From Clostridiales bacterium (lineage in GTDB: Bacteria > Bacillota > Clostridia > TANB77 > CAG-508): DNA of 61,764 nucleotides. How positions within the stretch are numbered: position 1 is the first letter of the stretch; each line of letters begins with the position of its first letter. Shown piece after piece: positions 1 to 61,764 of the stretch. The stretch covers positions 1 to 61,764 of the forward strand of contig SFKP01000006.1 of assembly GCA_004553715.1 (NCBI GenBank). The letters are read 5' to 3'. The position numbers were made by a program, and so were the translations under genes. Below the pieces are notes generated by a model that was not told the DNA's origin, did no database searches, and saw only the letters and a program-made list of their open reading frames with translations.

Positions 1-38
1 AACATTAACATAAAATGGACAAAATTTACATTTAATAC

Positions 39-67
39 TTGAAAAACATAGAAACTTAAGATATAAT
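39..67 (+). promoter_or_regulatory. sigma-A-type promoter of the thrS leader
   Basis: TTGAAA (39-44), 17-nt spacer, TATAAT (62-67), directly upstream of the T-box leader. Confidence 0.6.
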
Positions 68-74
68 ATATTAC

Positions 75-294
75 GTAATGAATATAAACGTTGATGAGAC
101 AAAGTAAAACAAAGGTTGCTAAAAGAGAGAGTTAGTGATTGCGCTGAAAGCTAACTTAAGTAAACAGGTTTGAAAAACTACCTCGGAGTTTAGAAAAATT
201 GTGAAAACACAATCATAAAACAAGTAAAAAATTAGGGTGGAACCGTGCATAAGCACCCCTAAAATAGGATTAATTCTATTTTAGGGGTGCTTTT
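75..294 (+). promoter_or_regulatory. T-box riboswitch leader, threonine-specific, with intrinsic terminator
   Basis: AGAGA-type stem I region. Candidate specifier ACU(177-179)/ACC(180-182) in GAAAAACUACC context. Conserved T-box sequence AATTAGGGTGGAACCGTGC (230-248). Terminator stem GCACCCCTAAAATAG/CTATTTTAGGGGTGC (253-290) followed by TTTT. Confidence 0.85.
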
Positions 295-342
295 AACCTA
301 AAATGGAAATCTAAAAAACTATAAAAGGAGGATTGATTACAA

Positions 343-2100
343 ATGTTTAAAATTAAATTAAATGGAGGAAGAACAATGGAGGTGCCAGAAAAGACATTTT
401 GGCATACAACATCACACATAATGGCACAAGCTATAAAAAGATTATATCCAGAAATAAAATTAGCTATTGGACCATCAATAGATAATGGATTTTATTATGA
501 TTTTGATACAGATAAGCCATTTACTCCAGAAATGTTAGAAGAAATAGAAGAGGAAATGAAAAAAATCGTAAAAGAGGATTTAACTCTTGAAAGATTTGTA
601 CTTACAAGAAAAGAAGCATTAGAATTTATGAAAGATGAACCATATAAACAAGAGCTTATAAATGATCTTCCAGAAGATGCAGAACTTTCATTTTATAAAC
701 AAGGAGAATTTACAGACCTTTGCGCAGGACCACATATTCCAAGTACAGGAGCTGTAAAAGCAATAAAATTGCTTTCAACATCAGGTGCATATTGGCGTGG
801 AAGCGAGAAAAATAAGATGCTTCAAAGGATATATGGAATTTCATTTCCAAAAGCAAGTCAATTAGAAGAATACCTAAACATGTTAGAAGAAGCAAAGAAA
901 AGAGACCATAGAAAACTAGGTAAAGAATTAGAACTATTTTTCTTTGATGAAACAGCACCAGGAATGGTATACTGGTTACCAAAGGGATTCACAATGTTAA
1001 ATACATTAATAGATTTTTGGAGAGGTGTTCATAAAAAAAACGGATATCAAGAATTTTCTGGTCCACAATTAAATAGTAGCGAGCTTTGGAAAATTTCAGG
1101 ACATTGGGATCACTACAAAGAAGATATGTTTGTTCTAACAGATGCAGATGGAAATGAACAGGCATTAAAACCTATGAACTGTCCAAACTCAATAAAGATA
1201 TATCAATCAAAATTAAGAAGCTATAAAGACTTACCATTAAGATTTAGCGATGTTGATGTTATACATAGAAATGAAAAATCAGGCCAATTAAATGGATTAT
1301 TCAGAGTTAGAATGTTTAGACAAGATGACTCTCATAACTATATCACAGAAGAGCAAATAGGTAGTGAAATAAAATCAATTATAGAAATTGCAAAATACTT
1401 ATATTCTGTGTTTGATTTGGAATACAAGTTTACATTATCAACAAGACCAGAAGAAGGATTTATTGGAGAAATAGAAACTTGGGATAGAGCAGAGCAAGAT
1501 TTAAAAAATGTGTTAGATGAAATTTGTGGCGAAGGAAACTACGACATAAACGAAGGAGACGGGGCTTTCTACGGACCAAAAATTGATATAACAATGAAGG
1601 ACTGCTTAGGAAGAGAATGGCAAATGGGAACCGTACAATTAGACTTCCAATTACCACAAAGATTTAACTTATATTACATAGATAAAGAAGGAAACAAAAA
1701 GACACCAATATTAATACATAGAGCACTATTTGGTTCATTTGATAGATTTATAGGAATAATAACAGAACACTTTGCAGGAGCTTTCCCAACATGGCTTGCA
1801 CCAGTACAAGTAAAGATTTTGCCAATAGCAGATGGACATGTAGAATATGCTAAAAAAGTAATGGAAAAATTAGAAAAACACGGAATACGTGTAGAAATAG
1901 ATTCTAGACAAGAAAAAATAGGATATAAAATCCGTGAAGCACAATTACAAAAAATTCCATACATGCTTATAATAGGAGATAAAGAAATAGAAGCAAATGC
2001 AGTAGGAGTTCGTTCAAGAAAAGCAGGAGATATAGGACAAATGCAAATAGAAGCATTTATTGAAAAAATTCAAGAAGAAATAGACGATAAAACAAGATAA
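343..2100 (+). CDS. thrS: threonyl-tRNA synthetase (short N-terminus, TGS domain mostly absent)
   Basis: 585-aa ORF with class II ThrRS motifs (HRNEKSGQLNGLFRVRMFRQDD, GAFYGPKID) and an anticodon-binding C-terminus. AAGGAGG RBS 11 nt upstream. Thr T-box upstream. Confidence 0.95.
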   Translation: MFKIKLNGGRTMEVPEKTFWHTTSHIMAQAIKRLYPEIKLAIGPSIDNGFYYDFDTDKPFTPEMLEEIEEEMKKIVKEDLTLERFVLTRKEALEFMKDEPYKQELINDLPEDAELSFYKQGEFTDLCAGPHIPSTGAVKAIKLLSTSGAYWRGSEKNKMLQRIYGISFPKASQLEEYLNMLEEAKKRDHRKLGKELELFFFDETAPGMVYWLPKGFTMLNTLIDFWRGVHKKNGYQEFSGPQLNSSELWKISGHWDHYKEDMFVLTDADGNEQALKPMNCPNSIKIYQSKLRSYKDLPLRFSDVDVIHRNEKSGQLNGLFRVRMFRQDDSHNYITEEQIGSEIKSIIEIAKYLYSVFDLEYKFTLSTRPEEGFIGEIETWDRAEQDLKNVLDEICGEGNYDINEGDGAFYGPKIDITMKDCLGREWQMGTVQLDFQLPQRFNLYYIDKEGNKKTPILIHRALFGSFDRFIGIITEHFAGAFPTWLAPVQVKILPIADGHVEYAKKVMEKLEKHGIRVEIDSRQEKIGYKIREAQLQKIPYMLIIGDKEIEANAVGVRSRKAGDIGQMQIEAFIEKIQEEIDDKTR

Positions 2101-2122
2101 ATAATTAAATTAGTGCCAAGAT

Positions 2123-2210
2123 GCCAAGAGGGACGGGGAATTTTGGCACTAATTTGCCAAGAGGGACGGGGAATTTTGGCACTAATTTGCCAAAAGGGAC
2201 AGACCTTTTG
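2123..2210 (+). repeat. 33-bp tandem repeat (about 2.5 units), each unit able to form a GTGCCAA/TTGGCAC hairpin
   Basis: GCCAAGAGGGACGGGGAATTTTGGCACTAATTT is repeated head-to-tail at 2123-2155 and 2156-2188, followed by a degenerate third unit. Confidence 0.8.
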
Positions 2211-2279
2211 TTCAAAAAATGTCAAAAAACCGACAGCAAGATGAAGCGGATTATATATTAATTAGTCTGAACTTCTAAC
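2210..2279 (+). mobile_element. MITE copy A (internally deleted, ~70 bp)
   Basis: Keeps GTTCAAA at the left end and CCGACAGCAAGATGAAGCGGATTATATATTAATTAGTCTGAACTTCTAAC at the right, matching the right half of copies B and C. The left arm and loop are missing. Confidence 0.7.
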
Positions 2280-2309
2280 ACTAACATTTAAACTTTTTTT
2301 GTAAAATGC

Positions 2310-2339
2310 TTGACAAAAGTTACTTTTAAGTGATAATAT
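2310..2339 (+). promoter_or_regulatory. sigma-A-type promoter (extended -10) for rpoB-rpoC
   Basis: TTGACA (2310-2315), 18-nt spacer, TGATAATAT with TAATAT at 2334-2339. Implies a ~360-nt leader. Confidence 0.55.
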
Positions 2340-2698
2340 ATTATGGCACGAAAATTTGAAAAAATATAGTAAAATGGTGATTAAAATAGTAAAAAGTATT
2401 AACATAGGTATTAATTAAATAAGTAAAGTGTAGGGAAACATTAAATTAAAAATGTGAAAAATCTTCCTACACTTTTGTACGTGCTATTTTACTTATTAAT
2501 TTGATTTTTAAATTATATAAAGAGGAATTAAATATTATTTTTAGGTTATGTAAGTCGTAGGTCCGTAGGGCAGTAAGGATCAACACTTTATAATACATTA
2601 ATATTTAAGAGGGACTTTGTATAATAAAAAAATTAGAAATTAGAAAATAAAAAGCTAATTTCTATATAGATATATCTGCTCAGAATAAATTATAGGAG

Positions 2699-5600
2699 TT
2701 GATTTTTTTGTTAAAAGACATGGAATGTGGAAAAGCACAAAGGAAAACTTTTGCAAGAACTGGCGATTTCGTTGATATCCCAAATCTTATAAAAGTTCAA
2801 AAAGATTCTTACGATTGGTTTGTAAAAGAAGGGTTAGGAGAAGTATTAAAAGATATTTCACCAATAGAAGACTATTCCGGAAACCTAGTTCTAGAATTTT
2901 TCGATTACTATATGGAGGATACAACAAAATATTCTCTAGAAGAAGCTAAAGAGAGAGATGCAACATATTCTACAAGATTGCATGTTAAAGTAAGGCTTAT
3001 AAATCGTGAAACAGGCGAAATTAAAGAACAAGAAATATATCTTGGAGATTTTCCACTTATGACAGATAGTGGTACATTTATTATAAATGGAGCAGAAAGA
3101 GTAGTAGTAAGTCAATTAGTTAGATCACCAGGTTGCTATTATGAATATGATTATGATAAAACAGGCAAGAAATTGTACAAGGCTACAGTTATGCCTATTC
3201 GTGGTGCATGGCTAGAATATGAAACCGATGCTAATGATGTTTTTTATGTAAGAATAGATAGAACCAGAAAATTACCTGTAACAGCACTTTTAAGAGCATT
3301 AGGACTAGCTACAGATGATCAAATAATAAGCTTATTTGGAGAAGAAGACCAAATACTTGCAACAATTGCAAAAGATACAATAAAAACAGCTGATGAAGCA
3401 ATTGTTGAAATATATAAAAAATTAAGACCAGGAGAACTTCCAACAGTTGATGCTGCAAGGAATTTATTTAATGGATTATTCTTTGATGCAAAAAGATATG
3501 ATTTAGCAAAAGTAGGAAGATATAAATACAATAAAAAATTAAATTTAGCAACAAGAATTACAAACCAAGTTGCTTATGAAAACATATTAAACAGTGAAAC
3601 AGGTGAAATCATTGTTGAAAAAGATAACGTAATTTCTAAAGAACAAGCACTTGAAATACAGAATTCAGGAATAAATATTGTTGATGTTAAAGTTAATGAC
3701 AAAAAGATAAGAATTATAGGAAATGGTACAGTAGATATTCATGCATTTGTTGATATAAAAGACTTAGGTATAAAAGAATTAGTAAATTATGAAGTATTAA
3801 AAAATATTTTAGAAACAACAAATAAAAAAGATTTAAAGAAAGTTATAGAAGAAAGAAAAGAAGAATTAGTGCCAAAACATATTACAACAGAAGATGTTTT
3901 AGCTTCAATTAACTATTTATTGAATTTACAATATGGCTTAGGAAATGTTGACGATATTGACCATTTAGGAAACAGACGTATTCGTTGTGTTGGTGAGCTA
4001 TTACAAAATCAATTTAGAATTGGTTTAACAAGATTAGAAAGAGTTGTAAGAGAAAGAATGACGATTCAAGACTTAGATGTTATAACACCACAAACATTAA
4101 TCAATACAAAACCAATAACATCAGCAATTAGGGAGTTTTTTGGAAGTTCACAATTATCACAATTTATGGACCAAACAAATCCACTTTCAGAATTAACACA
4201 TAAAAGAAGAATTTCAGCATTAGGACCTGGAGGATTATCTAGAGAAAGAGCAGGATTTGAAGTTCGTGATGTTCATTATACACACTATGGAAGACTTTGC
4301 CCAATAGAATCTCCAGAAGGACCAAACATAGGATTAATATCTGCATTATCAACATTTGCAGTTATCAATGAATATGGATTTGTTGAAACACCATTTAGGA
4401 AAGTAGATCCAAAAACTCATAGAGTAACAGACGAAGTGGAATATATGGCAGCAGATGAAGAAGATGGATATATTATAGCTCAAGCTTCAGAACCTCGTGA
4501 TGAAAATGGAGCATTTATAAATAAAAAAATAAAAGTAAGATATTTAGATGAAATCATAGAAGTAGAAAGAGAAAAAGTAGATTATATAGATGTATCACCA
4601 AAACAATTAGTTTCAGTAGGTGCAGCTATGATACCTTTCTTAGAGCATGATGATGCAAACCGTGCATTAATGGGAGCAAACATGCAACGTCAAGCAGTTC
4701 CACTTATGATTACAGATTCACCAATAGTTGGAACAGGTATTGAATACAGAGCAGCAAAAGATTCTGGAATAACAATACTTGCAAAAGAATCAGGTGTAGT
4801 ACAAAAAGTTACTGGTGATGAAATTATAATAAAAACAAAAACAGGAATTGATACATACAAATTACGCAAATTCAAAAGAACAAATGGTGGTACATGTATT
4901 AACCAAAAACCAATAGTAGTAAAAGGCGAAGAAGTTAAAGAAGGAGATGTTATTGCAGACGGACCATCTACGCAAAATGGAGAAATGGCATTAGGTAAAA
5001 ATGTTCTTATAGCATTTACAACTTGGGAAGGTTACAACTACGAGGATGCTGTTTTACTAAGTGAAAGATTGGTTAAAGAAGATGTTTATACATCAATACA
5101 TATTGAAGAATATGATTGTGAATGCCGTGATACAAAATTAGGAGCAGAAGAAATCACAAGAGATATACCAAATGTTGGAGAAGATGGACTAAAAGATCTT
5201 GATGAAAATGGTATTATAAGAATTGGTGCAGAAGTAAGACCTGGAGATATCTTAGTAGGGAAAGTAACTCCAAAAGGAGAAACAGAATTAACTGCAGAAG
5301 AAAGGTTACTTCGTGCAATCTTTGGTGAAAAATCAAGAGAAGTTCGTGATACTTCATTAAAAGTACCACATGGAGAAGCAGGAACAATAGTAGATGTAAA
5401 AATATTTACAAGAGACAATTCAGATGAATTAGCACCAGGAGTAAACCAAGTAATAAGAGTATATATTGCTCAAAAGAGAAAAATATCAGTTGGTGATAAA
5501 ATGGCTGGACGTCATGGAAACAAAGGTGTTGTTTCAAGAATATTACCAGTAGAAGATATGCCATTTATGCCAGATGGAACACCTGTAGATGTTGTTTTAA

Positions 5601-6397
5601 ACCCACTTGGTGTACCTTCACGTATGAATTTAGGCCAAGTTTTAGAGGTTCACTTAGGAGCAGCAGCAAGATTGCTTGGATTAAAAGTTGCAACACCAGT
5701 ATTTGATGGTGCAAGAGATGAAGATATATTAGAAATGTTAAAAGAAGCAGGATTATCAGAGGATGGAAAAACAACACTTTATGATGGAAGAACAGGAGAA
5801 CCTTTTGACCAACCAGTTACTGTTGGTGTAATGTATATGCTTAAACTTCACCATCTAGTAGATGATAAGATCCATGCTCGTTCAACAGGACCATACTCAT
5901 TAGTAACACAACAACCTCTTGGTGGTAAAGCACAATTTGGTGGACAACGTTTCGGAGAGATGGAAGTTTGGGCATTAGAGGCTTATGGTGCAGCATATAC
6001 ACTTCAAGAAATATTAACAGATGATGTTATAGGAAGAGTAAAAACTTATGAAGCAATTGTTAAAGGCGAAAATGTTCCAGAACCAGGAGTTCCAGAAAGC
6101 TTTAAAGTATTAATAAAAGAACTTCAAAGTTTAGGACTAGATGTTAGACTATATTCAGAAAATGATGAAGAACTTGAATTAAGCGAAAATATAGAAGATG
6201 GAATAGACTTTAATTTAGATGATGCAAAAAACATTTTATCAGAAGAACTTGCAATTGATAAAGATGATGAAATAATGGAAGAAGAAAACTTAGAAGAGCT
6301 AGATGAAGAAGATATGGACTTCTTAGAAGAAGACGATATTTTAGATGATGGCTTAGATGATGAAGATATTGCAAATGATGATATTATAGATGAGTAA
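2699..6397 (+). CDS. rpoB: DNA-directed RNA polymerase subunit beta
   Basis: 1232-aa ORF with [15 protein letters not shown] and NMQRQAVPL motifs. The ORF-track start TTG 2699 abuts the AGGAG at 2695-2698, so TTG 2708 or ATG 2720 are more plausible starts. Confidence 0.97.
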
Positions 6398-6504
6398 AAT
6401 AATTAAATAGAAAAGCATAATAAGATTAAATGACAGTAAAATTTGTTCGAGCAATGTTTATATTTAATTAAAAATGCAAAAATTTTTAAATAGGGGGTAA
6501 CTTA

Positions 6505-9500
6505 ATGGAGAACAATCAAAATCAAGATGAATTAGCAGTTTTTGATAAAATAAAAGTAGGTCTTGCATCTGATGAGAAAATAAGAGAATGGTCAAGAGGA
6601 GAAGTAAAAAAACCAGAAACCATTAATTATAGAACTTTAAAACCAGAAAAAGATGGTCTATTTTGTGAGAAAATATTTGGACCAACAAAAGACTGGGAAT
6701 GCCATTGTGGTAAATATAAAAGAATAAGATATAAAGGCATAATTTGTGATAGATGTGGAGTAGAAGTAACAAAATCAAAAGTTAGACGTGAGAGAATGGG
6801 ACATATTGAACTTGCATCTCCAGTAGCACATATTTGGTATTTTAAAGGAATTCCAAGCAGAATATCTTTAATATTAGATATGTCTCCAAGAAGCCTTGAA
6901 AAAGTAATATATTTTGCAGCATATGTTGTAATAGATAAAGGAACTTCAGGATTAACAAAAACACAAGTATTAACAGAAAAAGAATATCGTGAAGCTGAAG
7001 AAAAATACGGAAAAGGCTCATTTACAGCAAAAATGGGAGCAGAAGCTATAAGGACTTTATTAAAAGAAGTTGATTTAGACAAATTATCAGAAAAATTAAA
7101 GAAAGAAATAGCAAAAGCAACCGAACAAAAAAAGGTTAAATTAGTAAAAAGATTAGATACTGTTGAAAGCTTTAGACTATCTGGAAATAAACCAGAATGG
7201 ATGGTAATGGGTGTTATACCAGTTATACCACCAGAACTAAGACCAATGGTACAATTAGATGGTGGGAGATTTGCAACATCTGATTTAAATGATTTATATA
7301 GAAGAGTAATTAACAGAAATAACAGATTAAAAAGATTATTAGAATTAGGAGCACCAGAAATAATTGTTAGAAATGAAAAAAGAATGCTTCAAGAATCTGT
7401 AGATGCTTTAATAGATAATGGTAGACGTGGAAGACCTGTTACAGGAGCTGGAAATAGACCATTAAAATCATTGTCAGATATGCTAAAAGGAAAACAAGGA
7501 CGTTTCAGACAAAACCTATTAGGAAAAAGGGTTGACTATTCAGGCCGTTCTGTTATAGTTGTAGGTCCAGAACTTAAAATATATCAATGTGGGCTTCCAA
7601 AAGAAATGGCAGTAGAATTATTCAAACCTTTTGTAATGAAAGAATTAGTAAGCCGTGGATTAGCACATAATATTAAAAATGCAAAAAGAATGGTAGAAAA
7701 ATTAAGACCAGAGGTATGGGATATATTAGAAGAAGTTATTGCAGACCATCCAGTAATGCTAAACCGTGCTCCAACACTACATAGACTTGGTATTCAAGCA
7801 TTTGAACCAGTTTTAGTAGAAGGAAGAGCAATAAAATTACACCCATTAGTTTGTACAGCATTTAACGCCGATTTCGATGGTGACCAAATGGCAGTACATG
7901 TTCCATTATCACCAGAAGCACAAGCAGAAGCAAGATATTTAATGCTATCTGTAAACAACTTATTAAAACCACAAGATGGTAAACCAGTTACAATTCCATC
8001 ACAAGATATGATTTTAGGAAGCTATTATTTAACAATGGAAGTTGGAGGAGAAAAAGGAGAAGGAATGTACTTCAAAGATGAAGAAGAGGCCCTTCTTGCT
8101 TACCAAAATGGTGACTTAGGTTTACATGCAAAAGTAAAAATAAGAATGAAAAGAGAAATAGATGGCGAAGAAAAAACTAAAACTATAGAAACTACAGTTG
8201 GAAAAGTTATATTTAACGAAGTAATACCACAAGATTTAGGTTTTGTTGATAGAACAGATCCAGAAAAAGAATTCGATTTAGAAATAGGATTCCCTGTAAT
8301 GAAGAAAAATTTAGGATCGATTATTGCAAAATGTATAGATAAACATGGATTAAATGTAACAGCAGAATTACTAGATAATATTAAATCTTTAGGATACAAA
8401 TATTCAACAAAAGGTGCAATAACAGTTTCAGTTTCAGATGTTGCAGTTCCACCAGCTAAAAAAGAAATATTAGCAAATTCTGAAAGACAAGTTGAAGAAA
8501 TTGCTAAACAATATAAACGTGGTTTAATTACTGATGATGAAAGATATTCATCAATAATTAAAGTCTGGGAAAAAGCAACAAATGATGTTACAGATGCAAT
8601 GGTTGCTAACTTTGATGAATTAAACCCAATTTATATGATGGCACACTCTGGAGCCAGAGGAGATATGGGACAATTACGTCAAATCGCAGGTATGCGTGGA
8701 CTTATGGCAAATACATCTGGTAAAGCAGTAGAAATACCAATTAAAGCTTGCTTTAGAGAAGGACTTGATGCACTAGAATATTTCGTTTCATCACATGGTG
8801 CAAGAAAAGGTTTAGCCGATATCGCTATCAGAACTGCTGACTCTGGATATTTAACAAGAAGATTAGTAGATGTATCTCAAGATATAATCGTAAGAGAAGA
8901 AGATTGCGGTACAGAAAGCTATATTGAAGTAGAAGATATTAAAGATGGAAATCAAATAATCGAAACTTTACATGAAAGATTAATAGGAAGATATCCAGCC
9001 GAAGACATTATTGACCCTACAACAGGCGAAGTAATTGTTGATAAAAATACATTAATTGTTCCAATGCTAGCAGATAAAATCATAGAAGCAGGATATACAA
9101 AAGTAAAAGTACGTTCAGTACTTGCTTGTAAAACAAAACACGGTGTTTGTGCTAAATGCTATGGAATGGGACTTGCAACAAGAAAACGAGTAAATATAGG
9201 AGAAGCGGTAGGAATTATTGCAGCACAATCAATTGGGGAGCCAGGTACACAGCTTACAATGAGAACTTTCCACTCTGGTGGTGTTGCAGGAGGAGATATT
9301 ACACAAGGTTTACCTAGAGTTGAAGAGATTTTTGAAGCTAGAAAACCAAAGGGATTAGCAACAATTTCTGAAATAGCAGGAACTGTTAAAATAGCCGACA
9401 ACAAGAAGAGAAAAGAAGTAACAGTAGTAGGAAAAGACGATGCCAAAACATATTTAATAAGTTTTGGATCTAAGATAAAAGTGAAAGATGGAGACGAAAT

Positions 9501-10101
9501 AGAAGCAGGAGCACCTATTACAGAAGGTTCAATTAATCCAAGCGAAATACTTGCAATAAATGGAGTAGATGGAGTATACAAATATTTAACAGCAGAAGTT
9601 CAAAAAGTGTATAGAAACCAAGGTGTTGATATTAACGATAAACACATTGAAGTAATTGCAAGACAAATGCTAAAAAGAATTAAAATTGAAGATGCAGGAG
9701 ATACAAGATTATTCCCAGGTTCATTAATTGACATAAATGAATTAAACAGCATTAATGAACAAATGGAAAAAGAAGGTAAAGAAAAAGCAACAGGTTCAAG
9801 AGTTCTTCTAGGAATAACAAAAGCATCACTTGCAACAGAAAGTTTCTTATCAGCAGCATCTTTCCAAGAAACAACAAGAGTATTAACAGAAGCAGCAATA
9901 AAAGGAAAGACAGATCCATTAATAGGATTAAAAGAAAATGTAATTATAGGAAAACTTATTCCAGCAGGAACAGGAATGTCATTATACAGAAATATAGGAA
10001 TAAATACAGAGAAAAAAGAAGAAGCCGTAGAAACAGTAACAACAGAAAAAGAGAATTCTAAAACAGAAGAAGCTTCAGAAACAATAAAAACACAAGAATA
10101 A
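6505..10101 (+). CDS. rpoC: DNA-directed RNA polymerase subunit beta-prime
   Basis: 1198-aa ORF with catalytic [10 protein letters not shown]-terminal Cys-rich zinc motif (CHCGKYK...CDRCG) and an AGGGGG RBS. Confidence 0.97.
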
Positions 10102-10109
10102 AACATCAA

Positions 10110-10143
10110 AACTATCTAACACAGATTGTTAGATAGTTTTTTG
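10110..10143 (+). terminator. rho-independent terminator after rpoC
   Basis: AACTATCTAAC (10110-10120) pairs with GTTAGATAGTT (10128-10138), followed by a T-run. Confidence 0.8.
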
Positions 10144-10185
10144 TTGCTGATGTATCTTAAAAAACATTATTTATTAATACTTTTT

Positions 10186-10328
10186 GTTAATGTTCAAACC
10201 CAAATTTTCAAATTAGTAGCTCCACGTATCGGTTTCACTTTTCTTTTCGTGCTTTAACCTAAGAAAAGAAAAGGACCAACCGACAGCAGGATGGAACGGA
10301 TTATATATTAATTATTCTGAACTGTAAC
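10186..10328 (+). mobile_element. MITE copy B (full length)
   Basis: Ends GTTAATGTTCAAA...TTCTGAACTGTAAC with a long central hairpin. Flanked by the direct repeat TACTTTTT (10178-10185 and 10329-10336), an 8-bp target-site duplication. Confidence 0.85.
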
Positions 10329-10441
10329 TACTTTTTTATATATTTAAATGAAAAATATTGAATAAGTTTCAGAATAATGTTAAAATAAAAATGCTAGTGT
10401 AAAAATCGACAAAAATATATATTATTTTTAAGGGGGATATC

Positions 10442-11389
10442 ATGAAAGATATTAAAATTTTTGCTTGTAATTCAGCAGAAGAATTCACGAAAGAAATATG
10501 TGATTGTTTAAATTTACCATTAGGAGAAAAAGATTCATTTAAATTTCAAAATGACAACAATTTTGTACAACTAAAAGAAACCGTTAGAGATCAGGATGTG
10601 TTTATTGTCCAAACAACAATGCCACCAGTAAACGAAAGAATTATGGAATTATTAATTACAGTAGAAGCAGCAAGAAGAGCTTCTGCTAGAAGAATAACAG
10701 TAGTGTTACCATACTTTATGTATTCAAGATCAGATAAAAAAGATCAACCAAGAATACCAGTAACAGCAAAATTAATGGCAAAATTATTAGAAGCAGCAGG
10801 GGTAGACAGAGTAATAACATGTGATTTACACAACCCAGCAATACAAGCATATTTTGATATAGCATGTGACAGATTAACTGCAAAACATTTACTAGAAAGA
10901 TATTTTAAAGAGAAAAATTTAAGTGACATAGTTGTCGTTGCAACAGATGCAGGAAGTTCTAAAAAAGCATATAAATATTCACACTATTTTGAATGTCCAC
11001 TTGCATTAATAGATAAAAGAAGAGATTCAAATAATGATAATGCAGTAGCAACAGGAATTATAGGAGATATAAAAGGAAAAACAGCATTAATTTTTGATGA
11101 TGAGGTAAGTACAGCAGGAACACTTATAGAAGCAGCATCTATTTTAAAGGCTCATGGAGCAAAAGAAATATATGCAGGTGCAACACACGGAGTACTAGTA
11201 GGCCCAGCAATAGAAAGAATAAAAAATTCAGACATAAAAGAACTAGTAGTAACAAATACTATTCCATTAGAACCAGAAAAAAGAATTGACAAAATAAAAG
11301 TTGTTTCAATTGCACCATTATTTGCAGAAGCAATCAGAAGAATAAACGAAGGGGAACCTATGGGAGACCTATTCGAATATGATAAATAA
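10442..11389 (+). CDS. prs: ribose-phosphate pyrophosphokinase
   Basis: 315-aa ORF with PRPP-binding loop IFDDEVSTAGTL, typical Prs N-terminus and a GGGGGA RBS. Confidence 0.93.
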   Translation: MKDIKIFACNSAEEFTKEICDCLNLPLGEKDSFKFQNDNNFVQLKETVRDQDVFIVQTTMPPVNERIMELLITVEAARRASARRITVVLPYFMYSRSDKKDQPRIPVTAKLMAKLLEAAGVDRVITCDLHNPAIQAYFDIACDRLTAKHLLERYFKEKNLSDIVVVATDAGSSKKAYKYSHYFECPLALIDKRRDSNNDNAVATGIIGDIKGKTALIFDDEVSTAGTLIEAASILKAHGAKEIYAGATHGVLVGPAIERIKNSDIKELVVTNTIPLEPEKRIDKIKVVSIAPLFAEAIRRINEGEPMGDLFEYDK

Positions 11390-11392
11390 AAA

Positions 11393-11440
11393 TGAAAAAA
11401 CAAAGGCGACTGATAAGTCGCCTTTACATATTTTTTTAAA
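11393..11440. terminator. bidirectional terminator between prs (+) and rpsU (-)
   Basis: AAAGGCGAC/GTCGCCTTT hairpin (11402-11425) with an A-run upstream and a T-run downstream. Confidence 0.75.
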
Positions 11441-11447
11441 ATATGTA

Positions 11448-11618
11448 TTAGAATCTTCTTTTCCTTGCTGCTTCTGATTTTTTCTTTCTTTTTACACTTG
11501 GTTTTTCATAATGCTCTCTTTTCCTAACTTCTTGTAAAACTCCATTTCTAACGCATTGTCTTTTAAATCTTTTAAGAGCATCTTCTATATTTCCATTATT
11601 AACTTTAATTTCTGCCAT
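11448..11618 (-). CDS. rpsU: 30S ribosomal protein S21
   Basis: [21 protein letters not shown]...[24 protein letters not shown] before the ATG at 11618. The ORF-track start at 11639 is upstream of the RBS. Confidence 0.9.
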
Positions 11619-11737
11619 TTTATTTCCCTCCCCCCACAATATATTGTGTATTTATCTCTATTGGGATTTAACTTTATATATTATAATATGAAATGGGCTT
11701 TACTGTCAAGTTTTTTATCAAAAATTATTCACTATTC

Positions 11738-11881
11738 GTTAATGTTCAGACCAAAATTTTCAAATTAGTAGCTCCACGTGTCGGTTGGACATTTTCTTTT
11801 CTTAGGCTAAAGCACGAAAAGAAAATGTCCAATCGACAGCAAGATGGAGCGGATTATATATTAATTAGTCTAAACTGTACC
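11738..11881 (+). mobile_element. MITE copy C (full length, central hairpin loop flipped relative to the other copies)
   Basis: Same ends and arms as copy B. 8-bp direct repeat CACTATTC at 11730-11737 and 11882-11889. Confidence 0.85.
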
Positions 11882-11975
11882 CACTATTCATTCTATTTTA
11901 TACTTAAGCAAAAACTTTAATACAATAACAAAAAAATGTAAATTTTCATAAAATATATATATTAGATTATATTTT

Positions 11976-12670
11976 ATGGAGGGATTTATGGCTAAAATAT
12001 TAATTTTTAACAATGATTCAAATAGAATGGAAACATATTATAGAGGAGAAGTTGAAAGAATGCCATATAATAACAACAGAACATTAACCGTAAAAGAGTT
12101 TAGAGGTTCAAGCAAAAGTTCTACTTTATGGACAACAAAAAGAACAATGCAAAGCTGGAATACAACAAGATATTTATACGGTGCACCAATTCCTGTAGGT
12201 TTTGCTTTTAAAAGACCTTGGGAACGGAGGACATGGATTCCAAAGCCAACATTACGCAGGAGTTGCTTTTGACGTAGGTCAGTTACTCACAAATAGCCAA
12301 AGAAATGCTTTATGGAATACTGCAAAAAGTTCCCGGAGTGTGGAGCTATGTAGAACCAAGAGTTTATACACCTACTTGGGTACATTTTGATAAACGCTTT
12401 GGGACTCCTGCATGTAGCACAGGTGGATTTCCTACTTTAAGAAGAGGAAGCATTAGCACTTATGTTTTAATAGCACAAGATGATTTAAATACCTTAGGCT
12501 TTGCAACAGGAGGATTAGATGGAATATTTGGCTCTAAAACAGAAAATGCAGTAAGAAATTATCAATATTCAAGAGGATTAGCAGTTGATGGGATTGTAGG
12601 ATGTAATACTTGGCGCTCACTTCAAGAAAATGTTGTAGGAACTGGAAGAACTAGTACAACAATAGATTAA
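11976..12670 (+). pseudogene. M15-family (VanY/YcbK-like) zinc peptidase with C-terminal peptidoglycan-binding domain, two frameshifts
   Basis: Three overlapping ORFs in successive frames (11976, 12202, 12305) read as one protein: ...FKRPWE / GGHGFQSQHYAGVAFD / GVWSYVEPRVYTPTWVHFD...LAVDGIVGCNTWRSL (PG_binding_1-like). Confidence 0.7.
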
Positions 12671-12747
12671 AAAATACTTGTTCATAATGAAAAACTATGA
12701 TAAAATATAGCAAATATGTAATCTAGAAAGGAGCTAGAATTGTTTTT

Positions 12748-13194
12748 ATGAAAGTAATATTATTGCAAGATATAAAAGGAGTAGGAAAAAAAGATCAAAT
12801 AATTAATGCAAATGATGGATATGCAAGAAATTATTTGTTCCCAAAAAACTTAGGAATTGAAGCAACAAAAGAAAATTTATTAAAGCTTCAAGATAAAAAG
12901 AATTCGATAGCACACAAGAAGAATATTGAAATAGAAAAAAACAAAGAAATTGCAAAAAAGATAGATACAATTACTTTAAATCTTAAAGTAAAAGCTGGAG
13001 AAAATGGCAAAATATTTGGTGGAATAACAGCAAAAGAAATTTCTGAAGAGTTAAAAAAACAGCATGAAATTGATATTGATAAAAAGAAAATAATTTTGAA
13101 AGAAACAATAAAATTAATAGGAAGATTTGTAGTAGAAATTAAATTCGGAGATGGAATTATGGCAAAATTAAAGCTTAATATAATAGCAGAATAA
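12748..13194 (+). CDS. rplI: 50S ribosomal protein L9
   Basis: [37 protein letters not shown]-terminus, 148 aa. Confidence 0.93.
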
Positions 13195-13209
13195 AGATAG
13201 TAAAGGAAT

Positions 13210-14550
13210 GTGATAAAAATGGAAGTCGGGAAAGTGCCACCACATGATACAGAAGCAGAACAAGCTGTTCTTGGAAGTATGTTAACAGATGTAGATGCAG
13301 TAGTTGACGCAATAGAGATATTAAAACCAGAGGATTTTTATAGAGAAGATAATAAAAATATATATGAAGCAATGCTGAATTTATATGGAAAAGCAGAACC
13401 AATAGATGTTATAACTGTAAAATCAGAATTAACATCAATGGGAAAATTCGAAGTAGTAGGAGGCTTAGAATATCTTGCAACACTTCCAGATAAAGTACCT
13501 ACTACAACAAATGCGATTAAATATATTCACATTGTAGAAGAAAAATCTATACTTAGAAAATTAATAAAAACAGCAAATGACTTAATATCATTAGGATATG
13601 CTCAAAATGAAGATATTGATGTGATAATAGAGCAAGCAGAAAAGAAAATTTTTGATATAATGCAAGGAAAAAATCAAAAAGGATATACTGCATTAAAAGA
13701 TATATTGGTAGAAAGTTTTGCAGAAATAGAAAAATTATATAATCAAAAAGAAGCTATAACAGGTATTCCTACAGGATTTGCAGATTTAGATTATAAAACT
13801 GCAGGTCTTCACAAATCAGATTTAATATTAATTGCTGCAAGACCAGCAATGGGTAAATCAGCATTTGCATTAAATATTGCAACAAATGCTGCAATAAATG
13901 CCAAAGTACCAGTAATTATATTTAACTTAGAAATGTCTAAATCACAATTAGTAAACAGAATGTTATGTAGTGAAGCAATGGTAGATAGCAACAAAATAAG
14001 AACAGGTAAAATGGATGAAGAAGATTGGGTAAAACTTGCGACAGCATTAGGTCCATTGTCAGAAGCACCTATATATATTGATGATACACCAGGAATAACT
14101 GTTTCAGAAATAAGAGCAAAATGTAGAAAGTTAAAATTAGAAAAAGATATTGGACTAGTTGTAATAGATTATTTACAATTGATACAAGGAAGTGGAAAGA
14201 AAAATGCTAGCCGTGAGCAAGAAATTTCCGAGATAAGTAGATCTTTAAAAATTCTTGCAAAAGAATTGGATATTCCTGTAGTTGCATTGTCACAATTATC
14301 AAGAGCAGCAGAACAACGTGCAGACCATAGACCAATGCTTTCAGACCTTCGTGAATCAGGCGCTATCGAGCAAGATGCAGATATTGTTATGTTTTTATAT
14401 AGAGATGACTATTATAATCCAGATACAGAAAAGAAAAATATTGCAGAAATAATACTTGCAAAACATAGGGCAGGTTCAACAGGAACGATTGAACTATTAT
14501 GGCTTGGAAATTATACTAAGTTTGCAAATATAGAGAAGTATAGAGACTAA
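13210..14550 (+). CDS. dnaB: replicative DNA helicase
   Basis: PPHDTEAEQAVLGSML N-terminus, Walker A ARPAMGKSAF, conserved rplI-dnaB linkage. ATG 13219 is the more likely start. Confidence 0.93.
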   Translation: MIKMEVGKVPPHDTEAEQAVLGSMLTDVDAVVDAIEILKPEDFYREDNKNIYEAMLNLYGKAEPIDVITVKSELTSMGKFEVVGGLEYLATLPDKVPTTTNAIKYIHIVEEKSILRKLIKTANDLISLGYAQNEDIDVIIEQAEKKIFDIMQGKNQKGYTALKDILVESFAEIEKLYNQKEAITGIPTGFADLDYKTAGLHKSDLILIAARPAMGKSAFALNIATNAAINAKVPVIIFNLEMSKSQLVNRMLCSEAMVDSNKIRTGKMDEEDWVKLATALGPLSEAPIYIDDTPGITVSEIRAKCRKLKLEKDIGLVVIDYLQLIQGSGKKNASREQEISEISRSLKILAKELDIPVVALSQLSRAAEQRADHRPMLSDLRESGAIEQDADIVMFLYRDDYYNPDTEKKNIAEIILAKHRAGSTGTIELLWLGNYTKFANIEKYRD

Positions 14551-14562
14551 AAGAGGAATAGT

Positions 14563-15552
14563 ATGAAAAAAGAAATTTTACAAACAATAGAAAAGTATAA
14601 TTTAATAAATAATGGAGATAAAATAGTAATAGGTGTTTCTGGCGGGCCAGATTCAATATGTTTATTACATATTTTAAATTCAATAAAATCTGAATTAGGT
14701 ATTTCTATTTATGTTGCGCATATTAATCACATGATAAGAGAAGTAGCAGATGATGAAACAAAATATGTTGAAGAATTTTGCGAAAGAATAGGAGTAAAAT
14801 GCTATATAAAAAAAGCAGATGTAGTTTCTATTGCCAAAGAAAGTGGTAAAGGAACTGAAGAAACAGGAAGAAATATAAGATATCAATTTTTTAACGAGGT
14901 GGCAGAAAAAGTAGGCGCAAATAAAATTGCTACTGCACATAATAAAAATGATAGAGCAGAAACTGTTATATTTAATATTTTAAGAGGAAGCGGATTGTCT
15001 GGATTAAAAGGAATAGAAGCAAAAAGAGATGAAAAATACATAAGACCACTGATAGAAATTGGACGAGATGAAATAGAAAAGTATTGCAATGACAATAATT
15101 TAGATCCCAAATATGATGAAAGCAATTTGGAAACAGTATATACTAGAAATAAAATTCGAAACATAGTGCTTCCGTACATAAAGAAAGAATTTAATCCAAA
15201 CATAATAAATACGATAAATAGGTTATCGGAAGTGGCAGAAGAAGAGAATAATTATTTAAATAAAATAACCGAAGATGCGTTTAATAACGTATTAATTGAA
15301 AAAAATAAGAACATAGCGTTAGATTTAAAAAAATTTAATAATCTTGAATTAGTAATAAAAAGAAGAGTAATACTATATACTATAAATGAGATCTTGGGCA
15401 CAACTCAAGGAATAGAAAAAATAAATATACAAGAAATTATTAATTTATGCACCAAAAACATTGGAAATAAATTTTTAATTCCAACTAAGGCAATAAAAAT
15501 TTTGGTCAAAAATAAAATAATCTTTTTTATTCCAAACCATGACCTTCCGTAG
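14563..15552 (+). CDS. tilS: tRNA(Ile)-lysidine synthetase
   Basis: PP-loop SGGPDS near the N-terminus, 329 aa, conserved position upstream of ftsH. Confidence 0.88.
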   Translation: MKKEILQTIEKYNLINNGDKIVIGVSGGPDSICLLHILNSIKSELGISIYVAHINHMIREVADDETKYVEEFCERIGVKCYIKKADVVSIAKESGKGTEETGRNIRYQFFNEVAEKVGANKIATAHNKNDRAETVIFNILRGSGLSGLKGIEAKRDEKYIRPLIEIGRDEIEKYCNDNNLDPKYDESNLETVYTRNKIRNIVLPYIKKEFNPNIINTINRLSEVAEEENNYLNKITEDAFNNVLIEKNKNIALDLKKFNNLELVIKRRVILYTINEILGTTQGIEKINIQEIINLCTKNIGNKFLIPTKAIKILVKNKIIFFIPNHDLP

Positions 15553-15668
15553 GAAAACCTAGAAACAAGCTTAATATAACGGAAAAAAACTTTTGAAAAA
15601 GTGTTGAAATTATAAAATCAATATGCTATATTTCATATCATAAAGATTAAGAAATAGGAGTAGTTTAT

Positions 15669-17465
15669 ATGAAAAATGGTTTAAAAACATTAGCAATGTG
15701 GCTAATTTTAGGTATAATTTTTATATTAATTTTATCTTCAGTATTAGAAAATTCCGAAACAAAACTTACTTATTCGGCTCTTATGTCAGAAATAGCTAAA
15801 GGAAATGTTAATACTATAGAAATAGAAGCAGATGGAACAAGGGCATATGTTACTTTAAAAGATTCTAAAATTGAGAAAAAAGTAAATATACCAAGTTTAG
15901 AAAGCTTCATGGATAATATTAATGAATATGTTGTAGAAGGAAGCATATCAGTAGAACAAAAAACTCAATCAATTATTATAACAATTTTAACTTTGTTATC
16001 ACCTTTTGCAATATTAATAATTGGATTACTATTTTGGGTTTTATTTATGAGTAATCCACAAAGTAATAATAAAACAATGACATTTGGTAAAAGTAAAGCA
16101 AAAATGGTTGGAGGAACAGAAAAAGGAAAAATTACTTTTAAAGATGTAGCAGGTGTTGATGAAGAAAAAGAAGAATTAGAAGAAATAGTAGAATTCTTAA
16201 AATCACCAAAGAAATTTACCGATATGGGAGCTAGAATTCCAAAAGGCGTTTTACTAGTAGGTCACCCAGGAACAGGTAAAACCCTACTTGCAAAAGCAGT
16301 AGCAGGAGAAGCAGGAGTACCATTCTTTATAATAAGTGGTTCAGAATTCGTAGAAATGTTTGTTGGTGTTGGAGCATCAAGAGTAAGAGATTTATTTAAT
16401 GAAGCAAAAAAGAATGCCCCTTGTATAATTTTTATAGATGAGATTGATGCAGTAGGACGCCAAAGAGGAGCAGGATTAGGTGGAGGACATGATGAAAGAG
16501 AGCAAACATTAAATCAATTATTAGTTGAAATGGATGGATTTGGTACAAACGAAGGAGTAATAGTAATTGCAGCAACAAATAGACCAGATGTATTAGATAA
16601 AGCATTATTAAGGCCAGGAAGATTTGATAGACAAATAGTAGTATCAGCACCAGATGTTAAAGCAAGGGAAGAAATTTTAGAAGTTCATAGTAGAAAGAAA
16701 AGAATCTCACCAGAAGTAGATTTAAAGGTAATTGCAAAAAACACAGCAGGATTTGTTGGAGCAGATTTGGAGAACATTTTAAATGAAGCAGCATTACTTG
16801 CAGCAAGAAGAAATAAACCAGAAATTGAAATGGAAGAAATAGAAGATGCAATGATAAAAGTGACAATGGGACCAGAAAAGAAGAGCAAAGTAAGAAGCGA
16901 AAAAGAAAACAAATTAGTAGCTTTCCATGAAGCAGGCCATGCAGTAGTTAGCAAATATTTACCAACACAAGATACAGTTCATCAAATTTCTATAGTACCA
17001 CGTGGTATGGCAGGTGGATATACTATGTATAGACCAGAAGAAGATAAAAATTTTATGTCTAAATCTGAGATGGAAGAATCTATCATATCTCTACTTGGAG
17101 GAAGAGTAGCAGAAGGATTAGTCTTAGGCGATATCTCTACAGGAGCAAGCAATGATATCGAAAGAGCATCTAAACTTGCAAGAGATATGGTAACAAAATA
17201 TGGTATGAGTGGAACGATTGGAACAATAACTTTTGGTTCTGGTCAAGAAGAGGTTTTCCTAGGAAGAGACTTTGCGCAAACTAGAAATTATAGCGAAGAA
17301 ACAGCAGCTATAATTGATGAAGAAGTTAAAAAAATAATAGATAAGGCCTACAAAAGAGCACAAGAAATACTTACAGAACATATGGATAAATTACAAACTG
17401 TAGCAGGAGTATTACTAGAAAAAGAAAAAATAGATGGAGATGAATTTGAAGCAATATTTGCTTAA
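15669..17465 (+). CDS. ftsH: ATP-dependent zinc metalloprotease FtsH
   Basis: Two N-terminal TM segments, Walker A GHPGTGKT, second region of homology, HEAGHAV zinc site. Confidence 0.96.
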
Positions 17466-17682
17466 AATAAAAGAGGCATATGAATTTATGTCTCTTTCTT
17501 GGCAATTTAAGGAAAATCATGGATTCTTTTCTTAAACTACCAAGAAAAAGCAAAACAATTCACAGAAATTTTCTACGAAATTTTCGTGGGCGAACAAAAA
17601 CGGGAATATCAGTTTTTATAAAAATTATAATATTTTAATTATATCAATTTTGTTCTAGGATAATTAATTATAGGAGGAAGTT

Positions 17683-18171
17683 ATGGATAATAAATGTCAA
17701 TGTGGTGGAGACCAAAAAGATGAAAGAATGGAAAAAATATTAAAACCATATAAACAAGATAAAAGTAATTTAATACAGATATTAAATGATGTACAAGAGG
17801 CTTATGGATATATTCCAAGAGATGCACAGCTTGCAATATCAGAATATTTAGGAGTCCCAATGGCAGAAATATATGGAGTAATTACATTTTATTCAAGATT
17901 TTCATTAAAACCAAAAGGTAAATACAATGTTGCAGTATGTTTAGGAACAGCTTGTTATGTAAAAGGTTCAGAAAAAATATTAGACAAACTAAAAGAAAAA
18001 CTAGGAATTGATGTTGGACAAACTACAAAAGATGGAAAATTCTCAATAGAAGCAACAAGATGTATAGGCGCATGTGGGTTAGCTCCAGTATTTACTGTAA
18101 ATGGTGAAGTATATGGCAAAGCTACGCCAGAATTACTAGAAAAAGTAATTGATGAGTATATGAATAAATAA
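17683..18171 (+). CDS. hydC: NuoE-like [2Fe-2S] subunit of bifurcating-type [FeFe] hydrogenase
   Basis: 162 aa, thioredoxin-like 2Fe-2S motifs CLGTACYVKG...CIGACGLAP, first gene of a three-gene set. Confidence 0.85.
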   Translation: MDNKCQCGGDQKDERMEKILKPYKQDKSNLIQILNDVQEAYGYIPRDAQLAISEYLGVPMAEIYGVITFYSRFSLKPKGKYNVAVCLGTACYVKGSEKILDKLKEKLGIDVGQTTKDGKFSIEATRCIGACGLAPVFTVNGEVYGKATPELLEKVIDEYMNK

Positions 18172-18197
18172 AAGTTAAGAAAGACAAAGGAGGAAAA

Positions 18198-20051
18198 ATG
18201 AAAACATTAGAAGAGATAAGAAAGATTAGAGAAGAAAAAAGAAAAGAATTAGATTTAAGAGTAAATTTAAAAGCAAACACTGTAGAAAAACATATATTAG
18301 TGTGTAGAGGAACAGGTTGTACTTCATCACATTCGCCACAAATAATAGAAAAATTTAGAGAAATAATAAAAGAAAAAAACATACAAAATGTAAAAGTAAT
18401 TCAAACAGGATGCTTTGGATTATGTAGTAAAGGGCCTATTGTTATAATAAGACCAGAAGATGTATTTTATTCAATGGTAAAACCAGAAGATTGTGAAGAA
18501 ATAATTAATACACATATTTTAGGTGGAAATCTAGTAGAAAGATTATTATGCAAAGATATTGATAAATCAGAAGTAAAAAGATTAGATGAACTTAATTTTT
18601 ATAAAAAGCAGAAAAGAATAGCATTAAAAAATTGTGGCATAATAGACCCAGAGAACATTGACGAATATATTGCTTTTGATGGATATAAAGCTTTAGAAAA
18701 AGTGCTATTTGAAATGACTGCTGAAGAAGTAATAAACCAAATTTCGGAATCTGGTTTAAGAGGAAGAGGTGGAGCAGGATTCCCAACAGGTAAAAAGTGG
18801 GAATTTACAAGAATTGCAAAAGGCACGCAAAAATATGTTGTTTGTAATGCAGATGAAGGAGATCCAGGAGCTTTTATGGATAGAAGCATATTAGAAGGAG
18901 ACCCACATTCTGTTATAGAAGCTATGATGATAGCAGGATATAGCATAGGAGCAGATAAAGGATATATTTATGTAAGAGCAGAGTATCCTATAGCAGTGCA
19001 AAGATTAAAAGTAGCAATAAATCAGGCAAGAGAATATGGAATCCTTGGAGAAAATATTTTTAATACAGGATTTAATTTTGATGTAGATGTAAGATTAGGA
19101 GCTGGAGCCTTTGTTTGTGGAGAAGAAACAGCTCTTCTAGAATCAATAGAAGGAAAAACAGGAAGACCAAGATTAAAACCACCATTTCCAGCAAATTATG
19201 GATTATGGGGAAAACCAACATTAATTAATAATGTGGAAACTTATGCGAATGTTACAAGAATAATACTAAATGGTGCAAAATGGTATAGTAGTATTGGTAC
19301 AGAAAAATCTAAAGGAACAAAGGTATTTGCACTTGGGGGAAATGTTGTAAATGTAGGATTAGTAGAAGTACCAATGGGTACAACTTTAAGAGAGATTGTT
19401 TTTGATATAGGTGGTGGAATACCAGGAGGGAAAGAATTTAAAGCAGCTCAAACAGGTGGACCTTCAGGAGGATGTATTCCAAAAGAGCATTTAGATATCC
19501 CAATAGATTATGAATCATTATCTGAAATAGGTTCTATGATGGGTTCAGGTGGACTTATCATAATGGATGATACAAAATGTATGGTAAATCTTGCAAAATT
19601 CTATTTAGGCTTTATTGTAGATGAATCTTGTGGAAAATGTACACCTTGTAGGATTGGTACAAAAAGAATGTTAGAAATATTAGAAAAAATAACAGAAGGA
19701 AAAGCAGATATGGAGGATTTAGAAAAATTAGAAAGACTAGCAGGAACTGTAAAAACTTCTTCTGTATGTGGATTAGGACAAACAGCACCAAATCCAGTGT
19801 TAAGTACACTTCGCTATTTTAGAGATGAATATTTAGAACATATTAAAAATAAAAATTGCCCAACAGGTGAATGTAAGGCACTTTCACACATGCAAATTAA
19901 TCCAGAAAAATGCAAAAAATGCGGACTTTGTGCTAGAAATTGCCCAGTAGGAGCAATTATAGGAAGCCGTGAAGAAGGATATAAAATAGATGTTGATAAA
20001 TGTATCAAATGTGGACTTTGCAAAAGCAAATGTAATTTTAAAGCTATATAA
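18198..20051 (+). CDS. hydB: NuoF-like flavoprotein subunit (FMN/NAD(H) binding, Fe-S) of [FeFe] hydrogenase
   Basis: 617 aa, GRGGAGFPTG FMN motif, ESCGKCTPCR 4Fe-4S motif, C-terminal 2x CxxCxxCxxxCP ferredoxin motifs. Confidence 0.88.
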   Translation: MKTLEEIRKIREEKRKELDLRVNLKANTVEKHILVCRGTGCTSSHSPQIIEKFREIIKEKNIQNVKVIQTGCFGLCSKGPIVIIRPEDVFYSMVKPEDCEEIINTHILGGNLVERLLCKDIDKSEVKRLDELNFYKKQKRIALKNCGIIDPENIDEYIAFDGYKALEKVLFEMTAEEVINQISESGLRGRGGAGFPTGKKWEFTRIAKGTQKYVVCNADEGDPGAFMDRSILEGDPHSVIEAMMIAGYSIGADKGYIYVRAEYPIAVQRLKVAINQAREYGILGENIFNTGFNFDVDVRLGAGAFVCGEETALLESIEGKTGRPRLKPPFPANYGLWGKPTLINNVETYANVTRIILNGAKWYSSIGTEKSKGTKVFALGGNVVNVGLVEVPMGTTLREIVFDIGGGIPGGKEFKAAQTGGPSGGCIPKEHLDIPIDYESLSEIGSMMGSGGLIIMDDTKCMVNLAKFYLGFIVDESCGKCTPCRIGTKRMLEILEKITEGKADMEDLEKLERLAGTVKTSSVCGLGQTAPNPVLSTLRYFRDEYLEHIKNKNCPTGECKALSHMQINPEKCKKCGLCARNCPVGAIIGSREEGYKIDVDKCIKCGLCKSKCNFKAI

Positions 20052-20077
20052 AACTTGTATAAGAAAGGAGACTTTAA

Positions 20078-21826
20078 ATGTCTGAAAAAATAAAATTAAC
20101 CATTGATGGCAAAGAGGTAGAGGTAAATAGAGGTACAACAGTGCTTGAAGCAGCAAGAAAATTAAATATTGATATTCCAACGTTGTGTTTCCTAAAAGAA
20201 ATAAATCAAGCCGGAGATTGTAGGATGTGTATAGTAGAAATTGCAGGAAGAAGGGGATTTGTTCCATCTTGTATAACTATGGCAGAAGATGGAATGGAGG
20301 TAAAAACAAACACACCTGAACTTGAAGATTCAAGAAAGATTATGCTAGATTTAATATTATCTAGTCATAATAGAGATTGTTTAACTTGTGTAAGAAATGG
20401 AAATTGTGAACTTCAAGCATTAGCACAAAAGTATGGAGTAACAAATGTAGAATATGAAGGACAAAAGGTAAATGATTCAATTGATGAATTATCTCCATCA
20501 ATTGTAAGAGATAACAGTAAATGTATAATGTGCAAAAGATGTGTTGCAACATGTAAAAACATACAAGGGATATCTGCAATATCAGTTGCAGGAAGAGGAT
20601 TTGAATCTCATATAGCTACTGAAAACGAAAACAGTTTAAATGATGTAAATTGTACCTTTTGTGGGCAATGTATTGAAGCATGTCCCGTTGGAGCATTAAG
20701 AGAAAAAGACGATACTAAACTTGTATGGAGAAAATTAAGAGATAAAGATACATTTGTTGTAGTACAAACTGCCCCTGCAGTAAGAGTTGCACTTGGAGAA
20801 GAGTTTGGAATGGATATTGGAACAAATGTAGCAGGTAAAATGGTAACAGCTCTAAAAAATCTAGGATTTGATAGAGTATTTGATACAAATACAGGAGCAG
20901 ATTTAACAATTATGGAGGAGGCAAATGAATTTGTAGAAAGACTTACAAAAGGCGAAAATTTGCCTATGATAACATCTTGTAGCCCAGGATGGATAAGATT
21001 TATAGAGATGAACTACCCAGAACTATTGGATAATCTTTCTACTTGTAAATCTCCACATCAGATGTTTGGTGCAATATTAAAAAGCTATTATGCAAAAAAA
21101 GCAAATATAGATCCAAAGAAAATGTTTGTTGTATCAGTAATGCCATGCATCGCAAAAAAGTTCGAAAGATCAAGACCAGAAATGAGAAATGATGACTTAG
21201 ATAATGTTGATGCTGTTATAACAACGCGTGAATTAGCAAGAATGATAAAACAAGCAAATTTAGAATTCAAAAATTTAGAAGAAGGTGCATTTGATGACCC
21301 AATGGGAGAAGCAACAGGTGCTGGAGCAATATTTGGTACAACAGGAGGAGTTATGGAGGCAGCTCTTCGTACGGCGGCGGAAACAATAACAGGAAAAGAG
21401 CTCGACGAAATTGAATTCGAAGAAGTAAGAGGAGAAAAAGGCATAAAAAGAGCAACAATTGATATTGAAGGAAAGAAGATAAATATAGTTGTTGCGCATG
21501 GGTTATCTAATGCGAGAAAAATATTAGAAGAAATAAAACAAGGGAAAGCAGATTATCAATTTGTAGAAATAATGGCATGCCCAGGAGGATGTATTATGGG
21601 TGGAGGACAACCAATAGTAAATTCAAAAACAAGAAGTCAAGTTGATGTAAGAGCAAAAAGAGCAAATGCTCTATATGAAATAGATGAAAAAAGTAAAATT
21701 AGAAAATCACACGAAAATCCAGCAATAAAGAAACTATATTCAGAATTTTTAGAAAAACCAGGAAGCTATAGAGCACATAAATTACTTCATACTCATTATG
21801 AAAAAAGAGAAAAATACAATAAATAA
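20078..21826 (+). CDS. hydA: [FeFe] hydrogenase catalytic subunit
   Basis: 582 aa, N-terminal 2Fe-2S and ferredoxin-like Cys clusters. H-cluster motifs TSCSPGW (variant of TSCCPxW), MPCIAKKFE and EIMACPGGCIMGGGQP. Confidence 0.9.
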   Translation: MSEKIKLTIDGKEVEVNRGTTVLEAARKLNIDIPTLCFLKEINQAGDCRMCIVEIAGRRGFVPSCITMAEDGMEVKTNTPELEDSRKIMLDLILSSHNRDCLTCVRNGNCELQALAQKYGVTNVEYEGQKVNDSIDELSPSIVRDNSKCIMCKRCVATCKNIQGISAISVAGRGFESHIATENENSLNDVNCTFCGQCIEACPVGALREKDDTKLVWRKLRDKDTFVVVQTAPAVRVALGEEFGMDIGTNVAGKMVTALKNLGFDRVFDTNTGADLTIMEEANEFVERLTKGENLPMITSCSPGWIRFIEMNYPELLDNLSTCKSPHQMFGAILKSYYAKKANIDPKKMFVVSVMPCIAKKFERSRPEMRNDDLDNVDAVITTRELARMIKQANLEFKNLEEGAFDDPMGEATGAGAIFGTTGGVMEAALRTAAETITGKELDEIEFEEVRGEKGIKRATIDIEGKKINIVVAHGLSNARKILEEIKQGKADYQFVEIMACPGGCIMGGGQPIVNSKTRSQVDVRAKRANALYEIDEKSKIRKSHENPAIKKLYSEFLEKPGSYRAHKLLHTHYEKREKYNK

Positions 21827-21895
21827 AAAATATTATTTACAAAAACAAAAAAAGATTATATTATAATTATAGAAAAATTAGGAAGGAGAAGATAA

Positions 21896-23296
21896 ATGAC
21901 AGAAACAGAAAAATTAAAAGAATATTTATTTAATGAAAAAAAGTGCGGCTGGGACACAATATCAGAAGAAAAAAAGTTTGAGATAGACAAATTTTCTACC
22001 GAATATATGTATTTCTTAAATAAGTGTAAAACAGAAAGAGAATGCGCAGAATTCATAAAACAAATATTAGAAGAAAACGGATTTACCAATTTGAGAGATA
22101 AATTAGTTTTGCTTCCAGGAGATAAAGTTTACTATATGAATAGAAACAAAACTATTTATGCTGCTGTTATTGGAGAAAAACCAATAGAGGCAGGAATGAA
22201 CATAGTTGGATCACATATCGATTCTCCAAGATTAGATTTAAAACCAAACCCACTATATGAAGATATGGGCTTAGGATATTTAAAAACTCACTATTACGGA
22301 GGAATAAAGAAATATCAATGGACAGCAATTCCATTAAGTATTCATGGAGTATTTGTTAAAACAACAGGTGAAAAGATAGAAATAAAAATAGGAGAAGAAG
22401 AGAATGATCCTATATTTACAATTACAGACTTATTGCCACATTTGGCTCAAGAACAAATGGAAAAGAAGTTAAAAGATGGAATAGATGGAGAAAATTTAAA
22501 TTTACTTGTTGGCAGTGTTCCAATTGGCAATGAAACAATCTCTGAAAGAGTAAAATTAAATATTCTTAAAATATTAAATGACAAATATGGTATTGTAGAA
22601 AAAGATTTTATGAGTGCAGAGATAGAAATCGTACCAGCTTTTAGAGCAAGAAGCTTAGGTTTTGATAGAAGTATGGTGGCAGCTTATGGCCAAGATGATA
22701 GAGTATGTAGTTATTGTAATCTAAGAGCACTTTTAGAGGCTACAAAGCCAGAAAAAACTGCAGTTTCAATATTTGCAGACAAAGAAGAAATAGGAAGTAT
22801 GGGAAATACAGGAATGGAATCTCAAGTTTTTGATACATTTATTTCAGAATTGTTAAATAAAACAAATGAAAACAAACCAAATCTACTTCAAAAGGTATTT
22901 TGCAATTCTAAAATGTTATCAGCAGATGTAGATGCAGGAATGGACCCAATGTATTCAAATGTATCAGAAAAAAATAATAGTTCATATTTAGGACATGGAA
23001 TAGCTATGAACAAATACACAGGATCAAGAGGAAAAGCAGGAGCTTCTGATGCAAATGCTGAGTATGTTGCAGAAATAAGAAATATGTTAGAAAAAGCAAA
23101 TATAAAATATCAAATGGGTGAATTAGGGAAAGTAGATGAAGGTGGTGGAGGCACAATTGCATATATTTTAGCAAACAAAGGAATAGATGTTTTAGATTGT
23201 GGAGTACCAGTATTATCAATGCATGCACCTTATGAGGTGGTAAGCAAATTTGATATTTATGAATCATATAGGGCATATAAGGAGTTTTTTAAATAA
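21896..23296 (+). CDS. M18-family aminopeptidase
   Basis: 466 aa, [13 protein letters not shown] motif and C-terminal MHAPYE typical of M18/aminopeptidase I-like enzymes. Confidence 0.8.
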
Positions 23297-23316
23297 TAGA
23301 TTTAGGAGGAACAGAT

Positions 23317-24855
23317 TTGGCAGAAAAAGAACTAATATTAATAGTAAATTTTTATGGTCAATACAATCAATTAATTGCAAGAAGAGTAAGAGAATGTAAT
23401 GTATATTCTGAAATAGTGCCATATAAAATATCTATAGAAGAAATAAAAGCAAAAAATCCAAAAGGTATAATTTTTACAGGTGGACCTGCAAGTGTATATG
23501 AAGAAGGAGCACCTAAATGTGATAAAGAAATATTTAATTTAGGAATTCCAATACTTGGAATTTGCTATGGAATGCAACTTATGACAAATACTCTAAATGG
23601 AGAAGTTCAAAGGGCAAATAAAAGAGAATATGGAGAAACAAATGTACAAATAGATAATGATTCAAAGCTTTTCCAAGGACTAGAAGAAGAAAATATTTGC
23701 TTAATGAGTCATACGGATTTTGTAGCAAAAGTGCCAGAAGGTTTTAAAAAAATTGGAAGCACAGAAAACTGCCCAATTGCAGCAATGGAGAATGAAGAAA
23801 AAGGATTTTATGGAATTCAATTTCACCCTGAAGTAAATAACACAAAAAATGGTATAAAGATAATTAGAAATTTTATATATAGAGTTTGTAAATGTAAAGG
23901 TAATTGGACAATGTCTTCATTTACAGAAACAAAGATAAAAGAATTAAAAGAAAAGATTGGAGATAAAAAAGCCTTATGTGCATTATCTGGAGGAGTTGAT
24001 TCTTCTGTTGCGGCAGTTTTATTACATAAAGCAATAGGAAAAAACTTAACATGTATCTTCGTTGACCACGGACTACTTAGAAAAAACGAAGGAGACGAGG
24101 TAGAAGAAATCTTTAAGAATCAGTTTGATATTAATCTAATAAGAGTGAATGCTGAAGAGCAATTTTTAAATAAGCTACAAGGAGTAACTGACCCAGAAGA
24201 AAAAAGAAAAATAATAGGGGAAGAATTTATAAGAATCTTTGAAGCTGAGGCTAAAAAAATAGGTAAAGTAGATTACTTAGTACAAGGCACAATTTATCCA
24301 GATGTAATAGAAAGTGGACTTGGAGAGGCAGCTACAATAAAAAGCCATCATAATGTTGGTGGACTTCCAGAGCATGTAGATTTTACAGAAATTATTGAGC
24401 CTCTACGCGATTTATTCAAAGACGAAGTGCGTGTAGCTGGATTAGAATTAGGTATACCAGAAAATTTGGTGTATAGACAACCATTTCCAGGACCAGGCTT
24501 AGGAATAAGAGTAATTGGAGAATTAACAAAAGAAAAACTAGATATCTTAAGAGATGCAGATTATATATTTAGAGAAGAAGTAAAAAATGCAAATTTAGAT
24601 AAAGAACTAAACCAATATTTTGCAGTATTAACAAATATAAAAAGTGTTGGAGTTATGGGAGATTGTAGAACTTATGATTATACAATAGCTTTAAGAAGTG
24701 TAAAAACAACAGACTTTATGACAGCAACTTGGTCAAAAATTCCGTATGAAATATTGGAAAAAGTTTCCAGCAGAATTATAAATGAAGTAAAACATGTAAA
24801 TAGAGTTGTTTATGATATAACAAGTAAACCACCAGCAACAATAGAGTGGGAATAA
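23317..24855 (+). CDS. guaA: GMP synthase (glutamine-hydrolysing)
   Basis: GATase CYGMQ, PP-loop SGGVDSSV, C-terminal ...[12 protein letters not shown] start after GGAGGA. Confidence 0.96.
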
Positions 24856-24875
24856 AAAATATTTTAATCATATAA

Positions 24876-24912
24876 ATCACCTTGTTTAATAATATTAAAC
24901 AAGGTGATTTTT
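24876..24912 (+). terminator. terminator after guaA, overlapping the RBS and start of the next gene
   Basis: ATCACCTTGTTTAA (24876-24889) pairs with TTAAACAAGGTGAT (24895-24908), then TTTTT. Confidence 0.7.
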
Positions 24913-26139
24913 GTGAAGAAGAAAATAGCTATAATGCTAATATTTATACTTATTATGGTTTTGCCGTTTCAAATACTTGCACAAGATGATGAAGAAACAG
25001 ATTATATTTGGCTAAAGCAAGAGATTGAGATTGCACAAAATATAAAAGAACCTGTTATATATTCAAAATCAGCAGTAATATATGATAGAGGAAGCAAAAC
25101 CATATTATATGGTAAAAACGAACATGAAAGGTTGCCTATGGCTTCAACTACAAAGATTATGACAGCAATAATTTTAGTAGAAAATGTGAGTGATTTAAGC
25201 AAAGAAATTGAAGTAGTAAAAGAAGCAGCAATGGTGGGAGGGTCATCATTAGAATTGAAAACAGGAGATAAAATTACTTACGAAGGGCTTTTATATGGGC
25301 TATTATTGTGCTCTGGAAATGATGCTGCAGCACAAATTGCAATAAGTATGGCAGGAAGCATAGAAGAATTTGCAGACCTAATGAATGCAAAAGCCTATTC
25401 ATTAGGTTTAAAAGATACACATTTTATTACTCCACATGGATTAGATGAAGAAGGTCACTATACTACTGCTTATGAACTGGCTGTTATTGCAGACTACGCA
25501 TTAAATATGCAAAAAATTGCTGAAGTGGTTTCAACAAAAAATTATACAATAGCTGTAAATGGATACCCAAGAGCACTTACGAATACAAATGAATTATTAG
25601 GTTATTTAGAAGGAGTAAATGGAGTAAAAACGGGATTTACACATAATGCAGGCAGATGTTTAGTAACATCTGCTATAAGAGATAATTTTAATATAATAAC
25701 TGTTGTATTAGGAGCAGACACAAAAAAGATCAGAACAAGAGACTCAATTAATCTAATAGAATATGTATATAAAAACTATAAACTAATTAATTTAGAAGAT
25801 AGAGTAGAAGAGGCATATCAAAATTGGAAACTAGTAAACGAAAACAGAATAGAAATAACAAAAGGCATACCAACAAGCAAAATAGAAGTAAAACTTGGAA
25901 AAATCAAATATACGAAATATCCAATCAGAAAAGAAAGCTTAGAAAATATTAATATAGACATAAAAACATATAAATTAAAGCTAAACGCACCAGTAAAAGA
26001 AAACTACCAACTTGCAAACATCATAATAAGCATAGACAACAAAGAAATTATGAGAGTACCAATCGAAATAAAAAAAGAAATAGCAAAAAAAGGAATAAAA
26101 GAATATATAATTGAAACACTAGAACTGCTTTCAAATTAA
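24904..26139 (+). CDS. serine-type D-Ala-D-Ala carboxypeptidase (S11, PBP5-like)
   Basis: Signal peptide, SxxK (ASTTK), SxN (SGND) and KTG (KTGFT). Likely start is GTG 24913 after AAGGTG. Confidence 0.88.
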   Translation: MIFVKKKIAIMLIFILIMVLPFQILAQDDEETDYIWLKQEIEIAQNIKEPVIYSKSAVIYDRGSKTILYGKNEHERLPMASTTKIMTAIILVENVSDLSKEIEVVKEAAMVGGSSLELKTGDKITYEGLLYGLLLCSGNDAAAQIAISMAGSIEEFADLMNAKAYSLGLKDTHFITPHGLDEEGHYTTAYELAVIADYALNMQKIAEVVSTKNYTIAVNGYPRALTNTNELLGYLEGVNGVKTGFTHNAGRCLVTSAIRDNFNIITVVLGADTKKIRTRDSINLIEYVYKNYKLINLEDRVEEAYQNWKLVNENRIEITKGIPTSKIEVKLGKIKYTKYPIRKESLENINIDIKTYKLKLNAPVKENYQLANIIISIDNKEIMRVPIEIKKEIAKKGIKEYIIETLELLSN

Positions 26140-26284
26140 AAAGACCAAGGGACACATTCAGACACTGGGACTTAAGTTTTTGTCTAGCAGTTTTCAGACA
26201 TTTCAGCAAAAAAAGAATATTTTTTTATTATATAGGAAAAGTACTGAAAGCACTGTATTTTTATTTTGAAAATTAAGACATATA

Positions 26285-26328
26285 AAAAACGATAAAATAT
26301 TGATATTTCAACATTTTATCGTTTTTTG
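26285..26328 (-). terminator. bidirectional hairpin terminator downstream of the tRNA pair
   Basis: AACGATAAAAT (26288-26298) pairs with ATTTTATCGTT (26313-26323), flanked by an A-run and a T-run. Confidence 0.75.
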
Positions 26329-26330
26329 TT

Positions 26331-26405
26331 TGGAGGCGACACCCGGATTTGAACCGGGGAATCGGAGTTTTGCAGACTCGTGCCTTACCACTTGGCTATG
26401 TCGCC
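26331..26405 (-). tRNA. tRNA-Cys (GCA), CCA encoded
   Basis: The reverse complement GGCGACATAGCCAAGTGGTAAGGCACGAGTCTGCAAAACTCCGATTCCCCGGTTCAAATCCGGGTGTCGCCTCCA folds as a cloverleaf: 7-bp acceptor, CTGCAAA anticodon loop, TTCAAAT T-loop. Confidence 0.92.
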
Positions 26406-26422
26406 ATAAATTCAAAAAAATG

Positions 26423-26498
26423 TGGAGCGGGAAACGGGGCTCAAACCCGCGACCTATGCCTTGGCAAGGCATCGCTCTATCAACTGAGCTATTCCCGC
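26423..26498 (-). tRNA. tRNA-Gly (GCC), CCA encoded
   Basis: The reverse complement GCGGGAATAGCTCAGTTGATAGAGCGATGCCTTGCCAAGGCATAGGTCGCGGGTTTGAGCCCCGTTTCCCGCTCCA has acceptor GCGGGAA/TTCCCGC and anticodon stem ATGCC/GGCAT with loop TTGCCAA. Confidence 0.9.
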
Positions 26499-26577
26499 AT
26501 GAATTATAAAGCAATTATTATAATAACAAAATAAATATAAAAAGTCAATACAAATTTACAAATAAAAACTGATTAAA

Positions 26578-26720
26578 GTTACAGTTCAGACTAGTTAATA
26601 TATAATCCGCTCCATCTTGCTGTCGGTTGGACATCTTCTTTTCTTAGGCTAAAGCTCGAAAAGAAAAGTGCAACCGACACGTGGAGTTACTAATTTGAAA
26701 ATTTAGGTCTGAACATTAAC
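26578..26720 (-). mobile_element. MITE copy D (full length, opposite orientation)
   Basis: Starts GTTACAGTTCAGA and ends TCTGAACATTAAC. Flanked by TGATTAAA (26570-26577) and TGGTTAAA (26721-26728), a 7/8 direct repeat. Confidence 0.85.
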
Positions 26721-26861
26721 TGGTTAAATATTAAATACAGCAGTTCTTTAAGAGATGCAGAAAAAGTTTTCTCCAATCTGAGGAGAAAAAAAGTACTATA
26801 TCCTGCAAGATAAAGTAATGCTATTAGCAAGTACAAAAGTGATATTTTTTTACATAATCTG

Positions 26862-26890
26862 TTGAAAAAAACGGTGAAATGTAGTATAAT
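26862..26890 (+). promoter_or_regulatory. candidate sigma-A promoter for the adhesin gene (~300-nt leader)
   Basis: TTGAAA (26862-26867), 17 nt, TATAAT (26885-26890). Confidence 0.5.
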
Positions 26891-27186
26891 AAATGCGTGT
26901 AGAGATTATGAAATTCTAAAAAACGACATTTTTATACAAAAAATTCAAATAATCTCTAAAGCATACGGAAATAAAGAAAAACAATATGTTATTTGAGAAA
27001 ACAGCTAAAATGTTATGCAAATGTCATATTTAAATATACAAATGAATATTTTTTTTGATAGCGTATTTCCTTAAGTAATTTTTTACTTATATAAATATAA
27101 TATGTGCGAGAAACCAATTTATGCTATTGAAAAATATAAAAAAATCAATATAATTAATATAATATATATATAAGGAAGGTATGTGT

Positions 27187-30100
27187 ATGAAGAAATTTAA
27201 AATTTTATTAGGATTACTTGTTTTTGTATTAACATTAAGTTTTTTAGAAATTAGAGTAAACGCAATAAACGAACCAATGATATTAAATATTAATGAAACA
27301 AGACCATTTAGTGATGATGATGGGGATGGAACAGTAGGAAATGACAAATATACAATATTTAGCAATCCAGCACAAACAATATTTAAGATAGGTGAACGAT
27401 TAGAAACAAGCGAAGAACTACAATACTTAAAAAGTTTATATTGTTTAAGATTTGGATTAGGTTTTGGTGCTGAAAATACAGACATACAAAATCTACAAGA
27501 CATTACATATAATAAATTGGGAAATCTAAAAACAAACGTAGATGAAATAATTGAATATTATACCAATACTGTTGGATACAATAACATAGATACAGAATAC
27601 ACATATATAGATACAGACAACGAAGAATATCTTTTTACACCATATAACTGTATTTTATGGTTAGCAGATAATATCGCTTTAATAAATGAAAATATTCAAA
27701 TTACAGATTCTGAAATTGTTGATTTATTAACAAATGCAGGAATATTTCCATTGCCACAAAACAACACATTAAAATTAACATTAGATGATATAGATGTTAT
27801 TCAGCAATGTGCCTTTTGGACATTTTCAAATTATGCAGGGTTTATAAAAGAAGATCAAGCTATAGATAACTTGTTAAAAATAAACACTTCAAATTTAGAT
27901 GAAATAGATACTACACGACAAAGAGGAAAGCAAGTAAAAAAATTATATGATTATTTAGTAACATCAGCTAAAAAAGGTGCAGCAAGCTATGGAACAGGAA
28001 ATGTAAGACCAATAAATGGAGAAGTGAATTTACCAGGAGTGGAATTAGAAACAACATTATCAGCAACAGTTTTTGAAAAAAGTTTTGAATATAATGGAAT
28101 AAGTAATTCGTATTATGTTGTAGGGCCTTTCAAATTAAACATTACAAATCCAAATGATTCTTGGAACATTGATGTCGTTCCTACATTTGGATATAAATCA
28201 ACAATTACGGCAACAGAATATACTATTATAAATAGAGCAATGTTAATAACAATAAATAATGAAGTCGTAACTAATTTTAATTATGATATTAAAGATGGTG
28301 AACAATTTTATGTGGCAATAAATAAAGATAGTATGGATGGAGCAACAATAGTTGAATTTAAATTGAGTATAGATTATACATATTCAAGAATAGATAGAAT
28401 TGCTACTTTATGGACTGCTGAACCAAGTGATCAACCAGTATTATTAGTAGAAGATGAGGTTATAGATGGTAATGGTAATACAGAAACAGTTGTAGAAAAC
28501 AGAAAACCAGACTTTGCACTTCGTAAATACATAACAAAAATAGAAAGAGATGGAGAAGAAGTAACTATAGCTTCAAGAGTTCCAGTTCCAGATACATCTA
28601 CACTTACAACAGGAGAATCAACAACAGCAATATATAAACACTTAAAAACGCCAGTAGAAGTAAAAACAGGAGATATTGTTACTTATACAATAGCGGTATA
28701 TAATGAAGGAAATATAGAAGGTAGAGTAACGAAAATAACAGATTATATACCAGCAGGATTAGAATATGATGCTACATTAAATACGGATATTACTGCAAAT
28801 TTAGATGGTAACAAACTAGAAATAACATTAAATGGAAATAATTTACCAGCTTTTACAGGGGAAGGAATATCAAGCACATCGGTTAGTGTCAAATTAAGAG
28901 TAACAGCAACACAAAATCAAAAAGATCAAGTATTTACAAATATAGCAGAAATATCGGCGTTTGCACTAGAAGGAGAAGAAATAAATTCAGATAGAGATTC
29001 AACGCCAGATAATTTAGAAATGCCAACAGATTTAGAAAACTATTGGGGAACAGACATAATCCAAGGTTTAACAGAATCAGAAAATTATTATGTAGGACAA
29101 GAAGATGATGATGACTTTGAAAAAGTATTTATAAGAGGAGTAAATGCAGACTTTGCGCTTCGTAAATATATAACAAGAGTAGAAAGAAATGGAGAAGAAG
29201 TAATAATTTCATCAAGAGTACCATCTATTGATTTTTCAAATATAAAACCAACAAAAGATATGGCAAGAGAAACAACAGCAACATATAAACACTCAAAGAA
29301 ACCAGTAGAAGTGAAAACAGGAGATATTGTTACATATACAATAGCTGTATATAATGAAGGGCAAATAGAAGGAAAAGTAACAGAAATTATTGATTACTTA
29401 CCAGATGGAATAGAGTTTGTACCAGAAAAAAACCCAGATTTTGTTGCAGTAAGAGATGGAGACGACATACAAAACTTAAGTGAAGATGATATACAAGAAA
29501 TACTACAAGAAGCAGAAACTACTAAAAAATACTTATATCAAATATTAGATAACAAATTAATAATAAAATATTTAGAAGAATATACATTAAATCCAATAAC
29601 TGCAGACACAGATAAATTAGATAGCAAGGAAATAAATATAGTATGTAAAGTAATTGCTATCGAGCAAGAAGCAGATTTAGTATTAACTAATATGGCAGAA
29701 ATATCTGAATACGAAGTAGAAGGAGATATAGAGGATAGAGATTCAAAACCAAACTATCCAGCAATACCAACAGACTTAGAAAACTATTGGGGAACAAATA
29801 TAATTCAAGGTGAAACAGAATCAGAAAATTATTATGTAGGACAAGAAGATGATGATGATTTTGAAAAAGTAGTAATAAAAGGAGCAAATTTTGACTTAGC
29901 ACTTCGTAAATTTATTTCATCAATCAAGAGAAATGGAGAAGAAATTCTAGACGAAGATAGATCTCCTGAAGTAGATATAAGTACACTTACAACAACTACA
30001 ACAGCAAGTTATACACATTCAAAAGATGCAGTAACAGTAAAAACTGGAGATATCGTAACATATACTCTAAGGGTATATAATGAAGGAGAACTTAATGGAT

Positions 30101-31851
30101 ATGTTAATACTATTACAGAACATATTCCAGAAGGATTAGAGTTCATTCTAGATAGTGATGTAAATACAACATATATGTGGACATTTGAAAATGTACTAAA
30201 TATAAATATAATAAATACAAATTATTGGTCTAAGGCTCGTACAGATAATGGAGAAGTAGAAGGACTACTAAAAGGATATGATGGAGGAAGAGATTTAGAC
30301 TATAGAGATGTAAAAATAGAATTTAAAGTAATTGCACCAAATACATATGAAAATGAAATAGTAAATATTGCAGAAATTTCAAATTCAGTTGCAGTAAATG
30401 AAAATAATCAAATATTAAATATTAGTGATAGGGACTCTGTAAATCCGGTAAATATTGAAAATTATATATTAAAACCAGCACCAGAAAATAGTACTTATCA
30501 AGAAGATGATGATGATTATGAAAGATTACAAGTTAGATACTTTGACTTAGCTTTACGTAAATTTATTACAGCTGTAAATGAAACTGAAGTAACATCAAGA
30601 ATACCAGAAGTAGTGTTAAATGAAGAAACAGGAGATTTAGAATATATACATGATAAAACACCGGTAGAAGTAGTAAATGCAGATTTAGTAACATATACAA
30701 TAAGAGTATACAATGAAGGTTCAATTGCAGGATATGCTGAAGAAATAGTAGATGATATACCAGCAGGACTTGTATATATTCCTACAAATACAGTAAATAA
30801 AAGTTATAGATGGAAGATGTTAGATAGCCAAGGAAATGAAACAGAGAATGTAGAAGAAGCAGTAAGGTTAACTACAGATTATCTATCAGAAGCATATGGA
30901 AACACTCTTATGAGTGATGAAGACAATATTAATCCAAACTTAATAAATCCATTTGATAGCAATTTACCAATAAGCAATATAGAACCATTTAACCCAGATT
31001 ATAGAGATGTTAAATTGGTATTCCAAGTAGATGATTCAGCTGTTCCAGTAGAAAATGAAGACAGAATTATTATAAATCATGCACAAATTGCAGAAGATAG
31101 TGATGATGATGAAGATTCAACTCCAGGAGAATGGATTGACGGTGAAGATGACCAAGATGTTGAAAGCATATATGTTAAAACTTTTGATTTAAGCTTACAA
31201 AAATGGGTAACAAAAACTATTGTGACAATAGATGGAGTAACGACTACGACAGAAACAGGATTTAAACCAAATGTAGGACTTACAGAACAAGAAGGAAGAC
31301 CAAATAACGAAAATGAGCCACTAGCACAAGTTGTAATTGACAAGAAAAAAATTAACAAAACGGAAGTAAAATTTGTATATTCAATAAGAGTAGCAAATGA
31401 AGGTGATATAGCTGGATATGCTACAGAAATTACAGATTATATTCCAGAAGGATTAAAATTTGTACAAGAAGATAACCCAATTTGGGAAAAGGTTGGAGAA
31501 ACAAAAATAGTAACCCATGCACTAGAAACAACATTACTAAATCCAGGAGAAAGCAAAGAAATCGAAGTTATATTTACTTGGATAAATGACGAGAACAATC
31601 TTGGAGTAAAAACAAATATTGCAGCAATTACTGCAGATTATAATGAATATGGAGATGCAGCAGATATCGATTCAACACCAGGAGATATAGATATTACACA
31701 ATATGATCACGAACAAGAAGATGATGATGATTATGCATTAGTAATATTAACAGTAAAAACTGGTGGGGGAAATTCATATATAGCAATAGGATTAGTTGTA
31801 ATTGCAATTATAGCAACAGGAATAGTACTTATTAAAAGATATGTATTATAA
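27187..31851 (+). CDS. large cell-surface adhesin: signal peptide, possible thioester-type N-terminal domain, five DUF11-like repeat modules, C-terminal membrane or sorting anchor
   Basis: MKKFKILLGLLVFVLTLSFLEIRVNA signal peptide. Five modules start D(F/L)ALRK(Y/F)I (from about nt 28510, 29150, 29893, 30543, 31186), each with TGDIVTYTI.VYNEG and (D/E)YIP.GLE. Modules are separated by DRDS.P...EDDDD acidic linkers. C-terminus is VKTGG + hydrophobic stretch + KRYVL. ATG 27187 is preferred over 27181 because the AAGGAAGG RBS ends at 27180. Confidence 0.8.
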   Translation: MKKFKILLGLLVFVLTLSFLEIRVNAINEPMILNINETRPFSDDDGDGTVGNDKYTIFSNPAQTIFKIGERLETSEELQYLKSLYCLRFGLGFGAENTDIQNLQDITYNKLGNLKTNVDEIIEYYTNTVGYNNIDTEYTYIDTDNEEYLFTPYNCILWLADNIALINENIQITDSEIVDLLTNAGIFPLPQNNTLKLTLDDIDVIQQCAFWTFSNYAGFIKEDQAIDNLLKINTSNLDEIDTTRQRGKQVKKLYDYLVTSAKKGAASYGTGNVRPINGEVNLPGVELETTLSATVFEKSFEYNGISNSYYVVGPFKLNITNPNDSWNIDVVPTFGYKSTITATEYTIINRAMLITINNEVVTNFNYDIKDGEQFYVAINKDSMDGATIVEFKLSIDYTYSRIDRIATLWTAEPSDQPVLLVEDEVIDGNGNTETVVENRKPDFALRKYITKIERDGEEVTIASRVPVPDTSTLTTGESTTAIYKHLKTPVEVKTGDIVTYTIAVYNEGNIEGRVTKITDYIPAGLEYDATLNTDITANLDGNKLEITLNGNNLPAFTGEGISSTSVSVKLRVTATQNQKDQVFTNIAEISAFALEGEEINSDRDSTPDNLEMPTDLENYWGTDIIQGLTESENYYVGQEDDDDFEKVFIRGVNADFALRKYITRVERNGEEVIISSRVPSIDFSNIKPTKDMARETTATYKHSKKPVEVKTGDIVTYTIAVYNEGQIEGKVTEIIDYLPDGIEFVPEKNPDFVAVRDGDDIQNLSEDDIQEILQEAETTKKYLYQILDNKLIIKYLEEYTLNPITADTDKLDSKEINIVCKVIAIEQEADLVLTNMAEISEYEVEGDIEDRDSKPNYPAIPTDLENYWGTNIIQGETESENYYVGQEDDDDFEKVVIKGANFDLALRKFISSIKRNGEEILDEDRSPEVDISTLTTTTTASYTHSKDAVTVKTGDIVTYTLRVYNEGELNGYVNTITEHIPEGLEFILDSDVNTTYMWTFENVLNINIINTNYWSKARTDNGEVEGLLKGYDGGRDLDYRDVKIEFKVIAPNTYENEIVNIAEISNSVAVNENNQILNISDRDSVNPVNIENYILKPAPENSTYQEDDDDYERLQVRYFDLALRKFITAVNETEVTSRIPEVVLNEETGDLEYIHDKTPVEVVNADLVTYTIRVYNEGSIAGYAEEIVDDIPAGLVYIPTNTVNKSYRWKMLDSQGNETENVEEAVRLTTDYLSEAYGNTLMSDEDNINPNLINPFDSNLPISNIEPFNPDYRDVKLVFQVDDSAVPVENEDRIIINHAQIAEDSDDDEDSTPGEWIDGEDDQDVESIYVKTFDLSLQKWVTKTIVTIDGVTTTTETGFKPNVGLTEQEGRPNNENEPLAQVVIDKKKINKTEVKFVYSIRVANEGDIAGYATEITDYIPEGLKFVQEDNPIWEKVGETKIVTHALETTLLNPGESKEIEVIFTWINDENNLGVKTNIAAITADYNEYGDAADIDSTPGDIDITQYDHEQEDDDDYALVILTVKTGGGNSYIAIGLVVIAIIATGIVLIKRYVL

Positions 31852-31898
31852 TGAATAAAAATATTGGCCTTACTTGATTTAAGTGAGGTCAATATCCT

Positions 31899-32024
31899 GT
31901 TACAGTTCAGATTAATTAATATATAATCCGCTCCATCTTGCTGTCGGTTGGACATTTTCTTTTCTTAGGCTAAAGCACGAAAAGAAAAGTGCAACCGACA
32001 CGTGGAGCTACTTTTGGTCTGAAC
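31899..32024 (-). mobile_element. MITE copy E (same orientation as D; short internal deletion and one shortened end)
   Basis: Starts GTTACAGTTCAGA and ends GGTCTGAAC. 8-bp direct repeat AATATCCT at 31891-31898 and 32025-32032. Confidence 0.85.
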
Positions 32025-32054
32025 AATATCCTTTTCAGAATGTAAATTGACATG

Positions 32055-32084
32055 TTGACAAATAAAAAAAATCTATGCTATAAT
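32055..32084 (+). promoter_or_regulatory. sigma-A promoter (extended -10) for the 32117-34021 gene pair
   Basis: TTGACA (32055-32060), 18 nt, TGCTATAAT with TATAAT at 32079-32084. Confidence 0.6.
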
Positions 32085-32116
32085 TTCTTTGAAAAAAGAG
32101 TAAAGGAAGTAATAAA

Positions 32117-33058
32117 ATGAATCAAATTTTATCTACAAATGAGAATAAAAACAACAAAAAACCTGTAGACACAACAAAAGTTATTGTGGTTTTTTGTATA
32201 ATTATAATTACTTTTGGTGCTATTATTTTAGGTAAGAGCCTTTATGAATTATATAAAGAAAGACCTAAAGATGCGACAGTTGAAAAATTAAATAAGCCAG
32301 AAATCGCAATAGAACAAATGGAGGATGGCAAAATTAGAATTGTAGCAAAATATGATCAAGGACTTACACAATTATCATACATTTGGAACGAGACAAATAA
32401 AACAGATATTAATTTAGAAGGACAAACATATATAGAAAAATTAATTGATTTGCCAGAAGGTGCAATCAATAAATTAGAAGTAATAGCTATAGGTACAGAT
32501 GCACAAACAGAAAATTTTATAAGAGAATTTGAACAACAAGGAGATACTATTAATCCAGAAATAGATTGGGTAATTTCAACAAAATTAAAGATAATGGCAA
32601 CAGATGAAACAGAATTAGCATATGTAAGTTATAAATGGAATGAAGAAGAAGAAACTATAATAAAACCAACAACCGATTTAAAAACAATAGAAGAAACAAT
32701 AGAAATAAAAAGAGGAACAAATTCACTAACTATTAAAGCAGTAGATACTTCTGGCAATATAGCAACAAAAACAAGAACATTCCAAGGAATTAATGAACCA
32801 GAAATCACTTGGAGAAAATATGGAAATATTGTAGCAATTACAGTTGTACATGATATGGGATTTGAGAAAATCACATTAATTATAAATGGTAAAGAGACTG
32901 TTTATGATGAAAATAGTTCAGAATATGATTTATCTCAGACAGAAATAATATTAAAAGCTCCAATACAAGTTGGAGAAAATACAATTGTAGTTAAGGCAAA
33001 AAGTAAAGAAGGATCAGAGAAAAAACTAGAAGGTAAAACAACTTATAATCCACAATAA
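32117..33058 (+). CDS. type II membrane protein with three tandem ~75-aa beta-rich (Ig-like) repeats, function unknown
   Basis: N-terminal TM VIVVFCIIIITFGAIILG. Internal repeats marked by LSYIWNE / VSYKWNE / ITLIINGKE. AAGGAAG RBS. Confidence 0.6.
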   Translation: MNQILSTNENKNNKKPVDTTKVIVVFCIIIITFGAIILGKSLYELYKERPKDATVEKLNKPEIAIEQMEDGKIRIVAKYDQGLTQLSYIWNETNKTDINLEGQTYIEKLIDLPEGAINKLEVIAIGTDAQTENFIREFEQQGDTINPEIDWVISTKLKIMATDETELAYVSYKWNEEEETIIKPTTDLKTIEETIEIKRGTNSLTIKAVDTSGNIATKTRTFQGINEPEITWRKYGNIVAITVVHDMGFEKITLIINGKETVYDENSSEYDLSQTEIILKAPIQVGENTIVVKAKSKEGSEKKLEGKTTYNPQ

Positions 33059-33082
33059 TTACAAAAGATAGGAGAACATAAT

Positions 33083-34021
33083 ATGATACAAGATATTTAT
33101 ATTATAGAAGATACTAATATATTGTCAAAAGAATTGATGAAGATTTTCAATGTAGAAAATAATGGATTCAAAATAAGACAAATTAATTCTAATAGTATTG
33201 ATATAATATTTAAAGAAATACCAGAATTAATATTAATTGATGAAGATAATATCAGTATACCTATAGAGAGATTATGTGGTGAAATAAGAGGCAATGAAGA
33301 TAACAATATAACACCAATAATAGTATATTCTTCTAATGAAGATAGGGAGCATAAATTAAAAATAGCAAAATGTGTTGTAGAGATTTTTATAGAAAAATCA
33401 ATGGGAATAGAATATTTGGCAAGAATAGTAAAAAACATGCTACGACTTTTATCTGTAAATAGAACAGTTAGTCCACTTACAGGACTTCCAGGAAATGTTC
33501 AAATACAAACAGAGTTAAAAAGAAGATTATTAAAAAGAGAACCATTTAGAGTATTATATTTCGATTTAGATAATTTTAAGGCATATAATGATATCTATGG
33601 ATTTTTAAAAGGTGATGAAATAATTAAATTTACTGCAAGAACTATTATAAAATATGTTCATAAAATAGATGATGGGGAAACCTTTGTAGGTCATATTGGT
33701 GGAGATGATTTTGTAGCAATTATTGATGGAGAGTCAGACTATGACAATATTTGCCAATGTATAATAGCAGAATTCGATAATGAAATATTAAAATATTTTA
33801 ATGATGAAGATATAGAAAAAGGTTACTTAGAAGTGGAAAATAGAAAAGGAGTAATAGAAGAGTTTCCATTAACATCTCTTTCAATAGGAGTAGTTGTTGC
33901 AGATAGAAAAAGGTTTTCCAATATATTAGAAATAGGAGAAGTAGGGGCACAAGTAAAGCATTTAGCAAAATCAACGCCAGGAAGTTGCTATGCAATAAAT
34001 AGGAGAGATTTAGAGATTTAA
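33083..34021 (+). CDS. receiver-like domain fused to a GGDEF-family domain with a GGDDF signature
   Basis: N-terminal CheY-like pattern (YIIEDT, LILIDED, IIVYSS). C-terminal LTGLPGN...YFDLDNFKAYND...HIGGDDFVAI. Confidence 0.75.
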   Translation: MIQDIYIIEDTNILSKELMKIFNVENNGFKIRQINSNSIDIIFKEIPELILIDEDNISIPIERLCGEIRGNEDNNITPIIVYSSNEDREHKLKIAKCVVEIFIEKSMGIEYLARIVKNMLRLLSVNRTVSPLTGLPGNVQIQTELKRRLLKREPFRVLYFDLDNFKAYNDIYGFLKGDEIIKFTARTIIKYVHKIDDGETFVGHIGGDDFVAIIDGESDYDNICQCIIAEFDNEILKYFNDEDIEKGYLEVENRKGVIEEFPLTSLSIGVVVADRKRFSNILEIGEVGAQVKHLAKSTPGSCYAINRRDLEI

Positions 34022-34127
34022 GAAAAAGATCTTCGCTTTTAAATTAATTTAGATATAAAAAATAATAATCATAAAGGTCTTATTTTATAATATAGTTTTA
34101 TAAGAAATATATTTAAGGGGGATTTTT

Positions 34128-34252
34128 ATGATTATTTTAAAAAAGAAAAGACTTTATATGATTATTGTAGGGATATTTGTAGCAGTTGGAATATTAGAAA
34201 TAGGAATAACAAGAAATAATCAAACAAAGTAATAGTAATTGATGCAGGACAT
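34128..34252 (+). pseudogene. 5-prime remnant of a CwlD-like N-acetylmuramoyl-L-alanine amidase (frameshifted, truncated after DAGH)
   Basis: MIILKKKRLYMIIVGIFVAVGILEIGITRNNQTK* in one frame, then KVIVIDAGH in another (GAT GCA GGA CAT at 34241-34252). Amidase_3 proteins begin TM - short linker - (I/V)xxDxGHGG. Similarity stops after GH. Confidence 0.45.
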
Positions 34253-34349
34253 CCGAGATACCTGTTAACAAGGTAAAATAAAAATTAAATAAAATGCTAG
34301 AGCTGACTTGATGTTGGCTCTTTTTACTTGGGGAAAAGGAGGGAAACAA

Positions 34350-34661
34350 ATGCAAAAAGATGATTCAATAAAAACATTAGAAGAATTGCAGAATGGAATG
34401 TTTTGTAGTATAGGACTACCATTAACTAATTCAATGAAAAGTGATGTAACAGCAATGTATTTAGGTAAAGACAAAGATGGAAGATATAATTTCTTTGATG
34501 GTGGAGGTGCTTGTGGTACTTTTAAATTATCAGAGAAATTTATTAGAGAAAAAAACATAGAGATAACGAAACAATTTGATGAAGAAAAAACTTTTGAATT
34601 ATATCAAGAATTAAATAAAAAAACAGATAGAATAAAACAAAAAGATAGAAATAGCAGATAA
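34350..34661 (+). CDS. hypothetical small protein (103 aa)
   Basis: AAGGAGGG RBS 6 nt before ATG 34350. No recognisable motif. Confidence 0.5.
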   Translation: MQKDDSIKTLEELQNGMFCSIGLPLTNSMKSDVTAMYLGKDKDGRYNFFDGGGACGTFKLSEKFIREKNIEITKQFDEEKTFELYQELNKKTDRIKQKDRNSR

Positions 34662-34695
34662 GCGAGTTGTAAATAGACAATTCGTTTTTTATTTT
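34662..34695 (+). terminator. probable terminator
   Basis: CGAGTTGT/ACAATTCG hairpin followed by TTTTTTATTTTT. Confidence 0.5.
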
Positions 34696-34716
34696 TAACG
34701 AGGGGAGGCAGAAAAA

Positions 34717-35541
34717 ATGTCAAAAACTAAAATAATAGCTATTGCAAATCAAAAAGGTGGAGTAGGTAAAACAACAACAGCATTAAATTTAGGGGTAGGA
34801 CTTGTTAATAATGGGAAAAAAGTATTGCTAATTGATGCAGATCCACAAGGCGATTTAACAACTTGTTTAGGTTGGGACAGACAAGATGAATTAGATAAGT
34901 CTTTAGCAAATGTATTAGAAAAAGTAATAAAAGATATTCCATTAGAAGAAAATGAAGCTATTTTACATCATAAAGAGGGTGTTGATTTAGTGCCATCAAA
35001 TATTGATTTGGAAACAATAGAACTTGGACTTGTAAATATTATGAGCAGAGAATTTATATTAAAAAGTTATCTGGAACAAATAAAGGACAAGTATGACTAT
35101 ATAATAATTGATTGCAGACCATCATTAAGTATGATTACTTTAAATGCTTTAGCAAGTGCAGACAGTGTAATTATACCAGTACAGGCACATTACTTATCAG
35201 CTAAAGGTATGACACAGTTAATACAAACCATAAATAATGTAAGAAAACGAATAAACCCTAATTTAAAAATTGATGGAGTTTTGATTACACTTGCAGATAT
35301 GCAGACAAGAGTAGCAAAAACCACATTAGAAACTTTACAAAGCAATTATGGTGGTAAAATAAAAATTTATAACACTATTATTCCACAAGGAGTTAAGGCA
35401 GTAGAGGGAACAATGGCAGGAAAGAGTTTATATACTTATGATAAAAATAGTAAACCAGCAATTGCTTATGAAAATTTTTGCAAGGAGGTATTGAAAGATG
35501 AAAAACAAAGAACTAAAAATGAATTTGATAAGTGCAGATGA
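34717..35541 (+). CDS. parA: ParA/Soj-family partition ATPase
   Basis: Deviant Walker A NQKGGVGKTTT, 274 aa, GGGGAGG RBS. Confidence 0.92.
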   Translation: MSKTKIIAIANQKGGVGKTTTALNLGVGLVNNGKKVLLIDADPQGDLTTCLGWDRQDELDKSLANVLEKVIKDIPLEENEAILHHKEGVDLVPSNIDLETIELGLVNIMSREFILKSYLEQIKDKYDYIIIDCRPSLSMITLNALASADSVIIPVQAHYLSAKGMTQLIQTINNVRKRINPNLKIDGVLITLADMQTRVAKTTLETLQSNYGGKIKIYNTIIPQGVKAVEGTMAGKSLYTYDKNSKPAIAYENFCKEVLKDEKQRTKNEFDKCR

Positions 35542-36437
35542 TTTATTTGAACCAGTTGCACGGCAAAGATATTTTAAATATAGAAAAATCAATACCAATA
35601 CCTATTGAGAAATTATTTCCTTTTCCAAATCACCCATTTCAAGTAAATAATGATGAAAAAATGGAAGAAATGGCAAAAACTATAAAGGAAAGTGGAGTTT
35701 CTACACCTTTAATAGTAAGACCAAGACCAGATGGAAATTATGAAATAATATCAGGACATAGAAGAAAATTTGCAAGTGAACTTGCAGAATTAAAAGAAGT
35801 ACCATGTATTATAAGAAACCTTACAGAAGATGAGGCAGTAATAGAAATGGTAAATAGTAATATGCAAAGAGAAAAAATACTACCAAGCGAGAAAGCATTT
35901 GCATATAAAATGAAATTAGAAGCACAGAAACATCAAGGAAAAAGGACTGATACAACTTTGTCGCAAGTTGCGACGAAGTCAGAAAAAAGTACAGCTGAAA
36001 AAATAGGAAATGAGTTTGGAGAAAGTAAAGATACAGTATATAGATATATACGATTAACTGAACTTATACCAGAATTATTAAAGTTAGTTGATGAAGATAG
36101 AATAGCATTTACACCAGCAGTTGATATTTCATATCTTACTGAAGATGAACAATATGTATTGCTTAATATTTATGACTATGATGAGAAAACTCCAACTGTA
36201 CCACAAACTAGACATTTAAAAATGTTAAGTCAAGAGGGAAAACTTACAGCAGACAAAATTGAAGAAATAATGCAGGAGAAAAAAACTAATCAAGTTGAAA
36301 AAATGAAATTAGATAAGGAAAGAATAAGAAAGCTACTCCCAAAACATATAATAACAGACAAACAAGCAGAAGATTTTATTGCAAAATGTATTGAAGAACA
36401 CAATGAAAGAGAGAGGAGAAAGGCATTAGTGAGATAA
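35498..36437 (+). CDS. parB: ParB-family protein of the plasmid/ICE type, apparent 5-prime frameshift
   Basis: NHPFQV...ISGHRRKFAS...NSNMQREKILPSEKAFAYKMKLEAQKHQGKRTD. A strong RBS (AAGGAGG) and ATG at 35498 open a frame (MKNKELKMNLISADDLFEPV...) that stops at ~35603. The ParB body is in the +1 frame, open from 35532. Confidence 0.8.
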
Positions 36438-36757
36438 GGGAAAAGTGTGTCTAAAATGTGGGAGTAATTTTTTAAAAATTCCCCCTTACAAACCCCTTTT
36501 AAATACTAGCTATAACTAACTGAAAAGAATATATAATAATATAAATATAATATAAAGCAAAAATAAATTTGCACATTTGTCTAATTCATAATACCAGACT
36601 AAAATGGAATTAGATAGGAGTGATGAAAGATGAAAAAGATTTTAAAGTTTTTTGGAGTTTTAATAATTGCAAATATAAAAAAAATAATAATAAAGTATTG
36701 TAAATAAAAAAGAATATGTTATTATAAATATATAAACAAAAGAAAAAGGAGAAGAAA

Positions 36758-37886
36758 ATGAAATTAAAAATAAAAGATAGAATAAAAAAACAACAAGGTA
36801 TTACATTAATAGCTTTAATAATTACTATAATAATAATGTTAATACTATTAACAGTAAGTGTAACTTCAACAAAGGATGGAAAAATATTTGAAATGGCAAA
36901 AACTGCTGTAGATAAAGTTGGTGATACAGCAGAGCTAGAACAAAACATGGTTAGTGGACTAATACAAGGTGACTGCAAACATAAATGGGGAGAGTGGCAA
37001 ATAATTGAAGTTGCAACTTGTATTAAAGAAGGTAGCAAAAAAAAGAGTGTGTGAAAAATGCGAAAAAATAGAGATAGATTCAGAACCAAGAGCTGCTCAT
37101 ACATATAATGAAAGCAATATTTGTACAGTATGTGGGGAGAATGGCCCGATCGTCGGAGATTATATAATATATACACCACAAGAAGGTGTATATAAAGTAG
37201 GACAAGCATCATCTGGGTATGGGGAAGTAGGTAGTATACAGGAATTTAAAACACAAGTAACAGATGAAGAAGACTTATATACAAAATTAAATTATGCAAA
37301 TACAGATTTTTATACAAAATTTTCTCGGAAATGTGAAAATTAAATTAAATGATCAAACAAAAACTTTATATCCAGCAATTGCTGCAGATGAAGCAGGAAA
37401 TACAGAAACAGGTTTGCTAGAAGGAGCGTTAACATGGTGTGATAAAGTTGGAGATAGAGTAAAAGATGAGAATGGTGTTTCTAAATATGAAGCATACTCA
37501 GGGTATTTAGATGCAAAAAATTCTGAAAATACTATATGGGCACATGCTCTTTGGGAACAATTAGCTCTGGGAAATTCAATTATGTATAAAAAAATTTGGG
37601 CATAAATAATGCACCAGTAGGTATGCTTTCTAATAGTTCTGGTTATTTAATAGCAACAAGATGTTGTGTGCATGCATATAGTGGTAGTGATAGAGTACCT
37701 CAATGGGGATTAATATATGCAAAAGCACTTACGTTTAATGGCAATTTGTTTAATGCGAGTGGTAGAGCAAGTGTTATGACATATAGTGCTTGTCCAATTG
37801 TTGAAATGCCAAATACAAACATAAAATTATTTAAGGATACATCATCAACCACATCGAAAACAATTTGGAACATAGAAACTAATTAA
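36758..37886 (+). pseudogene. pilin-like (prepilin-type N-terminus) exported protein, interrupted by three frameshifts
   Basis: KKQQG/ITLIALIITIIIMLIL N-terminus. Four consecutive overlapping ORFs (36758, 37005, 37294, 37596) read as one ~375-aa protein. Frame changes fall at an A8 run (~37035), a T5/A4T4 tract (~37305) and an A7 run (~37590). Confidence 0.65.
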
Positions 37887-38024
37887 CATAAAAAACCTTA
37901 TTCACCGCTAATAACAGCAGAAACGAGGTTTTCTTTAAAAATATTGAATATTAAATAATGCTATGATATAATTTTTTATATTATAGTTTATATAAGATTG
38001 ATATATAAAAGAAGGATGAAAAGT

Positions 38025-38150
38025 ATGGAAAATAATTTAAAAGACTTATCAAGTAAAGAAATAATTGAAATGTATTCTAAAAATAGAAACTTCATTAATT
38101 TCTTAGACAAAGAAATTAAAAACATGGAGAAAACGAGGGATGAGAAATGA
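38025..38150 (+). CDS. small ORF (41 aa), translationally coupled (ATGA) to the next gene
   Basis: AAGGATGA RBS-like sequence before ATG 38025. Its stop TGA 38148-38150 overlaps ATG 38147 of the downstream ORF. Confidence 0.4.
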   Translation: MENNLKDLSSKEIIEMYSKNRNFINFLDKEIKNMEKTRDEK

Positions 38151-39709
38151 ACAATTTAGAAGAACTTAATTCAAAAATAAAATTGAATATAGAAAATTTA
38201 GATATACTTCCAAAAAACAATAAAAAGAATATCAATATTTATATAAAAAAACTAGAAGAACTAAAAAAAGAAGCTGAAGAATATCAAGAGAAAATAATAA
38301 GAGAAATGGAAAAAAGATTAAAAAAAGCAACAAGTGTAGAAAAAAATCCAGAAATAGATGTAAGCCTTCAGAAAATTACAAATAATGAAGGTGTATTATA
38401 TTTATTAAACGATATAGATACATCTTATGAAAAAATGGACTTAGATAGAGCAATGTTTAATTTAAAACATTACTATAAAAAGAATTTAGAAATAGTAAAT
38501 GAAACAATATTATATTGTATAAAGAAGTTCGAAGAAGTAGGGATTGAGCTAGAATTATCAGATTTTGACTATAGTGAATACGTACAACAATATCTAAATG
38601 TATTTTTTTATGAAATGGAAGAAGAGAATATAAACTCAAACAGGATAAAGAGTAAGTTTGAAGAGATATATTGGAGATGCCCTGAATTAATAATACATAT
38701 TGTTTTAAACATCAGATATTTATATGAAAAAAACAAAAAAGAGATTGATAAATATTACGAAAAACAAAAAAGGATGTTAATAAAAAATTTCACACCAGAA
38801 GAAATAATGGAAAGATTTGTAGATTTGAAAAAACAATTAAACATAGAAATAAGTAGTGACAAAGCTACCATTATAAATAAATTCATCAGTGGAGAGCTAA
38901 ATATTAAAGATTATAAAGAAAAAGCTATAATAGATGTTTATTCAAAACTTATTTCAAATAGCGAAATAGATTTAAAAGATATTAACAAAATGGATGAAAT
39001 AGATTTAAATATAGAGAAGTTATTACATACTTTATATGAATACAAAGAATATTTACAATTTAAATTTATAATAGATGATGTTAAGAAAATATATCAAGAA
39101 AAAGATAAATATAAAAATGCATATATTCAAACAAAAAAAGAAATAGATAAAAAAGAGAAAAAGAGAATAAGTTTAAATAGCAAGATAAATAAAAAAGGAA
39201 TATTTCAAAAGTCAAATGAAAAGCATATAGACCAAATGAATGAGCTAATTGTAGAGCTAAAACAAAACTACAAGGAATTAGATAAAAATAAAGTATATGA
39301 CAAAATTGCAAAAGAATTAAACAATAACTCTACATTAAAAGATGTGTTAACATTGGCAAGTTGTTTTTATGAATACTTATTTGTTTGTATTCGTAATAAT
39401 AATAAAGATATGGAAGAACAAGAAATAGAAAAAGTGATTGCTGACTTAAAAGCATTTCTATTATATCCATATAACACAATAATTAATAATATAAAAATAT
39501 TAGAAGAAAAAGACATTATGATAATAATAAAAGACAGATATAGACTTTTAGATATTAATATTTTAAAAGAAGATCTAAATGAAGAAAACTTAGATTCATT
39601 AATAGAAATAGCAGAAAAGATTACAATAGCACACAATATCAGAAAAAATAAAATTGATTTAGAAGAGATAGAAATGGCATTTGAATTCAAAAAAATATTA
39701 AATAAATAA
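38147..39709 (+). CDS. hypothetical cytoplasmic K/E-rich coiled-coil protein (520 aa)
   Basis: Long ORF with no signal peptide and no motif I recognise. Confidence 0.6.
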   Translation: MNNLEELNSKIKLNIENLDILPKNNKKNINIYIKKLEELKKEAEEYQEKIIREMEKRLKKATSVEKNPEIDVSLQKITNNEGVLYLLNDIDTSYEKMDLDRAMFNLKHYYKKNLEIVNETILYCIKKFEEVGIELELSDFDYSEYVQQYLNVFFYEMEEENINSNRIKSKFEEIYWRCPELIIHIVLNIRYLYEKNKKEIDKYYEKQKRMLIKNFTPEEIMERFVDLKKQLNIEISSDKATIINKFISGELNIKDYKEKAIIDVYSKLISNSEIDLKDINKMDEIDLNIEKLLHTLYEYKEYLQFKFIIDDVKKIYQEKDKYKNAYIQTKKEIDKKEKKRISLNSKINKKGIFQKSNEKHIDQMNELIVELKQNYKELDKNKVYDKIAKELNNNSTLKDVLTLASCFYEYLFVCIRNNNKDMEEQEIEKVIADLKAFLLYPYNTIINNIKILEEKDIMIIIKDRYRLLDINILKEDLNEENLDSLIEIAEKITIAHNIRKNKIDLEEIEMAFEFKKILNK

Positions 39710-39726
39710 TATGGAGAAATTTCAAA

Positions 39727-42700
39727 ATGAGAAAATTTAATACAAAGAAATTAGTTATAACAGGATTGTTAGCATTATTAATTATAATTGAATTATTAGC
39801 ATTAGGTATTTCTAAGGCAGAAAAAACTAAAGAAATAGAACTTAATGTTTCAGATTACGAAGGCAAACTTAAATCTTGTGCACTAAAAATAAATGCATTT
39901 GATAGTGGAGAGAGTGGCTATTATATAGTATTGCCAGAATTTATAGATGCTAAACAGATAGATAAATATATAATAGAAGAAAAAGCAATTATATCTGAGG
40001 AAAATGAAGAAGAAAACATTATAGAGGAAACGAATAAAGCAGAAAACATCGTAAATGAAACAAGTATAAAAGCTACAACAGAAGGAACTAAAACAGAAAA
40101 AGTTCCAGGAGATGAGTTATATATAACACAAAAAGAGCTTGAAAATCAGAATATATCTTTGCAAGCAATATACAAAACTAAAAATGTGGAAAACAATATT
40201 TTATATAATACAAAATTGGAGCAAGTGTTGGAAAATGAAGGAAAAACAATTACTGTCCAAGGTTATATGCCTTTAAATACAACTATGCAGTTAAATGAAA
40301 TTGCTGAAGAAGCATCTAATATATTGAATAAGGTATCTATAGAAAACTTTATGCTACAGCAAACATATAATATTAAATTGATAAATAATGATGAAGAATA
40401 TGTTTCAAATAGCCAAGAGGACATATATAAAATTATAATTTCTGAAATGGACGAAACTAAGGATTACCAAGTATTTCAAATTGTGAAAAATGTAGAAGAT
40501 GTAGCAACAACTACCACTCAGGAAATAAAATCAGAACTAGTAGAGAAAGGATTAAACTTTAATATCCAGAGTTTTGAGCCTTTTGCAATATTTGAAAGTA
40601 ATCTTACAACTGAAATTCAAGAAGAAACTCAAGAAGAAACAAAAGTTGTAGAAAAGGAAATATCAACAAGAGCAATATCAGCCACTACAAAAACATGGGA
40701 TGGAAGTATAGCAACTTCTTTTAGTATTGGAGAGGGAACTAAGACATATCCATATTTAATATCAACAGGTGCGGAACTTGCATATTTAGCAAGCAAAGTA
40801 AATGCTGGGACAACCTATGAAAACGTGTATTTTCAACTTATAAACAGTATTAACTTAAATGGAATAGAATGGACACCAATTGGAAATATTGCTAACTCTT
40901 TTAGAGGGATATTTGATGGAGCAGGATATACAATATCAAATGCAACAATAACAATTGGGACGATTCCTACAGTATTAACTACCTATGGAATTTTTGGAAG
41001 TATTGGTGGAGGAACAACTAGAACTATTGTAGAGAATGTAGAATTTGATAGTATAAATGTGTCTTTAACAGCAACTACAGGTTCAGGAAGTGCTGCTACT
41101 TCAAGTACAACAACCGATAAAGGATATCACATTGGAATTGTTGCAGGAACAATGTATAAAAACTCTTCTATAATAAATGTTATTGCAAAAAATAGCACAA
41201 TCTCAAATACCCAAAGAATAACATTAGCAAATTCTTATTTTAGAGTTGCAATAGGTGGAATATGTGGAATTGCATTAAATACTTCGTCGAGTGAAACAGA
41301 CCCAGGAGCAGGAGCTAGATATGCTATAGAAAATTGTTATTCAGATGTGGATATAGATATATTAATAAGAGATAATAATGGAAATATGCCTGCTTTCGGA
41401 CAATATGCGACAGGTGGAGTAATTCGGTATTATTCTTTCACAACCTGTGTGGCCAACAAACTGTTTATATACAGGTTCAATTATATCAAGGGGATTTATA
41501 GGCCCAATTTTTGCATATTTAAGAAATGCAACTTCATTTACATCAACAAGTAATTATCCAATATTATGGAATGGAAATGATGCCGGGACATTAACAACTA
41601 ATTGCTATTATAGTGCATATTATGTAGGCGAAGATTCAATTAATGCAAACTCATCAGCAAATTCTATAACCTCAGGTACATCTGATTTATATATTAGTGA
41701 AACTGGTATGGAAGCTGTACAAGGTATAAATAAAGGAACATATATAAGTGATATATCAAGTAGACTATCTTCATTTAATAATTATGCAGGGGATAGATAC
41801 ATTAATTGGCAATATTCTGGCGGAACATTTTATTTAGTGCCAAAGTTTGAAACAAGTATTAATAGTACAAATAAACCAACATATACAGCAGTTGTAAATA
41901 GCTCTTATGGCTCACAACAATATACATATAGATGGTATATAAATAATGTGTTAGATGAGAGTATAACAGGAAACTCTATTACAAAAGAGGCTGATGTAGA
42001 AAATAGTTATGTTATTGATGTTTTGGTAAGTGATGGAAATTATTATGCACTTGCAAGTGTCACCATTCCAAGATTAACAATAGAAATAGAGTTTGATATA
42101 GATGAGGCAAATGATAAAGTGACAGGAACAGTGACTAGTGACTATACTATAATTAATCAGGAAAATTATATATTCCAATGGTATACGATTGATGCTGCAG
42201 GAATTTCATTAGAGGAAATAGAAGGAGAAACTTCTAGAGTTTTAGTAAATTTGGAAGATGGTGTTGAATACAAGCTAATTGCAACTAATAAAAACACCAT
42301 GTCAACTGTAGAGGGTAGTTTTATATATGGAACGAGAACCGTAATATATGTAGATTACACAAATGGAAGAGATAATTATAATACAGGTCTTACTCCTCAA
42401 AGTCCAGTAAGTACTCTTAGCGCAGCTTATGGAAAATTAAGCTATACAGGAACTATAAATACAAATATTATTGTAATAATGGGGACTTATTCAAGCTCAT
42501 TTTTAAATAATGCAAGTTCAACAACATATAATAAAAATGTAACATTTACAGGAATATATGATAATGTTAATTATAATGGGGTTTTATATTTTGAAAGATA
42601 TTCATCTACATACCCATACAAATATTTAACAGCAGATACAGGTTTTCAACATTTAACATTAAGAAGCTCATCAAGCAATTTATACTTATACTTGCAAGGC

Positions 42701-45700
42701 TATGATTTAGTAATGGGTGAAGGAATAATAATGACAGGATATGCTTCAGCTGATACGAACCAAGGCTTGATTACTGGAAGTGCGCCAGCATTTCATATTT
42801 TTGCTGGTTGGCTTCAATATAATTATGCAACATTACCAAGAAATAATACAAAAATAGTTATAAAAAGTGGAGCTTATGGAAGAATTGTTTTAGGAGGAAG
42901 TCCAGGAGGAATGGATGTTTCTGCATTGGAGCAGACTACTTCTAGAAACTTTACAGGTTCATCTTTTGATGACATGTTTAATGTGACAGTAGATATCGAT
43001 ATAAAAAATAGTACAAAAGGAAATTATGCTTATGATGTAAATTTATTAGTTGGTGGATCAGCATGTGGAAATACCTATGCAAATATTACTGAAAACATTA
43101 AAGCTGGTTCAATAGGGCGTATTCTAGGAGCAAGCTTAGGGGATACTGATAGGCCAAGCAATTGGGATTATCCAATAAATACTCATATTGGGACAAGTAC
43201 TATAAATGTAACAGGGGGAACAATTAATGAACTTTATGGTGCATGTTTAGGAAGAAATATGAATGCTTTAACAGGGAGTTCATCTCTTATTTGTGATTCA
43301 TATTTTTATGGAGATATTTTTATAAATATAACAGGAGGAACTATTACAGGTAATATCTATGGAGCAGGAGCAGGAGGAGTTACTGGATATCACGAAAATT
43401 CTTCTGATATATATAAAAGTTATGGAAAAGATATAGAAACTAGTGTAAATATAAATATTTCAGGAGGAACTATTGAAGGAGATATTTATGGTGGAGGATA
43501 TGGGTATACAGAATATCTAACGGAAAGTGTTACAGCAAGTGATGCTGGAGCATTATATGGAGATAGCTATATTAGAATAACAAATAGTCCAACGATAAAT
43601 GGAGATATTTATGGAGCAGGTTGTGGATACAATTTTTCTAGTAAGCCTAATATAGCACAAATGATAGGAGAATCTAACATAGAAATTAGTGGCACACCAA
43701 CTATATCAGGAATGATATTTGGCGCAGGTGCAGGAGTTTCTGGATATGCGAATATGGCAAAACTAACAGGAAATTCAAACATAACAAGTGAAGCAAATTT
43801 AATTACGAATATGTATGGCGGAGGAAACATTGCCAAAACAGTTGGAACAACAAATATAAATATAAATAGTGGCACATATACAGGAAGCATATATGGAGGA
43901 GGAGATATAGGAGTTGTTGAAGGAACTTCTTATGTATATATAAATAGTGTAGAAGCAAATAATATATTTGGAGGAGGAAATCAAGCAAGTGTCACAACAA
44001 CAAATATATACAATAAAGGCGGAATTGTATCTAACATATATGGAGGAGGAAACAAAGCAAATGTTAATACAACAAATATATATCTTCAAGGAGGAAAAGC
44101 TTCAAACATATTTGGCGGTTCAAATCAAAGTGGAACGGTAACAAGCAGTAATATTTACGCATCATCTGGAACAGCAACAAACATATATGGGGGCAACAAT
44201 CAAGGAGGAACTACAACTAACTCAAATATAGTAATAAATAACGGAACAATCCAAAATATATATGGAGGAAACAACCAAGGAGGAATTACAAATAATCCAA
44301 ACATTAATATAATAGGAGGAATTATATCAAACATATATGGAGGAGGAAATAGGGCAACCGTACCAACAACCAATGTTCAAATTAGTGGAGGAAATATACA
44401 AAATGTATTTGGCGGAGGAAATGCTGCAAGTGTAGATAATAATACAAATGTAAATATAACAGGTGGCACAATAAACTTAAATATATATGGAGGGGGAAAC
44501 GAAGGGATTGTAAATGGTAATACCAATGTAAAGATAAAAGATGCAGTTATTGGCGGAAGTGCATATGCAGGAGGAAATGGTGTAATGGCTATTGTAAATG
44601 GTAATACAAATATTACAATTTCAGGACGAACTATAATAGGGAATGAGCAAAATGCAGTATCAGCACAAAAAGGCTCTGTATTTGGAGGAGGAAATGCCGC
44701 TGCAACAGGAATAGAAGCTAATAATAATTCAACAAGTACAGTAAATATAGTGGGTGCTACTATTTATGGTAATGTATATGGCGGAGCAAACACTTCTGTT
44801 GTATATGGATATACAGATTTAAATATTGGCCATGATGCAGTGCAAGATAGTACCTTAACATTAGATGATATATATATTAGAGGAACAATCTTTGGTGGAG
44901 GAGAAGCAAATGCTTCAGGTTCTGAAGTATATGATTATTCTTTTATAAGTGTGACACAAGGAATAGATATTAATATTAATGGAAATGGACACACAAAATT
45001 TGAAACAGAAGGAAGTATATTCGGATCTGGAAATGCTTCTAGTACAACAGGAGATAGCACTATTCTAATAAAAAACTATGGTACAAAAGATAATCCATGT
45101 AGAAATATTTCTATACAAAGAGCAACAACAGTTACGATGGATAATAGCTGCCTTGCTTTATTTGGAGCAACAGATAGAACAAATGAATATTCTTCAGTAA
45201 AATTTTCCCTAAGTAGAATAGATGAGCTAAAAATAAAAAATGGTTCAATAATATTTTTGGAATGTGGTGCAAACTTATTAAAAAAATTATCGAGCTTAGT
45301 TGATATAAATGGTAATGAAGAAATTGCGACAGTTACAATAGATGAAACAACAGGTGAAACAACTAAAAATGTAGATAATAGAATTTATTTATATGAAGGT
45401 AAGAATTTTAATGTAGCCTTAGAGGAAAATGTAAATGAAAATGATACATTATGTGGAGATGTAGATGGAATGACATTTTTAGGTTTATACAACAATAGCA
45501 ATAATCCAGCTACAAGTACAGGGTTTTACCATTATAGTTTTGAAAATGGAGACAAAATAACAAATATGGGAACATTTAGGACAAACTCTTATGTAAAAGG
45601 TGCGCATAAAACAGATCATGACATTACTGTAGATGGATTTTATACAAACTATAATGACAAAGATAACGAAGGGTTTATAAAAACAGGATATGTAGGGGTA

Positions 45701-47650
45701 ACACCAGCAGATGATACATATTATATGTGGATAGTTGGTGAAGCGATAAATGTTAGAACTTATCATATAACACTTACTGCATCAAAATATGCAACACTAG
45801 GAACACATGAACTTGTATTAGATGGTTTTTCAATCCCAAATACAAAATTTATATTACAAGGATTTTCATCAGGTTTGAATGAAGACATATCATTAATAGA
45901 TAATAGCCAAATAGAAGCTATTTCTCAAGATGAAGACATAGCAAATACTATGTTTGGGCTTTCAATGAGAAGTGGTAAAAATGGTTGGAGAACAGATAAC
46001 AAAACAAGTTTTTATACTACAAGTGGTGGTACATATAATGGAAATAATTATTATGTGAGTGATAACTCGATAACTACTCCAACACTAGTATTCTGCTTAT
46101 ATCATTCACAGAACTTAAATTTAGAACAGGAACTAGGAGAGGTTACAGTAAGATTTCAAGTATTAGCACCAATAGATGATTTAACAGAGGAAATATCTTA
46201 TATAGATATTATAATTGACATGAACACATTGTTAAATCAAGATAGTTTTTATGAAGCAGCAATTACTCCAGGAGAAGAGTTCGAGCTGTTTACAACAACA
46301 GAAACTAACATAACAGAAAATAGTATGTTTTCAACATATTATTCGCTACTATATAATAACTTTTCAGAAAGTGACTACTATGCAGATTATACAAGCTACA
46401 AACGTGTTTTAGTTTCAAGAGATTCAAATGATTTGCCTTATGTATTTAAAGCAAATACTAAAATTATAATGCTAGACATGGTAACAAACAAACATTACTA
46501 TTATATTGTCACAAGCCAAGACGAAACAAACAATATATATATGTATGAATTGAATAAATTTATAGAAATAGGAAGTATAGATTCAGGATATGATGAAGTG
46601 GCAGCAAGTAATACATATTATAATTCATCACAAGACCTAATATATGAAAACTTTATTTTTCATGTAGATGTAAGCGAAAGCAATATAGCAGAAGAGGTAT
46701 ATAACAATACATTGTTAATAGAATTACAAGATTCAAATGGAGAAACATTAATAGGAGTATTAAATATACAAAGAAATACTATTAAATATAGTATATATAA
46801 AGATAGAAATGCAACTATTGATATTGATATTACATCAGAAGACAAAATATATTTGGGAGATATTATAAACTTAACAGCAACAACAAATTTTACACAAAAT
46901 GTATTAAGTTCAAAGACAATATATGATACAAGATTTTTCAATTCAAAAATGGGAATACAAATAAGCATATTTGACATTAATGGAAATCAGTTAAATAGTG
47001 ATACTTTACTAGGAATAAACTTTGAATATGATGGAGCAATATATTATCCAAGAATAGATGGTACAACCAGAATAAAAATAGCAGATAGAGTATCAAATGT
47101 TTTATCTAAAATAAAAATAAATACAATTAATAATACAAAATTAGCAACAGGTGATTATACGATAAAAGTAGAAACTTTTGGCTCTCCAGATGGTATATAT
47201 TACGGACTAGAAACATCTAGTTATGATGAAACACAAATAACTATTATAAATGGAATATACGGGCTAAAGGCTACAACAGACAATAATTCTAAAATAATAG
47301 ATAAAACTACTGGAAAAACCTTAAATGATAATAACATTATCAATGTAAAACTTGAATACTCTTCAGCATTAAATACTCCTATTATAATGATGGAATTACA
47401 AAGAAGAGATTATACTAGTGAAATTTCTTTAAATTATGAAGCAGTAGATTTAGCAAATTATACTGAGACACAATTAACTTCAGGATATAACCAATATGAG
47501 TATTTAGTAACAGATGCGCCAACAAGTAATAATACGGTACAACTAAACTTAAAAGAAAATTTAGTGACAGGAACCTATAAATTAGTATTTAAACTATATG
47601 ACGGGGAAAACTATATAGGAGCAACTTATGAATATTTTATTGTAAAATAA
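39727..47650 (+). CDS. giant (~2640 aa) secreted GLUG-domain / parallel beta-helix repeat protein, one frameshift near 41420
   Basis: The ORFs 39727-41553 and 41447-47650 overlap. The second frame is already open from 41420 (FGIILSQPVWPTNCLY...), and the tail of the first ORF after ...QYATGGVI looks like out-of-frame sequence. N-terminal signal anchor. GLUG-like region at 40684-41420 (PYLISTGAELAYLA...WTPIG...FRGIFDGAGYTI...GIFG). Dozens of (I/V)(Y/F)GGGN repeats. Confidence 0.8.
43790..44830 (+). repeat. coding array of degenerate ~24-25-codon repeats (NIYGGGNxAxVxTTNIxxxGGxxS)
   Basis: At least 12 consecutive units can be read in the translated ORF. Confidence 0.8.
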
Positions 47651-47705
47651 TTAGATAATGTAAAGTAATTTGTGAAATCACTAAAAATCACATTGAGAGG
47701 AAAAT

Positions 47706-48290
47706 ATGAAAAAACAATATATAGAAAAAAAGACAAATAGAGATAAAAAGCATACACAACTTATAAGAGGAATTATATATGCAATTATAATAATTATTAT
47801 CTATAATATGCTCATAATTAGTATTTCTGCCATTTTAAACAAAACAGGAAAGTCTATATTTGGGTACAATATGTATATAATCACAACAGACAGTATGAAA
47901 CCAAATATAAATTCTGGAGACATAATTATAATAAACAAAGCAGATAAAGAAAACTTAAAAGTAGGAGATGTAATTACATTTTCACAGCCAGAAGGACTAA
48001 TAACACATAGAATTGTAAAAATAGAAGAAGATGAATATATAACAAAAGGGGATAACAACAATATTGAAGATGAAAAAAAAGTAAAATATGAGCAAATAAA
48101 AGGAAGAAAGGTTATGAAAATACCTTTTTTGGGGAAAGTAGTAATTTTATTACAAGATGAAGTATATATCATAGTCATTATAATTATAGTGCTGTTAATT
48201 TATCTTAATGTGCAAACAAGGGAAGAAAAAGATAGAATAAGGAGAGAGAAGAAGGAAAGAGCAGATGACAAATTCCAAAAGAATAATTAG
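47706..48290 (+). CDS. sipW: SipW/Sec11-type (archaeal-type) signal peptidase I, catalytic residues intact
   Basis: TM, then TTDSMKP (Ser), ITHRIV (His), KGDNN (Asp), and a C-terminal TM. Confidence 0.85.
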   Translation: MKKQYIEKKTNRDKKHTQLIRGIIYAIIIIIIYNMLIISISAILNKTGKSIFGYNMYIITTDSMKPNINSGDIIIINKADKENLKVGDVITFSQPEGLITHRIVKIEEDEYITKGDNNNIEDEKKVKYEQIKGRKVMKIPFLGKVVILLQDEVYIIVIIIIVLLIYLNVQTREEKDRIRREKKERADDKFQKNN

Positions 48291-48813
48291 AAGAATATTA
48301 AAAAATATTTTAAAAGCAATCATATTATTACTTGTAATATATAATATAGTATATGTTATAGGAAAAGAGTATAATGAAGAATTTAATATTAAACTATTTG
48401 GTATACAAAGTGTAATAATAACAGAAAGAGCTATGGAGCCTGAACTGAAGAAAAATGATATTGCAATTATAAAGAATAGTAAAGAGATAAAAGAGGGAGA
48501 TATAGTTGCATTTTATAAAGATAATACTTTAAAGATAAGGCGAATATATAGAGTTAATAACATAGATTATATTACAAAAGGAGACAATTATTTATATGTT
48601 GATGCAGATGAAATCAGTAAAGAACAGATAGAAGGGAAAGTAATAAACAAAATACGATATATGAGAATATTCTTAAAAATACTGCAATCAAAAGGCTTGA
48701 TGATATTTAACACAATTATATTAGTTATTATTTTCCTATTAAATAGAAGAGTGAATATAAAGCGAAGCAAAAGAAAAAATAAAAAAGTAAATTATCAAAA
48801 TAATTTAAAATAA
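48265..48813 (+). CDS. SipW-like paralogue lacking the catalytic Ser and His (predicted pseudo-peptidase)
   Basis: Same architecture, but TERAMEP in place of SGSMEP and KIRRIY in place of THRI. KGDN retained. Overlaps the upstream sipW by 26 nt. Confidence 0.75.
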   Translation: MTNSKRIIRRILKNILKAIILLLVIYNIVYVIGKEYNEEFNIKLFGIQSVIITERAMEPELKKNDIAIIKNSKEIKEGDIVAFYKDNTLKIRRIYRVNNIDYITKGDNYLYVDADEISKEQIEGKVINKIRYMRIFLKILQSKGLMIFNTIILVIIFLLNRRVNIKRSKRKNKKVNYQNNLK

Positions 48814-48844
48814 GGAACTGATATAAGTATCAGTTCCTTATTTT
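48812..48844. terminator. bidirectional terminator between convergent genes
   Basis: AAGGAACTGATA (48812-48823) pairs with TATCAGTTCCTT (48828-48839), followed by a T-run. Confidence 0.8.
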
Positions 48845-48860
48845 AAATATAAGATATATA

Positions 48861-49724
48861 TCAGATTAAATTTTTAGTAGTATTATGTGAAACAATAGGT
48901 TTCATTTTAAATATTGTTTTAAAAAAATGAAAATCATCTAATTCATTATATTCTAAGCAGGCCAAATATATATCTAATTCGTTTAAATTCTTACAAGCCG
49001 TAATAACTGCTGGATGCAGGCTATAATTAGAAAATAGTTCTAAACCTAAATCTAAAGCTTTTATAAAAGAGCCATGTTCGCGTTTTCGAACCAAATTAAA
49101 AGCTTCTTTAAAACGCATTATAGAGCTGTAACGGTAATAACCAATAGGTTTTGTATAAACATTGTCAATTACATCTTTAATAGTTTTATATTTATTGGGA
49201 TCATCTATTAACATTTTATTTACATTTTCCATAGTATATGGAAGTACTACTTTTTGTTCTGCCTCAGAAATAAGTAATATGTTTTCTCCATTTGTGTTTT
49301 CACTTTGTTGTTCATTAGAAGATTCATCTAGATAATCATTAAAATTAGACAAGAAACGCTCTAACTTAATGGTGTTTTTAACAATTTTATCTAAGTGGTT
49401 TGAATATAAAAAATTAAAAGTTTTAATCTTTTTTTCATAATCAGGTGCATCTACAATAATAGAATTTATTTTTTTAATTAATTCCTGTATTAAATCAATA
49501 TTAAGATTAGATTTTTTTAGTAAACTTAAGATGCCTGACAAATTCTTAGAAAAATTTTTAGCATTTTCTACACTACTAATGGTTTCGTCTGCAACAACTT
49601 TTTTTAAGACTTTCTGTATATTGCAATTAATAATTTCTTGAGATTTTAAATAATCTGTTAAAAATTTTTCCTCTTTATGTATTTCTAAACCAATATGTTT
49701 TTTGTCTTCTGCTAAATATATCAT
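48861..49724 (-). CDS. hypothetical protein (287 aa), opposite strand
   Basis: GAGGAGG RBS 7 nt before ATG 49724 (MIYLAEDKK...). The ORF-track start at 49796 is upstream of the RBS. Confidence 0.6.
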   Translation of the reverse strand: MIYLAEDKKHIGLEIHKEEKFLTDYLKSQEIINCNIQKVLKKVVADETISSVENAKNFSKNLSGILSLLKKSNLNIDLIQELIKKINSIIVDAPDYEKKIKTFNFLYSNHLDKIVKNTIKLERFLSNFNDYLDESSNEQQSENTNGENILLISEAEQKVVLPYTMENVNKMLIDDPNKYKTIKDVIDNVYTKPIGYYRYSSIMRFKEAFNLVRKREHGSFIKALDLGLELFSNYSLHPAVITACKNLNELDIYLACLEYNELDDFHFFKTIFKMKPIVSHNTTKNLI

Positions 49725-49876
49725 CGATATCCTCCTCATATTAAATATTATAACATTAAACAACAAAAAAACAATAGAAAAGAAAAAAATACTCAAAAAA
49801 AAAGGTTAGGGAAAAAGTTGTAAAAATTTGTAAAATAATGTATAATTATATATGTGGAGTTTTATAGGAGGGATAT

Positions 49877-50481
49877 ATGAATATTGAAAATGAGTTAAAA
49901 TTGATTTCAGCAAATGGAACTATTTCACAAAAAGATAAAGAGAGAATAATAGTTGCATTACACGAGACTGGAATAAAGATTGGAGAATCAACAACTGTTC
50001 AGCAAGAGGATACTTATTTTGATACTAGGAATAACATGCTTGAGAAAAAAGGTAGATCTTTATAAAAAGAACAATTGAAAGAAACACTTCAGAAAGGACA
50101 ACCCAAAAATATGAAATAGAATGTCCAATAGGAGCAAATATTCAAAATATTATTCAAAAAGTAAAAGAAGAACTTTCCTTAGACATTGAATTAACAAGTG
50201 AAACGATATCTAGAACTATTGAAATAATAAGGCTTGAATACGAGATGTTTTTTGATGACACTCCAGTTGTATTCAATCATGATAGATATACAGATAAAGG
50301 AACAGGAGAAAAAGGAGCAGAAATTGAAATAAAATGTCCAGAGAACCCACGACTAGTATCAGGAAAGATAAAAAAGCAATTAAAAGACAAAGGTTTTCAA
50401 TTTATCACTACAGCAAAAAAAGATTTACTGAAAACGGACAAAGGATTGGACGAAAATCCTGGTATATCACCAGAACAATAA
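49877..50481 (+). pseudogene. CYTH-domain (triphosphate tunnel metalloenzyme-like) gene with a frameshift near 50065
   Basis: N-terminal ENELKL (ExExK) and QEDTYFDT...KKGRSL* stop where LRIR is expected. The +2 frame continues KRTIERNTSERTTQKYEIECPI... into the 50245-50481 ORF. Confidence 0.55.
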
Positions 50482-50671
50482 AACTTGTATGAAAATTATG
50501 GTAAAAGAATTAAAAAAAACCAGAAAAGAATAGTAAAGAATACCTTTTGTATATTTTGGTTGAAATGAAATCAAAATACAGGAGGTATTTTAATATTTAA
50601 ATTTTTTAACTAAGAAATATTTTTTAAAATTAACTGTATCTACAAAAAACAACAAAAAAAGATATAATATA

Positions 50672-50700
50672 TTGATAAAAATACATATATATGATATAGT
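50672..50700 (+). promoter_or_regulatory. sigma-A promoter for the 50750-58873 operon
   Basis: TTGATA (50672-50677), 17 nt, TATAGT (50695-50700). Confidence 0.55.
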
Positions 50701-50749
50701 GTAATCATGAATTTGGACTAATATTTTTATAAGGAAGGATGATTATAAA

Positions 50750-51283
50750 ATGAAAAAAGTAATCTGGAATATATTTATAGTACTATACGCAATAATTGCA
50801 ATATTTGTGACAATATGTCTATTATCTTACAATGAATATAGAATTTCAGAATTTGGAGATTACTCATTAGTAATAATAGATAGCAGAGAATTAGAGCCAG
50901 AATTTGCAAAAGGAGACCTGGTAATCACTGATAGAAGCTATAAAGTAGAAGAAGGACAACAAGTGTTTTTTTATAAAACAAATTTTGGAGAAGTTAGTAT
51001 AAGTGTTGCTGAAATAGCGGAAAGACAAGAATATACAAATGGTGAAGTAACATACGTACTAGAAGGTGACAATATAATTAAAGAAAAAAATATTTTAGGA
51101 GCCGTAGATAAAGTAAAGACAATAAAAAATGCTGGTACAATACTTGGAGTGTTAGAGTCAAAATGGGGCTTTTTAGTATTAATAGTATTGCCTTCTTTAA
51201 TAGCATTTTTATATGAAATAGCTGAATTAATTTCTGATTTAAGAAGTGGTTCAAATAAAAAGGAAAAAAATGAAAAACACTAA
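50750..51283 (+). CDS. SipW-like paralogue lacking the catalytic Ser and His (predicted pseudo-peptidase)
   Basis: TM, then IDSRELEP in place of SGSMEP, VAEIAE in place of THRI, and EGDN retained. C-terminal TM. Confidence 0.7.
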   Translation: MKKVIWNIFIVLYAIIAIFVTICLLSYNEYRISEFGDYSLVIIDSRELEPEFAKGDLVITDRSYKVEEGQQVFFYKTNFGEVSISVAEIAERQEYTNGEVTYVLEGDNIIKEKNILGAVDKVKTIKNAGTILGVLESKWGFLVLIVLPSLIAFLYEIAELISDLRSGSNKKEKNEKH

Positions 51284-51893
51284 AAAAGTATTTATAATAT
51301 TAACTTTATTAATGACAGTATTTACAATATATCAAATAGTAAATACTTATGCACTTTTTGAAAGTAGACTTTCAGGAACTTCTCAAATTCCTGTTGGCAG
51401 GTGGAATATTGATTTAAATGGGAGTGATATTACATCAGGAGTGACGCAAAATTTTTTGATAGATTCATTTAACATTGAACAAAATGAATATATATTGGAA
51501 AATAAAATTGCACCTGGGTTATCGGGATACTTTGAAATTCAAATTCATCCTAAAGATACTCAAGTATCTATAAGGTATGATATAACAATTGATAATTCAA
51601 ATGTAGCTGAACAAAGGATAAAATTAGTATCTGTTACAGAAACAAACAATACTAATAAGATTATAAGAACAGGGCCAAATACATATACAGCAATTATTCC
51701 ATTAGAAAATATAAACACAACATATTTTGATATTGTGAAAACAGCATTTGTTTGGGAAAATAACGAAGAATATAATGAGCAAGATACAGCAATAGGAACT
51801 AAAGATAATCCAAGTATAGCTATACCAATAGCTTTTACAGCTACACAATATACAGGGGAAGAAATAATTGAATATGTAGAGGGAGAAGCATGA
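51270..51893 (+). CDS. TasA/camelysin-like secreted subunit with SipW-cognate-type signal (subfamily 1)
   Basis: MKNTKKVFIILTLLMTVFTIYQIVNTYALFESRLSG...GRWNIDLNG. C-terminal strand IAFTATQ. Overlaps the upstream gene by 14 nt. Confidence 0.65.
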   Translation: MKNTKKVFIILTLLMTVFTIYQIVNTYALFESRLSGTSQIPVGRWNIDLNGSDITSGVTQNFLIDSFNIEQNEYILENKIAPGLSGYFEIQIHPKDTQVSIRYDITIDNSNVAEQRIKLVSVTETNNTNKIIRTGPNTYTAIIPLENINTTYFDIVKTAFVWENNEEYNEQDTAIGTKDNPSIAIPIAFTATQYTGEEIIEYVEGEA

Positions 51894-52429
51894 GCAAAAC
51901 TTTAGAAAAAATATTTTCAAAAATATTAAATGTATTACTTACAATAATACTGTTAGCACTAGCAATTCTCATATATAACTATGTACAGATAACTGTTTTA
52001 AAAAAAGATTATACAAATATATTTGGTTATACTGCTTTTCAAGTTGTAAGTGGAAGTATGGAAGAAACTATAAAAGTAGGAGATATTATAATAGCAAAAT
52101 TAAAATATAATCAACCACTAAAACATGGAGATATTATAGTATTTAAACAAGATGAAAACATTATTACACATCGAATTATAGAAATGGGCGATGGTAAAAT
52201 AATTACAAAAGGAGATGCAAACAATACTACAGATAATCCAATTACTAGAAGTGAAGTAATTGGCAAGGTAATAAAAATTATTCCAAATATTGCAATCTGG
52301 AAAAAGGTTTTTACTTCTCCAAAAGTTATTATATCTGTTATAACAACCATTATTTTCTTTGGGATTGCTTTTTCATTTAAAGAAAAAAACCAATGTAAAG
52401 AAAAAGAGGAAGATAAAGATAATGTTTGA
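51890..52429 (+). CDS. sipW: SipW/Sec11-type signal peptidase I, catalytic residues intact
   Basis: VVSGSMEE, ITHRII, KGDANN. ATGA overlap with the upstream gene. Confidence 0.85.
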   Translation: MSKTLEKIFSKILNVLLTIILLALAILIYNYVQITVLKKDYTNIFGYTAFQVVSGSMEETIKVGDIIIAKLKYNQPLKHGDIIVFKQDENIITHRIIEMGDGKIITKGDANNTTDNPITRSEVIGKVIKIIPNIAIWKKVFTSPKVIISVITTIIFFGIAFSFKEKNQCKEKEEDKDNV

Positions 52430-52994
52430 TAGAAAAAGAATTATTATAATTGTTAAATTCCTAATTACATTACTAACACTAATATTAATATTAATGTTAA
52501 TATGTAGAACTTTGGCAAAATATGAAACAACAGCGACAACAGATGCAAATATACAGGCGGCATTTTATTTGTTAAAAGATGACTATCAAACTATGACTGT
52601 AAATTTGGCAGAAATGCAACCTAGGGATGAAGCATATTCTTATACATTTTCTGTAGCAAATAATGATGGTACCAAAAGGACAGAAACATCTTTAGAGTAT
52701 GATTTACAAATGAGGGCAACAACAAATTTACCATTAAGATATAAACTATATTTAAATGGGATAGAAATTAATATAATTACAAACTCGGAAACCATAATAG
52801 ATGAATATGGAACATATTTTCGAGTTTTTAGTACAGATACGAAGATGTTTGGGCACACAGAGAATGAAACAAATATATATAATTTGGTCATCGAATTCCC
52901 TTTAGAATATAAACAAACAATAGAGTATCAGGATGTTATAGAAGGAATAGAAATAACAGTTAATTCAAGACAAATGATTAATGAAGGGGCATAA
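52422..52994 (+). CDS. secreted subunit with SipW-cognate-type signal (subfamily 2)
   Basis: MFDRKRIIIIVKFLITLLTLILILMLICRTLAKYETTATT. GAGGAAG RBS. 8-nt overlap with sipW. Ends IEITVNSRQ. Confidence 0.6.
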   Translation: MFDRKRIIIIVKFLITLLTLILILMLICRTLAKYETTATTDANIQAAFYLLKDDYQTMTVNLAEMQPRDEAYSYTFSVANNDGTKRTETSLEYDLQMRATTNLPLRYKLYLNGIEINIITNSETIIDEYGTYFRVFSTDTKMFGHTENETNIYNLVIEFPLEYKQTIEYQDVIEGIEITVNSRQMINEGA

Positions 52995-52996
52995 GA

Positions 52997-53932
52997 ATGA
53001 AAGAGGCAAAAAAAAAGAAATTTAGCAAATTTTATACAAAGCAAATATTAATAATAAGCTGTATTTTTATTAATATAATATTTCTTGCTTCCGTTTTTGG
53101 TAGATATGTATCAAATAATGTTAGAGGCTTTTTTGGTAGAACAAAGGAATTCTATTTTTATAGTGATAAATTAGATACAAACAATCCAAATTATCAAATT
53201 GAAAGCTGGTCAGGGGTTGATGATTATACAATTACTATAAATATGCATAGCTATGAAAACAATCTATTAGAAACAGAGTATGATATAGAATATGATATTT
53301 CTTATACAGCATCAGATAACATTATTTGCCAACTAAGTAAAACCCAAGGAATGATAAGTGCTGACACAAATACAGATTATTTTAATCTTACAATTACACC
53401 AAATGCTATTTTAGAAACAGGTGATAAGGTTTTCGTAGAGATAACAGCACATGCAAGTTCTCCTTATGAAAAAACAATAAAAGGAAAATTTACATTAGTA
53501 GTGGGGCAAGAAAAACTAAGTTATGAAATAATTGATTCTGTAAATAGCCCATATTGTGAATTAAATATTACAAATACACTTTCTTATTACATAGTAAGCC
53601 AAGCTTTTGATACATATTTAAGTGGTGATAAAATAACAAGAGATACATATTTAAATTTAACAGATACCAATAAGGCAAAATGCTATTCAAGCATAGTGAC
53701 ACTAACATTTAATCCAAATGATGTTTTAATAGATAATACCAATAATGCTTATGTTAATGCAATATCAACTACACAAACTCAAAAAAATAATTATACATAT
53801 ATAAACGGAATGACTTTTAAAGTAGATGCACTTTCAAGTCAGAGAATAAGATTTTATAAGACAGATGTATCGAAGGACTACACATATCCAAAAAATAACA
53901 ATACACCAATAATAACATTAACAAACATATAA
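52997..53932 (+). CDS. secreted subunit with SipW-cognate-type signal (subfamily 2, larger, 311 aa)
   Basis: KQILIISCIFINIIFLASVFGRYVSNN. Shares an (E)YD(I/L) block with the preceding gene product. Confidence 0.55.
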   Translation: MKEAKKKKFSKFYTKQILIISCIFINIIFLASVFGRYVSNNVRGFFGRTKEFYFYSDKLDTNNPNYQIESWSGVDDYTITINMHSYENNLLETEYDIEYDISYTASDNIICQLSKTQGMISADTNTDYFNLTITPNAILETGDKVFVEITAHASSPYEKTIKGKFTLVVGQEKLSYEIIDSVNSPYCELNITNTLSYYIVSQAFDTYLSGDKITRDTYLNLTDTNKAKCYSSIVTLTFNPNDVLIDNTNNAYVNAISTTQTQKNNYTYINGMTFKVDALSSQRIRFYKTDVSKDYTYPKNNNTPIITLTNI

Positions 53933-53954
53933 CACTATAAAAGGAGAAATATAT

Positions 53955-54938
53955 ATGAACATAATGAATGAATATCTTAAGATAACTGAAAAATATATAA
54001 CAAAATACTTTAAAGTAATATTAGAAAATAGATTTAATAAAAAGATATCTGATGAATTTATAAAAACATATATAGAAGCAAGATATTATGATATGGAAGA
54101 GTCACAAAGCAGAAATGAGCTAAAGAGTAATATACTAAAAAAAATATATAAAAAGGCGGAACTATTGTTAAATGAATTTCCCAAGCAGGAAGTAATTATT
54201 GAGCAAATTAAAAATTTTTACAAGTATATTCTATATTTTGATAATGTAATACATAAAAAAGATACAGAAAAATTAATTAATGATATATATGAAAAGAAAA
54301 AACAAATTACAAATAAAGTAAACGAAGATTTTGAGCAAACTTTAAGAAATATAGTATCAGAATACAAAGCTTCTATACAAGATTTGCTAACAAAACTTGA
54401 AAGTGGTGAATTCAGCCTAGAAATTAAAAAAATTTCAGACGAAAATCGTCTAGAAGAAATAGTACTAAACCATGATATTAAATTCCCAATGATATATAGT
54501 AATGAAGCTATACAGAAAGCTTTTGAAACAGACATTATTAAGGAGGATATGCAAGCTGTAGAATATTATTTAGTAATATATAAAATACTTAAAAATATTA
54601 TAAATGGAGATATGAAAAAGCAATACATCGTAAGTTTTCAAGCAACCATATTTGATAAAAAACAAAAATTAAAAAGAATAATAGAAATAATAAACAATCA
54701 ATTCATACAAGAAAAAATAACAATTAAAGTCAAGTATATGGATTTTATAAAATATAAGAAAGAGTATAGCAACTTAATTCGAAATGGCTTTAAAATAGCT
54801 GTTTTGATAGATGAAGGTTTTGACATATCAAAACTAAAAGAACTTGAAATTTCAAAATATGTATTAATAAATAAAGATTTAAAAATTTATCCAGAAATAA
54901 TAAAAAGTAAACATTCTTTAAATATAATAGGAATGTAA
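53955..54938 (+). CDS. hypothetical cytoplasmic protein; C-terminal half has a degenerate EAL-domain-like pattern
   Basis: QYIVSFQATIFD ... EKITIKVKYMDF ... LIRNGFKIAVLIDEGFDISKLKELEISKYVLINKDL resembles the EAL pattern (vsvNlS / lEiTE / G..ialDDFGtG...L..l..d.lKiD), but the catalytic residues are not conserved. AAGGAGA RBS. Confidence 0.4.
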   Translation: MNIMNEYLKITEKYITKYFKVILENRFNKKISDEFIKTYIEARYYDMEESQSRNELKSNILKKIYKKAELLLNEFPKQEVIIEQIKNFYKYILYFDNVIHKKDTEKLINDIYEKKKQITNKVNEDFEQTLRNIVSEYKASIQDLLTKLESGEFSLEIKKISDENRLEEIVLNHDIKFPMIYSNEAIQKAFETDIIKEDMQAVEYYLVIYKILKNIINGDMKKQYIVSFQATIFDKKQKLKRIIEIINNQFIQEKITIKVKYMDFIKYKKEYSNLIRNGFKIAVLIDEGFDISKLKELEISKYVLINKDLKIYPEIIKSKHSLNIIGM

Positions 54939-54975
54939 AATAAAAATAAGCTTAAGGAACGAGGAGGAAAACTAG

Positions 54976-56502
54976 ATGGAAACATTCACAAGATTTTTAT
55001 ATGAATTCTTGTCACAATTTTTTTCAGGACTAATAACAATCGCAACAGGTTTTGGAAAAGGCATAATGCAATTGTTTAATATAAAGGCATATTCAGAAGT
55101 AATAAGTAAATATAAGGGAGATTTTACCATGCCAGAATGGCTTATGGTAGCAATAGCAATACTTGTTATGATACTTGTATATGGAGCAATAATCTTATTA
55201 ATATACTTTCTTATAAGAAAGTATATTAGGTTTAGAAGAAAGATAGTAGAGCAAGAAACTATGTTAGATGAAATTGCCACACTTAACCATAAAGTAGGAG
55301 AACTAATGATTGAAAAAGATAAAATACTAGCAATGAAGGTGTCACAATTAGGCTTAAAACCAGACGAAAGCGCAGAAGAAGAAAAAGAAATGACAAATAC
55401 AAAAGAAGAAGACAAAAATACAGGAATAAGATTCTCAAAATTGAATGATATCGACGAAGAATATAAAAACTATAAAATTAAGAATTATGGAAATAATTTT
55501 ACTTTACCAGAATTATGTGAAAATTTTAGAAACTTTGCAGCATCAAGATTAAAACTATATTATACAACAAACATGATGCAATTATTTATATCCTCTTTGG
55601 CATCAACAAAACTAGTAATTTTACAAGGTATTTCAGGAACAGGTAAAACATCACTTGCCTATGCATGGGGGAAATTTCTAAAACATGACTCATGTGTTGC
55701 TTCTGTTCAGCCATCTTGGAGAGATAGAACAGAATTATTTGGATATTTCAACGAGTTTACTAAAAAATTCAATGAAACTGAAGTTTTAAAGGAAATGTAT
55801 ATAGCGGGATATACAGATGATATATATACCATTATACTAGACGAGATGAACATCTCACGTGTTGAGTATTATTTTGCAGAAATGCTTTCTATACTGGAGA
55901 TGCCTAATAAAGACGAATGGATTGTAGAGCTTGTACCAAATGTTTGGAAAAATGACCCTAAGAAATTAATGGGTGGTAAGTTAAAAATACCATCTAATAT
56001 GTGGTACATAGGAACAATTAATAACGATGACTCTACATTTATGGTTACAGATAAAGTTTACGATAGAGCAATGCCAATAGATATAAATGATAAAGGACAA
56101 GTATTTGAACCGGTTGATACAGACCCAATGGATATAAACTACACATATTTAGATAAGCTTTTCAAACAAGCGATGGAAGAAAATGCAGTTTCACAAGATA
56201 CTTTAGATAAAATAGAAATAATGGATAATTATGTAATACAGCATTTTAGAATTGCATTTGGTAATCGTATAGTTGCACACATGAAAAAATTCGTACCAGT
56301 ATTTGTTGGCTGTGGTGGAGATGAAATTACAGGTGTAGACTATTTTTTAGCAAGAAAAGTTTTAAGAAAATTTGAGCAATTAAATATATCCTATATAAGA
56401 GATGAGATAGAACCATATATAGAATTTTTAAATAAGACTTTTGGAAAAGATAAAATGAAAGAGTGTATAGAATACTTGCAGAGATTGAAGAAGTTAACTT
56501 AG
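54976..56502 (+). CDS. membrane-anchored McrB-family (AAA_5) AAA+ NTPase
   Basis: TM helix MVAIAILVMILVYGAIILLIYFLI, coiled-coil linker, Walker A LQGISGTGKTS, Walker B region TIILDEMNISRVEYYFAEMLSILE, and IGTINNDDSTFMVTDKVYDRAMPIDI, which parallels McrB iiGTmNtaDrS...D.AlrRRF. Confidence 0.75.
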   Translation: METFTRFLYEFLSQFFSGLITIATGFGKGIMQLFNIKAYSEVISKYKGDFTMPEWLMVAIAILVMILVYGAIILLIYFLIRKYIRFRRKIVEQETMLDEIATLNHKVGELMIEKDKILAMKVSQLGLKPDESAEEEKEMTNTKEEDKNTGIRFSKLNDIDEEYKNYKIKNYGNNFTLPELCENFRNFAASRLKLYYTTNMMQLFISSLASTKLVILQGISGTGKTSLAYAWGKFLKHDSCVASVQPSWRDRTELFGYFNEFTKKFNETEVLKEMYIAGYTDDIYTIILDEMNISRVEYYFAEMLSILEMPNKDEWIVELVPNVWKNDPKKLMGGKLKIPSNMWYIGTINNDDSTFMVTDKVYDRAMPIDINDKGQVFEPVDTDPMDINYTYLDKLFKQAMEENAVSQDTLDKIEIMDNYVIQHFRIAFGNRIVAHMKKFVPVFVGCGGDEITGVDYFLARKVLRKFEQLNISYIRDEIEPYIEFLNKTFGKDKMKECIEYLQRLKKLT

Positions 56503-56556
56503 ATGATAGGTGTTAAAAAAAGCTTTTGTCGTGGTTGGAAGGAAGAATAAAAAGCT

Positions 56557-57651
56557 ATGAAAAGATTAAAAGTAATAAGATTATATCAAAGTGAAGAAAG
56601 TAATCAGAATGAATTTATGAAGAGCATTAATTCAAGTTTAAATGTTAAAACAAATTATCAAAAAGTGACAGAAGATTTGGAATGGATCGATCTTATGGAA
56701 TTAACTATTCCATATATAGGGAATATTTTAAAAAATCCAAACAGATTTATAATTAATGAAGAAGAAATTGTAAAAATAGAGTTAGCAAGAAGAATAACAG
56801 TAGATAGTATAAAACATTTATCTAAAAATACAAATTTTATACAAGATTTTGATCAAAAAACGGGAGATGTAAAACCATCTAAAATACTTAATATAAATAA
56901 AGAAGAAAGTTATGATACGTACGAAAACCGTTTCATATATACTTTAATACAAAACATGAAGTTTTTCATAAGTAAGCGAAAAAAAATACTAGAAGGAAGA
57001 AAAGCAATAAAAGAAAGAAGTAACAAACAGATAGACTATACAGGAATATCAAAAATAGCAAATGAAAACATAAGTATTAAAATAGAATTAACTACTAATA
57101 AGGAAGAAAAATGCACTATATCTGATACAATCGCGAGAATAGAAAGACTAGAGCAACAAATACAAGATTTAACATCTTCGGAAACGTATAAAATAATAGA
57201 TAAAAAGCATATTGCCCTAGTTGTTTCACCGATAAAGAGGACAAATGTCATCCTAAAAAACGTCAATTTTCAATATGCAGTAAAACTTTGGAATTATATG
57301 CAACAGAATATAGATGATAAAACAAAAGAAGTAAAAAGCAGAAGAAATTTTTCTGATGATAAAGAAATGAAAGAATTAGTTGACGAAACATTTTTGCTAG
57401 ATTATTTAATAGTAAATTCATTAGACAAGGGACAAGCTGATACTCTTGAAAAGAAACAGGCAAAACAGCAAATTACTAACAAAGTCTTAGAAAAAATATT
57501 ATATTCAAACGATAATCTTACAGAAGAACAGTTAAAAGATATAATATCAAAAACATATAAAACAATGAAACATAAAAACATGGCAACAATTGCAGAAGTG
57601 CAGAGAGTGTTTAAGGAACACATTGATTATTATTTAAAACAAATAAAATAA
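56557..57651 (+). CDS. McrC N-terminal/DUF2357-like partner protein with no recognisable nuclease domain
   Basis: SYDTYENRFIYTLIQNM block and the later PIKRTNVILKNVNFQYAVKLWNYM block fit my recollection of DUF2357/McrC-like proteins. The C-terminus is a K/E-rich helical tail, and I can see no PD-(D/E)xK motif. Confidence 0.5.
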   Translation: MKRLKVIRLYQSEESNQNEFMKSINSSLNVKTNYQKVTEDLEWIDLMELTIPYIGNILKNPNRFIINEEEIVKIELARRITVDSIKHLSKNTNFIQDFDQKTGDVKPSKILNINKEESYDTYENRFIYTLIQNMKFFISKRKKILEGRKAIKERSNKQIDYTGISKIANENISIKIELTTNKEEKCTISDTIARIERLEQQIQDLTSSETYKIIDKKHIALVVSPIKRTNVILKNVNFQYAVKLWNYMQQNIDDKTKEVKSRRNFSDDKEMKELVDETFLLDYLIVNSLDKGQADTLEKKQAKQQITNKVLEKILYSNDNLTEEQLKDIISKTYKTMKHKNMATIAEVQRVFKEHIDYYLKQIK

Positions 57652-57663
57652 GTTTGACCCAAA

Positions 57664-58263
57664 ATGGAGGAAAATAAAATGTTAGAAAAATTAAAAGAAA
57701 ATAAAGCACTAAAACTAATATATAATATTTTATATACATTACTTGTAGTTTTAGTAGTATTAATATTGATAACAGTTGTTTTACAAAGAGTATCTAACAA
57801 CACTTTAAGTTTAGGTGGTTTTAGAGTATTTAATATAGTCAGTGGAAGTATGCTTCCAAAATATGAAGTAGGGGATGTACTAATATCCAAAACACTAGAA
57901 CCATCAGAGATAAAGCAGGGGGATGATGTGGTATATCAAGGGGCAGAAGGTGATTTTTCTGGAAAAATTGTCACACATCAGGTTATAGAAATAGAAGAAG
58001 AAAATGGGAATTACAAATTTCATACAAAAGGACTTGCAAACACTGGAGAAGATCCTATAGTCAAACAAGAACAAGTAATAGGAAAAGTAATATATAAAAT
58101 GCAAACTTTAAGCTATATTTCAAGACTAGTAAATAACTTGTATTCATTCTACTTTATAATATTTATTCCATTAGTATTACTAATATTTTTAGAGATAAGA
58201 AAAGCAGTTATAGATATAAGAGAAAATAAAGAAGATAAGGAAGATGAAGAAAAAAAGGAATAA
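57664..58263 (+). CDS. SipW/Sec11-type signal peptidase I (Ser and His present, canonical Asp position substituted)
   Basis: IVSGSMLP, VTHQVI, but TKGLANTGED where paralogues have KGDNN. ATG 57679, after GGAGGA, is the likely start. Confidence 0.8.
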   Translation: MEENKMLEKLKENKALKLIYNILYTLLVVLVVLILITVVLQRVSNNTLSLGGFRVFNIVSGSMLPKYEVGDVLISKTLEPSEIKQGDDVVYQGAEGDFSGKIVTHQVIEIEEENGNYKFHTKGLANTGEDPIVKQEQVIGKVIYKMQTLSYISRLVNNLYSFYFIIFIPLVLLIFLEIRKAVIDIRENKEDKEDEEKKE

Positions 58264-58873
58264 GATGAATAAGCAAAGAGATGATATTTTTATAATTAAA
58301 TTATTTAAAAGAATCAAACTAAGAAATCTAATTTTATTAATATTATTGCTTAGTTTTAATTCATATGCCTGGTTTATATATGCAACAAAAGTGTCTACTG
58401 GAATGAGTGCACATATATCTTCTTGGAATGTACATTTTCAGGCAGGGGAAGAAGAAATTAAAACAGAAATAATGCTAGATTTTGATATAATTTATCCGGG
58501 AATGGAAATACAGTCAAAAACCGTAACAGCATATAATACTGGAGAAACTTTGGCAAATTTATCGTATGAAATAAAAACCATAAGAATATTAGACACAACA
58601 TATACAACAAGTGAAACATTGACACAAGAAGAAATACTAAATATAATTGATACCACATGCCCGTTTAACATTGCTTTTGAAATAGATAATTCAAATTTAA
58701 ATTCGACAAATGGAAGTGCAAATTTTACTGCAATAATATCATGGCCAATGGAAGGTAATGATGTATTAGACACAGAGTGGGGGGAATTAGCATACGAATA
58801 TAATAAAAACAATCCAACCAGTCCTAGCATACATATAGAATTAGTAATAAAGGCTATTCAAGCCACACAATAG
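58244..58873 (+). CDS. TasA/camelysin-like secreted subunit (subfamily 1)
   Basis: LILLILLLSFNSYAWFIYATKVSTG...SSWNVHFQAG. Ends IELVIKAIQATQ. Alternative start at ATG 58265. Confidence 0.6.
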   Translation: MKKKRNKMNKQRDDIFIIKLFKRIKLRNLILLILLLSFNSYAWFIYATKVSTGMSAHISSWNVHFQAGEEEIKTEIMLDFDIIYPGMEIQSKTVTAYNTGETLANLSYEIKTIRILDTTYTTSETLTQEEILNIIDTTCPFNIAFEIDNSNLNSTNGSANFTAIISWPMEGNDVLDTEWGELAYEYNKNNPTSPSIHIELVIKAIQATQ

Positions 58874-58882
58874 AAATTATAT

Positions 58883-59485
58883 TTATATTGTAGTACTAGT
58901 AGTTTGAGTAAATGATATTGATACATCCAAAAGGGCTTCGTTCGAGCTTTCAAAAGTAGCAGCAGCATCTGCAATATTATTCATACTAGCATTACTAGAA
59001 TCATCCCATAAAATGTACACACGTATTGTTCTAGAGTCAATGCCACTATTATAATATATTGTATCACTTATACCAGTATTACCGTCAAAATCAAGGCGCT
59101 CTTCATTATCAATAGAATAGCCAGAAACTACTAAGTCTGTGACACTACTATCTTCATTTGGTTTAATATTTATATCATAAATAAAAGAAACGTCAGTGTC
59201 TGAAAAATCAAATACAAGATCAAAATAACCTTCTGCTGTAGGAGCAATAACTCCACTAGCAATATGGGAATTACCCGGAAAAACAGGTGAAATAACAGAA
59301 GAAAGTGCAGAATTATTTTTTATTGAAACATCATTAACTTTAATATTCCATCTGGCGATTGGAATACTTGCAATTTGGTTAGCAGAAGTAATATATTTTG
59401 CAAATGTATATACCATAATGCAAAAACATATACAGGCAGAAACGACAGATAAGAATAATAATAACTTTTTAAATAATTTAGACAT
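58883..59485 (-). CDS. TasA/camelysin-like secreted subunit (subfamily 1), encoded on the opposite strand
   Basis: MSKLFKKLLLFLSVVSACICFCIMVYTFAKYITSANQIASIPIARWNIKVND. Ends LLDVSISFTQTTSTTI. Confidence 0.65.
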   Translation of the reverse strand: MSKLFKKLLLFLSVVSACICFCIMVYTFAKYITSANQIASIPIARWNIKVNDVSIKNNSALSSVISPVFPGNSHIASGVIAPTAEGYFDLVFDFSDTDVSFIYDINIKPNEDSSVTDLVVSGYSIDNEERLDFDGNTGISDTIYYNSGIDSRTIRVYILWDDSSNASMNNIADAAATFESSNEALLDVSISFTQTTSTTI

Positions 59486-59568
59486 AGAATCAACCCTTTC
59501 AAAATATGATTAGATTTTATCATACTAAATTATTTAGAGCAATAAAAATAAAGGAAAAAGAAGAAAAA

Positions 59569-60267
59569 ATGTTAAAGGAAAAAGTAAAATTAAATTCAGA
59601 AAAAATTAATATAAGAGAAAGAAGAATAAAAGCACTAAAACTAGGTTTATTAATTAGTTTGCTATTTTTAATAATAATTTATGTAATTTTACGAATTGTA
59701 TATACTCAAGGCGCTTTTACTATTGCTTTAAATCAAAACTTTGCGAAGAAAAGTGGACTAATAATGTATGAAAATGGAGAGATAAAAGAAGGTAGAAGAG
59801 TGCTAGAAGCTGACAAAAAGGAGTTTATGGACAATATATCTATTAATTGGCTACCTAAAGACTTAAACGAACATCCAGGGGGAGCACACAATGGAGATAA
59901 TTACATAGCATATACATTTTTTGTAGAAAATCAAGGTAGCCAAACTACGAACTATTGGTATACAATAATTATAGATGATATAATAAGAGATGTAGATGAA
60001 GCAGTAAGAGTAATGATATATCATAATGGGGCAGAAGAAGTATATGCAAAAATTGGGAAAAATGGGAAAGCAGAAGCAAATACTACACCTTTTTATTCAG
60101 ATAAATATGTATTGATGAGAGTAAGAGAAGATTTTAATGAGGGAGATAGAGATAAGTTTACGATTGTAATATGGATTGAAGGAGATGACCCAGATTGCAT
60201 AGATTATTTGATAGGAGGTCAAATGAAAATGCATATGGAAATAACTGAGGAACATATCGAACAGTAA
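59569..60267 (+). CDS. TasA-like secreted or membrane-anchored subunit (subfamily 3)
   Basis: Basic N-terminus, TM LGLLISLLFLIIIYVILRIVYTQGAFTIAL. C-terminal IVIWIEGDDPDC motif shared with the next gene. Confidence 0.55.
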   Translation: MLKEKVKLNSEKINIRERRIKALKLGLLISLLFLIIIYVILRIVYTQGAFTIALNQNFAKKSGLIMYENGEIKEGRRVLEADKKEFMDNISINWLPKDLNEHPGGAHNGDNYIAYTFFVENQGSQTTNYWYTIIIDDIIRDVDEAVRVMIYHNGAEEVYAKIGKNGKAEANTTPFYSDKYVLMRVREDFNEGDRDKFTIVIWIEGDDPDCIDYLIGGQMKMHMEITEEHIEQ

Positions 60268-60327
60268 AAAAGAAAATATGACAAACATATTACAAATATT
60301 ACAAATAAATTACATTTTTAAAATGTA

Positions 60328-60356
60328 TTGACATTATTTTTCCAAAGATGTAATAT
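60328..60356 (+). promoter_or_regulatory. strong sigma-A promoter (consensus -35, extended -10) with upstream palindrome
   Basis: TTGACA (60328-60333), 17 nt ending in TG, TAATAT (60351-60356). Perfect palindrome TACATTTTTAAAATGTA (60311-60327) abuts the -35. ATTACAAAT direct repeats lie upstream. Confidence 0.65.
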
Positions 60357-60393
60357 TGAGTTATCCAAAAAAATAAAAGAAAGGAAGAATAAT

Positions 60394-61410
60394 ATGAAAA
60401 CAAGAAAAACAAAAAGACATAGCGCGAGAGCAACTTTATTATTGTTATTACTTTTTTCAGTAATATTACTATCATCATCTTATGCATGGTTTACAGCAAA
60501 CCAAACAGTTACAATTAGCCAACTAGAAGTTAATGTAGCAGCACAAGGAGGTTTACAAATTTCAGCAGATGGAAGTAAATGGTCTGCTTTAGTAAACAAA
60601 TCAGACTTAGTGACAGCAGCTAGTACATATAGTGATTTAATAAATCAATTCCCATCAGCTTTTGAAGCTGTATCAACAGCTGGAAATGTAACAGATGGTA
60701 AAATGGATATGTTCGCAGGAACTGTTTTAGCAGATGAAAATACAGGTATTTATGAATTAACAGCCGAAAAACAAACAGAGGTAACAGGCACAACTGGTAA
60801 ATTTATAGCTTTTGACATTTTCTTTAAAGTTGAGAAAGCAACAAATATAGAATTAACATCTAAGTCAGGGGTTAAATTAAAATCAGGTTCAACAAGCCAA
60901 GGAATTCAAAATGCAGCAAGAGTAGCTTTTTTAGTTCAAGGAACCAAGCCAGATGGAACAGCTTTGTCAACTATACAAAAACAAAATGGAGCAACAACAG
61001 AAAGTGGGAGATATATTTGGGAGCCAAATTATGATGTTCATACAGCAGCTGCAACACAAGCGGCTTTAGGAACTTATGGTTTAACAATTAGTGAAACTGG
61101 CGAAGAGAGAATATCTTATGATGGTGTTAAAGCAACAATTACAGATGGTATTGCTTTAGCAGATGCTAAAGCAACTGGAGCTAACACAGCATATTTTGCA
61201 ACAACTCCAATCGCATATTCAACAACTGCAGCATTTGGAACAAATGTTACAGACGCACAAGCTATATTCCAATTACCAGCAGGAATAACAAAAGTGAGAG
61301 TATATATGTGGATAGAAGGGCAAGATGTAGATTGTGAAAACAATGCCTCAGGTGCAGATATTACATTTGATATGCAAATAAAAAGATCAGCAACACAACC
61401 AAGTGCTTAA
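60394..61410 (+). CDS. TasA-like secreted subunit (subfamily 3), candidate major subunit
   Basis: [50 protein letters not shown]. Ala/Gly/Thr-rich composition unlike its neighbours. VYMWIEGQDVDC motif. Own promoter and terminator. Confidence 0.7.
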   Translation: MKTRKTKRHSARATLLLLLLFSVILLSSSYAWFTANQTVTISQLEVNVAAQGGLQISADGSKWSALVNKSDLVTAASTYSDLINQFPSAFEAVSTAGNVTDGKMDMFAGTVLADENTGIYELTAEKQTEVTGTTGKFIAFDIFFKVEKATNIELTSKSGVKLKSGSTSQGIQNAARVAFLVQGTKPDGTALSTIQKQNGATTESGRYIWEPNYDVHTAAATQAALGTYGLTISETGEERISYDGVKATITDGIALADAKATGANTAYFATTPIAYSTTAAFGTNVTDAQAIFQLPAGITKVRVYMWIEGQDVDCENNASGADITFDMQIKRSATQPSA

Positions 61411-61430
61411 ACTAAACCTTTAGAATATAA

Positions 61431-61462
61431 ACCTCTTCAAATATAATTTGAGGGGGTTTTTC
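61431..61462 (+). terminator. rho-independent terminator
   Basis: Imperfect CCTCTTCAAAT / ATTTGAGGGGG hairpin followed by TTTTT. Confidence 0.6.
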
Positions 61463-61649
61463 AATATGATAATAATTCTTTAAGATAAAAATAAATAATG
61501 AATATTTGTACTCGCTTTGTACATAATTATTTAGGATTTCATTTATACCCTTTATGCAAAAAAATATGACCACTTATCTCAAATTACAACGTTAGTATAA
61601 ACTTTTAGTAGGGAAATCTTAGAAAAAAATGTTAAAGCAATAGAAAAAA

Positions 61650-61764
61650 CTATTGCTTTTTTATTTTTGGTTTTGAAATTAAAGATGCTATATATCCAAA
61701 GAATACAGCTGCAGCGATACCTCTTGCAGCAGCTGCAGTTCCTCCTGTAAAGGCACCAATAAAA
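61650..61764 (-). CDS. 3-prime end of a small hydrophobic protein gene running off the window (partial)
   Basis: The reverse strand reads ...FIGAFTGGTAAAARGIAAAVFFGYIASLISKPKIKKQ*. It is only 37 codons, so support is weak. Confidence 0.3.
   Translation of the reverse strand, partial: FIGAFTGGTAAAARGIAAAVFFGYIASLISKPKIKKQ

Follow-up and report, generated by a model that had tools for sequence, protein, structure and literature searches.

What kind of sequence recurs in the gene spacers of this genome, and how did it get there? [quoted passage not shown] We followed this reading from the copies in the window to those in other assemblies and metagenomes, and weighed it against readings of the repeat as a functional RNA or DNA module, a REP-like palindrome or an assembly artefact.

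Copies in the window and anatomy of the element

A profile built from four full copies recovered exactly five places in the window and no others (Table 1). We group the copies at 10186, 11738, 26578 and 31899 as full-length and treat 2216-2279 as a remnant. Five copies had been listed previously and direct reading bears out every coordinate, except that the one placed at 2210 is a right-half remnant occupying about 2216-2279. This remnant aligns by nhmmer to model positions 84-138 (E=2e-12), and what is left in it comprises the AT-rich arm, some of the right stem and a right terminal repeat in corrupted form, TCTGAACTTCTAAC; direct reading found no recognisable target-site duplication around it, and the same remnant is found in a different assembly (L027). 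The four copies that had been called full-length are all flanked by duplications, but the one at 31899 has been shortened to 126 bp by an 11-bp internal deletion and by loss of the outer 6 bp (ATTAAC) of the repeat at its GTTAAT end. Its 8-bp duplication is perfect despite both losses, and the site recurs in another locus (L012).

Table 1. Positions of the repeat copies, their structural parts and their flanking duplications in the window (strand "." denotes unstranded features)
Feature	Position	Strand	Remarks
Degenerate right-half remnant	2216..2279	+	between thrS and rpoB; sequence reading and nhmmer
Left target-site duplication, TACTTTTT	10178..10185	.	of the 10186 copy
Full-length copy, 143 bp	10186..10328	+	direct reading and profile search
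Right target-site duplication, TACTTTTT	10329..10336	.	of the 10186 copy
Left target-site duplication, CACTATTC	11730..11737	.	of the 11738 copy
Full-length copy, 144 bp	11738..11881	+	between rpsU (minus strand) and a 98-aa ORF
Terminal repeats of the 11738 copy	left 11738-11751; right 11868-11881		DNA fold
Central stem of the 11738 copy	11779-11801 paired with 11816-11838		DNA fold; loop 11802-11815
Right target-site duplication, CACTATTC	11882..11889	.	of the 11738 copy
Target-site duplication, TGATTAAA	26570..26577	.	of the 26578 copy
Full-length copy, 143 bp	26578..26720	-	reverse orientation
Partner duplication, TGGTTAAA	26721..26728	.	of the 26578 copy; 7/8 match to TGATTAAA
Left target-site duplication, AATATCCT	31891..31898	.	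of the 31899 copy
126-bp copy	31899..32024	-	reverse orientation; 48 bp past the DUF11 gene stop
Right target-site duplication, AATATCCT	32025..32032	.	of the 31899 copy

The consensus of the element is 143 bp long, and an ORF check of the copies and the consensus found no reading frame inside it. Its ends are imperfect inverted repeats of 14 bp, GTTAATGTTCAGAC / GTTACAGTTCAGAC; the preliminary description, whose terminal sequences were reproduced, had given them as 13 bp. Aligned with the reverse complement of GTCTGAACTGTAAC, GTTAATGTTCAGAC agrees at 12 of 14 positions and differs at positions 5-6 (AT vs CA). The terminal repeats are kept across 23 sites, with subfamily variants in which the terminal forms GTTAAT, GTTACA and GTTACT are swapped, and loose internal ends in Logan contigs lead to a short-arm subfamily. 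The variant copy at 11738 has a perfect stem, a central loop that is inverted, and the end GTACC instead of GTAAC. Folding of this copy gave -49.8 kcal/mol as RNA (z = -7.25) and -26.2 kcal/mol as DNA (z = -6.0), and reproduced the rod-like hairpin described earlier, namely a 23-bp central stem lengthened by GCTCCA/TGGAGC.

Target-site duplications and insertion sites

The window, two MAGs and 32 metagenome contigs together gave 23 distinct insertion sites. At 16 of these the element is flanked by a perfect 8/8 direct repeat and at 3 more by a 7/8 match, while a duplication reaching 9 bp was seen at none of the 23. Shifted controls gave no perfect 8-mer match in 552 comparisons, far too few for chance to account for the duplications. 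Each of the four 8-mer pairs reported from the flanks of the window copies was reproduced, the TGATTAAA/TGGTTAAA pair at 7/8, and the 8-bp duplication recurs at independent copies in other assemblies. The sites show a weak target preference, NANWTTTK. Each copy has flanks of its own, unrelated to those of the others, and resemblance ends exactly at the termini; the element is therefore not an internal part of a larger repeat. Nor did it match an annotated RNA: in a search of the window against Rfam 15, only two tRNAs reached the gathering threshold, and the best matches to the element were generic hairpins of miRNA precursors, which scored 16-28 bits where 41-144 were required. At locus L002 the same 8-mer stands at both ends, for which a small circle was considered; only ~140 bp of flank is common with L020.

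Copy number and distribution

The high genomic copy number that had been proposed from the window is borne out by contig depths. In six metagenomes the element was covered ~100-300x as deeply as its flanks in Logan/metagenome contigs: summed contig depth was about 30 for the flank and 5000-9700 for the element in X1, and about 90-170 and 30000-47000, respectively, in X13, while the ratio was about 110-160 in X20, X9, X17 and X4 when corrected for bin overlap. The window itself holds one copy per 12-15 kb, consistent with these ratios. The family thus stands at roughly 100-300 copies in an uncultured Clostridia bacterium of the pig and human gut, an estimate drawn from the depth of contigs in metagenomes, where related species may contribute. 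A head-to-tail junction of the element was also seen, at single-copy depth. Each copy matches its consensus at 90-99% identity, and no two distinct sites in our sample carried identical copies, which gives no sign of current activity.

The 10186 site, which lies between the rpoC terminator (10108-10140) and a promoter-like site of prs (10358-10386), is likewise filled in the further assemblies that were read, namely at the 4 displayed places out of 24 contigs and in L043. A related genome whose Prs is 87% identical (L039) has no copy of the family in its rpoC-prs and prs-rpsU spacers, and another relative, with a Prs 90% identical (L040-42), carries a related but divergent element in the opposite orientation. 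Other short GC-rich palindromic repeats occupy the same spacers in related genomes. The 26578 copy, with tRNA-Gly(GCC) 80 bp away and the gene for a 1556-aa DUF11 surface protein downstream of it, is missing from co-occurring strains, as seen from a strain variant in runs X9 and X4 that lacks 26551-26845; the variant, joined at 26550/26846, is a diverged allele and carries no clean excision footprint. Synthetic queries for a precise empty site (flank, single 8-mer, flank) had no match in any of the loci.

Search for a transposase and a parent insertion sequence

A Pfam scan of 30 large ORFs agrees with the earlier statement that no transposase is encoded in the window. We looked for a parent IS in several further ways. 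A regular-expression search for solo terminal repeats, allowing up to 2 mismatches, found none in the window and 34 loci (about 350 kb); its lone match was the end at the start of locus L017, an element fragment cut to 31 bp. All-against-all BLAST of the loci revealed no repeated internal segment of at least 400 bp, the loose ends within Logan contigs did not reveal an IS interior, and the ORFs adjoining truncated copies resemble ordinary genes, judged by their leading residues. The element had no blastn match in plasmids or phages and no match in a pattern scan of viral contigs. In the literature, the terminal-repeat strings appear only as unrelated primers, and literature searches for MITEs in Clostridia yielded nothing that describes this family. 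Integron attC sites were also considered for the GTTA...TAAC ends, and were ruled out by the 8-bp duplications.

A MITE as the best explanation

Taken together, a small non-coding unit, terminal inverted repeats, a duplication of fixed length and a high copy number all fit the MITE reading of the preliminary description. We put the probability at about 0.92 that the repeats are a MITE, that is, a 143-bp non-autonomous DNA transposon moved by a DDE transposase acting in trans, which has since been decaying neutrally. The DDE mechanism, the action in trans and the neutrality are what we infer, whereas the anatomy, the fixed 8-bp duplication, the dispersal, the copy number, the intergenic location and the absence of covariation or orientation bias were observed. 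In the mechanism we propose, a DDE-type transposase, whose gene lies elsewhere or has since been lost, would recognise the 14-bp terminal repeats (consensus GTTAMWRTTCAGAC) and insert the element at AT-rich intergenic sites with T-runs by way of cuts 8 bp apart, and repair of the gaps would leave the 8-bp direct repeats. Amplification to roughly 100-300 copies in one uncultured gut Clostridia lineage would then have been followed by neutral decay, and the long hairpin would be a by-product of the palindromic architecture and not a selected RNA. The family is apparently a new one, of a well-known kind.

In a bolder version, which we consider rather unlikely, the element would be an orphan MITE of very high copy number, with hundreds of copies making up about 1-2% of a small genome, and it would be moved by a transposase from an IS group that has been characterised poorly or not at all, such as that of the 'long' clostridial IS6-like elements or a new one. 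If so, the family and the palindromes of sister species would do much to shape the intergenic regions of this uncultured gut Clostridia lineage and to fragment its MAGs.

Gene context and alternative explanations

All copies seen are intergenic. The right end of the element points toward the 5' end of a gene 12 times and toward the 3' end 9 times, and there is thus no orientation bias. A candidate gene disruption in L029 was rejected, as the ORFs stay unfused once the element is removed.

Could the element instead have been exapted as a regulatory or structural module of RNA or DNA that is under selection, such as a stabilising or RNase III-target hairpin, a terminator, or an outward promoter from the AT-rich arm? 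Correia/NEMIS elements are a precedent for such roles (PMC2229807), the RNA hairpin of the 11738 copy is highly stable, and the right arm contains promoter-like hexamers facing outward (TCGACA-18-TATATT) and inward (GTTACA-17-TATAAT). A compensatory change, however, was found in none of the 33 hairpin pairs, where mutations either break the pair or yield a wobble, and the 12 to 9 split in gene orientation likewise speaks against a role tied to neighbouring genes. As to whether copies are transcribed or act as terminators, metatranscriptome contigs do contain element sequence, but the summed RNA depth on the element is just ~1-5x that of neighbouring genes against a >100-fold excess in DNA, and no T-run follows the hairpin of the window copies read, whichever way it is oriented. 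Moreover, the prs promoter and the rpoC terminator next to the 10186 copy are independent of the element and conserved in relatives without it. We therefore regard exaptation as very improbable, and a function beyond selfish spread is not indicated.

REPs are about 20-40 bp long, lack a target-site duplication and have an associated Y1 transposase (RAYT). The present element shares with them an intergenic position, a palindromic structure and a high copy number, and related genomes bear other short GC-rich palindromes in the same spacers; it might accordingly be viewed as a REP/BIME-like palindrome that spreads by recombination or through a tyrosine transposase of the IS200/IS605 type (RAYT), and not as a DDE-moved MITE. 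REPs, too, exceed 100 copies per genome, but at ~20-40 bp and with neither such terminal inverted repeats nor target-site duplication (PMC2817692), as against 143 bp and an exact 8-bp duplication at 16-19 of the 23 sites here. In addition, the copies do not form regularly alternating arrays of the BIME type and the window contains no Y1 transposase gene, which leaves this origin scarcely credible. Lastly, there is next to no chance that we are looking at an assembly artefact or collapsed repeat: contigs often end within the element and some loci combine chimeric flanks (L020, L033), but the same copies in the same flanks come up in assemblies made independently by different studies and in Logan contigs of >20 runs, and a repeat that truly exists in many copies would be expected to break contigs.

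Significance

The MITE family, apparently undescribed, combines textbook features with a copy number that is unusually high for a Firmicute, and it explains assembly breaks in this gut lineage, where contigs often stop inside the element. Its 143-bp consensus can serve as a probe for the responsible transposase, and filled and empty sites as markers for strain typing. Concepts are unchanged by it, MITEs of such type being already well known.

Comparison with known elements

One close likeness is to RUP of Streptococcus pneumoniae, a 107-bp, non-coding, intergenic element that is bounded by terminal inverted repeats and present in about 100 copies, for which mobilisation in trans by an IS transposase has been proposed (PMC2229807). 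Both are small non-coding intergenic Firmicute elements with terminal repeats. RUP, however, inserts at TA and has terminal repeats in common with IS630-Spn1, whereas the present element makes 8-bp duplications, has GTTA...TAAC termini and had no matching IS in the loci searched. MITEs of the IS630/Tc1 type are recognised by a TA duplication and TA at the termini; here the duplication is 8 bp and the ends are GTTA/TAAC.

Correia/NEMIS elements of Neisseria are about 100-160 bp long, intergenic and high-copy, and long hairpins form in their transcripts (PMC2229807); they resemble our element in size range, copy number, intergenic place and hairpin. They differ in duplicating TA and in having an IHF site and promoter or RNase III functions, whereas our element duplicates 8 bp and such functions are not indicated. 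Rickettsia palindromic elements (RPE), at 105-146 bp, also have terminal inverted repeats and predicted long stem-loops, but often lie in frame inside genes, unlike the intergenic copies seen here.

Duplications of 8 bp are made by several IS families: the ends of the IS66 family start GTAA and are accompanied by them, and ISL3, IS256 and IS1595 give them as well. They are also made by the IS6/IS26-type MITEs MITEBth2 and MITEHarch3, and 'long' IS6-like elements (ISCpe7, ISCbo1, ISTps1) are known from clostridia (PMC6807381). Our element agrees with this group in its 8-bp duplication, in its clostridial hosts and in a G at position 7 of the terminal repeat, which is conserved there (PMC6807381). 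On the other side, the IS6/IS26 consensus GGTTCTGTTGCAAA matches GTTAATGTTCAGAC at only 7 of 14 positions, and the ends start with GT and not GG; no IS6-type transposase was found near any copy. We thus take kinship with IS6/IS26 as a lead and not as an assignment.

Copies and anatomy of the element

The preliminary description had placed five copies of the element in the window, and direct reading of all five bore that description out to the base; the flanking 8-mers that it listed also agree exactly with the window sequence. A profile HMM trained on the four full copies matched these five places, and none besides, in the 61.8-kb window.

Copies of the element in the window
Feature	Position	Orientation	Basis
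Full copy	10186-10328	GTTAATG end at left	direct reading
Full copy	11738-11881	GTTAATG end at left	direct reading
Full copy	26578-26720	reverse	direct reading
Full copy	31899-32024	reverse	direct reading
Right-half remnant	~2216-2279		direct reading

The termini, GTTAATGTTCAGAC and GTCTGAACTGTAAC, match as inverted repeats at 12 of 14 positions, and the centre is a stem of ~23 bp (GTCGGTTGCACTTTTCTTTTC / GAAAAGAAAATGTCCAACCGAC) with a 14-15-nt loop and the stem extension GCTCCA/TGGAGC. Folded as RNA, the 11738 copy (copies are named by their start) reaches -49.8 kcal/mol vs -23.9 +/- 3.6 for shuffles (z = -7.25), and folded as DNA it reaches -26.2 kcal/mol (z = -6.0). In the 31899 copy, a 6-bp deletion between AAC repeats has removed the outer ATTAAC at one end; 11 internal bases are missing as well, yet its AATATCCT duplication is still perfect. 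We also observed an inversion of the central loop, with respect to the termini, in the 11738 copy (window 11802-11815) and at a related locus (L002, 2688-2800). Such inversion occurs only where the stem is a perfect palindrome, with the left arm GGACA and not GCAC (2/4 perfect-stem copies vs 0/~20 imperfect-stem copies), and looks like hairpin-mediated 'flip-flop' inversion.

Genomic context

The window comes from the chromosome of a low-GC (~30%) bacterium with strong purine skew, and is near-identical to contigs of many pig-gut, faecal and compost metagenomes. Its genes run thrS, rpoB, rpoC, prs, rpsU, rplI, dnaB, tilS, ftsH, hydABC-like, guaA, tRNA-Cys and tRNA-Gly, a gene for a 1556-aa DUF11 protein, and parAB. 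Each of the five copies lies in an intergenic region. That at 10186 has the rpoC terminator (10108-10140) on one side and a promoter-like site of prs (10358-10386) on the other, and the latter is kept in relatives without the element. Just upstream of the remnant copy, the long thrS-rpoB spacer holds a short direct repeat, TAATTTGCCAA(G/A)AGGGAC...TAATTTGCCAAAAGGGAC (2150-2210). Large ORFs without a Pfam match follow parA/parB (34717-36437), and positions 38000-61764, where GC is lower (22-28%), hold many of them (520, 608, 2067, 311 and 508 aa among others) and no element copies; this region may be younger or acquired, but the lack of copies over 30 kb does not reach significance. Within the DUF11 surface-protein gene, blocks of 651, 739 and 801 bp are missing or doubled in strain variants (28631-29283 and 29306-30087), consistent with repeat-domain copy-number variation.

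Target-site duplications

When each GTDB species was represented by a single genome and searched by exact pattern, only two MAGs proved to carry the element: 'Clostridia bacterium HGM13641', whose full copy is bracketed by AATATTTC/AATATTTC, and 'Clostridiales bacterium W1P7.012'. Metagenome contigs yielded 32 loci, many of which break off inside the element. After orthologous duplicates were taken out, 23 distinct full-length insertion sites were counted: 16 carry a duplication that is perfect (8/8) with no offset, three more match at 7/8, and the remaining four reflect end truncation, a wrongly placed boundary or chimeric assembly. None of the 23 has a 9-bp duplication. As a control, the left 8-mer was set against 8-mers taken from the right flank at shifts of 8-31 bp, which gave no perfect match in 552 comparisons and at least 7 matches in 0.5%; 8-mers from different sites reached at least 7 matches in 0.8%. 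Targets are rich in A and T and show a weak preference for NANWTTTK. Copies are 90-99% identical to the consensus and 82-100% pairwise, and can be grouped into subfamilies, with the terminal variants GTTAAT, GTTACA and GTTACT swapped between ends.

Bacterial MITEs are by definition non-coding, AT-rich elements of <200 bp with terminal repeats and target duplications (PMC2229807). The element falls within this definition, and we regard it as a MITE with a probability of roughly 0.92.

Copy number

Copy number was estimated in metagenome runs, studied as Logan contigs, from the summed word depth of the element relative to single-copy flanks. Flank and element depths were ~30 vs 5000-9700 in X1 and ~90-170 vs 30000-47000 in X13, and the element/flank ratio was ~110-160 in X20, X9, X17 and X4 after correction for bin overlap. 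We take this as ~100-300 copies per genome, to which depth other host species of the same samples may contribute; the estimate agrees with the density in the window, one copy per 12-15 kb. X1 and X13 each also contain one contig of single-copy depth (30.6 and 161.6) in which one element's right end leads directly into the left end of a second element. Placed on window 26578-26721 and 11738-11879, this head-to-tail junction is a fixed tandem pair or dimer.

Site occupancy among strains

Both prs-adjacent sites are filled in the same-species assemblies read and in a strain with a 96%-identical Prs, so these insertions are old and fixed. At loci with a 90%-identical Prs (L040-42), a divergent relative of the element lies upstream of prs in the opposite orientation. 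There, L040 carries an extra ~70-83 bp inside the divergent element of this sister species (28-96), with its own palindrome (CCCACCTTCACAATCAAAGATTGTGGGTGGG), absent from L041 (compared over 1-30), which looks like a nested small element. In GCA_045593405.1 (L039; Prs 87% identical) the family is absent from the same spacers. The rpoC-prs-rpsU spacers there (2780-2960 and 3950-4520) are instead occupied by several palindromic, GC-rich repeats with the pattern TGTAGGGG...CCCCTACA, a different small repeat family in the same intergenic niches. At the 26578 site, co-occurring strains in X9 and X4 have 26551-26845 replaced by 28 unrelated bases; separately, X17 and X4 join the element end at 26720 to 26801, a deletion of 80 bp of adjacent flank in some strains. 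No precise empty site was recovered among the collected loci.

Tests for function

No hairpin pair showed compensatory change when 20 copies were aligned and folded together (covariation term ~0), and substitutions in the hairpin break pairs or make wobbles. Read directly, the window copies have no T-run after the hairpin, and no Rfam family matches the element. The AT-rich arm does contain promoter-like hexamers. The right end points toward a gene 5' end in 12 cases and toward a 3' end in 9, the left end in 14 and 8; the absence of an orientation bias speaks against selection for these hexamers. Four metatranscriptomes gave a summed element depth only ~1-5x that of neighbouring genes; set against a >100-fold excess in DNA, this means that transcription or recovery is poor for most copies.

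Mobilisation and relation to known elements

Since the element has no coding capacity, it was presumably moved in trans. Terminal inverted repeats with a fixed 8-bp duplication point to a DDE transposase whose cuts are staggered by 8 bp. None of the 30 large window ORFs scanned has a transposase domain, ~350 kb of loci held neither solo terminal repeats nor repeated long segments, and plasmids, phages and viral contigs gave no element matches. Duplications of 8 bp are produced by ISL3, IS256, IS1595 and IS66, the last with ends that begin GTAA. They are likewise produced by IS6/IS26 and the 'long' clostridial IS6-like elements (PMC6807381). The element termini have G7 and TGTT in common with the IS26 consensus, but no more than 7/14 positions in all; IS6/IS26 kinship is a lead, not an assignment.

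The copy number is notable, and in practice the element fragments assemblies of the host lineage. It represents a new family within a known kind of transposon: RUP and Correia elements have a similar way of working, but their duplication is TA, compared with 8 bp here.

Follow-up and report, generated by a model that had tools for sequence, protein, structure and literature searches.

Organization of the locus

Between positions 47706 and 61410 of the 61.7-kb window, by which we mean the whole stretch of DNA analysed, we count 16 ORFs, 14 on the forward strand and two (C and N) on the reverse strand (Table 1). The strand bias reported in an earlier note on this DNA is therefore real, with 14 of 16 rather than 15 of 17 genes co-directional over this region, and so are the frequent overlaps, which occur at Sip1/Sip2 (-26), Sip3/E (-14), E/Sip4 (-4), Sip4/G (-8) and Sip5/M (-20), with a gap of +2 at G/H. 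The core operon, which we delimit at about 50.7-61.7 kb, runs from Sip3 through P and comprises seven exported proteins, the competent peptidases Sip4 and Sip5, the pseudo-peptidase Sip3 and a cytoplasmic and membrane module of three genes, I-J-K. We take the hairpin between Sip2 and C as its boundary to an accessory operon upstream; this hairpin is called as a terminator on the reverse strand only, that is 3' of C, and as a near-perfect palindrome it may end the Sip1-Sip2 transcript too. A second hairpin marks the end of the core operon, and in the related locus L091 the first gene beyond P is DnaA/IstB-like and lies on the opposite strand. Promoter-like sites are no more frequent across the region than in shuffled sequence.

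Table 1. Genes and features of the locus, in positions of the window
Feature	Position	Strand	Characteristics
Giant repeat-rich surface protein, accessory module	39727..47650	+	Basic plus TM signal at N-terminus
Sip1, archaeal/ER-type signal peptidase I homologue	47706..48290	+	TIGR02228 103.3 bits
Sip2, signal-peptidase-fold pseudo-enzyme	48265..48813	+	TIGR02228 56.0 bits; 26-nt overlap with Sip1
Hairpin between convergent Sip2 and C	48803..48848	.	20-pair stem, then T-run
C, accessory-operon gene recurring beside SipW-type loci	48861..49796	-	
Degraded ORF	about 49878-50480		
Promoter-like site, 5' of core operon	50672..50700	+	TTGATA-17-TATAGT, TG upstream; consensus match only
Sip3, pseudo-peptidase opening core operon	50750..51283	+	BLAST paralogue of Sip1 and Sip2
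E, secreted beta-sandwich subunit, E/N family	51270..51893	+	Conserved TYALFES junction
Sip4, archaeal/ER-type signal peptidase I	51890..52429	+	TIGR02228 90.3 bits
G, secreted subunit, distant relative of E and N	52422..52994	+	TLAKYETT junction; hhalign to E 93%
H, signal-anchored or secreted	52997..53932	+	311 aa; one N-terminal TM
I, cytoplasmic protein	53955..54938	+	No TM
J, membrane-anchored coiled-coil McrB-like GTPase (CoCoPALM McrB homologue)	54976..56502	+	
K, McrC N-terminal-domain (DUF2357) protein	56557..57651	+	DUF2357 at 2.4e-12
Sip5, archaeal/ER-type signal peptidase I	57664..58263	+	TIGR02228 95.4 bits
M, secreted subunit, distant relative of E and N	58244..58873	+	hhalign to E 93%, to N 80%
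N, paralogue of E	58883..59485	-	BLAST to E 1.1e-8; hhalign 99.9%
O, signal-anchored protein	59569..60267	+	WIEGDDPDC C-terminal motif common to P
Promoter-like site, 5' of P	60328-60356		
P, candidate major structural subunit	60394..61410	+	SSYAWFTAN junction
Terminator-like hairpin, 3' of P	61634..61659	+	10-bp stem, then T-run

Active and inactive signal peptidase homologues

That the locus holds five SipW/Sec11-type homologues, as proposed earlier, is borne out both by family models and by BLAST, in which Sip1 to Sip5 are all mutual paralogues. Four of the five pass the 51.85-bit cutoff of TIGR02228, the NCBIfam model of archaeal-type signal peptidase I, and Sip3 falls below it with 30.0 bits; each protein has one N-terminal and one C-terminal TM segment. 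Sip1, Sip4 and Sip5 retain the catalytic Ser and His, whereas in Sip2 and Sip3 both are replaced. Sip4, with S56, H94 and D109 invariant in 42 sequences, is predicted from these catalytic residues to be an active archaeal/ER-type signal peptidase I. Sip5 is probably active as well, S62, H105 and D130 being invariant in 41 sequences, of which 38 have Ile or Leu in place of the 'GD' Asp. Sip1, which shares 51% identity with its L091 orthologue, retains Ser (TDSMKP), His (THR) and Asp (GDNNN) and is likewise predicted to be active. The catalytic residues of Sip2 are substituted by Ala (TERAMEP) and Arg (KIRR), and in Sip3, which opens each module in related loci, the Ser and His positions are conserved in none of 64 orthologues. 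With only three of the five homologues able to be catalytic and the other two conserved as pseudo-enzymes, the idea of dedicated processing for each subunit class is not supported.

In the accessory operon, Sip1 and Sip2 follow the giant adhesin-like protein that had been placed upstream of the block. It is present, though its reading frame is broken here into 39727-41553 and 41447-47650, which overlap; the split indicates a frameshift or an assembly error. In L091 it is encoded by one intact 2929-aa gene immediately 5' of Sip1-Sip2, which aligns in one frame with positions 41387-47647 of the window at 49-62% identity. The giant protein has no Pfam matches, and family searches with C were equally without a match. 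C is probably cytoplasmic, its apparent N-terminal TM being probably an artefact of an over-long, TTG-started ORF. Its homologue occupies the same position in L091 (40-53% identity), and in two further loci, L006 and L007, it adjoins a second mini-locus with Sip1-like and E-like genes.

Seven exported proteins with a common N-terminal pattern

All seven proteins for which a basic segment, a TM helix and an aromatic/Ala-type junction had been described (E, G, H, M, N, O and P) indeed have exactly one N-terminal hydrophobic segment each, and their N-termini follow the pattern (T/S)(Y/F)A(x)(F/Y). The junctions are conserved in orthologues of E (TYaLFES), N (TYAKYiTSA), M (NSFAWFIYATKVS), G (T.SKYES) and P (TSTYAWFTAN), with a poorer fit in H (tfGRYvYN) and O (YeGG.FTItLD). 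A regular expression for the junction, run over the N-terminal 80 residues of all ORFs in the window that are 100 aa or longer, matched five ORFs, all of them within the locus. Among 73 members of the P family, 45 match TIGR04088, the SipW-dependent-type signal model, and one P-family member carries a SipW-dependent-type name from JGI; neither the P of this window nor the E/N family as a whole reaches the model. A search for anchoring signals such as LPxTG found none. We count these last two results against the fibre reading.

Conservation extends beyond the junctions: to W45 and N50 (AKWxIxVN) and a C-terminal IPxxVxxxQY in E, to IARWxIxVNN and a C-terminal FTQ in N, in M, besides the NSYAWFIYATKVS junction, to a C-terminal A.Q, to a C-terminal IEItIDSKQ in G and to FYFxSDKL in H. 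In O, which has a charged N-terminal segment before a single TM at 26-44 and an alternative ORF start at 59506, it is the C-terminus that is conserved (FTIVIWIEGDDPDC..LIGGEMKMHMDITEEHI). In P, residues Y30, A31, W32, F33, T34 and N36 are invariant and VRVYMWIEGQDVDCENNASG is conserved. A C-terminal strand closing on Gln, claimed for most of these proteins, holds for E, N, M, G and P, whose orthologues keep the Gln without exception or almost so, and fails for H and O.

The three subfamilies proposed earlier correspond roughly to the groups obtained by profile-profile comparison, except that G groups with E, N and M as well (Table 1). We regard E, N, M and G as related beta-sandwich proteins. 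G also matches H (77%) and, over the N-terminal 42 columns only, N (95.6%); O matches P at 84%, over the 36 columns of the C-terminal motif only. Membership of G in the TapA family was considered and rejected, the TIGR04087 match being N-terminal and weak (E 5e-4; 19.7 bits, where 80 are required). The E/N family comprises 2988 50%-identity clusters at E<=1e-3, and P has 2466 homologues at the same threshold, none with a Pfam domain. P is also unusual in its composition, its GC content of 35% and its A+G+T+S+V content of 48% both being unlike those of the 14 other genes compared; we counted this, together with its own promoter-like site, in favour of a fibre.

The earlier assignment of these proteins to the TasA type finds no support from either HMMs or profile-profile comparison, and at the level of sequence there is no homology to TasA/camelysin. 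Pfam Peptidase_M73 has no matches even at E<=1 among all subunits and 129 diverse E/N-family representatives, and against a real TasA family alignment the E/N and P families reach probabilities of 3.3% and 0.6%. The AF2 model of E is a beta-sandwich (pLDDT 77.5) whose Foldseek matches are generic, with cohesin and a CLIPPER domain, and weak ones including cannulae and FimG; the TasA fibre (8aur) ranks sixth, with E 7e-3 and a TM of about 0.35-0.39. For the confident model of P (pLDDT 89.4, pTM 0.85), Foldseek searches of PDB and BFVD gave nothing at E<=1e-3; this, like the absence of sequence homology to TasA, weighs against a fibre. After the predicted cleavage site, residues 32-39 of E and 28-36 of P have pLDDT <50, and the first strand of P (39-48) falls into 10-residue blocks with averages of 54 and 67. 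Such poor order in the models would be expected of a strand that becomes ordered only in the polymer.

A GTPase module as a fixed part of the locus

J has its TM at residues 58-76 and a stretch rich in heptads after it, and its profile matches the AAA+ domain of E. coli McrB (6hz4, 6ut6) with E 6.5e-4. The alignment covers Walker A (GISGTGKT) and Walker B (ILDEMN), and sets INNDD against the McrB NTAD; N349, N350, D351 and D352 are invariant among J orthologues, which have a mean column identity of 81%. The adjacent K has a K/E-rich helical tail and no TM. DUF2357 is found in all 24 K orthologues, and in these 24 neither a nuclease family nor a nuclease domain was detectable. I, which lies directly 5' of J in 45 related loci, has no match in Pfam, NCBIfam or PDB. 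The AAA+ core of J, and this core only, matches the candidate defence model PDC-M26A of PADLOC (6.9e-32); we counted this, together with the descent of J-K from a restriction system, against the part that J-K would play in a fibre. The AAA+ module of the earlier note is thus present, but it is not merely embedded: J-K-I is a fixed part of the locus, and J is its most conserved gene, with a median identity to the window copy of 73% as against 30-53% for the remaining genes.

A lack of co-conservation in any other genome had been set beforehand as a result that would refute the proposal, and the proposal clearly withstands this test. The block Sip3-E-Sip4-G-H-I-J-K-Sip5-M-N(-)-O-P recurs with order and strand kept in dozens of species-representative genomes. 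Across species-representative genomes, relatives of P occupy 264 places. The G/P-H-I-J-K-Sip5 core is found in order, in fused, tandem or module-B form, in 41 of 79 species loci. Within the module scheme, Sip3-E-Sip4-G-P constitutes module A, and module B has H as its first subunit, placed 3' of the (pseudo-)peptidase gene at its start in related loci; H has no family match. In 15 species module A occurs without I-J-K within 10 kb, so that some subunits may do without the GTPase. N keeps its minus orientation in every related locus, and no inverted repeats flank it.

Discussion

What can be said about the identity of this locus? It is a CoCoPALM-type locus of uncultured gut Firmicutes. Since this class has already been named and its description fits, the locus is not an unrecognised system, as the earlier note had supposed; the class was left unexplored, receiving three sentences and no further analysis in Bell et al., eLife 2024 (PMC11090510), and it has never been studied since. 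What stands is a dedicated multi-part locus that combines archaeal/ER-type signal peptidase homologues with many secreted proteins bearing a SipW-cognate-like signal, and that has far more parts than tapA-sipW-tasA and sipW-bsaABC. Reading it from its genes, we lean slightly towards a Sec/SipW-processed, multi-subunit surface fibre apparatus coupled to a membrane-anchored, McrBC-derived GTPase. The data establish the gene content, the state of the catalytic residues, the signal motifs, the co-conservation with its architecture classes, the GTPase motifs and the fold class; fibre formation, donor-strand exchange, the roles of the subunits and the action of the GTPase are what we infer.

In such an apparatus, the subunits would enter the membrane via Sec and be tethered there by their signal anchors, until Sip4 and Sip5 cleave them behind the (T/S)(Y/F)A motif and release the strongly conserved N-terminal strand. 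Polymerisation would follow, probably through the complementation of strands known from TasA, BsaA and archaeal bundling pili, with P as the abundant shaft subunit and E, N, M, G, H and O as minor, tip or base subunits. The idea of a heteropolymer has already been raised for operons with several TasA/BsaA paralogues (PMC11580942). Sip3 could bind signal peptides without cutting them and act as an assembly chaperone, for which the catalytically dead, signal-peptidase-like SipA of Streptococcus pyogenes, a pilus assembly factor required for pilus polymerisation, provides a precedent (PMC4049620). Sip2 may play a similar role in the accessory module, which, comprising the giant adhesin, the active Sip1, the pseudo-enzyme Sip2 and C, probably provides a large adhesin together with a dedicated pair of peptidases, one active and one pseudo. 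To our knowledge, the donor-strand fibres of TasA, BsaA and archaea need no NTPase, and the role of J-K would therefore be without precedent. Here, a J hexamer activated by K would perform GTP-driven conformational work which, via the coiled coil and TM of J, may gate or power the assembly of the fibre or its extrusion through the wall.

Gene organization and genomic surroundings

The locus comprises 16 ORFs at 47706-61410, 14 of which were called on the plus strand, and several neighboring genes overlap by 4-26 nt. Five encode signal-peptidase-like proteins (Sip1 to Sip5) and seven encode signal-bearing exported proteins (E, G, H, M, N, O and P), to which we refer as subunits. They are accompanied by a cytoplasmic/membrane module, I-J-K, consisting of a protein of no assigned family, an McrB-like GTPase and a protein with the N-terminal domain of McrC (DUF2357). 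A strong hairpin at 48803-48848 separates the convergent genes Sip2 and C, and a terminator-like hairpin lies 3' of P at 61634-61659. Thus, the hairpins delimit two transcription units, an accessory one with the gene of a giant surface protein, Sip1 and Sip2, and a core operon extending from Sip3 to P.

Genes of the locus and their positions in the window
Gene	Position	Strand	Product
Sip1	47706-48290	+	signal-peptidase-like protein
Sip2	48265-48813	+	signal-peptidase-like protein
C	48861-49796	-	
Sip3	50750-51283	+	signal-peptidase-like protein
E	51270-51893	+	signal-bearing exported protein
Sip4	51890-52429	+	signal-peptidase-like protein
G	52422-52994	+	signal-bearing exported protein
H	52997-53932	+	signal-bearing exported protein
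I	53955-54938	+	no assigned family
J	54976-56502	+	McrB-like GTPase
K	56557-57651	+	McrC N-domain (DUF2357) protein
Sip5	57664-58263	+	signal-peptidase-like protein
M	58244-58873	+	signal-bearing exported protein
N	58883-59485	-	signal-bearing exported protein
O	59569-60267	+	signal-bearing exported protein
P	60394-61410	+	signal-bearing exported protein

The window derives from the chromosome of a low-GC Firmicute (~22-35% GC) and contains rpoB and rpoC at 2.7-10.1 kb; the best match of RpoB among species-representative genomes reaches only 77-78%, to uncultured Clostridia MAGs. An Rfam search of the window yielded two tRNAs and no riboswitch or other RNA control element. Upstream of the locus, a second large surface protein (27181-31851, 1556 aa) has an ordinary signal peptide, no SipW-type junction and five DUF11 repeats, and a ParA/ParB-like pair (34717-36437), recognized in the translations by a MinD/ParA-type P-loop and ParB-type motifs, separates a GGDEF regulator from the giant adhesin. 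C and Sip3 are 950 bp apart, and this gap contains degraded ORF fragments at 49878-50480, which start with MNIENELKLISANGTISQKDKERIIVALHETGIKIGESTTVQQEDTYFDTRNNMLEKKGRSL, are interrupted by stops and resume in a different frame; by eye, their QEDTYFD segment resembles a CYTH/triphosphate-tunnel domain.

Conservation across genomes

Relatives of P were found at 264 places in species-representative genomes. From these, 79 loci were fetched and all proteins of the window were mapped onto them. The earlier note had described a block in which genes of several peptidase homologs and several subunits are interleaved; this observation is confirmed, and the block recurs in order across related species. 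A fused order as in the window, Sip3-E-Sip4-G-H-I-J-K-Sip5-M-N(-)-O-P, occurs in 20 species, and in 14 species the genes form two tandem modules, A (Sip3-E-Sip4-G-P) followed by B ([Sip3]-H-I-J-K-Sip5-M-N(-)-O-P). Module A alone (within 10 kb) was seen in 15 species and module B alone in at least seven; two of the fetched loci, L047 and L060, represent modules A and B on separate contigs of one MAG, which suggests that species showing module A alone may have module B at another place. The genomes keeping the locus order include a complete chromosome of 1.26 Mb (OZ006994.1).

In every module-B locus, in at least 41 species, I-J-K lies between H and Sip5, and the operon of J and K also includes Sip3, Sip4 and Sip5, both in the window and in no fewer than 41 related loci. 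I-J-K is thus integral to the system and no passenger. Insertion of J-K as part of a defense island was considered and rejected on the basis of the synteny, which effectively refutes it. N is inverted relative to the other core genes in every related locus; this orientation, fixed across species, and the lack of convincing flanking inverted repeats led us to reject N as an invertible element.

In most other loci mapped, the core is not preceded by the accessory module, with the giant protein, Sip1 and Sip2 together with gene C. In one related locus, L091, an intact giant gene (2929 aa) is followed by Sip1, Sip2, C and the core in exactly the order of the window, which shows that this lineage, at least, has conserved the module. 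In the same locus the Sip3 ortholog was called as a truncated protein of 120 aa (9481-9843) and two ORFs (8462-9305) make up C, which reflects either decay of accessory genes or assembly errors. In the window, the giant repeat-rich surface protein (39727-47650) is read from two overlapping frames, 39727-41553 and 41447-47650, and alignment of the relative's single 2929-aa gene enters the second frame at ~41387. The gene is thus split in the window and intact in the relative, which suggests either a frameshift (a pseudogene or phase variation) or an assembly error near 41.39-41.55 kb.

A second mini-locus is found ~5 kb downstream of the core in two Clostridia MAGs (L006 and L007, ~15400-18300). 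It encodes a Sip1-like peptidase predicted to be active, an E-like protein with the junction GTYAKYTTS and a further signal-bearing protein, with a C-like gene in opposite orientation; C thus travels with SipW-type loci. A single-sequence pattern scan of species genomes found no relatives of C.

Signal peptidase homologs

All five Sip proteins are paralogs by BLAST, with a transmembrane segment at both the N- and the C-terminus. Against TIGR02228, the NCBIfam model of archaeal-type signal peptidase I with a curated cutoff of 51.85 bits, Sip1 (103.3 bits), Sip2 (56.0), Sip4 (90.3) and Sip5 (95.4) score above the cutoff and Sip3 (30.0) below it. The Bacillus SipW equivalog NF046067 (cutoff 190 bits) is reached by none of them, and they are therefore not SipW orthologs.

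The catalytic positions, which in SipW are reportedly Ser47 and His87 (Tjalsma et al. 2000), were scored by alignment of ortholog sets drawn from the 79 related loci. Sip4 keeps S56, H94 and D109 in 42/42 sequences, and Sip5 keeps S62, H105 and D130 in 41/41, with the Asp of 'GD' replaced by Ile or Leu in 38 of them; in Sip1, Ser, His and Asp are all present. Sip2 has Ala at the Ser position and Arg at the His position, and in Sip3 the catalytic Ser and His are absent in all 64 orthologs. Judged by these residues, Sip1, Sip4 and Sip5 are plausibly active enzymes, and Sip2 and Sip3 are conserved pseudo-enzymes.

Seven families of exported proteins

Each subunit has one N-terminal hydrophobic segment and no more. 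At the junction that follows, the ortholog consensus is TYaLFES in E, TYAKYiTSA in N, NSFAWFIYATKVS in M, T.SKYES in G, TSTYAWFTAN in P, tfGRYvYN in H and YeGG.FTItLD in O; a junction regex run over the entire window matched five ORFs, all of them inside the locus. A conserved Gln closes the last strand in E, N, M, G and P. By profile-profile comparison, E, N, M and G form a group to which H is attached more weakly, and O is linked to P through a C-terminal WIEG(Q/D)DxDC motif only. The E/N family is very large, with 2988 clusters at 50% identity. Pfam and NCBIfam searches with the seven subunits gave a sub-threshold TapA match on G as their sole result, and neither a concatenate of the seven nor the E- and P-family profiles matched the sequence of a solved structure. 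An LPxTG-type sorting signal ([LIV]Px[TAS]G) is absent from the 16 locus proteins and the giant protein.

P has 2466 homologs at E<=1e-3, none of which carries a Pfam domain. Its gene has a GC content of 35% and its own promoter-like site, and A, G, T, S and V together make up 48% of the protein. On account of the many homologs, the unusual composition and the promoter-like site, P is likely the major structural (shaft) subunit. Many Asn, Glu, Lys and Gln residues of P are invariant, and P and O have one invariant Cys each, which lies in their conserved acidic motif WIEG(Q/D)D(V/P)DC. By analogy with the isopeptide of BsaA, this motif could be a site of intermolecular cross-linking, or it could bind a metal.

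Relation to TasA and SipW-type signals

The earlier note took the subunits to be of TasA type, which found no support as a family assignment. Peptidase_M73 (PF12389), carried as a control by 120/120 TasA relatives retrieved, matched neither the seven subunits nor 129 diverse E/N-family representatives at E<=1. In hhalign comparisons with a TasA family alignment of 75 sequences, the E/N family reached a probability of 3.3% (E 0.013, 62 C-terminal columns) and the P family one of 0.6%. The best 150 matches of the E/N profile among 1.84 billion representatives were strong family members only, a depth at which distant links to PF12389 would not show. The best-scoring segment in the TasA alignments was always IPIAFTATQY against LQFSFEATQW, so that the resemblance of the C-terminal motif, likewise pointed out in the note, is real but lacks statistical support. 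With no significant signal from HMM, profile-sequence or profile-profile comparison, homology to TasA was rejected; by every sequence test used, the seven subunits are not members of the TasA/camelysin family.

For the signals the picture is more graded. On visual inspection, the TasA pattern T-(Y/F/W)-A-x-F (GGTWAAFND) is matched by the junctions TYALF, SYAWF and TFAKY. TIGR04088, which describes SipW-dependent-type signal peptides, is matched by 45/73 P-family members (best E 7.3e-4) and by none of the seven subunits of the window, P included; the E/N family is absent among the 25 most-matched families listed.

An AlphaFold2 model of E (pLDDT 77.5) is a beta-sandwich. In Foldseek it retrieved generic sandwiches, with cohesin and CLIPPER domains ahead of the TasA fiber (8aur_A, rank 6, E 7.1e-3, probability 0.99, TM 0.35-0.39) and cannulae and FimG ranked below the latter. 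The model of P (pLDDT 89.4, pTM 0.85) had no match at E<=1e-3 in PDB or BFVD, with the Sulfolobus thread subunit 7pnb in second place as a weak match (E 0.06). The stretch following the predicted cleavage site falls below a pLDDT of 50 in both monomer models, and the 10-residue blocks that contain the first strand of P (39-48) average 54 and 67. This is an indirect hint, from predicted models, that the N-terminal strand may serve in polymerization. That the subunits may work like TasA is a reasonable inference.

The GTPase module and its assignment to CoCoPALM

J has a strong transmembrane segment (58-76), followed by a heptad-rich, K/E-rich segment (~82-125). A profile of 24 orthologs matches E. 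coli McrB (6hz4, 6ut6 and 7vsr) with E-values of 6.5e-4 to 8e-4; the match spans residues 193-370 and aligns the Walker A motif GISGTGKT (with K224), the Walker B motif ILDEMN (with D289 and E290) and the signature INNDD, the latter opposite NTAD of McrB. The signature residues, I-N349-N350-D351-D352, are invariant in the 24 orthologs. The AAA+ core, over residues 193-316 only, also matches the PADLOC candidate PDC-M26A (6.9e-32), and no Pfam match to DivIC/FtsB was seen for J at E<=0.1. J is by far the most conserved protein of the locus, with a mean column identity of 81% and a median identity to the window copy of 73%, against 30-53% for the other genes.

K matches DUF2357, the N-terminal activator domain of McrC (2.4e-12), as do 24/24 of its orthologs, none of which matches a nuclease family; its C-terminal half is long, K/E-rich and helical. 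Searches of I and K against the PDB and of I against Pfam returned nothing, and I has no detectable relatives. A weak EAL-domain match in 1/26 I orthologs (E 0.023), a weak match of K to an MshE-related c-di-GMP-binding motif (E 0.051) and a response-regulator-GGDEF protein at 33083-34021, ~14 kb upstream of the locus and 17 kb upstream of the core, were noted in passing; a link of the locus to c-di-GMP is possible but unsupported.

A census of McrBC systems (Bell et al., eLife 2024, PMC11090510) recognized a large clade in which an NxD-type McrB GTPase is fused to an FtsB-like transmembrane segment and coiled coil; the authors named these systems CoCoPALM in three sentences and left their analysis for a later paper. 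In this clade, the NxD signature is usually followed by D or E, the McrC homolog has DUF2357, usually with a coiled coil, and the operons include proteins of the signal peptidase family (PMC11090510). We found no later paper that uses the name. The locus agrees in the following respects: J is an McrB-like GTPase, apparently of the NxD clade, fused to an N-terminal transmembrane segment and coiled coil, its DUF2357 partner K has a helical, K/E-rich and possibly coiled-coil extension, and both share an operon with proteins of the signal peptidase family. Because J and K fit the description and N-N-D-D reads as NxD with a second Asp, we file the locus as a CoCoPALM member; the NxD type of J was assigned by motif, not by a tree, and the alignment with NTAD of McrB also allows NxxD. 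As a named class, it is already recognized. In the main text and two supplementary files of PMC11090510, we found neither the seven subunit families nor the split into active and pseudo-peptidases, and likewise no mention of the two-module layout, protein I or the accessory adhesin module.

Discussion

What has become of the proposal that the locus is an unrecognized system for assembling TasA-type fibers? A dedicated, conserved locus with multiple peptidases and multiple subunits stands; membership of the subunits in the TasA family and the unrecognized status of the system do not. The system is real, widespread and functionally uncharacterized, but not unrecognized. At ~11-22 kb, its order is retained across dozens of species of uncultured low-GC gut Firmicutes, with the J GTPase conserved like a core machine.

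Several characterized systems share parts of this anatomy. In the tapA-sipW-tasA operon of B. subtilis, sipW-tasA-calY of B. cereus and sipW-bsaA-bsaB-bsaC of C. perfringens, an archaeal/ER-type signal peptidase likewise stands beside secreted beta-sandwich proteins, with signals ending in aromatic-Ala-aromatic, a last strand ending in Gln and several paralogous substrates per operon. However, our locus has five peptidase homologs, two of them catalytically dead by their residues, and seven substrates, which fall outside Peptidase_M73 and give no significant TasA-profile alignment; moreover, a GTPase module is obligatory here and absent from TasA-type loci. Operons with several TasA/BsaA paralogs and the idea of a heteropolymer have been noted earlier (PMC11580942).

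For a catalytically dead, signal-peptidase-I-like membrane protein inside a pilus operon, SipA/LepA of the S. pyogenes pilus (FCT) loci provides an example, being essential for pilus polymerization (PMC4049620). It is the best precedent for Sip2 and Sip3. The pseudo-enzymes here are of archaeal/ER type, however, and no locus protein has an LPxTG motif. SipA, in contrast, we take to be of the bacterial (P-type) signal peptidase lineage, with sortase-linked LPxTG pilins as its partners. Sortase-dependent Gram-positive pili differ in the same way, their subunits carrying the LPxTG motif that is missing here. Comparable in subunit construction are the AbpA bundling pili, the Sulfolobus 0406 threads and the Pyrodictium cannulae of archaea, which are built by N-terminal strand donation from Sec-exported, signal-peptidase-I-processed beta-sandwich subunits, and two of which, the 7pnb thread and the 9h8b cannulae, are among our weak Foldseek matches (E 0.04-0.06). 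We know of no NTPase reported for these filaments. With McrBC type IV restriction systems, the locus shares an AAA+ domain aligning with E. coli McrB, including Walker A, Walker B and N-x-(x)-D, and the DUF2357 activator domain of McrC. Yet J has a transmembrane segment and coiled coil in place of the DNA-binding N-terminal domain, K has no detectable PD-(D/E)xK nuclease domain, and in place of methyltransferases or RM genes the genomic partners are exported proteins and peptidases.

The best-supported model, in which we have somewhat more confidence than doubt, is a Sec-exported and SipW-type-processed fiber with P as its shaft, whose assembly is gated or powered by J and K. The subunits would be exported by Sec and held at the membrane, with cleavage by Sip4 and Sip5 behind the (T/S)(Y/F)A junction. 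Polymerization into a fiber would then be mediated by the conserved strand at the new N-terminus, with P as the shaft and the others as minor, tip or base subunits. Sip3, and likewise Sip2 in the accessory module, may act as a non-cleaving chaperone, and a K-activated J hexamer could couple GTP hydrolysis through its coiled coil and transmembrane segment to assembly. Against this model stand the lack of filament evidence, of a structural relative for P and of an anchoring motif in the locus proteins, and the ability of module A to stand alone. In addition, the donor-strand fibers known to us need no NTPase.

A non-filamentous surface structure, in which the same peptidases and GTPase serve the export and assembly of P and the other subunits into a two-dimensional S-layer-like coat, a matrix gel or a spore-associated layer, appears unlikely. 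Composition and abundance of P are as expected for a major surface protein, no wall-anchor motif was found, sporulation genes adjoin the locus in some carriers (L007), and TasA was itself originally described as associated with the spore coat and as a matrix component. However, seven distinct families whose order is fixed, with minor subunits that are paralogs, are more reminiscent of pilus operons, with their shaft and minor pilins, than of S-layer loci, and conservation of the N-terminal strand and of the C-terminal strand ending in Gln points to one-dimensional, strand-mediated polymerization.

We consider it equally improbable that CoCoPALM is a conflict or defense system, immune or abortive-infection, whose GTPase senses or acts on invader nucleic acid at the membrane while the secreted proteins remodel or mask the envelope or are effectors. 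Such a role would agree with the McrBC ancestry of J-K, with the predicted defense function of the sister CoCoNuT systems (PMC11090510) and with the PADLOC match of J. This match is confined to the AAA+ core, though, and J carries its membrane anchor and coiled coil where McrB binds DNA; no nuclease domain is detectable in 24/24 K orthologs, and searches of the core genes revealed neither a toxin nor a nuclease domain. Stable synteny across dozens of species and unusually strong purifying selection on J also speak against it, typical defense islands being patchy and fast-evolving.

Finally, McrBC-like cassettes are mobile and common, and J matches a defense-candidate model, as would suit the chance insertion of an unrelated I-J-K cassette into an ordinary multi-paralog TasA/BsaA-like matrix operon. 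This is very improbable given the fixed position of I-J-K in all module-B loci, flanking genes that are all less conserved than J, the membrane anchor of J, the lack of a detectable nuclease domain in K and the independent finding of the same association in the McrBC census (PMC11090510).

Extending the fiber model to the class as a whole, we tentatively propose, as a possibility, that CoCoPALM is an uncharacterized pathway of NTPase-driven surface filaments in Bacillota. In it, a repurposed McrB-type hexamer and a nuclease-less McrC activator would power or gate the assembly of Sec-exported beta-sandwich subunits, which would be cut by archaeal/ER-type peptidases and handled by pseudo-peptidases, and of which P would have a fold without known relative. 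Such a pathway would amount to a pilus machine of a new kind, distinct from the chaperone-usher, type IV, sortase, curli and TasA-type pathways.

Our analysis has worked out the anatomy of the system, with its putatively active and dead peptidases, seven subunit families and their predicted cleavage motifs, a two-module architecture and P as the likely shaft. If true, the fiber model explains how the main surface appendage is made in a large group of uncultured gut bacteria. It would further place the CoCoPALM branch of McrBC, so far unexplored, in a functional context for the first time, and the motor of a restriction system would have been recruited to envelope biogenesis.

Follow-up and report, generated by a model that had tools for sequence, protein, structure and literature searches.

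In McrBC, the textbook example of a type IV restriction system, the DUF2357 domain of McrC plugs into the hexamer of McrB, where it stimulates hydrolysis of GTP. Amongst the relatives of McrBC, the CoCoNuT systems (CnuB/CnuC with or without CnuH and CnuE) possess soluble GTPases of the NxD clade with coiled-coils of 300-450 residues, together with partners that often have no active nuclease and with coiled-coil additions, and always occur with HEPN or other nucleases or with UPF1-like helicases. A separate set of operons, tapA-sipW-tasA of B. subtilis and sipW-bsaA of C. perfringens, combines SipW with several small secreted proteins and encodes no NTPase; in B. subtilis, SipW also takes part in biofilm signalling through its cytoplasmic tail. 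A type IV pilus-like system has been implicated in the export of BsaA (10.1101/2024.11.04.621531), so that NTP-dependent export has a precedent amongst proteins of this kind. The NxD clade itself is defined by an Nx(x)D signature after sensor-1, with the NxD form being followed by D or E (PMC11090510). Within it, a membrane-associated type termed CoCoPALM was named in one paragraph, with its analysis deferred (eLife 2024, PMC11090510), and was described as an NxD GTPase fused to an FtsB-like TM helix and coiled-coil, encoded near signal peptidases and suggested to be connected with pilus assembly. Our literature searches for CoCoPALM returned this paper and its preprint only, and no experimental study; those for DUF2357 in combination with SipW, and for PDC-M26, returned no papers.

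The gene pair described herein, A and C, is, as judged from sequence, a further CoCoPALM; the idea of co-option for filament assembly, like the name, is already published (PMC11090510). The likeness extends to an NxD-clade McrB-like GTPase with an N-terminal TM helix and coiled-coil, to neighbours of the signal-peptidase family, and to a DUF2357 partner whose additional parts are predicted to be helical or coiled-coil, the model of the helical tail in C being of low confidence. No feature of the pair contradicts the published paragraph. Absent from the CoCoPALM text are the linkage to gene H and to EAL/GGDEF genes, the pseudo-SipW paralogues, the fixed order of the subunit genes and the cytoplasmic placement predicted for the coil. 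New in this analysis are the predicted EAL-like domain of H, the EAL and GGDEF genes in a second lineage, and two SipW proteins that have neither the catalytic Ser nor the His.

Organization of the locus

The window (the whole 61,764-nt stretch of DNA that was analysed) harbours the following features of the cluster, with the basis of each assignment in brackets.

41447..47650, + strand: G0, giant (~2000 aa) repeat protein with GGxN-type repeats (ORF)
47706-48290, + strand: S1, active-type SipW, Ser and His present (TIGR02228 E=1e-29, alignment)
48265-48813, + strand: S2, pseudo-SipW, Ser to Ala and His to Arg (TIGR02228 E=4e-15, alignment)
50750..51283, + strand: S3, SipW-like pseudo-peptidase, first operon gene (TIGR02228 E=4e-7, below cut-off; alignment)
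51246..51893, + strand: T1, secreted subunit candidate, TYALF motif (hydrophobic N-terminus/signal anchor; paralogue of T5 by cross-matches)
51890..52429, + strand: S4, SipW-type signal peptidase I, catalytic Ser and His (TIGR02228 E=1.2e-25, alignment)
52359..52994, + strand: T2, secreted subunit candidate (signal anchor; TapA-like TIGR04087 E=1.7e-4, below cut-off)
52997..53932, + strand: T3, 311-aa secreted subunit candidate, belongs to the invariant gene core (signal anchor; 69/69 loci)
53955..54938, + strand: H, 327 aa, predicted cytoplasmic, helical bundle and degenerate EAL-like domain (AF2, Foldseek)
54976..56502, + strand: A, 508 aa, predicted CoCoPALM-type McrB-like AAA+ GTPase (ORF, TM, PDB and PADLOC matches, motifs)
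56557..57651, + strand: C, 364 aa, nuclease-less McrC-N-terminal-domain (DUF2357) partner (Pfam DUF2357)
57664..58263, + strand: S5, SipW-type (archaeal/ER-type) signal peptidase I, Ser and His present (TIGR02228 E=3e-27)
58244..58873, + strand: T4, secreted subunit candidate, SYAWF motif (signal anchor; 72/72 loci)
58883..59485, - strand: T5, secreted subunit candidate, TFAKY motif (62/69 loci; family alignment)
59506..60267, + strand: T6, 253-aa membrane-anchored or secreted protein (59/64 loci)
60328..61410, + strand: T7, largest subunit candidate (family alignment; 55/60 loci)

Both open reading frames of the pair lie exactly where the first-pass annotation had put them, and every motif that it quoted is present. 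Its placement of the pair mid-operon, between candidate secreted subunits and a sipW, is likewise borne out by the TIGR02228 matches and by the N-terminal signal anchors. The spacing was given as 30-50 nt, which holds for the 37 nt ahead of A, and fails for the 54 nt between A and C and for the 12 nt that separate C from the start of S5. No terminator-like site is found on the + strand from 50750 to 58873.

The five SipW paralogues bear charged cytoplasmic tails. Four of them (S1, S2, S4 and S5) score above the TIGR02228 cut-off, and the catalytic Ser and His are retained by S1, S4 and S5, in the last as SGSM and THQ motifs. The remaining two are without either residue, with the alignment for S3 revealing loss of both the nucleophile Ser and the His. 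The seven subunit candidates display a signal-peptide architecture that fits a TasA/SipW-type operon, including signal peptides ending in the A-x-(F/Y/W) manner and the weak TapA-like match of T2, as in the B. subtilis and C. perfringens operons. Homology of the candidates to TasA, CalY or camelysin (Peptidase_M73) was negative by Pfam, NCBIfam and PDB profile searches, and T1 and T5 show weak matches to DUF5024. Unlike those operons, which have no NTPase, the cluster encodes three predicted cytoplasmic proteins (H, A and C), five SipW proteins, of which two are inactive, and seven subunit candidates for which TasA/Peptidase_M73 homology is undetectable. Pfam and NCBIfam scans of the cluster detect no HEPN, helicase, nuclease or toxin genes.

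A is a membrane-anchored McrB-like protein

The A protein begins with a conserved segment (residues 1-50), followed by a single strong hydrophobic segment that would form a TM helix (residues ~55-80, nt ~55138-55215; Kyte-Doolittle 3.0) and, directly after it, by a basic stop-transfer stretch, RKYIRFRRK, containing six basic residues. Thereafter come a short heptad or coiled-coil region of only ~40 residues (~88-125), within which Asn104 is invariant in the homologue alignment, an acidic linker, and the AAA+ core and lid (residues ~150-508). The single TM helix is an anchor, and by the positive-inside rule the coiled-coil and ring domain are predicted to face the cytoplasm; the coil of A would consequently be inverted relative to FtsB. 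Similarity of the N-terminus to FtsB/FtsL is not significant (E=0.19 for FtsL). No DNA-binding domain is matched by Pfam in residues 1-150, which instead contain the hydrophobic TM segment, heptads and acidic linker, in agreement with the earlier observation that a DNA-binding N-domain is missing.

The nucleotide-binding motifs of A comprise LQGISGTGKTS (residues 216-226), ILDEMNISRVEYYFAEMLSILE (residues 287-308) and IGTINNDDSTFMVTDKVYDRAMPIDI (residues 345-370). Across 27 homologues, the Walker A G218-S226 (GISGTGKTS), the Walker B D289-E290 (ILDEMN), the sensor-1 N349, the NxD aspartate D351 and R364, the Arg finger, are all invariant. The AAA+ core is in fact ~100% identical amongst proteins that are 74-88% identical overall, and the N-terminal/TM segment is also extremely conserved. 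At the NxD signature A reads NNDDS, and 150 representatives follow the pattern N-x-D-(D/E)-S, in which the +2 Asp never varies.

The core had been described as a clear AAA_5 domain, which does not hold in those terms: Pfam AAA_5 is undetected in A at E<=0.1, and is detected in relatives of A. Since this search is negative, the McrB assignment draws on those relatives, on the motifs, and on PDB and PADLOC matches. E. coli McrB is the only AAA+ match of A in PDB sequence searches (E=2e-4 with the single sequence, 2e-3 with a profile), and together with the TM helix and the short heptads this upholds the proposal of a TM helix and coiled-coil ahead of a McrB-like core. The PADLOC profile PDC-M26A matches the core with E=7e-32, aligning residues 193-316 with positions 314-438 of 724; a full-length PDC-M26 match is absent in A, and neither C nor the neighbours have any PDC-M26 match in PADLOC. 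Taken together, A is a McrB-type AAA+ protein of the NxD clade in which the NTPase motifs are intact, and its membership of the McrB family and NxD clade leads us to expect a GTPase rather than a generic ATPase.

In comparison with E. coli McrBC (PDB 6UT6, 7VSR, 6HZ4), the AAA+ GTPase core, the Nx(x)D signature and a DUF2357 partner encoded immediately downstream are shared, and by homology a hexamer-plus-plug geometry may be expected for A and C. The differences are that A has a TM helix and coiled-coil instead of the DNA-binding N-domain and NxD rather than NxxD, that C is without the PD-(D/E)xK domain, and that the genomic context is a secretion or fibre operon with no RM or defence island. 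With regard to CoCoNuT, the NxD clade is held in common, as are partners often devoid of an active nuclease and coiled-coil additions, but A is membrane-anchored with ~40 residues of heptads, and the nucleases and UPF1-like helicases that always accompany CoCoNuT are not seen in the cluster of the window.

C possesses a DUF2357 domain and a predicted helical tail

The suggestion that the partner is McrC-like is confirmed by a match to Pfam DUF2357 (PF09823) at E=2.4e-12, scoring 47.1 bits against a curated cut-off of 23.3. The sequence YDTYENRFIYTLI occupies residues 119-131, and an invariant PSKILN..KEE.Y.TYEN block sits in a low-confidence loop at residues 86-116. Structurally, the predicted molecule is a helical bundle with an inserted long beta-hairpin (residues 153-184) and a helical K/E-rich tail (residues 269-364). 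The AF2 model, with a mean pLDDT of 68, is of moderate confidence and is rich in long helices, dropping to pLDDT 40-60 over residues 290-345; past residue 188 it contains helices and a single beta-strand.

A PD-(D/E)xK nuclease in C was sought by Pfam, PDB profile search, AF2 secondary structure and Foldseek, and none of these returned one, in keeping with the initial impression from the sequence. Searched by itself, the C-terminal half has no match in Pfam at E<=1, and in the family alignment it displays no invariant acidic residue or E/D-x-K motif. PDB sequence and profile searches with C produced zero matches, and Foldseek with the moderate model (pLDDT 68) retrieved nothing from the PDB at E<1e-3, McrC included. 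The top rows of that Foldseek search, all non-significant, are mostly TolC-type outer-membrane channels. C keeps the DUF2357 domain and, in the sequence and the model alike, appears to have a helical tail in place of the nuclease. An apparent MshE-type c-di-GMP-binding motif in this tail (NF053729, E=0.051) was set aside as a chance match, as it occurs in 1/32 family members only.

H and a proposed link to c-di-GMP

Immediately upstream of A throughout the window lineage (72/72 testable loci) is H, the AF2 model of which (pLDDT 90.8, pTM 0.87) comprises an N-terminal helical bundle (residues 1-146) and an alpha/beta EAL-like domain (residues ~150-327). Foldseek with this model retrieves more than 40 EAL-domain structures (Bd1971, FimX, MorA and others) with probability 1.0 and a best E of 6e-4, and weak Pfam EAL matches occur in 6/38 members of the H family. 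The canonical EAL motifs (EAL, DDFGTG, EGVE) are unrecognizable in H, and when the H family is compared by hhalign with small, genuine EAL proteins of the second lineage, the probability is 1.5%, which is not significant, with a strand register that looks sensible. H is accordingly modelled as a degenerate EAL-like protein whose homology is structural only and whose ligand binding is putative.

In the second lineage, Pfam-confirmed EAL, GGDEF-EAL and GGDEF-HD genes are present in 19/34 loci of at least 9 kb, and the genuine EAL and GGDEF-EAL genes of these divergent clusters would tie the system to c-di-GMP. A GGDEF motif is absent from 1.65 Mb of the window and related loci, all of which cover the same genomic region, so that this negative carries little weight. 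A parallel may be drawn with FimX-PilZ-PilB and MshE, where the hexameric NTPase beneath a surface filament works together with a degenerate EAL-type receptor, and EAL structures of FimX are amongst the best Foldseek matches of H. The analogy has its bounds: the AAA+ protein here is of McrB type, PilB/GspE belonging to a different superfamily clade, and the subunits would pass via Sec and SipW rather than a prepilin peptidase.

Conservation and distribution

Amongst 80 species-level genomes, which like the second locus set are the best-scoring relatives of a seed and so biased towards conserved context, the block T3-H-A-C-SipW-T4 is complete at all testable loci (69/69 to 77/77). Individually, T3 is found at 69/69, H at 72/72, C, adjoining A, at 77/77, SipW at 76/76 and T4 at 72/72 testable loci. 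Genes beyond the block differ between the 80 genomes, and the cluster as a whole is flanked by housekeeping and sporulation genes. Median identity reaches 73% for A and 34-55% for the genes around it, and no other gene in the cluster is as well conserved as A.

A divergent second lineage (~49% identical; 60 metagenome loci) again displays the order SipW-A-C-SipW, with SipW directly upstream of A in 46/46 cases, C after A in 41/45 and SipW after C in 26/29. A and C are thus co-inherited with SipW, signal-anchored subunit genes and EAL-type proteins in two divergent lineages. The survey of co-occurrence proposed at the outset therefore finds SipW adjoining in both lineages and a pair that is not confined to defence islands. 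Judging by this gene order and by the conservation of A, the pair is a fixed part of a candidate SipW-processed surface-fibre operon, and neither a stray nor a decayed defence module.

Close homologues of A number more than 8000, and relatives occur in at least 566 species-level genomes; the hosts are mostly uncultured, small-genome Firmicutes of gut and rumen. Some membrane-anchored relatives, of 2-TM and 5-TM types, are without SipW neighbours, and for several distant relatives contigs are too short for gene context. The closest soluble relatives of A lie in CoCoNuT-type operons with UPF1-like helicases (e.g. L089). In phage and plasmid collections there is no full-length homologue of A, with matches confined to the AAA+ core at <=39% identity.

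A proposed role in fibre assembly and its alternatives

We favour, with a probability of roughly 65%, the reading that A and C form a CoCoPALM module, a McrBC derivative recruited to a SipW-dependent surface-fibre cluster. The McrBC ancestor would have shed both components needed for restriction, namely its nuclease and the N-domain that reads DNA; the pair would now carry out no DNA restriction, serving instead as an obligatory component of the fibre cluster at the cytoplasmic face. A would form a hexameric GTPase ring tethered beneath the membrane, with C plugged into it as activator or adaptor, and GTP hydrolysis might act as a motor or checkpoint coupling SipW cleavage and release of the anchored subunits to fibre polymerization. 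Likely points of contact would be, on A, the conserved extracytoplasmic/TM segment and, on SipW and pseudo-SipW, their charged cytoplasmic tails, and the EAL-like H could place the machine under cyclic-dinucleotide control, akin to c-di-GMP-gated pilus ATPases. Co-option for fibre assembly, and with it the GTP-driven motor or checkpoint, is what we infer from genomic context. Going further, one might speculate that A, C and H are the engine of a previously unrecognized monoderm filament-assembly machine, in which a McrBC-derived GTPase ring beneath the membrane, with the nuclease-less C as plug and a degenerate EAL-type cyclic-dinucleotide receptor as gate, passes Sec-inserted, SipW-cleaved subunits to the fibre as it grows, but this we put forward only tentatively. 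On that reading the machine would represent a third kind of NTP-driven pilus biogenesis beside the ATPases of type IV pili and of type II secretion, and a clear case of a restriction enzyme exapted for cell-surface morphogenesis.

Several considerations count against the proposal. Sec and SipW are in principle sufficient for export, and to our knowledge the TasA-type fibres of Bacillus and BsaA of C. perfringens need no such GTPase. We also know of no McrB relative of tested function that is not a restriction or defence protein. For the subunit candidates, neither TasA homology nor fibre formation is demonstrable from sequence. The 2-TM and 5-TM relatives that occur apart from SipW, the moderate model of C, the purely structural EAL likeness of H and the bias of both locus sets weigh on the same side.

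The best surviving alternative, which we consider unlikely, is a regulatory GTPase switch, whereby ring, plug and EAL-like protein sense a nucleotide signal and control SipW activity or operon expression, in the manner of the B. subtilis SipW tail, with no mechanical work on the subunits. The recurrence of EAL-like and EAL/GGDEF genes in the cluster agrees with such a role, as does a GTPase activity that in McrB is low and partner-stimulated (PMC11090510), and charged SipW tails and two catalytically dead paralogues would suit scaffolding or signalling. Set against this, AAA+ rings usually remodel substrates, A, C and H harbour no DNA-binding or transcription-factor domain, and so strict a conservation, over the whole AAA+ domain as well as the N-terminal/TM segment, points to a structural machine that makes numerous contacts.

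More improbable again is a defence or abortive-infection sensor, in which a CoCoNuT-like pair stands guard over the pilus or fibre, itself a probable receptor for phage, or detects perturbation of the envelope, with the output coming from an effector encoded elsewhere or from the EAL-like phosphodiesterase-fold protein. The nearest soluble relatives lie in CoCoNuT-type operons, the PADLOC profile matched by the core, PDC-M26A (E=7e-32), is a defence candidate, a phage holin gene adjoins one distant relative, and one genome has a type I RM methylase at a distance of 9 kb. Yet the cluster encodes no nuclease, HEPN domain, helicase or toxin, and C has no PADLOC match. Moreover, defence genes are patchy and fast-evolving, whereas here synteny is fixed across species, A is the best conserved gene, the flanks are housekeeping and sporulation genes, and the full-length protein is absent from phage and plasmid records.

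The first-pass annotation had also raised a decayed defence module, and although a functionless restriction remnant present in the operon by chance would account for the loss of both DNA-binding domain and nuclease, it is effectively refuted by conservation, given intact reading frames in at least 77 species, catalytic motifs that are all invariant in the most conserved gene of the cluster, a near-identical AAA+ core, more than 8000 homologues and the same gene order in a lineage only ~49% identical.

If the fibre-assembly reading is correct, CoCoPALM would be the first branch of the McrBC family outside nucleic-acid defence, operating in a surface-fibre apparatus. The published one-line hypothesis becomes directly testable through H, the EAL/GGDEF neighbours, the inactive SipW proteins and the strictly kept order SipW-A-C-SipW, and these linkages point to c-di-GMP-controlled, GTP-dependent fibre assembly. 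Due to its abundance in gut and rumen Firmicutes, the system is probably responsible for a major surface structure in the gut microbiota that has so far gone unseen.

Periphery of the cluster

At the 3′ end of the cluster, T7 has a likely start at the ATG at 60394; its signal motif reads SSYA|WFT, it contains a W.EGQD.DC block that is conserved, and it is followed by a terminator-like hairpin at 61634-61659. At the opposite end, G0, for which there is no Pfam or NCBIfam match, is immediately followed by S1 and S2 (47706..48813), and in related genomes it is located either ~10 kb upstream or ~10 kb downstream of A. T6 is 40% identical to L095, and its homologues in the divergent lineage lie upstream of the first SipW there.

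A predicted membrane-anchored GTPase with a nuclease-less partner

The two ORFs of the McrB-like pair lie exactly where the first-pass annotation had put them, and every motif quoted there was found within them. Directly upstream is a third gene, H.

53955-54938, + strand: H, conserved gene directly upstream of A
54976-56502, + strand: A, ORF of 508 aa, McrB-like AAA+ GTPase
56557-57651, + strand: C, ORF of 364 aa, DUF2357 (McrC N-domain) partner

Protein A possesses a single strong hydrophobic helix (residues ~55-80) that is followed by six basic residues within ten positions; by the positive-inside rule, the protein downstream of this helix is therefore predicted to be cytoplasmic. The preceding stretch (residues 1-50) is conserved and of no more than moderate hydrophobicity, and thus the N-terminus would lie outside the cell or be re-entrant. 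Alignment of homologues reveals a heptad pattern at residues ~88-125, including an invariant Asn104, with an acidic linker next to it. The transmembrane (TM) helix and coiled-coil (window 55138-55350, residues 55-125) must accordingly be N-out/C-in, which places the coil on the cytoplasmic side. The coiled-coil of FtsB/FtsL is extracytoplasmic, whereas that of A is on the opposite side of the membrane, and so any 'FtsB-like' resemblance is architectural at most.

The AAA_5 family, to which the core had initially been assigned, was not matched in A by Pfam. The only PDB sequence match was E. coli McrB, which was retrieved with A as the sole query (E=2e-4, residues 159-366) and again with a profile of 27 sequences. 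In PADLOC, A matched a defence-candidate model, PDC-M26A, only in the core of that model, over 124 residues. Throughout the 27 homologues of the profile residues 203-375 are nearly identical, and there is no variation in the two Walker motifs (A and B), the sensor-1 Asn, the Asp that follows it or Arg364. The signature N-x-D-(D/E)-S recurs across 150 representatives (clustered at 50 %), and the variant in which D or E comes after NxD is that by which the CoCoNuT-related McrB GTPase branch is defined (Bell et al., PMC11090510).

Protein C passes the Pfam threshold for DUF2357 (E=2.4e-12), and searches of the PDB by sequence or by profile returned no match. Its AF2 model (pLDDT 68) consists of a helical bundle, a long inserted beta-hairpin (residues 153-184) and an all-helical, K/E-rich tail, with the invariant PSKILN..KEE.Y.TYEN block of the family alignment residing in a low-confidence loop (residues 86-116). 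Past residue 188 the model has just one strand, a conserved acidic-Lys motif is missing from the family alignment, Pfam matches nothing in the C-terminal half and Foldseek retrieved no nuclease fold with the model; within the reach of these tools, the earlier description of C as 'nuclease-less' therefore holds. The NTPase motifs are intact, and both restriction modules are lost.

Bell et al. coined the name CoCoPALM for these systems and left their analysis to a future paper (PMC11090510); because our literature search found the term in no later paper, the A-C system is a member of a named but experimentally unstudied class. The proposal of the first-pass annotation, that a membrane-tethered ring ATPase has been co-opted for the secretion, extraction or assembly of fibre subunits, is the same as the published one (Bell et al., PMC11090510).

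Operon context and conservation

No terminator-like site was found on the + strand from 50750 to 58873, and the intergenic gaps are short (37 nt for H-A, 54 nt for A-C, and 12 nt between C and the SipW gene S5). H, A and C are the three cytoplasmic proteins of the cluster, which spans roughly 11 kb. Five SipW-type signal peptidases (S1-S5) are encoded near A-C; the catalytic Ser and His are kept in S1, S4 and S5, and not in the remaining two:

48265-48813, + strand: S2, SipW paralogue with Ser->Ala and His->Arg
50750-51283, + strand: S3, SipW paralogue without the catalytic Ser and His

S2 and S3 retain their charged tail and their two TM helices; they probably are pseudo-peptidases that serve as a scaffold or chaperone. 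Seven small proteins (the subunit candidates T1-T7) each display a K/R-rich N-terminus and one hydrophobic segment ending in an A-x-(F/Y/W)-like motif, and sequence searches found no relation of these to TasA.

With regard to conservation, the close homologues of A number more than 8000, with relatives in at least 566 species-level genomes. The carriers are without exception MAGs of uncultured organisms, under labels such as Clostridia, Bacilli or 'Clostridium sp. CAG:567/609/914', and some have chromosomes of 1.2-1.5 Mb. Gene presence was scored at the expected offset in a first set of loci, which comprises the 80 best-scoring relatives of the seed.

Presence of cluster genes at the 80 best loci (present/testable)
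T3, subunit candidate: 69/69
T4, subunit candidate: 72/72
H, gene upstream of A: 72/72
C, DUF2357 partner: 77/77
S5, SipW-type peptidase: 76/76
T5, subunit candidate: 62/69
T6, subunit candidate: 59/64
T7, subunit candidate: 55/60

Outside the cluster the flanks vary by genome: where one genome has Lon and an acetyltransferase, another has HisRS and ScpB, and Fer4 with DUF3800 in one contrasts with Veg, SipL and YunB in another. Within it, A is the slowest-evolving gene, at a median identity of 73 % versus 34-55 % for the others (H 34 %, C 48 %, subunits 41-55 %; L008-L087). No full-length homologue of A was present in the phage and plasmid collections. Judged from sequence, this is what would be expected of a core machine with a structural or housekeeping role.

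A second lineage and a possible link to cyclic-di-GMP

Searching 1.84 billion representatives with the A profile yielded 8535 matches at E<=1e-3, of which 847 reached E<=1e-30, and four architectures are apparent among the relatives. The first, of about 500 aa, shares the conserved N-terminus of A and has a single TM helix; the second has two, and the third (560-700 aa) four or five. Members of the fourth (700-870 aa) are soluble, with a K/E-rich coiled-coil of 300-450 residues. The operon around one soluble relative includes UPF1-type helicases and is typically CoCoNuT-like. A 5-TM relative belongs to a lone pair amid metabolic genes.

A 1-TM relative, P0302, is only 49 % identical to A and led to 60 metagenome loci, again the top-scoring relatives of their seed, with the order [GGDEF] - EAL - T6 - T7 - SipW - A - C - SipW - [GGDEF-EAL]. 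Here SipW is directly upstream of A in all 46 of 46 loci, C directly follows A in 41/45, and a further SipW comes after C in 26/29; an EAL gene is found at 19 of the 34 loci that span 9 kb or more. Taking both lineages, the linkage of A-C to SipW, subunit and EAL-type genes is obligate. The EAL, GGDEF-EAL and GGDEF-HD assignments were confirmed by Pfam. Genes for a stand-alone EAL protein of small size and for a large GGDEF-EAL protein flank the cluster, at times joined by GGDEF-HD genes (L100, L111, L113, L116, L118, L130 and others; examples in L100 are L100:4459-5280, L100:13383-15704 and L100:2021-3790), and these flanks suggest that such systems are under c-di-GMP control.

H itself has no significant Pfam match. 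Its high-confidence model (pLDDT 90.8) comprises an N-terminal helical bundle and a degenerate EAL-like alpha/beta domain. With this model Foldseek retrieved over 40 structures of EAL domains, each with a probability of 1.0, and FimX, Bd1971 and MorA on top. FimX is a degenerate c-di-GMP receptor controlling a pilus ATPase. Weak Pfam EAL matches occur in 6 of 38 H-family members, EAL being the only recurrent family. Given that canonical EAL catalytic motifs are not recognisable in H, and that hhalign of its family against genuine second-lineage EAL neighbours was not significant, H is regarded here as EAL-like and probably non-catalytic. A cyclic-di-GMP link is a reasonable lead, because of both the EAL-like H and the EAL/GGDEF genes of the second lineage.

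Proposed mechanism and alternatives

By analogy with the McrBC structures (Niu et al. 2020; Nirwan et al. 2019, as cited in PMC11090510), A would hexamerise, and the stalk of C would enter the A ring, boosting GTP hydrolysis via the NxD Asp. We propose that six TM/coiled-coil stalks tether this ring beneath the membrane, where it may act as a motor or checkpoint linking the polymerisation of the membrane-anchored subunits to their cleavage by SipW. Docking sites could lie on the charged tails that SipW and pseudo-SipW proteins have in the cytoplasm, and H could supply a nucleotide-signal input.

That A-C is instead a non-mechanical GTPase switch is possible, if rather unlikely. That the pair is a defence sensor associated with the fibre locus appears still more doubtful. 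Neither a mobile defence gene nor a decaying remnant fits the slow evolution and fixed linkage of A, or its absence as a full-length protein from the phage and plasmid collections. A dead remnant is very improbable indeed.

Additional features of the cluster and its relatives

A 2-TM relative (L092:4475-17554) is tandemly duplicated, with an AAA+/DUF2357 pair followed by a second AAA+, next to which is a gene for a 669-aa YDG-domain protein and no DUF2357 partner. The duplication is directly upstream of a YDG-domain surface protein of >1970 aa, and no SipW occurs among the genes called in this 17.5-kb stretch; membrane-anchored McrBC-like pairs may therefore also serve other surface proteins. 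At L094:721-8267, a relative with 40 % identity retains the H-like/A/C-like order and has phage-type genes (DUF859, Phage_holin_1) as its direct upstream neighbours.

Three further loci in the window are of note:

51246-51893, + strand: T1, subunit candidate
58883-59485, - strand: T5, subunit candidate
41447-47650, + strand: G0, ~2000-aa protein with GGxN-type repeats

T1 and T5 are paralogues that cross-match by tblastn and form one alignable family, 12/40 members of which weakly match Pfam DUF5024. T5 is the sole core gene on the opposite strand, an orientation kept in 62/69 genomes. G0, which has no family match, precedes the active and inactive SipW pair S1/S2 (47706-48813). In related genomes it is ~10 kb upstream or ~10 kb downstream of the GTPase gene, hence it travels with the cluster, and may be a tip adhesin or large fibre component. 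Lastly, related genomes are missing ~800 bp that separate gene R from S3 in the window and contain short ORF fragments at 49877-50481 (+ strand), the first with a CYTH-domain match (E=4e-4); gene R is offset by about -6.1 kb in the window versus about -5.3 kb in those genomes. By sequence, the fragments look like a CYTH pseudogene remnant.
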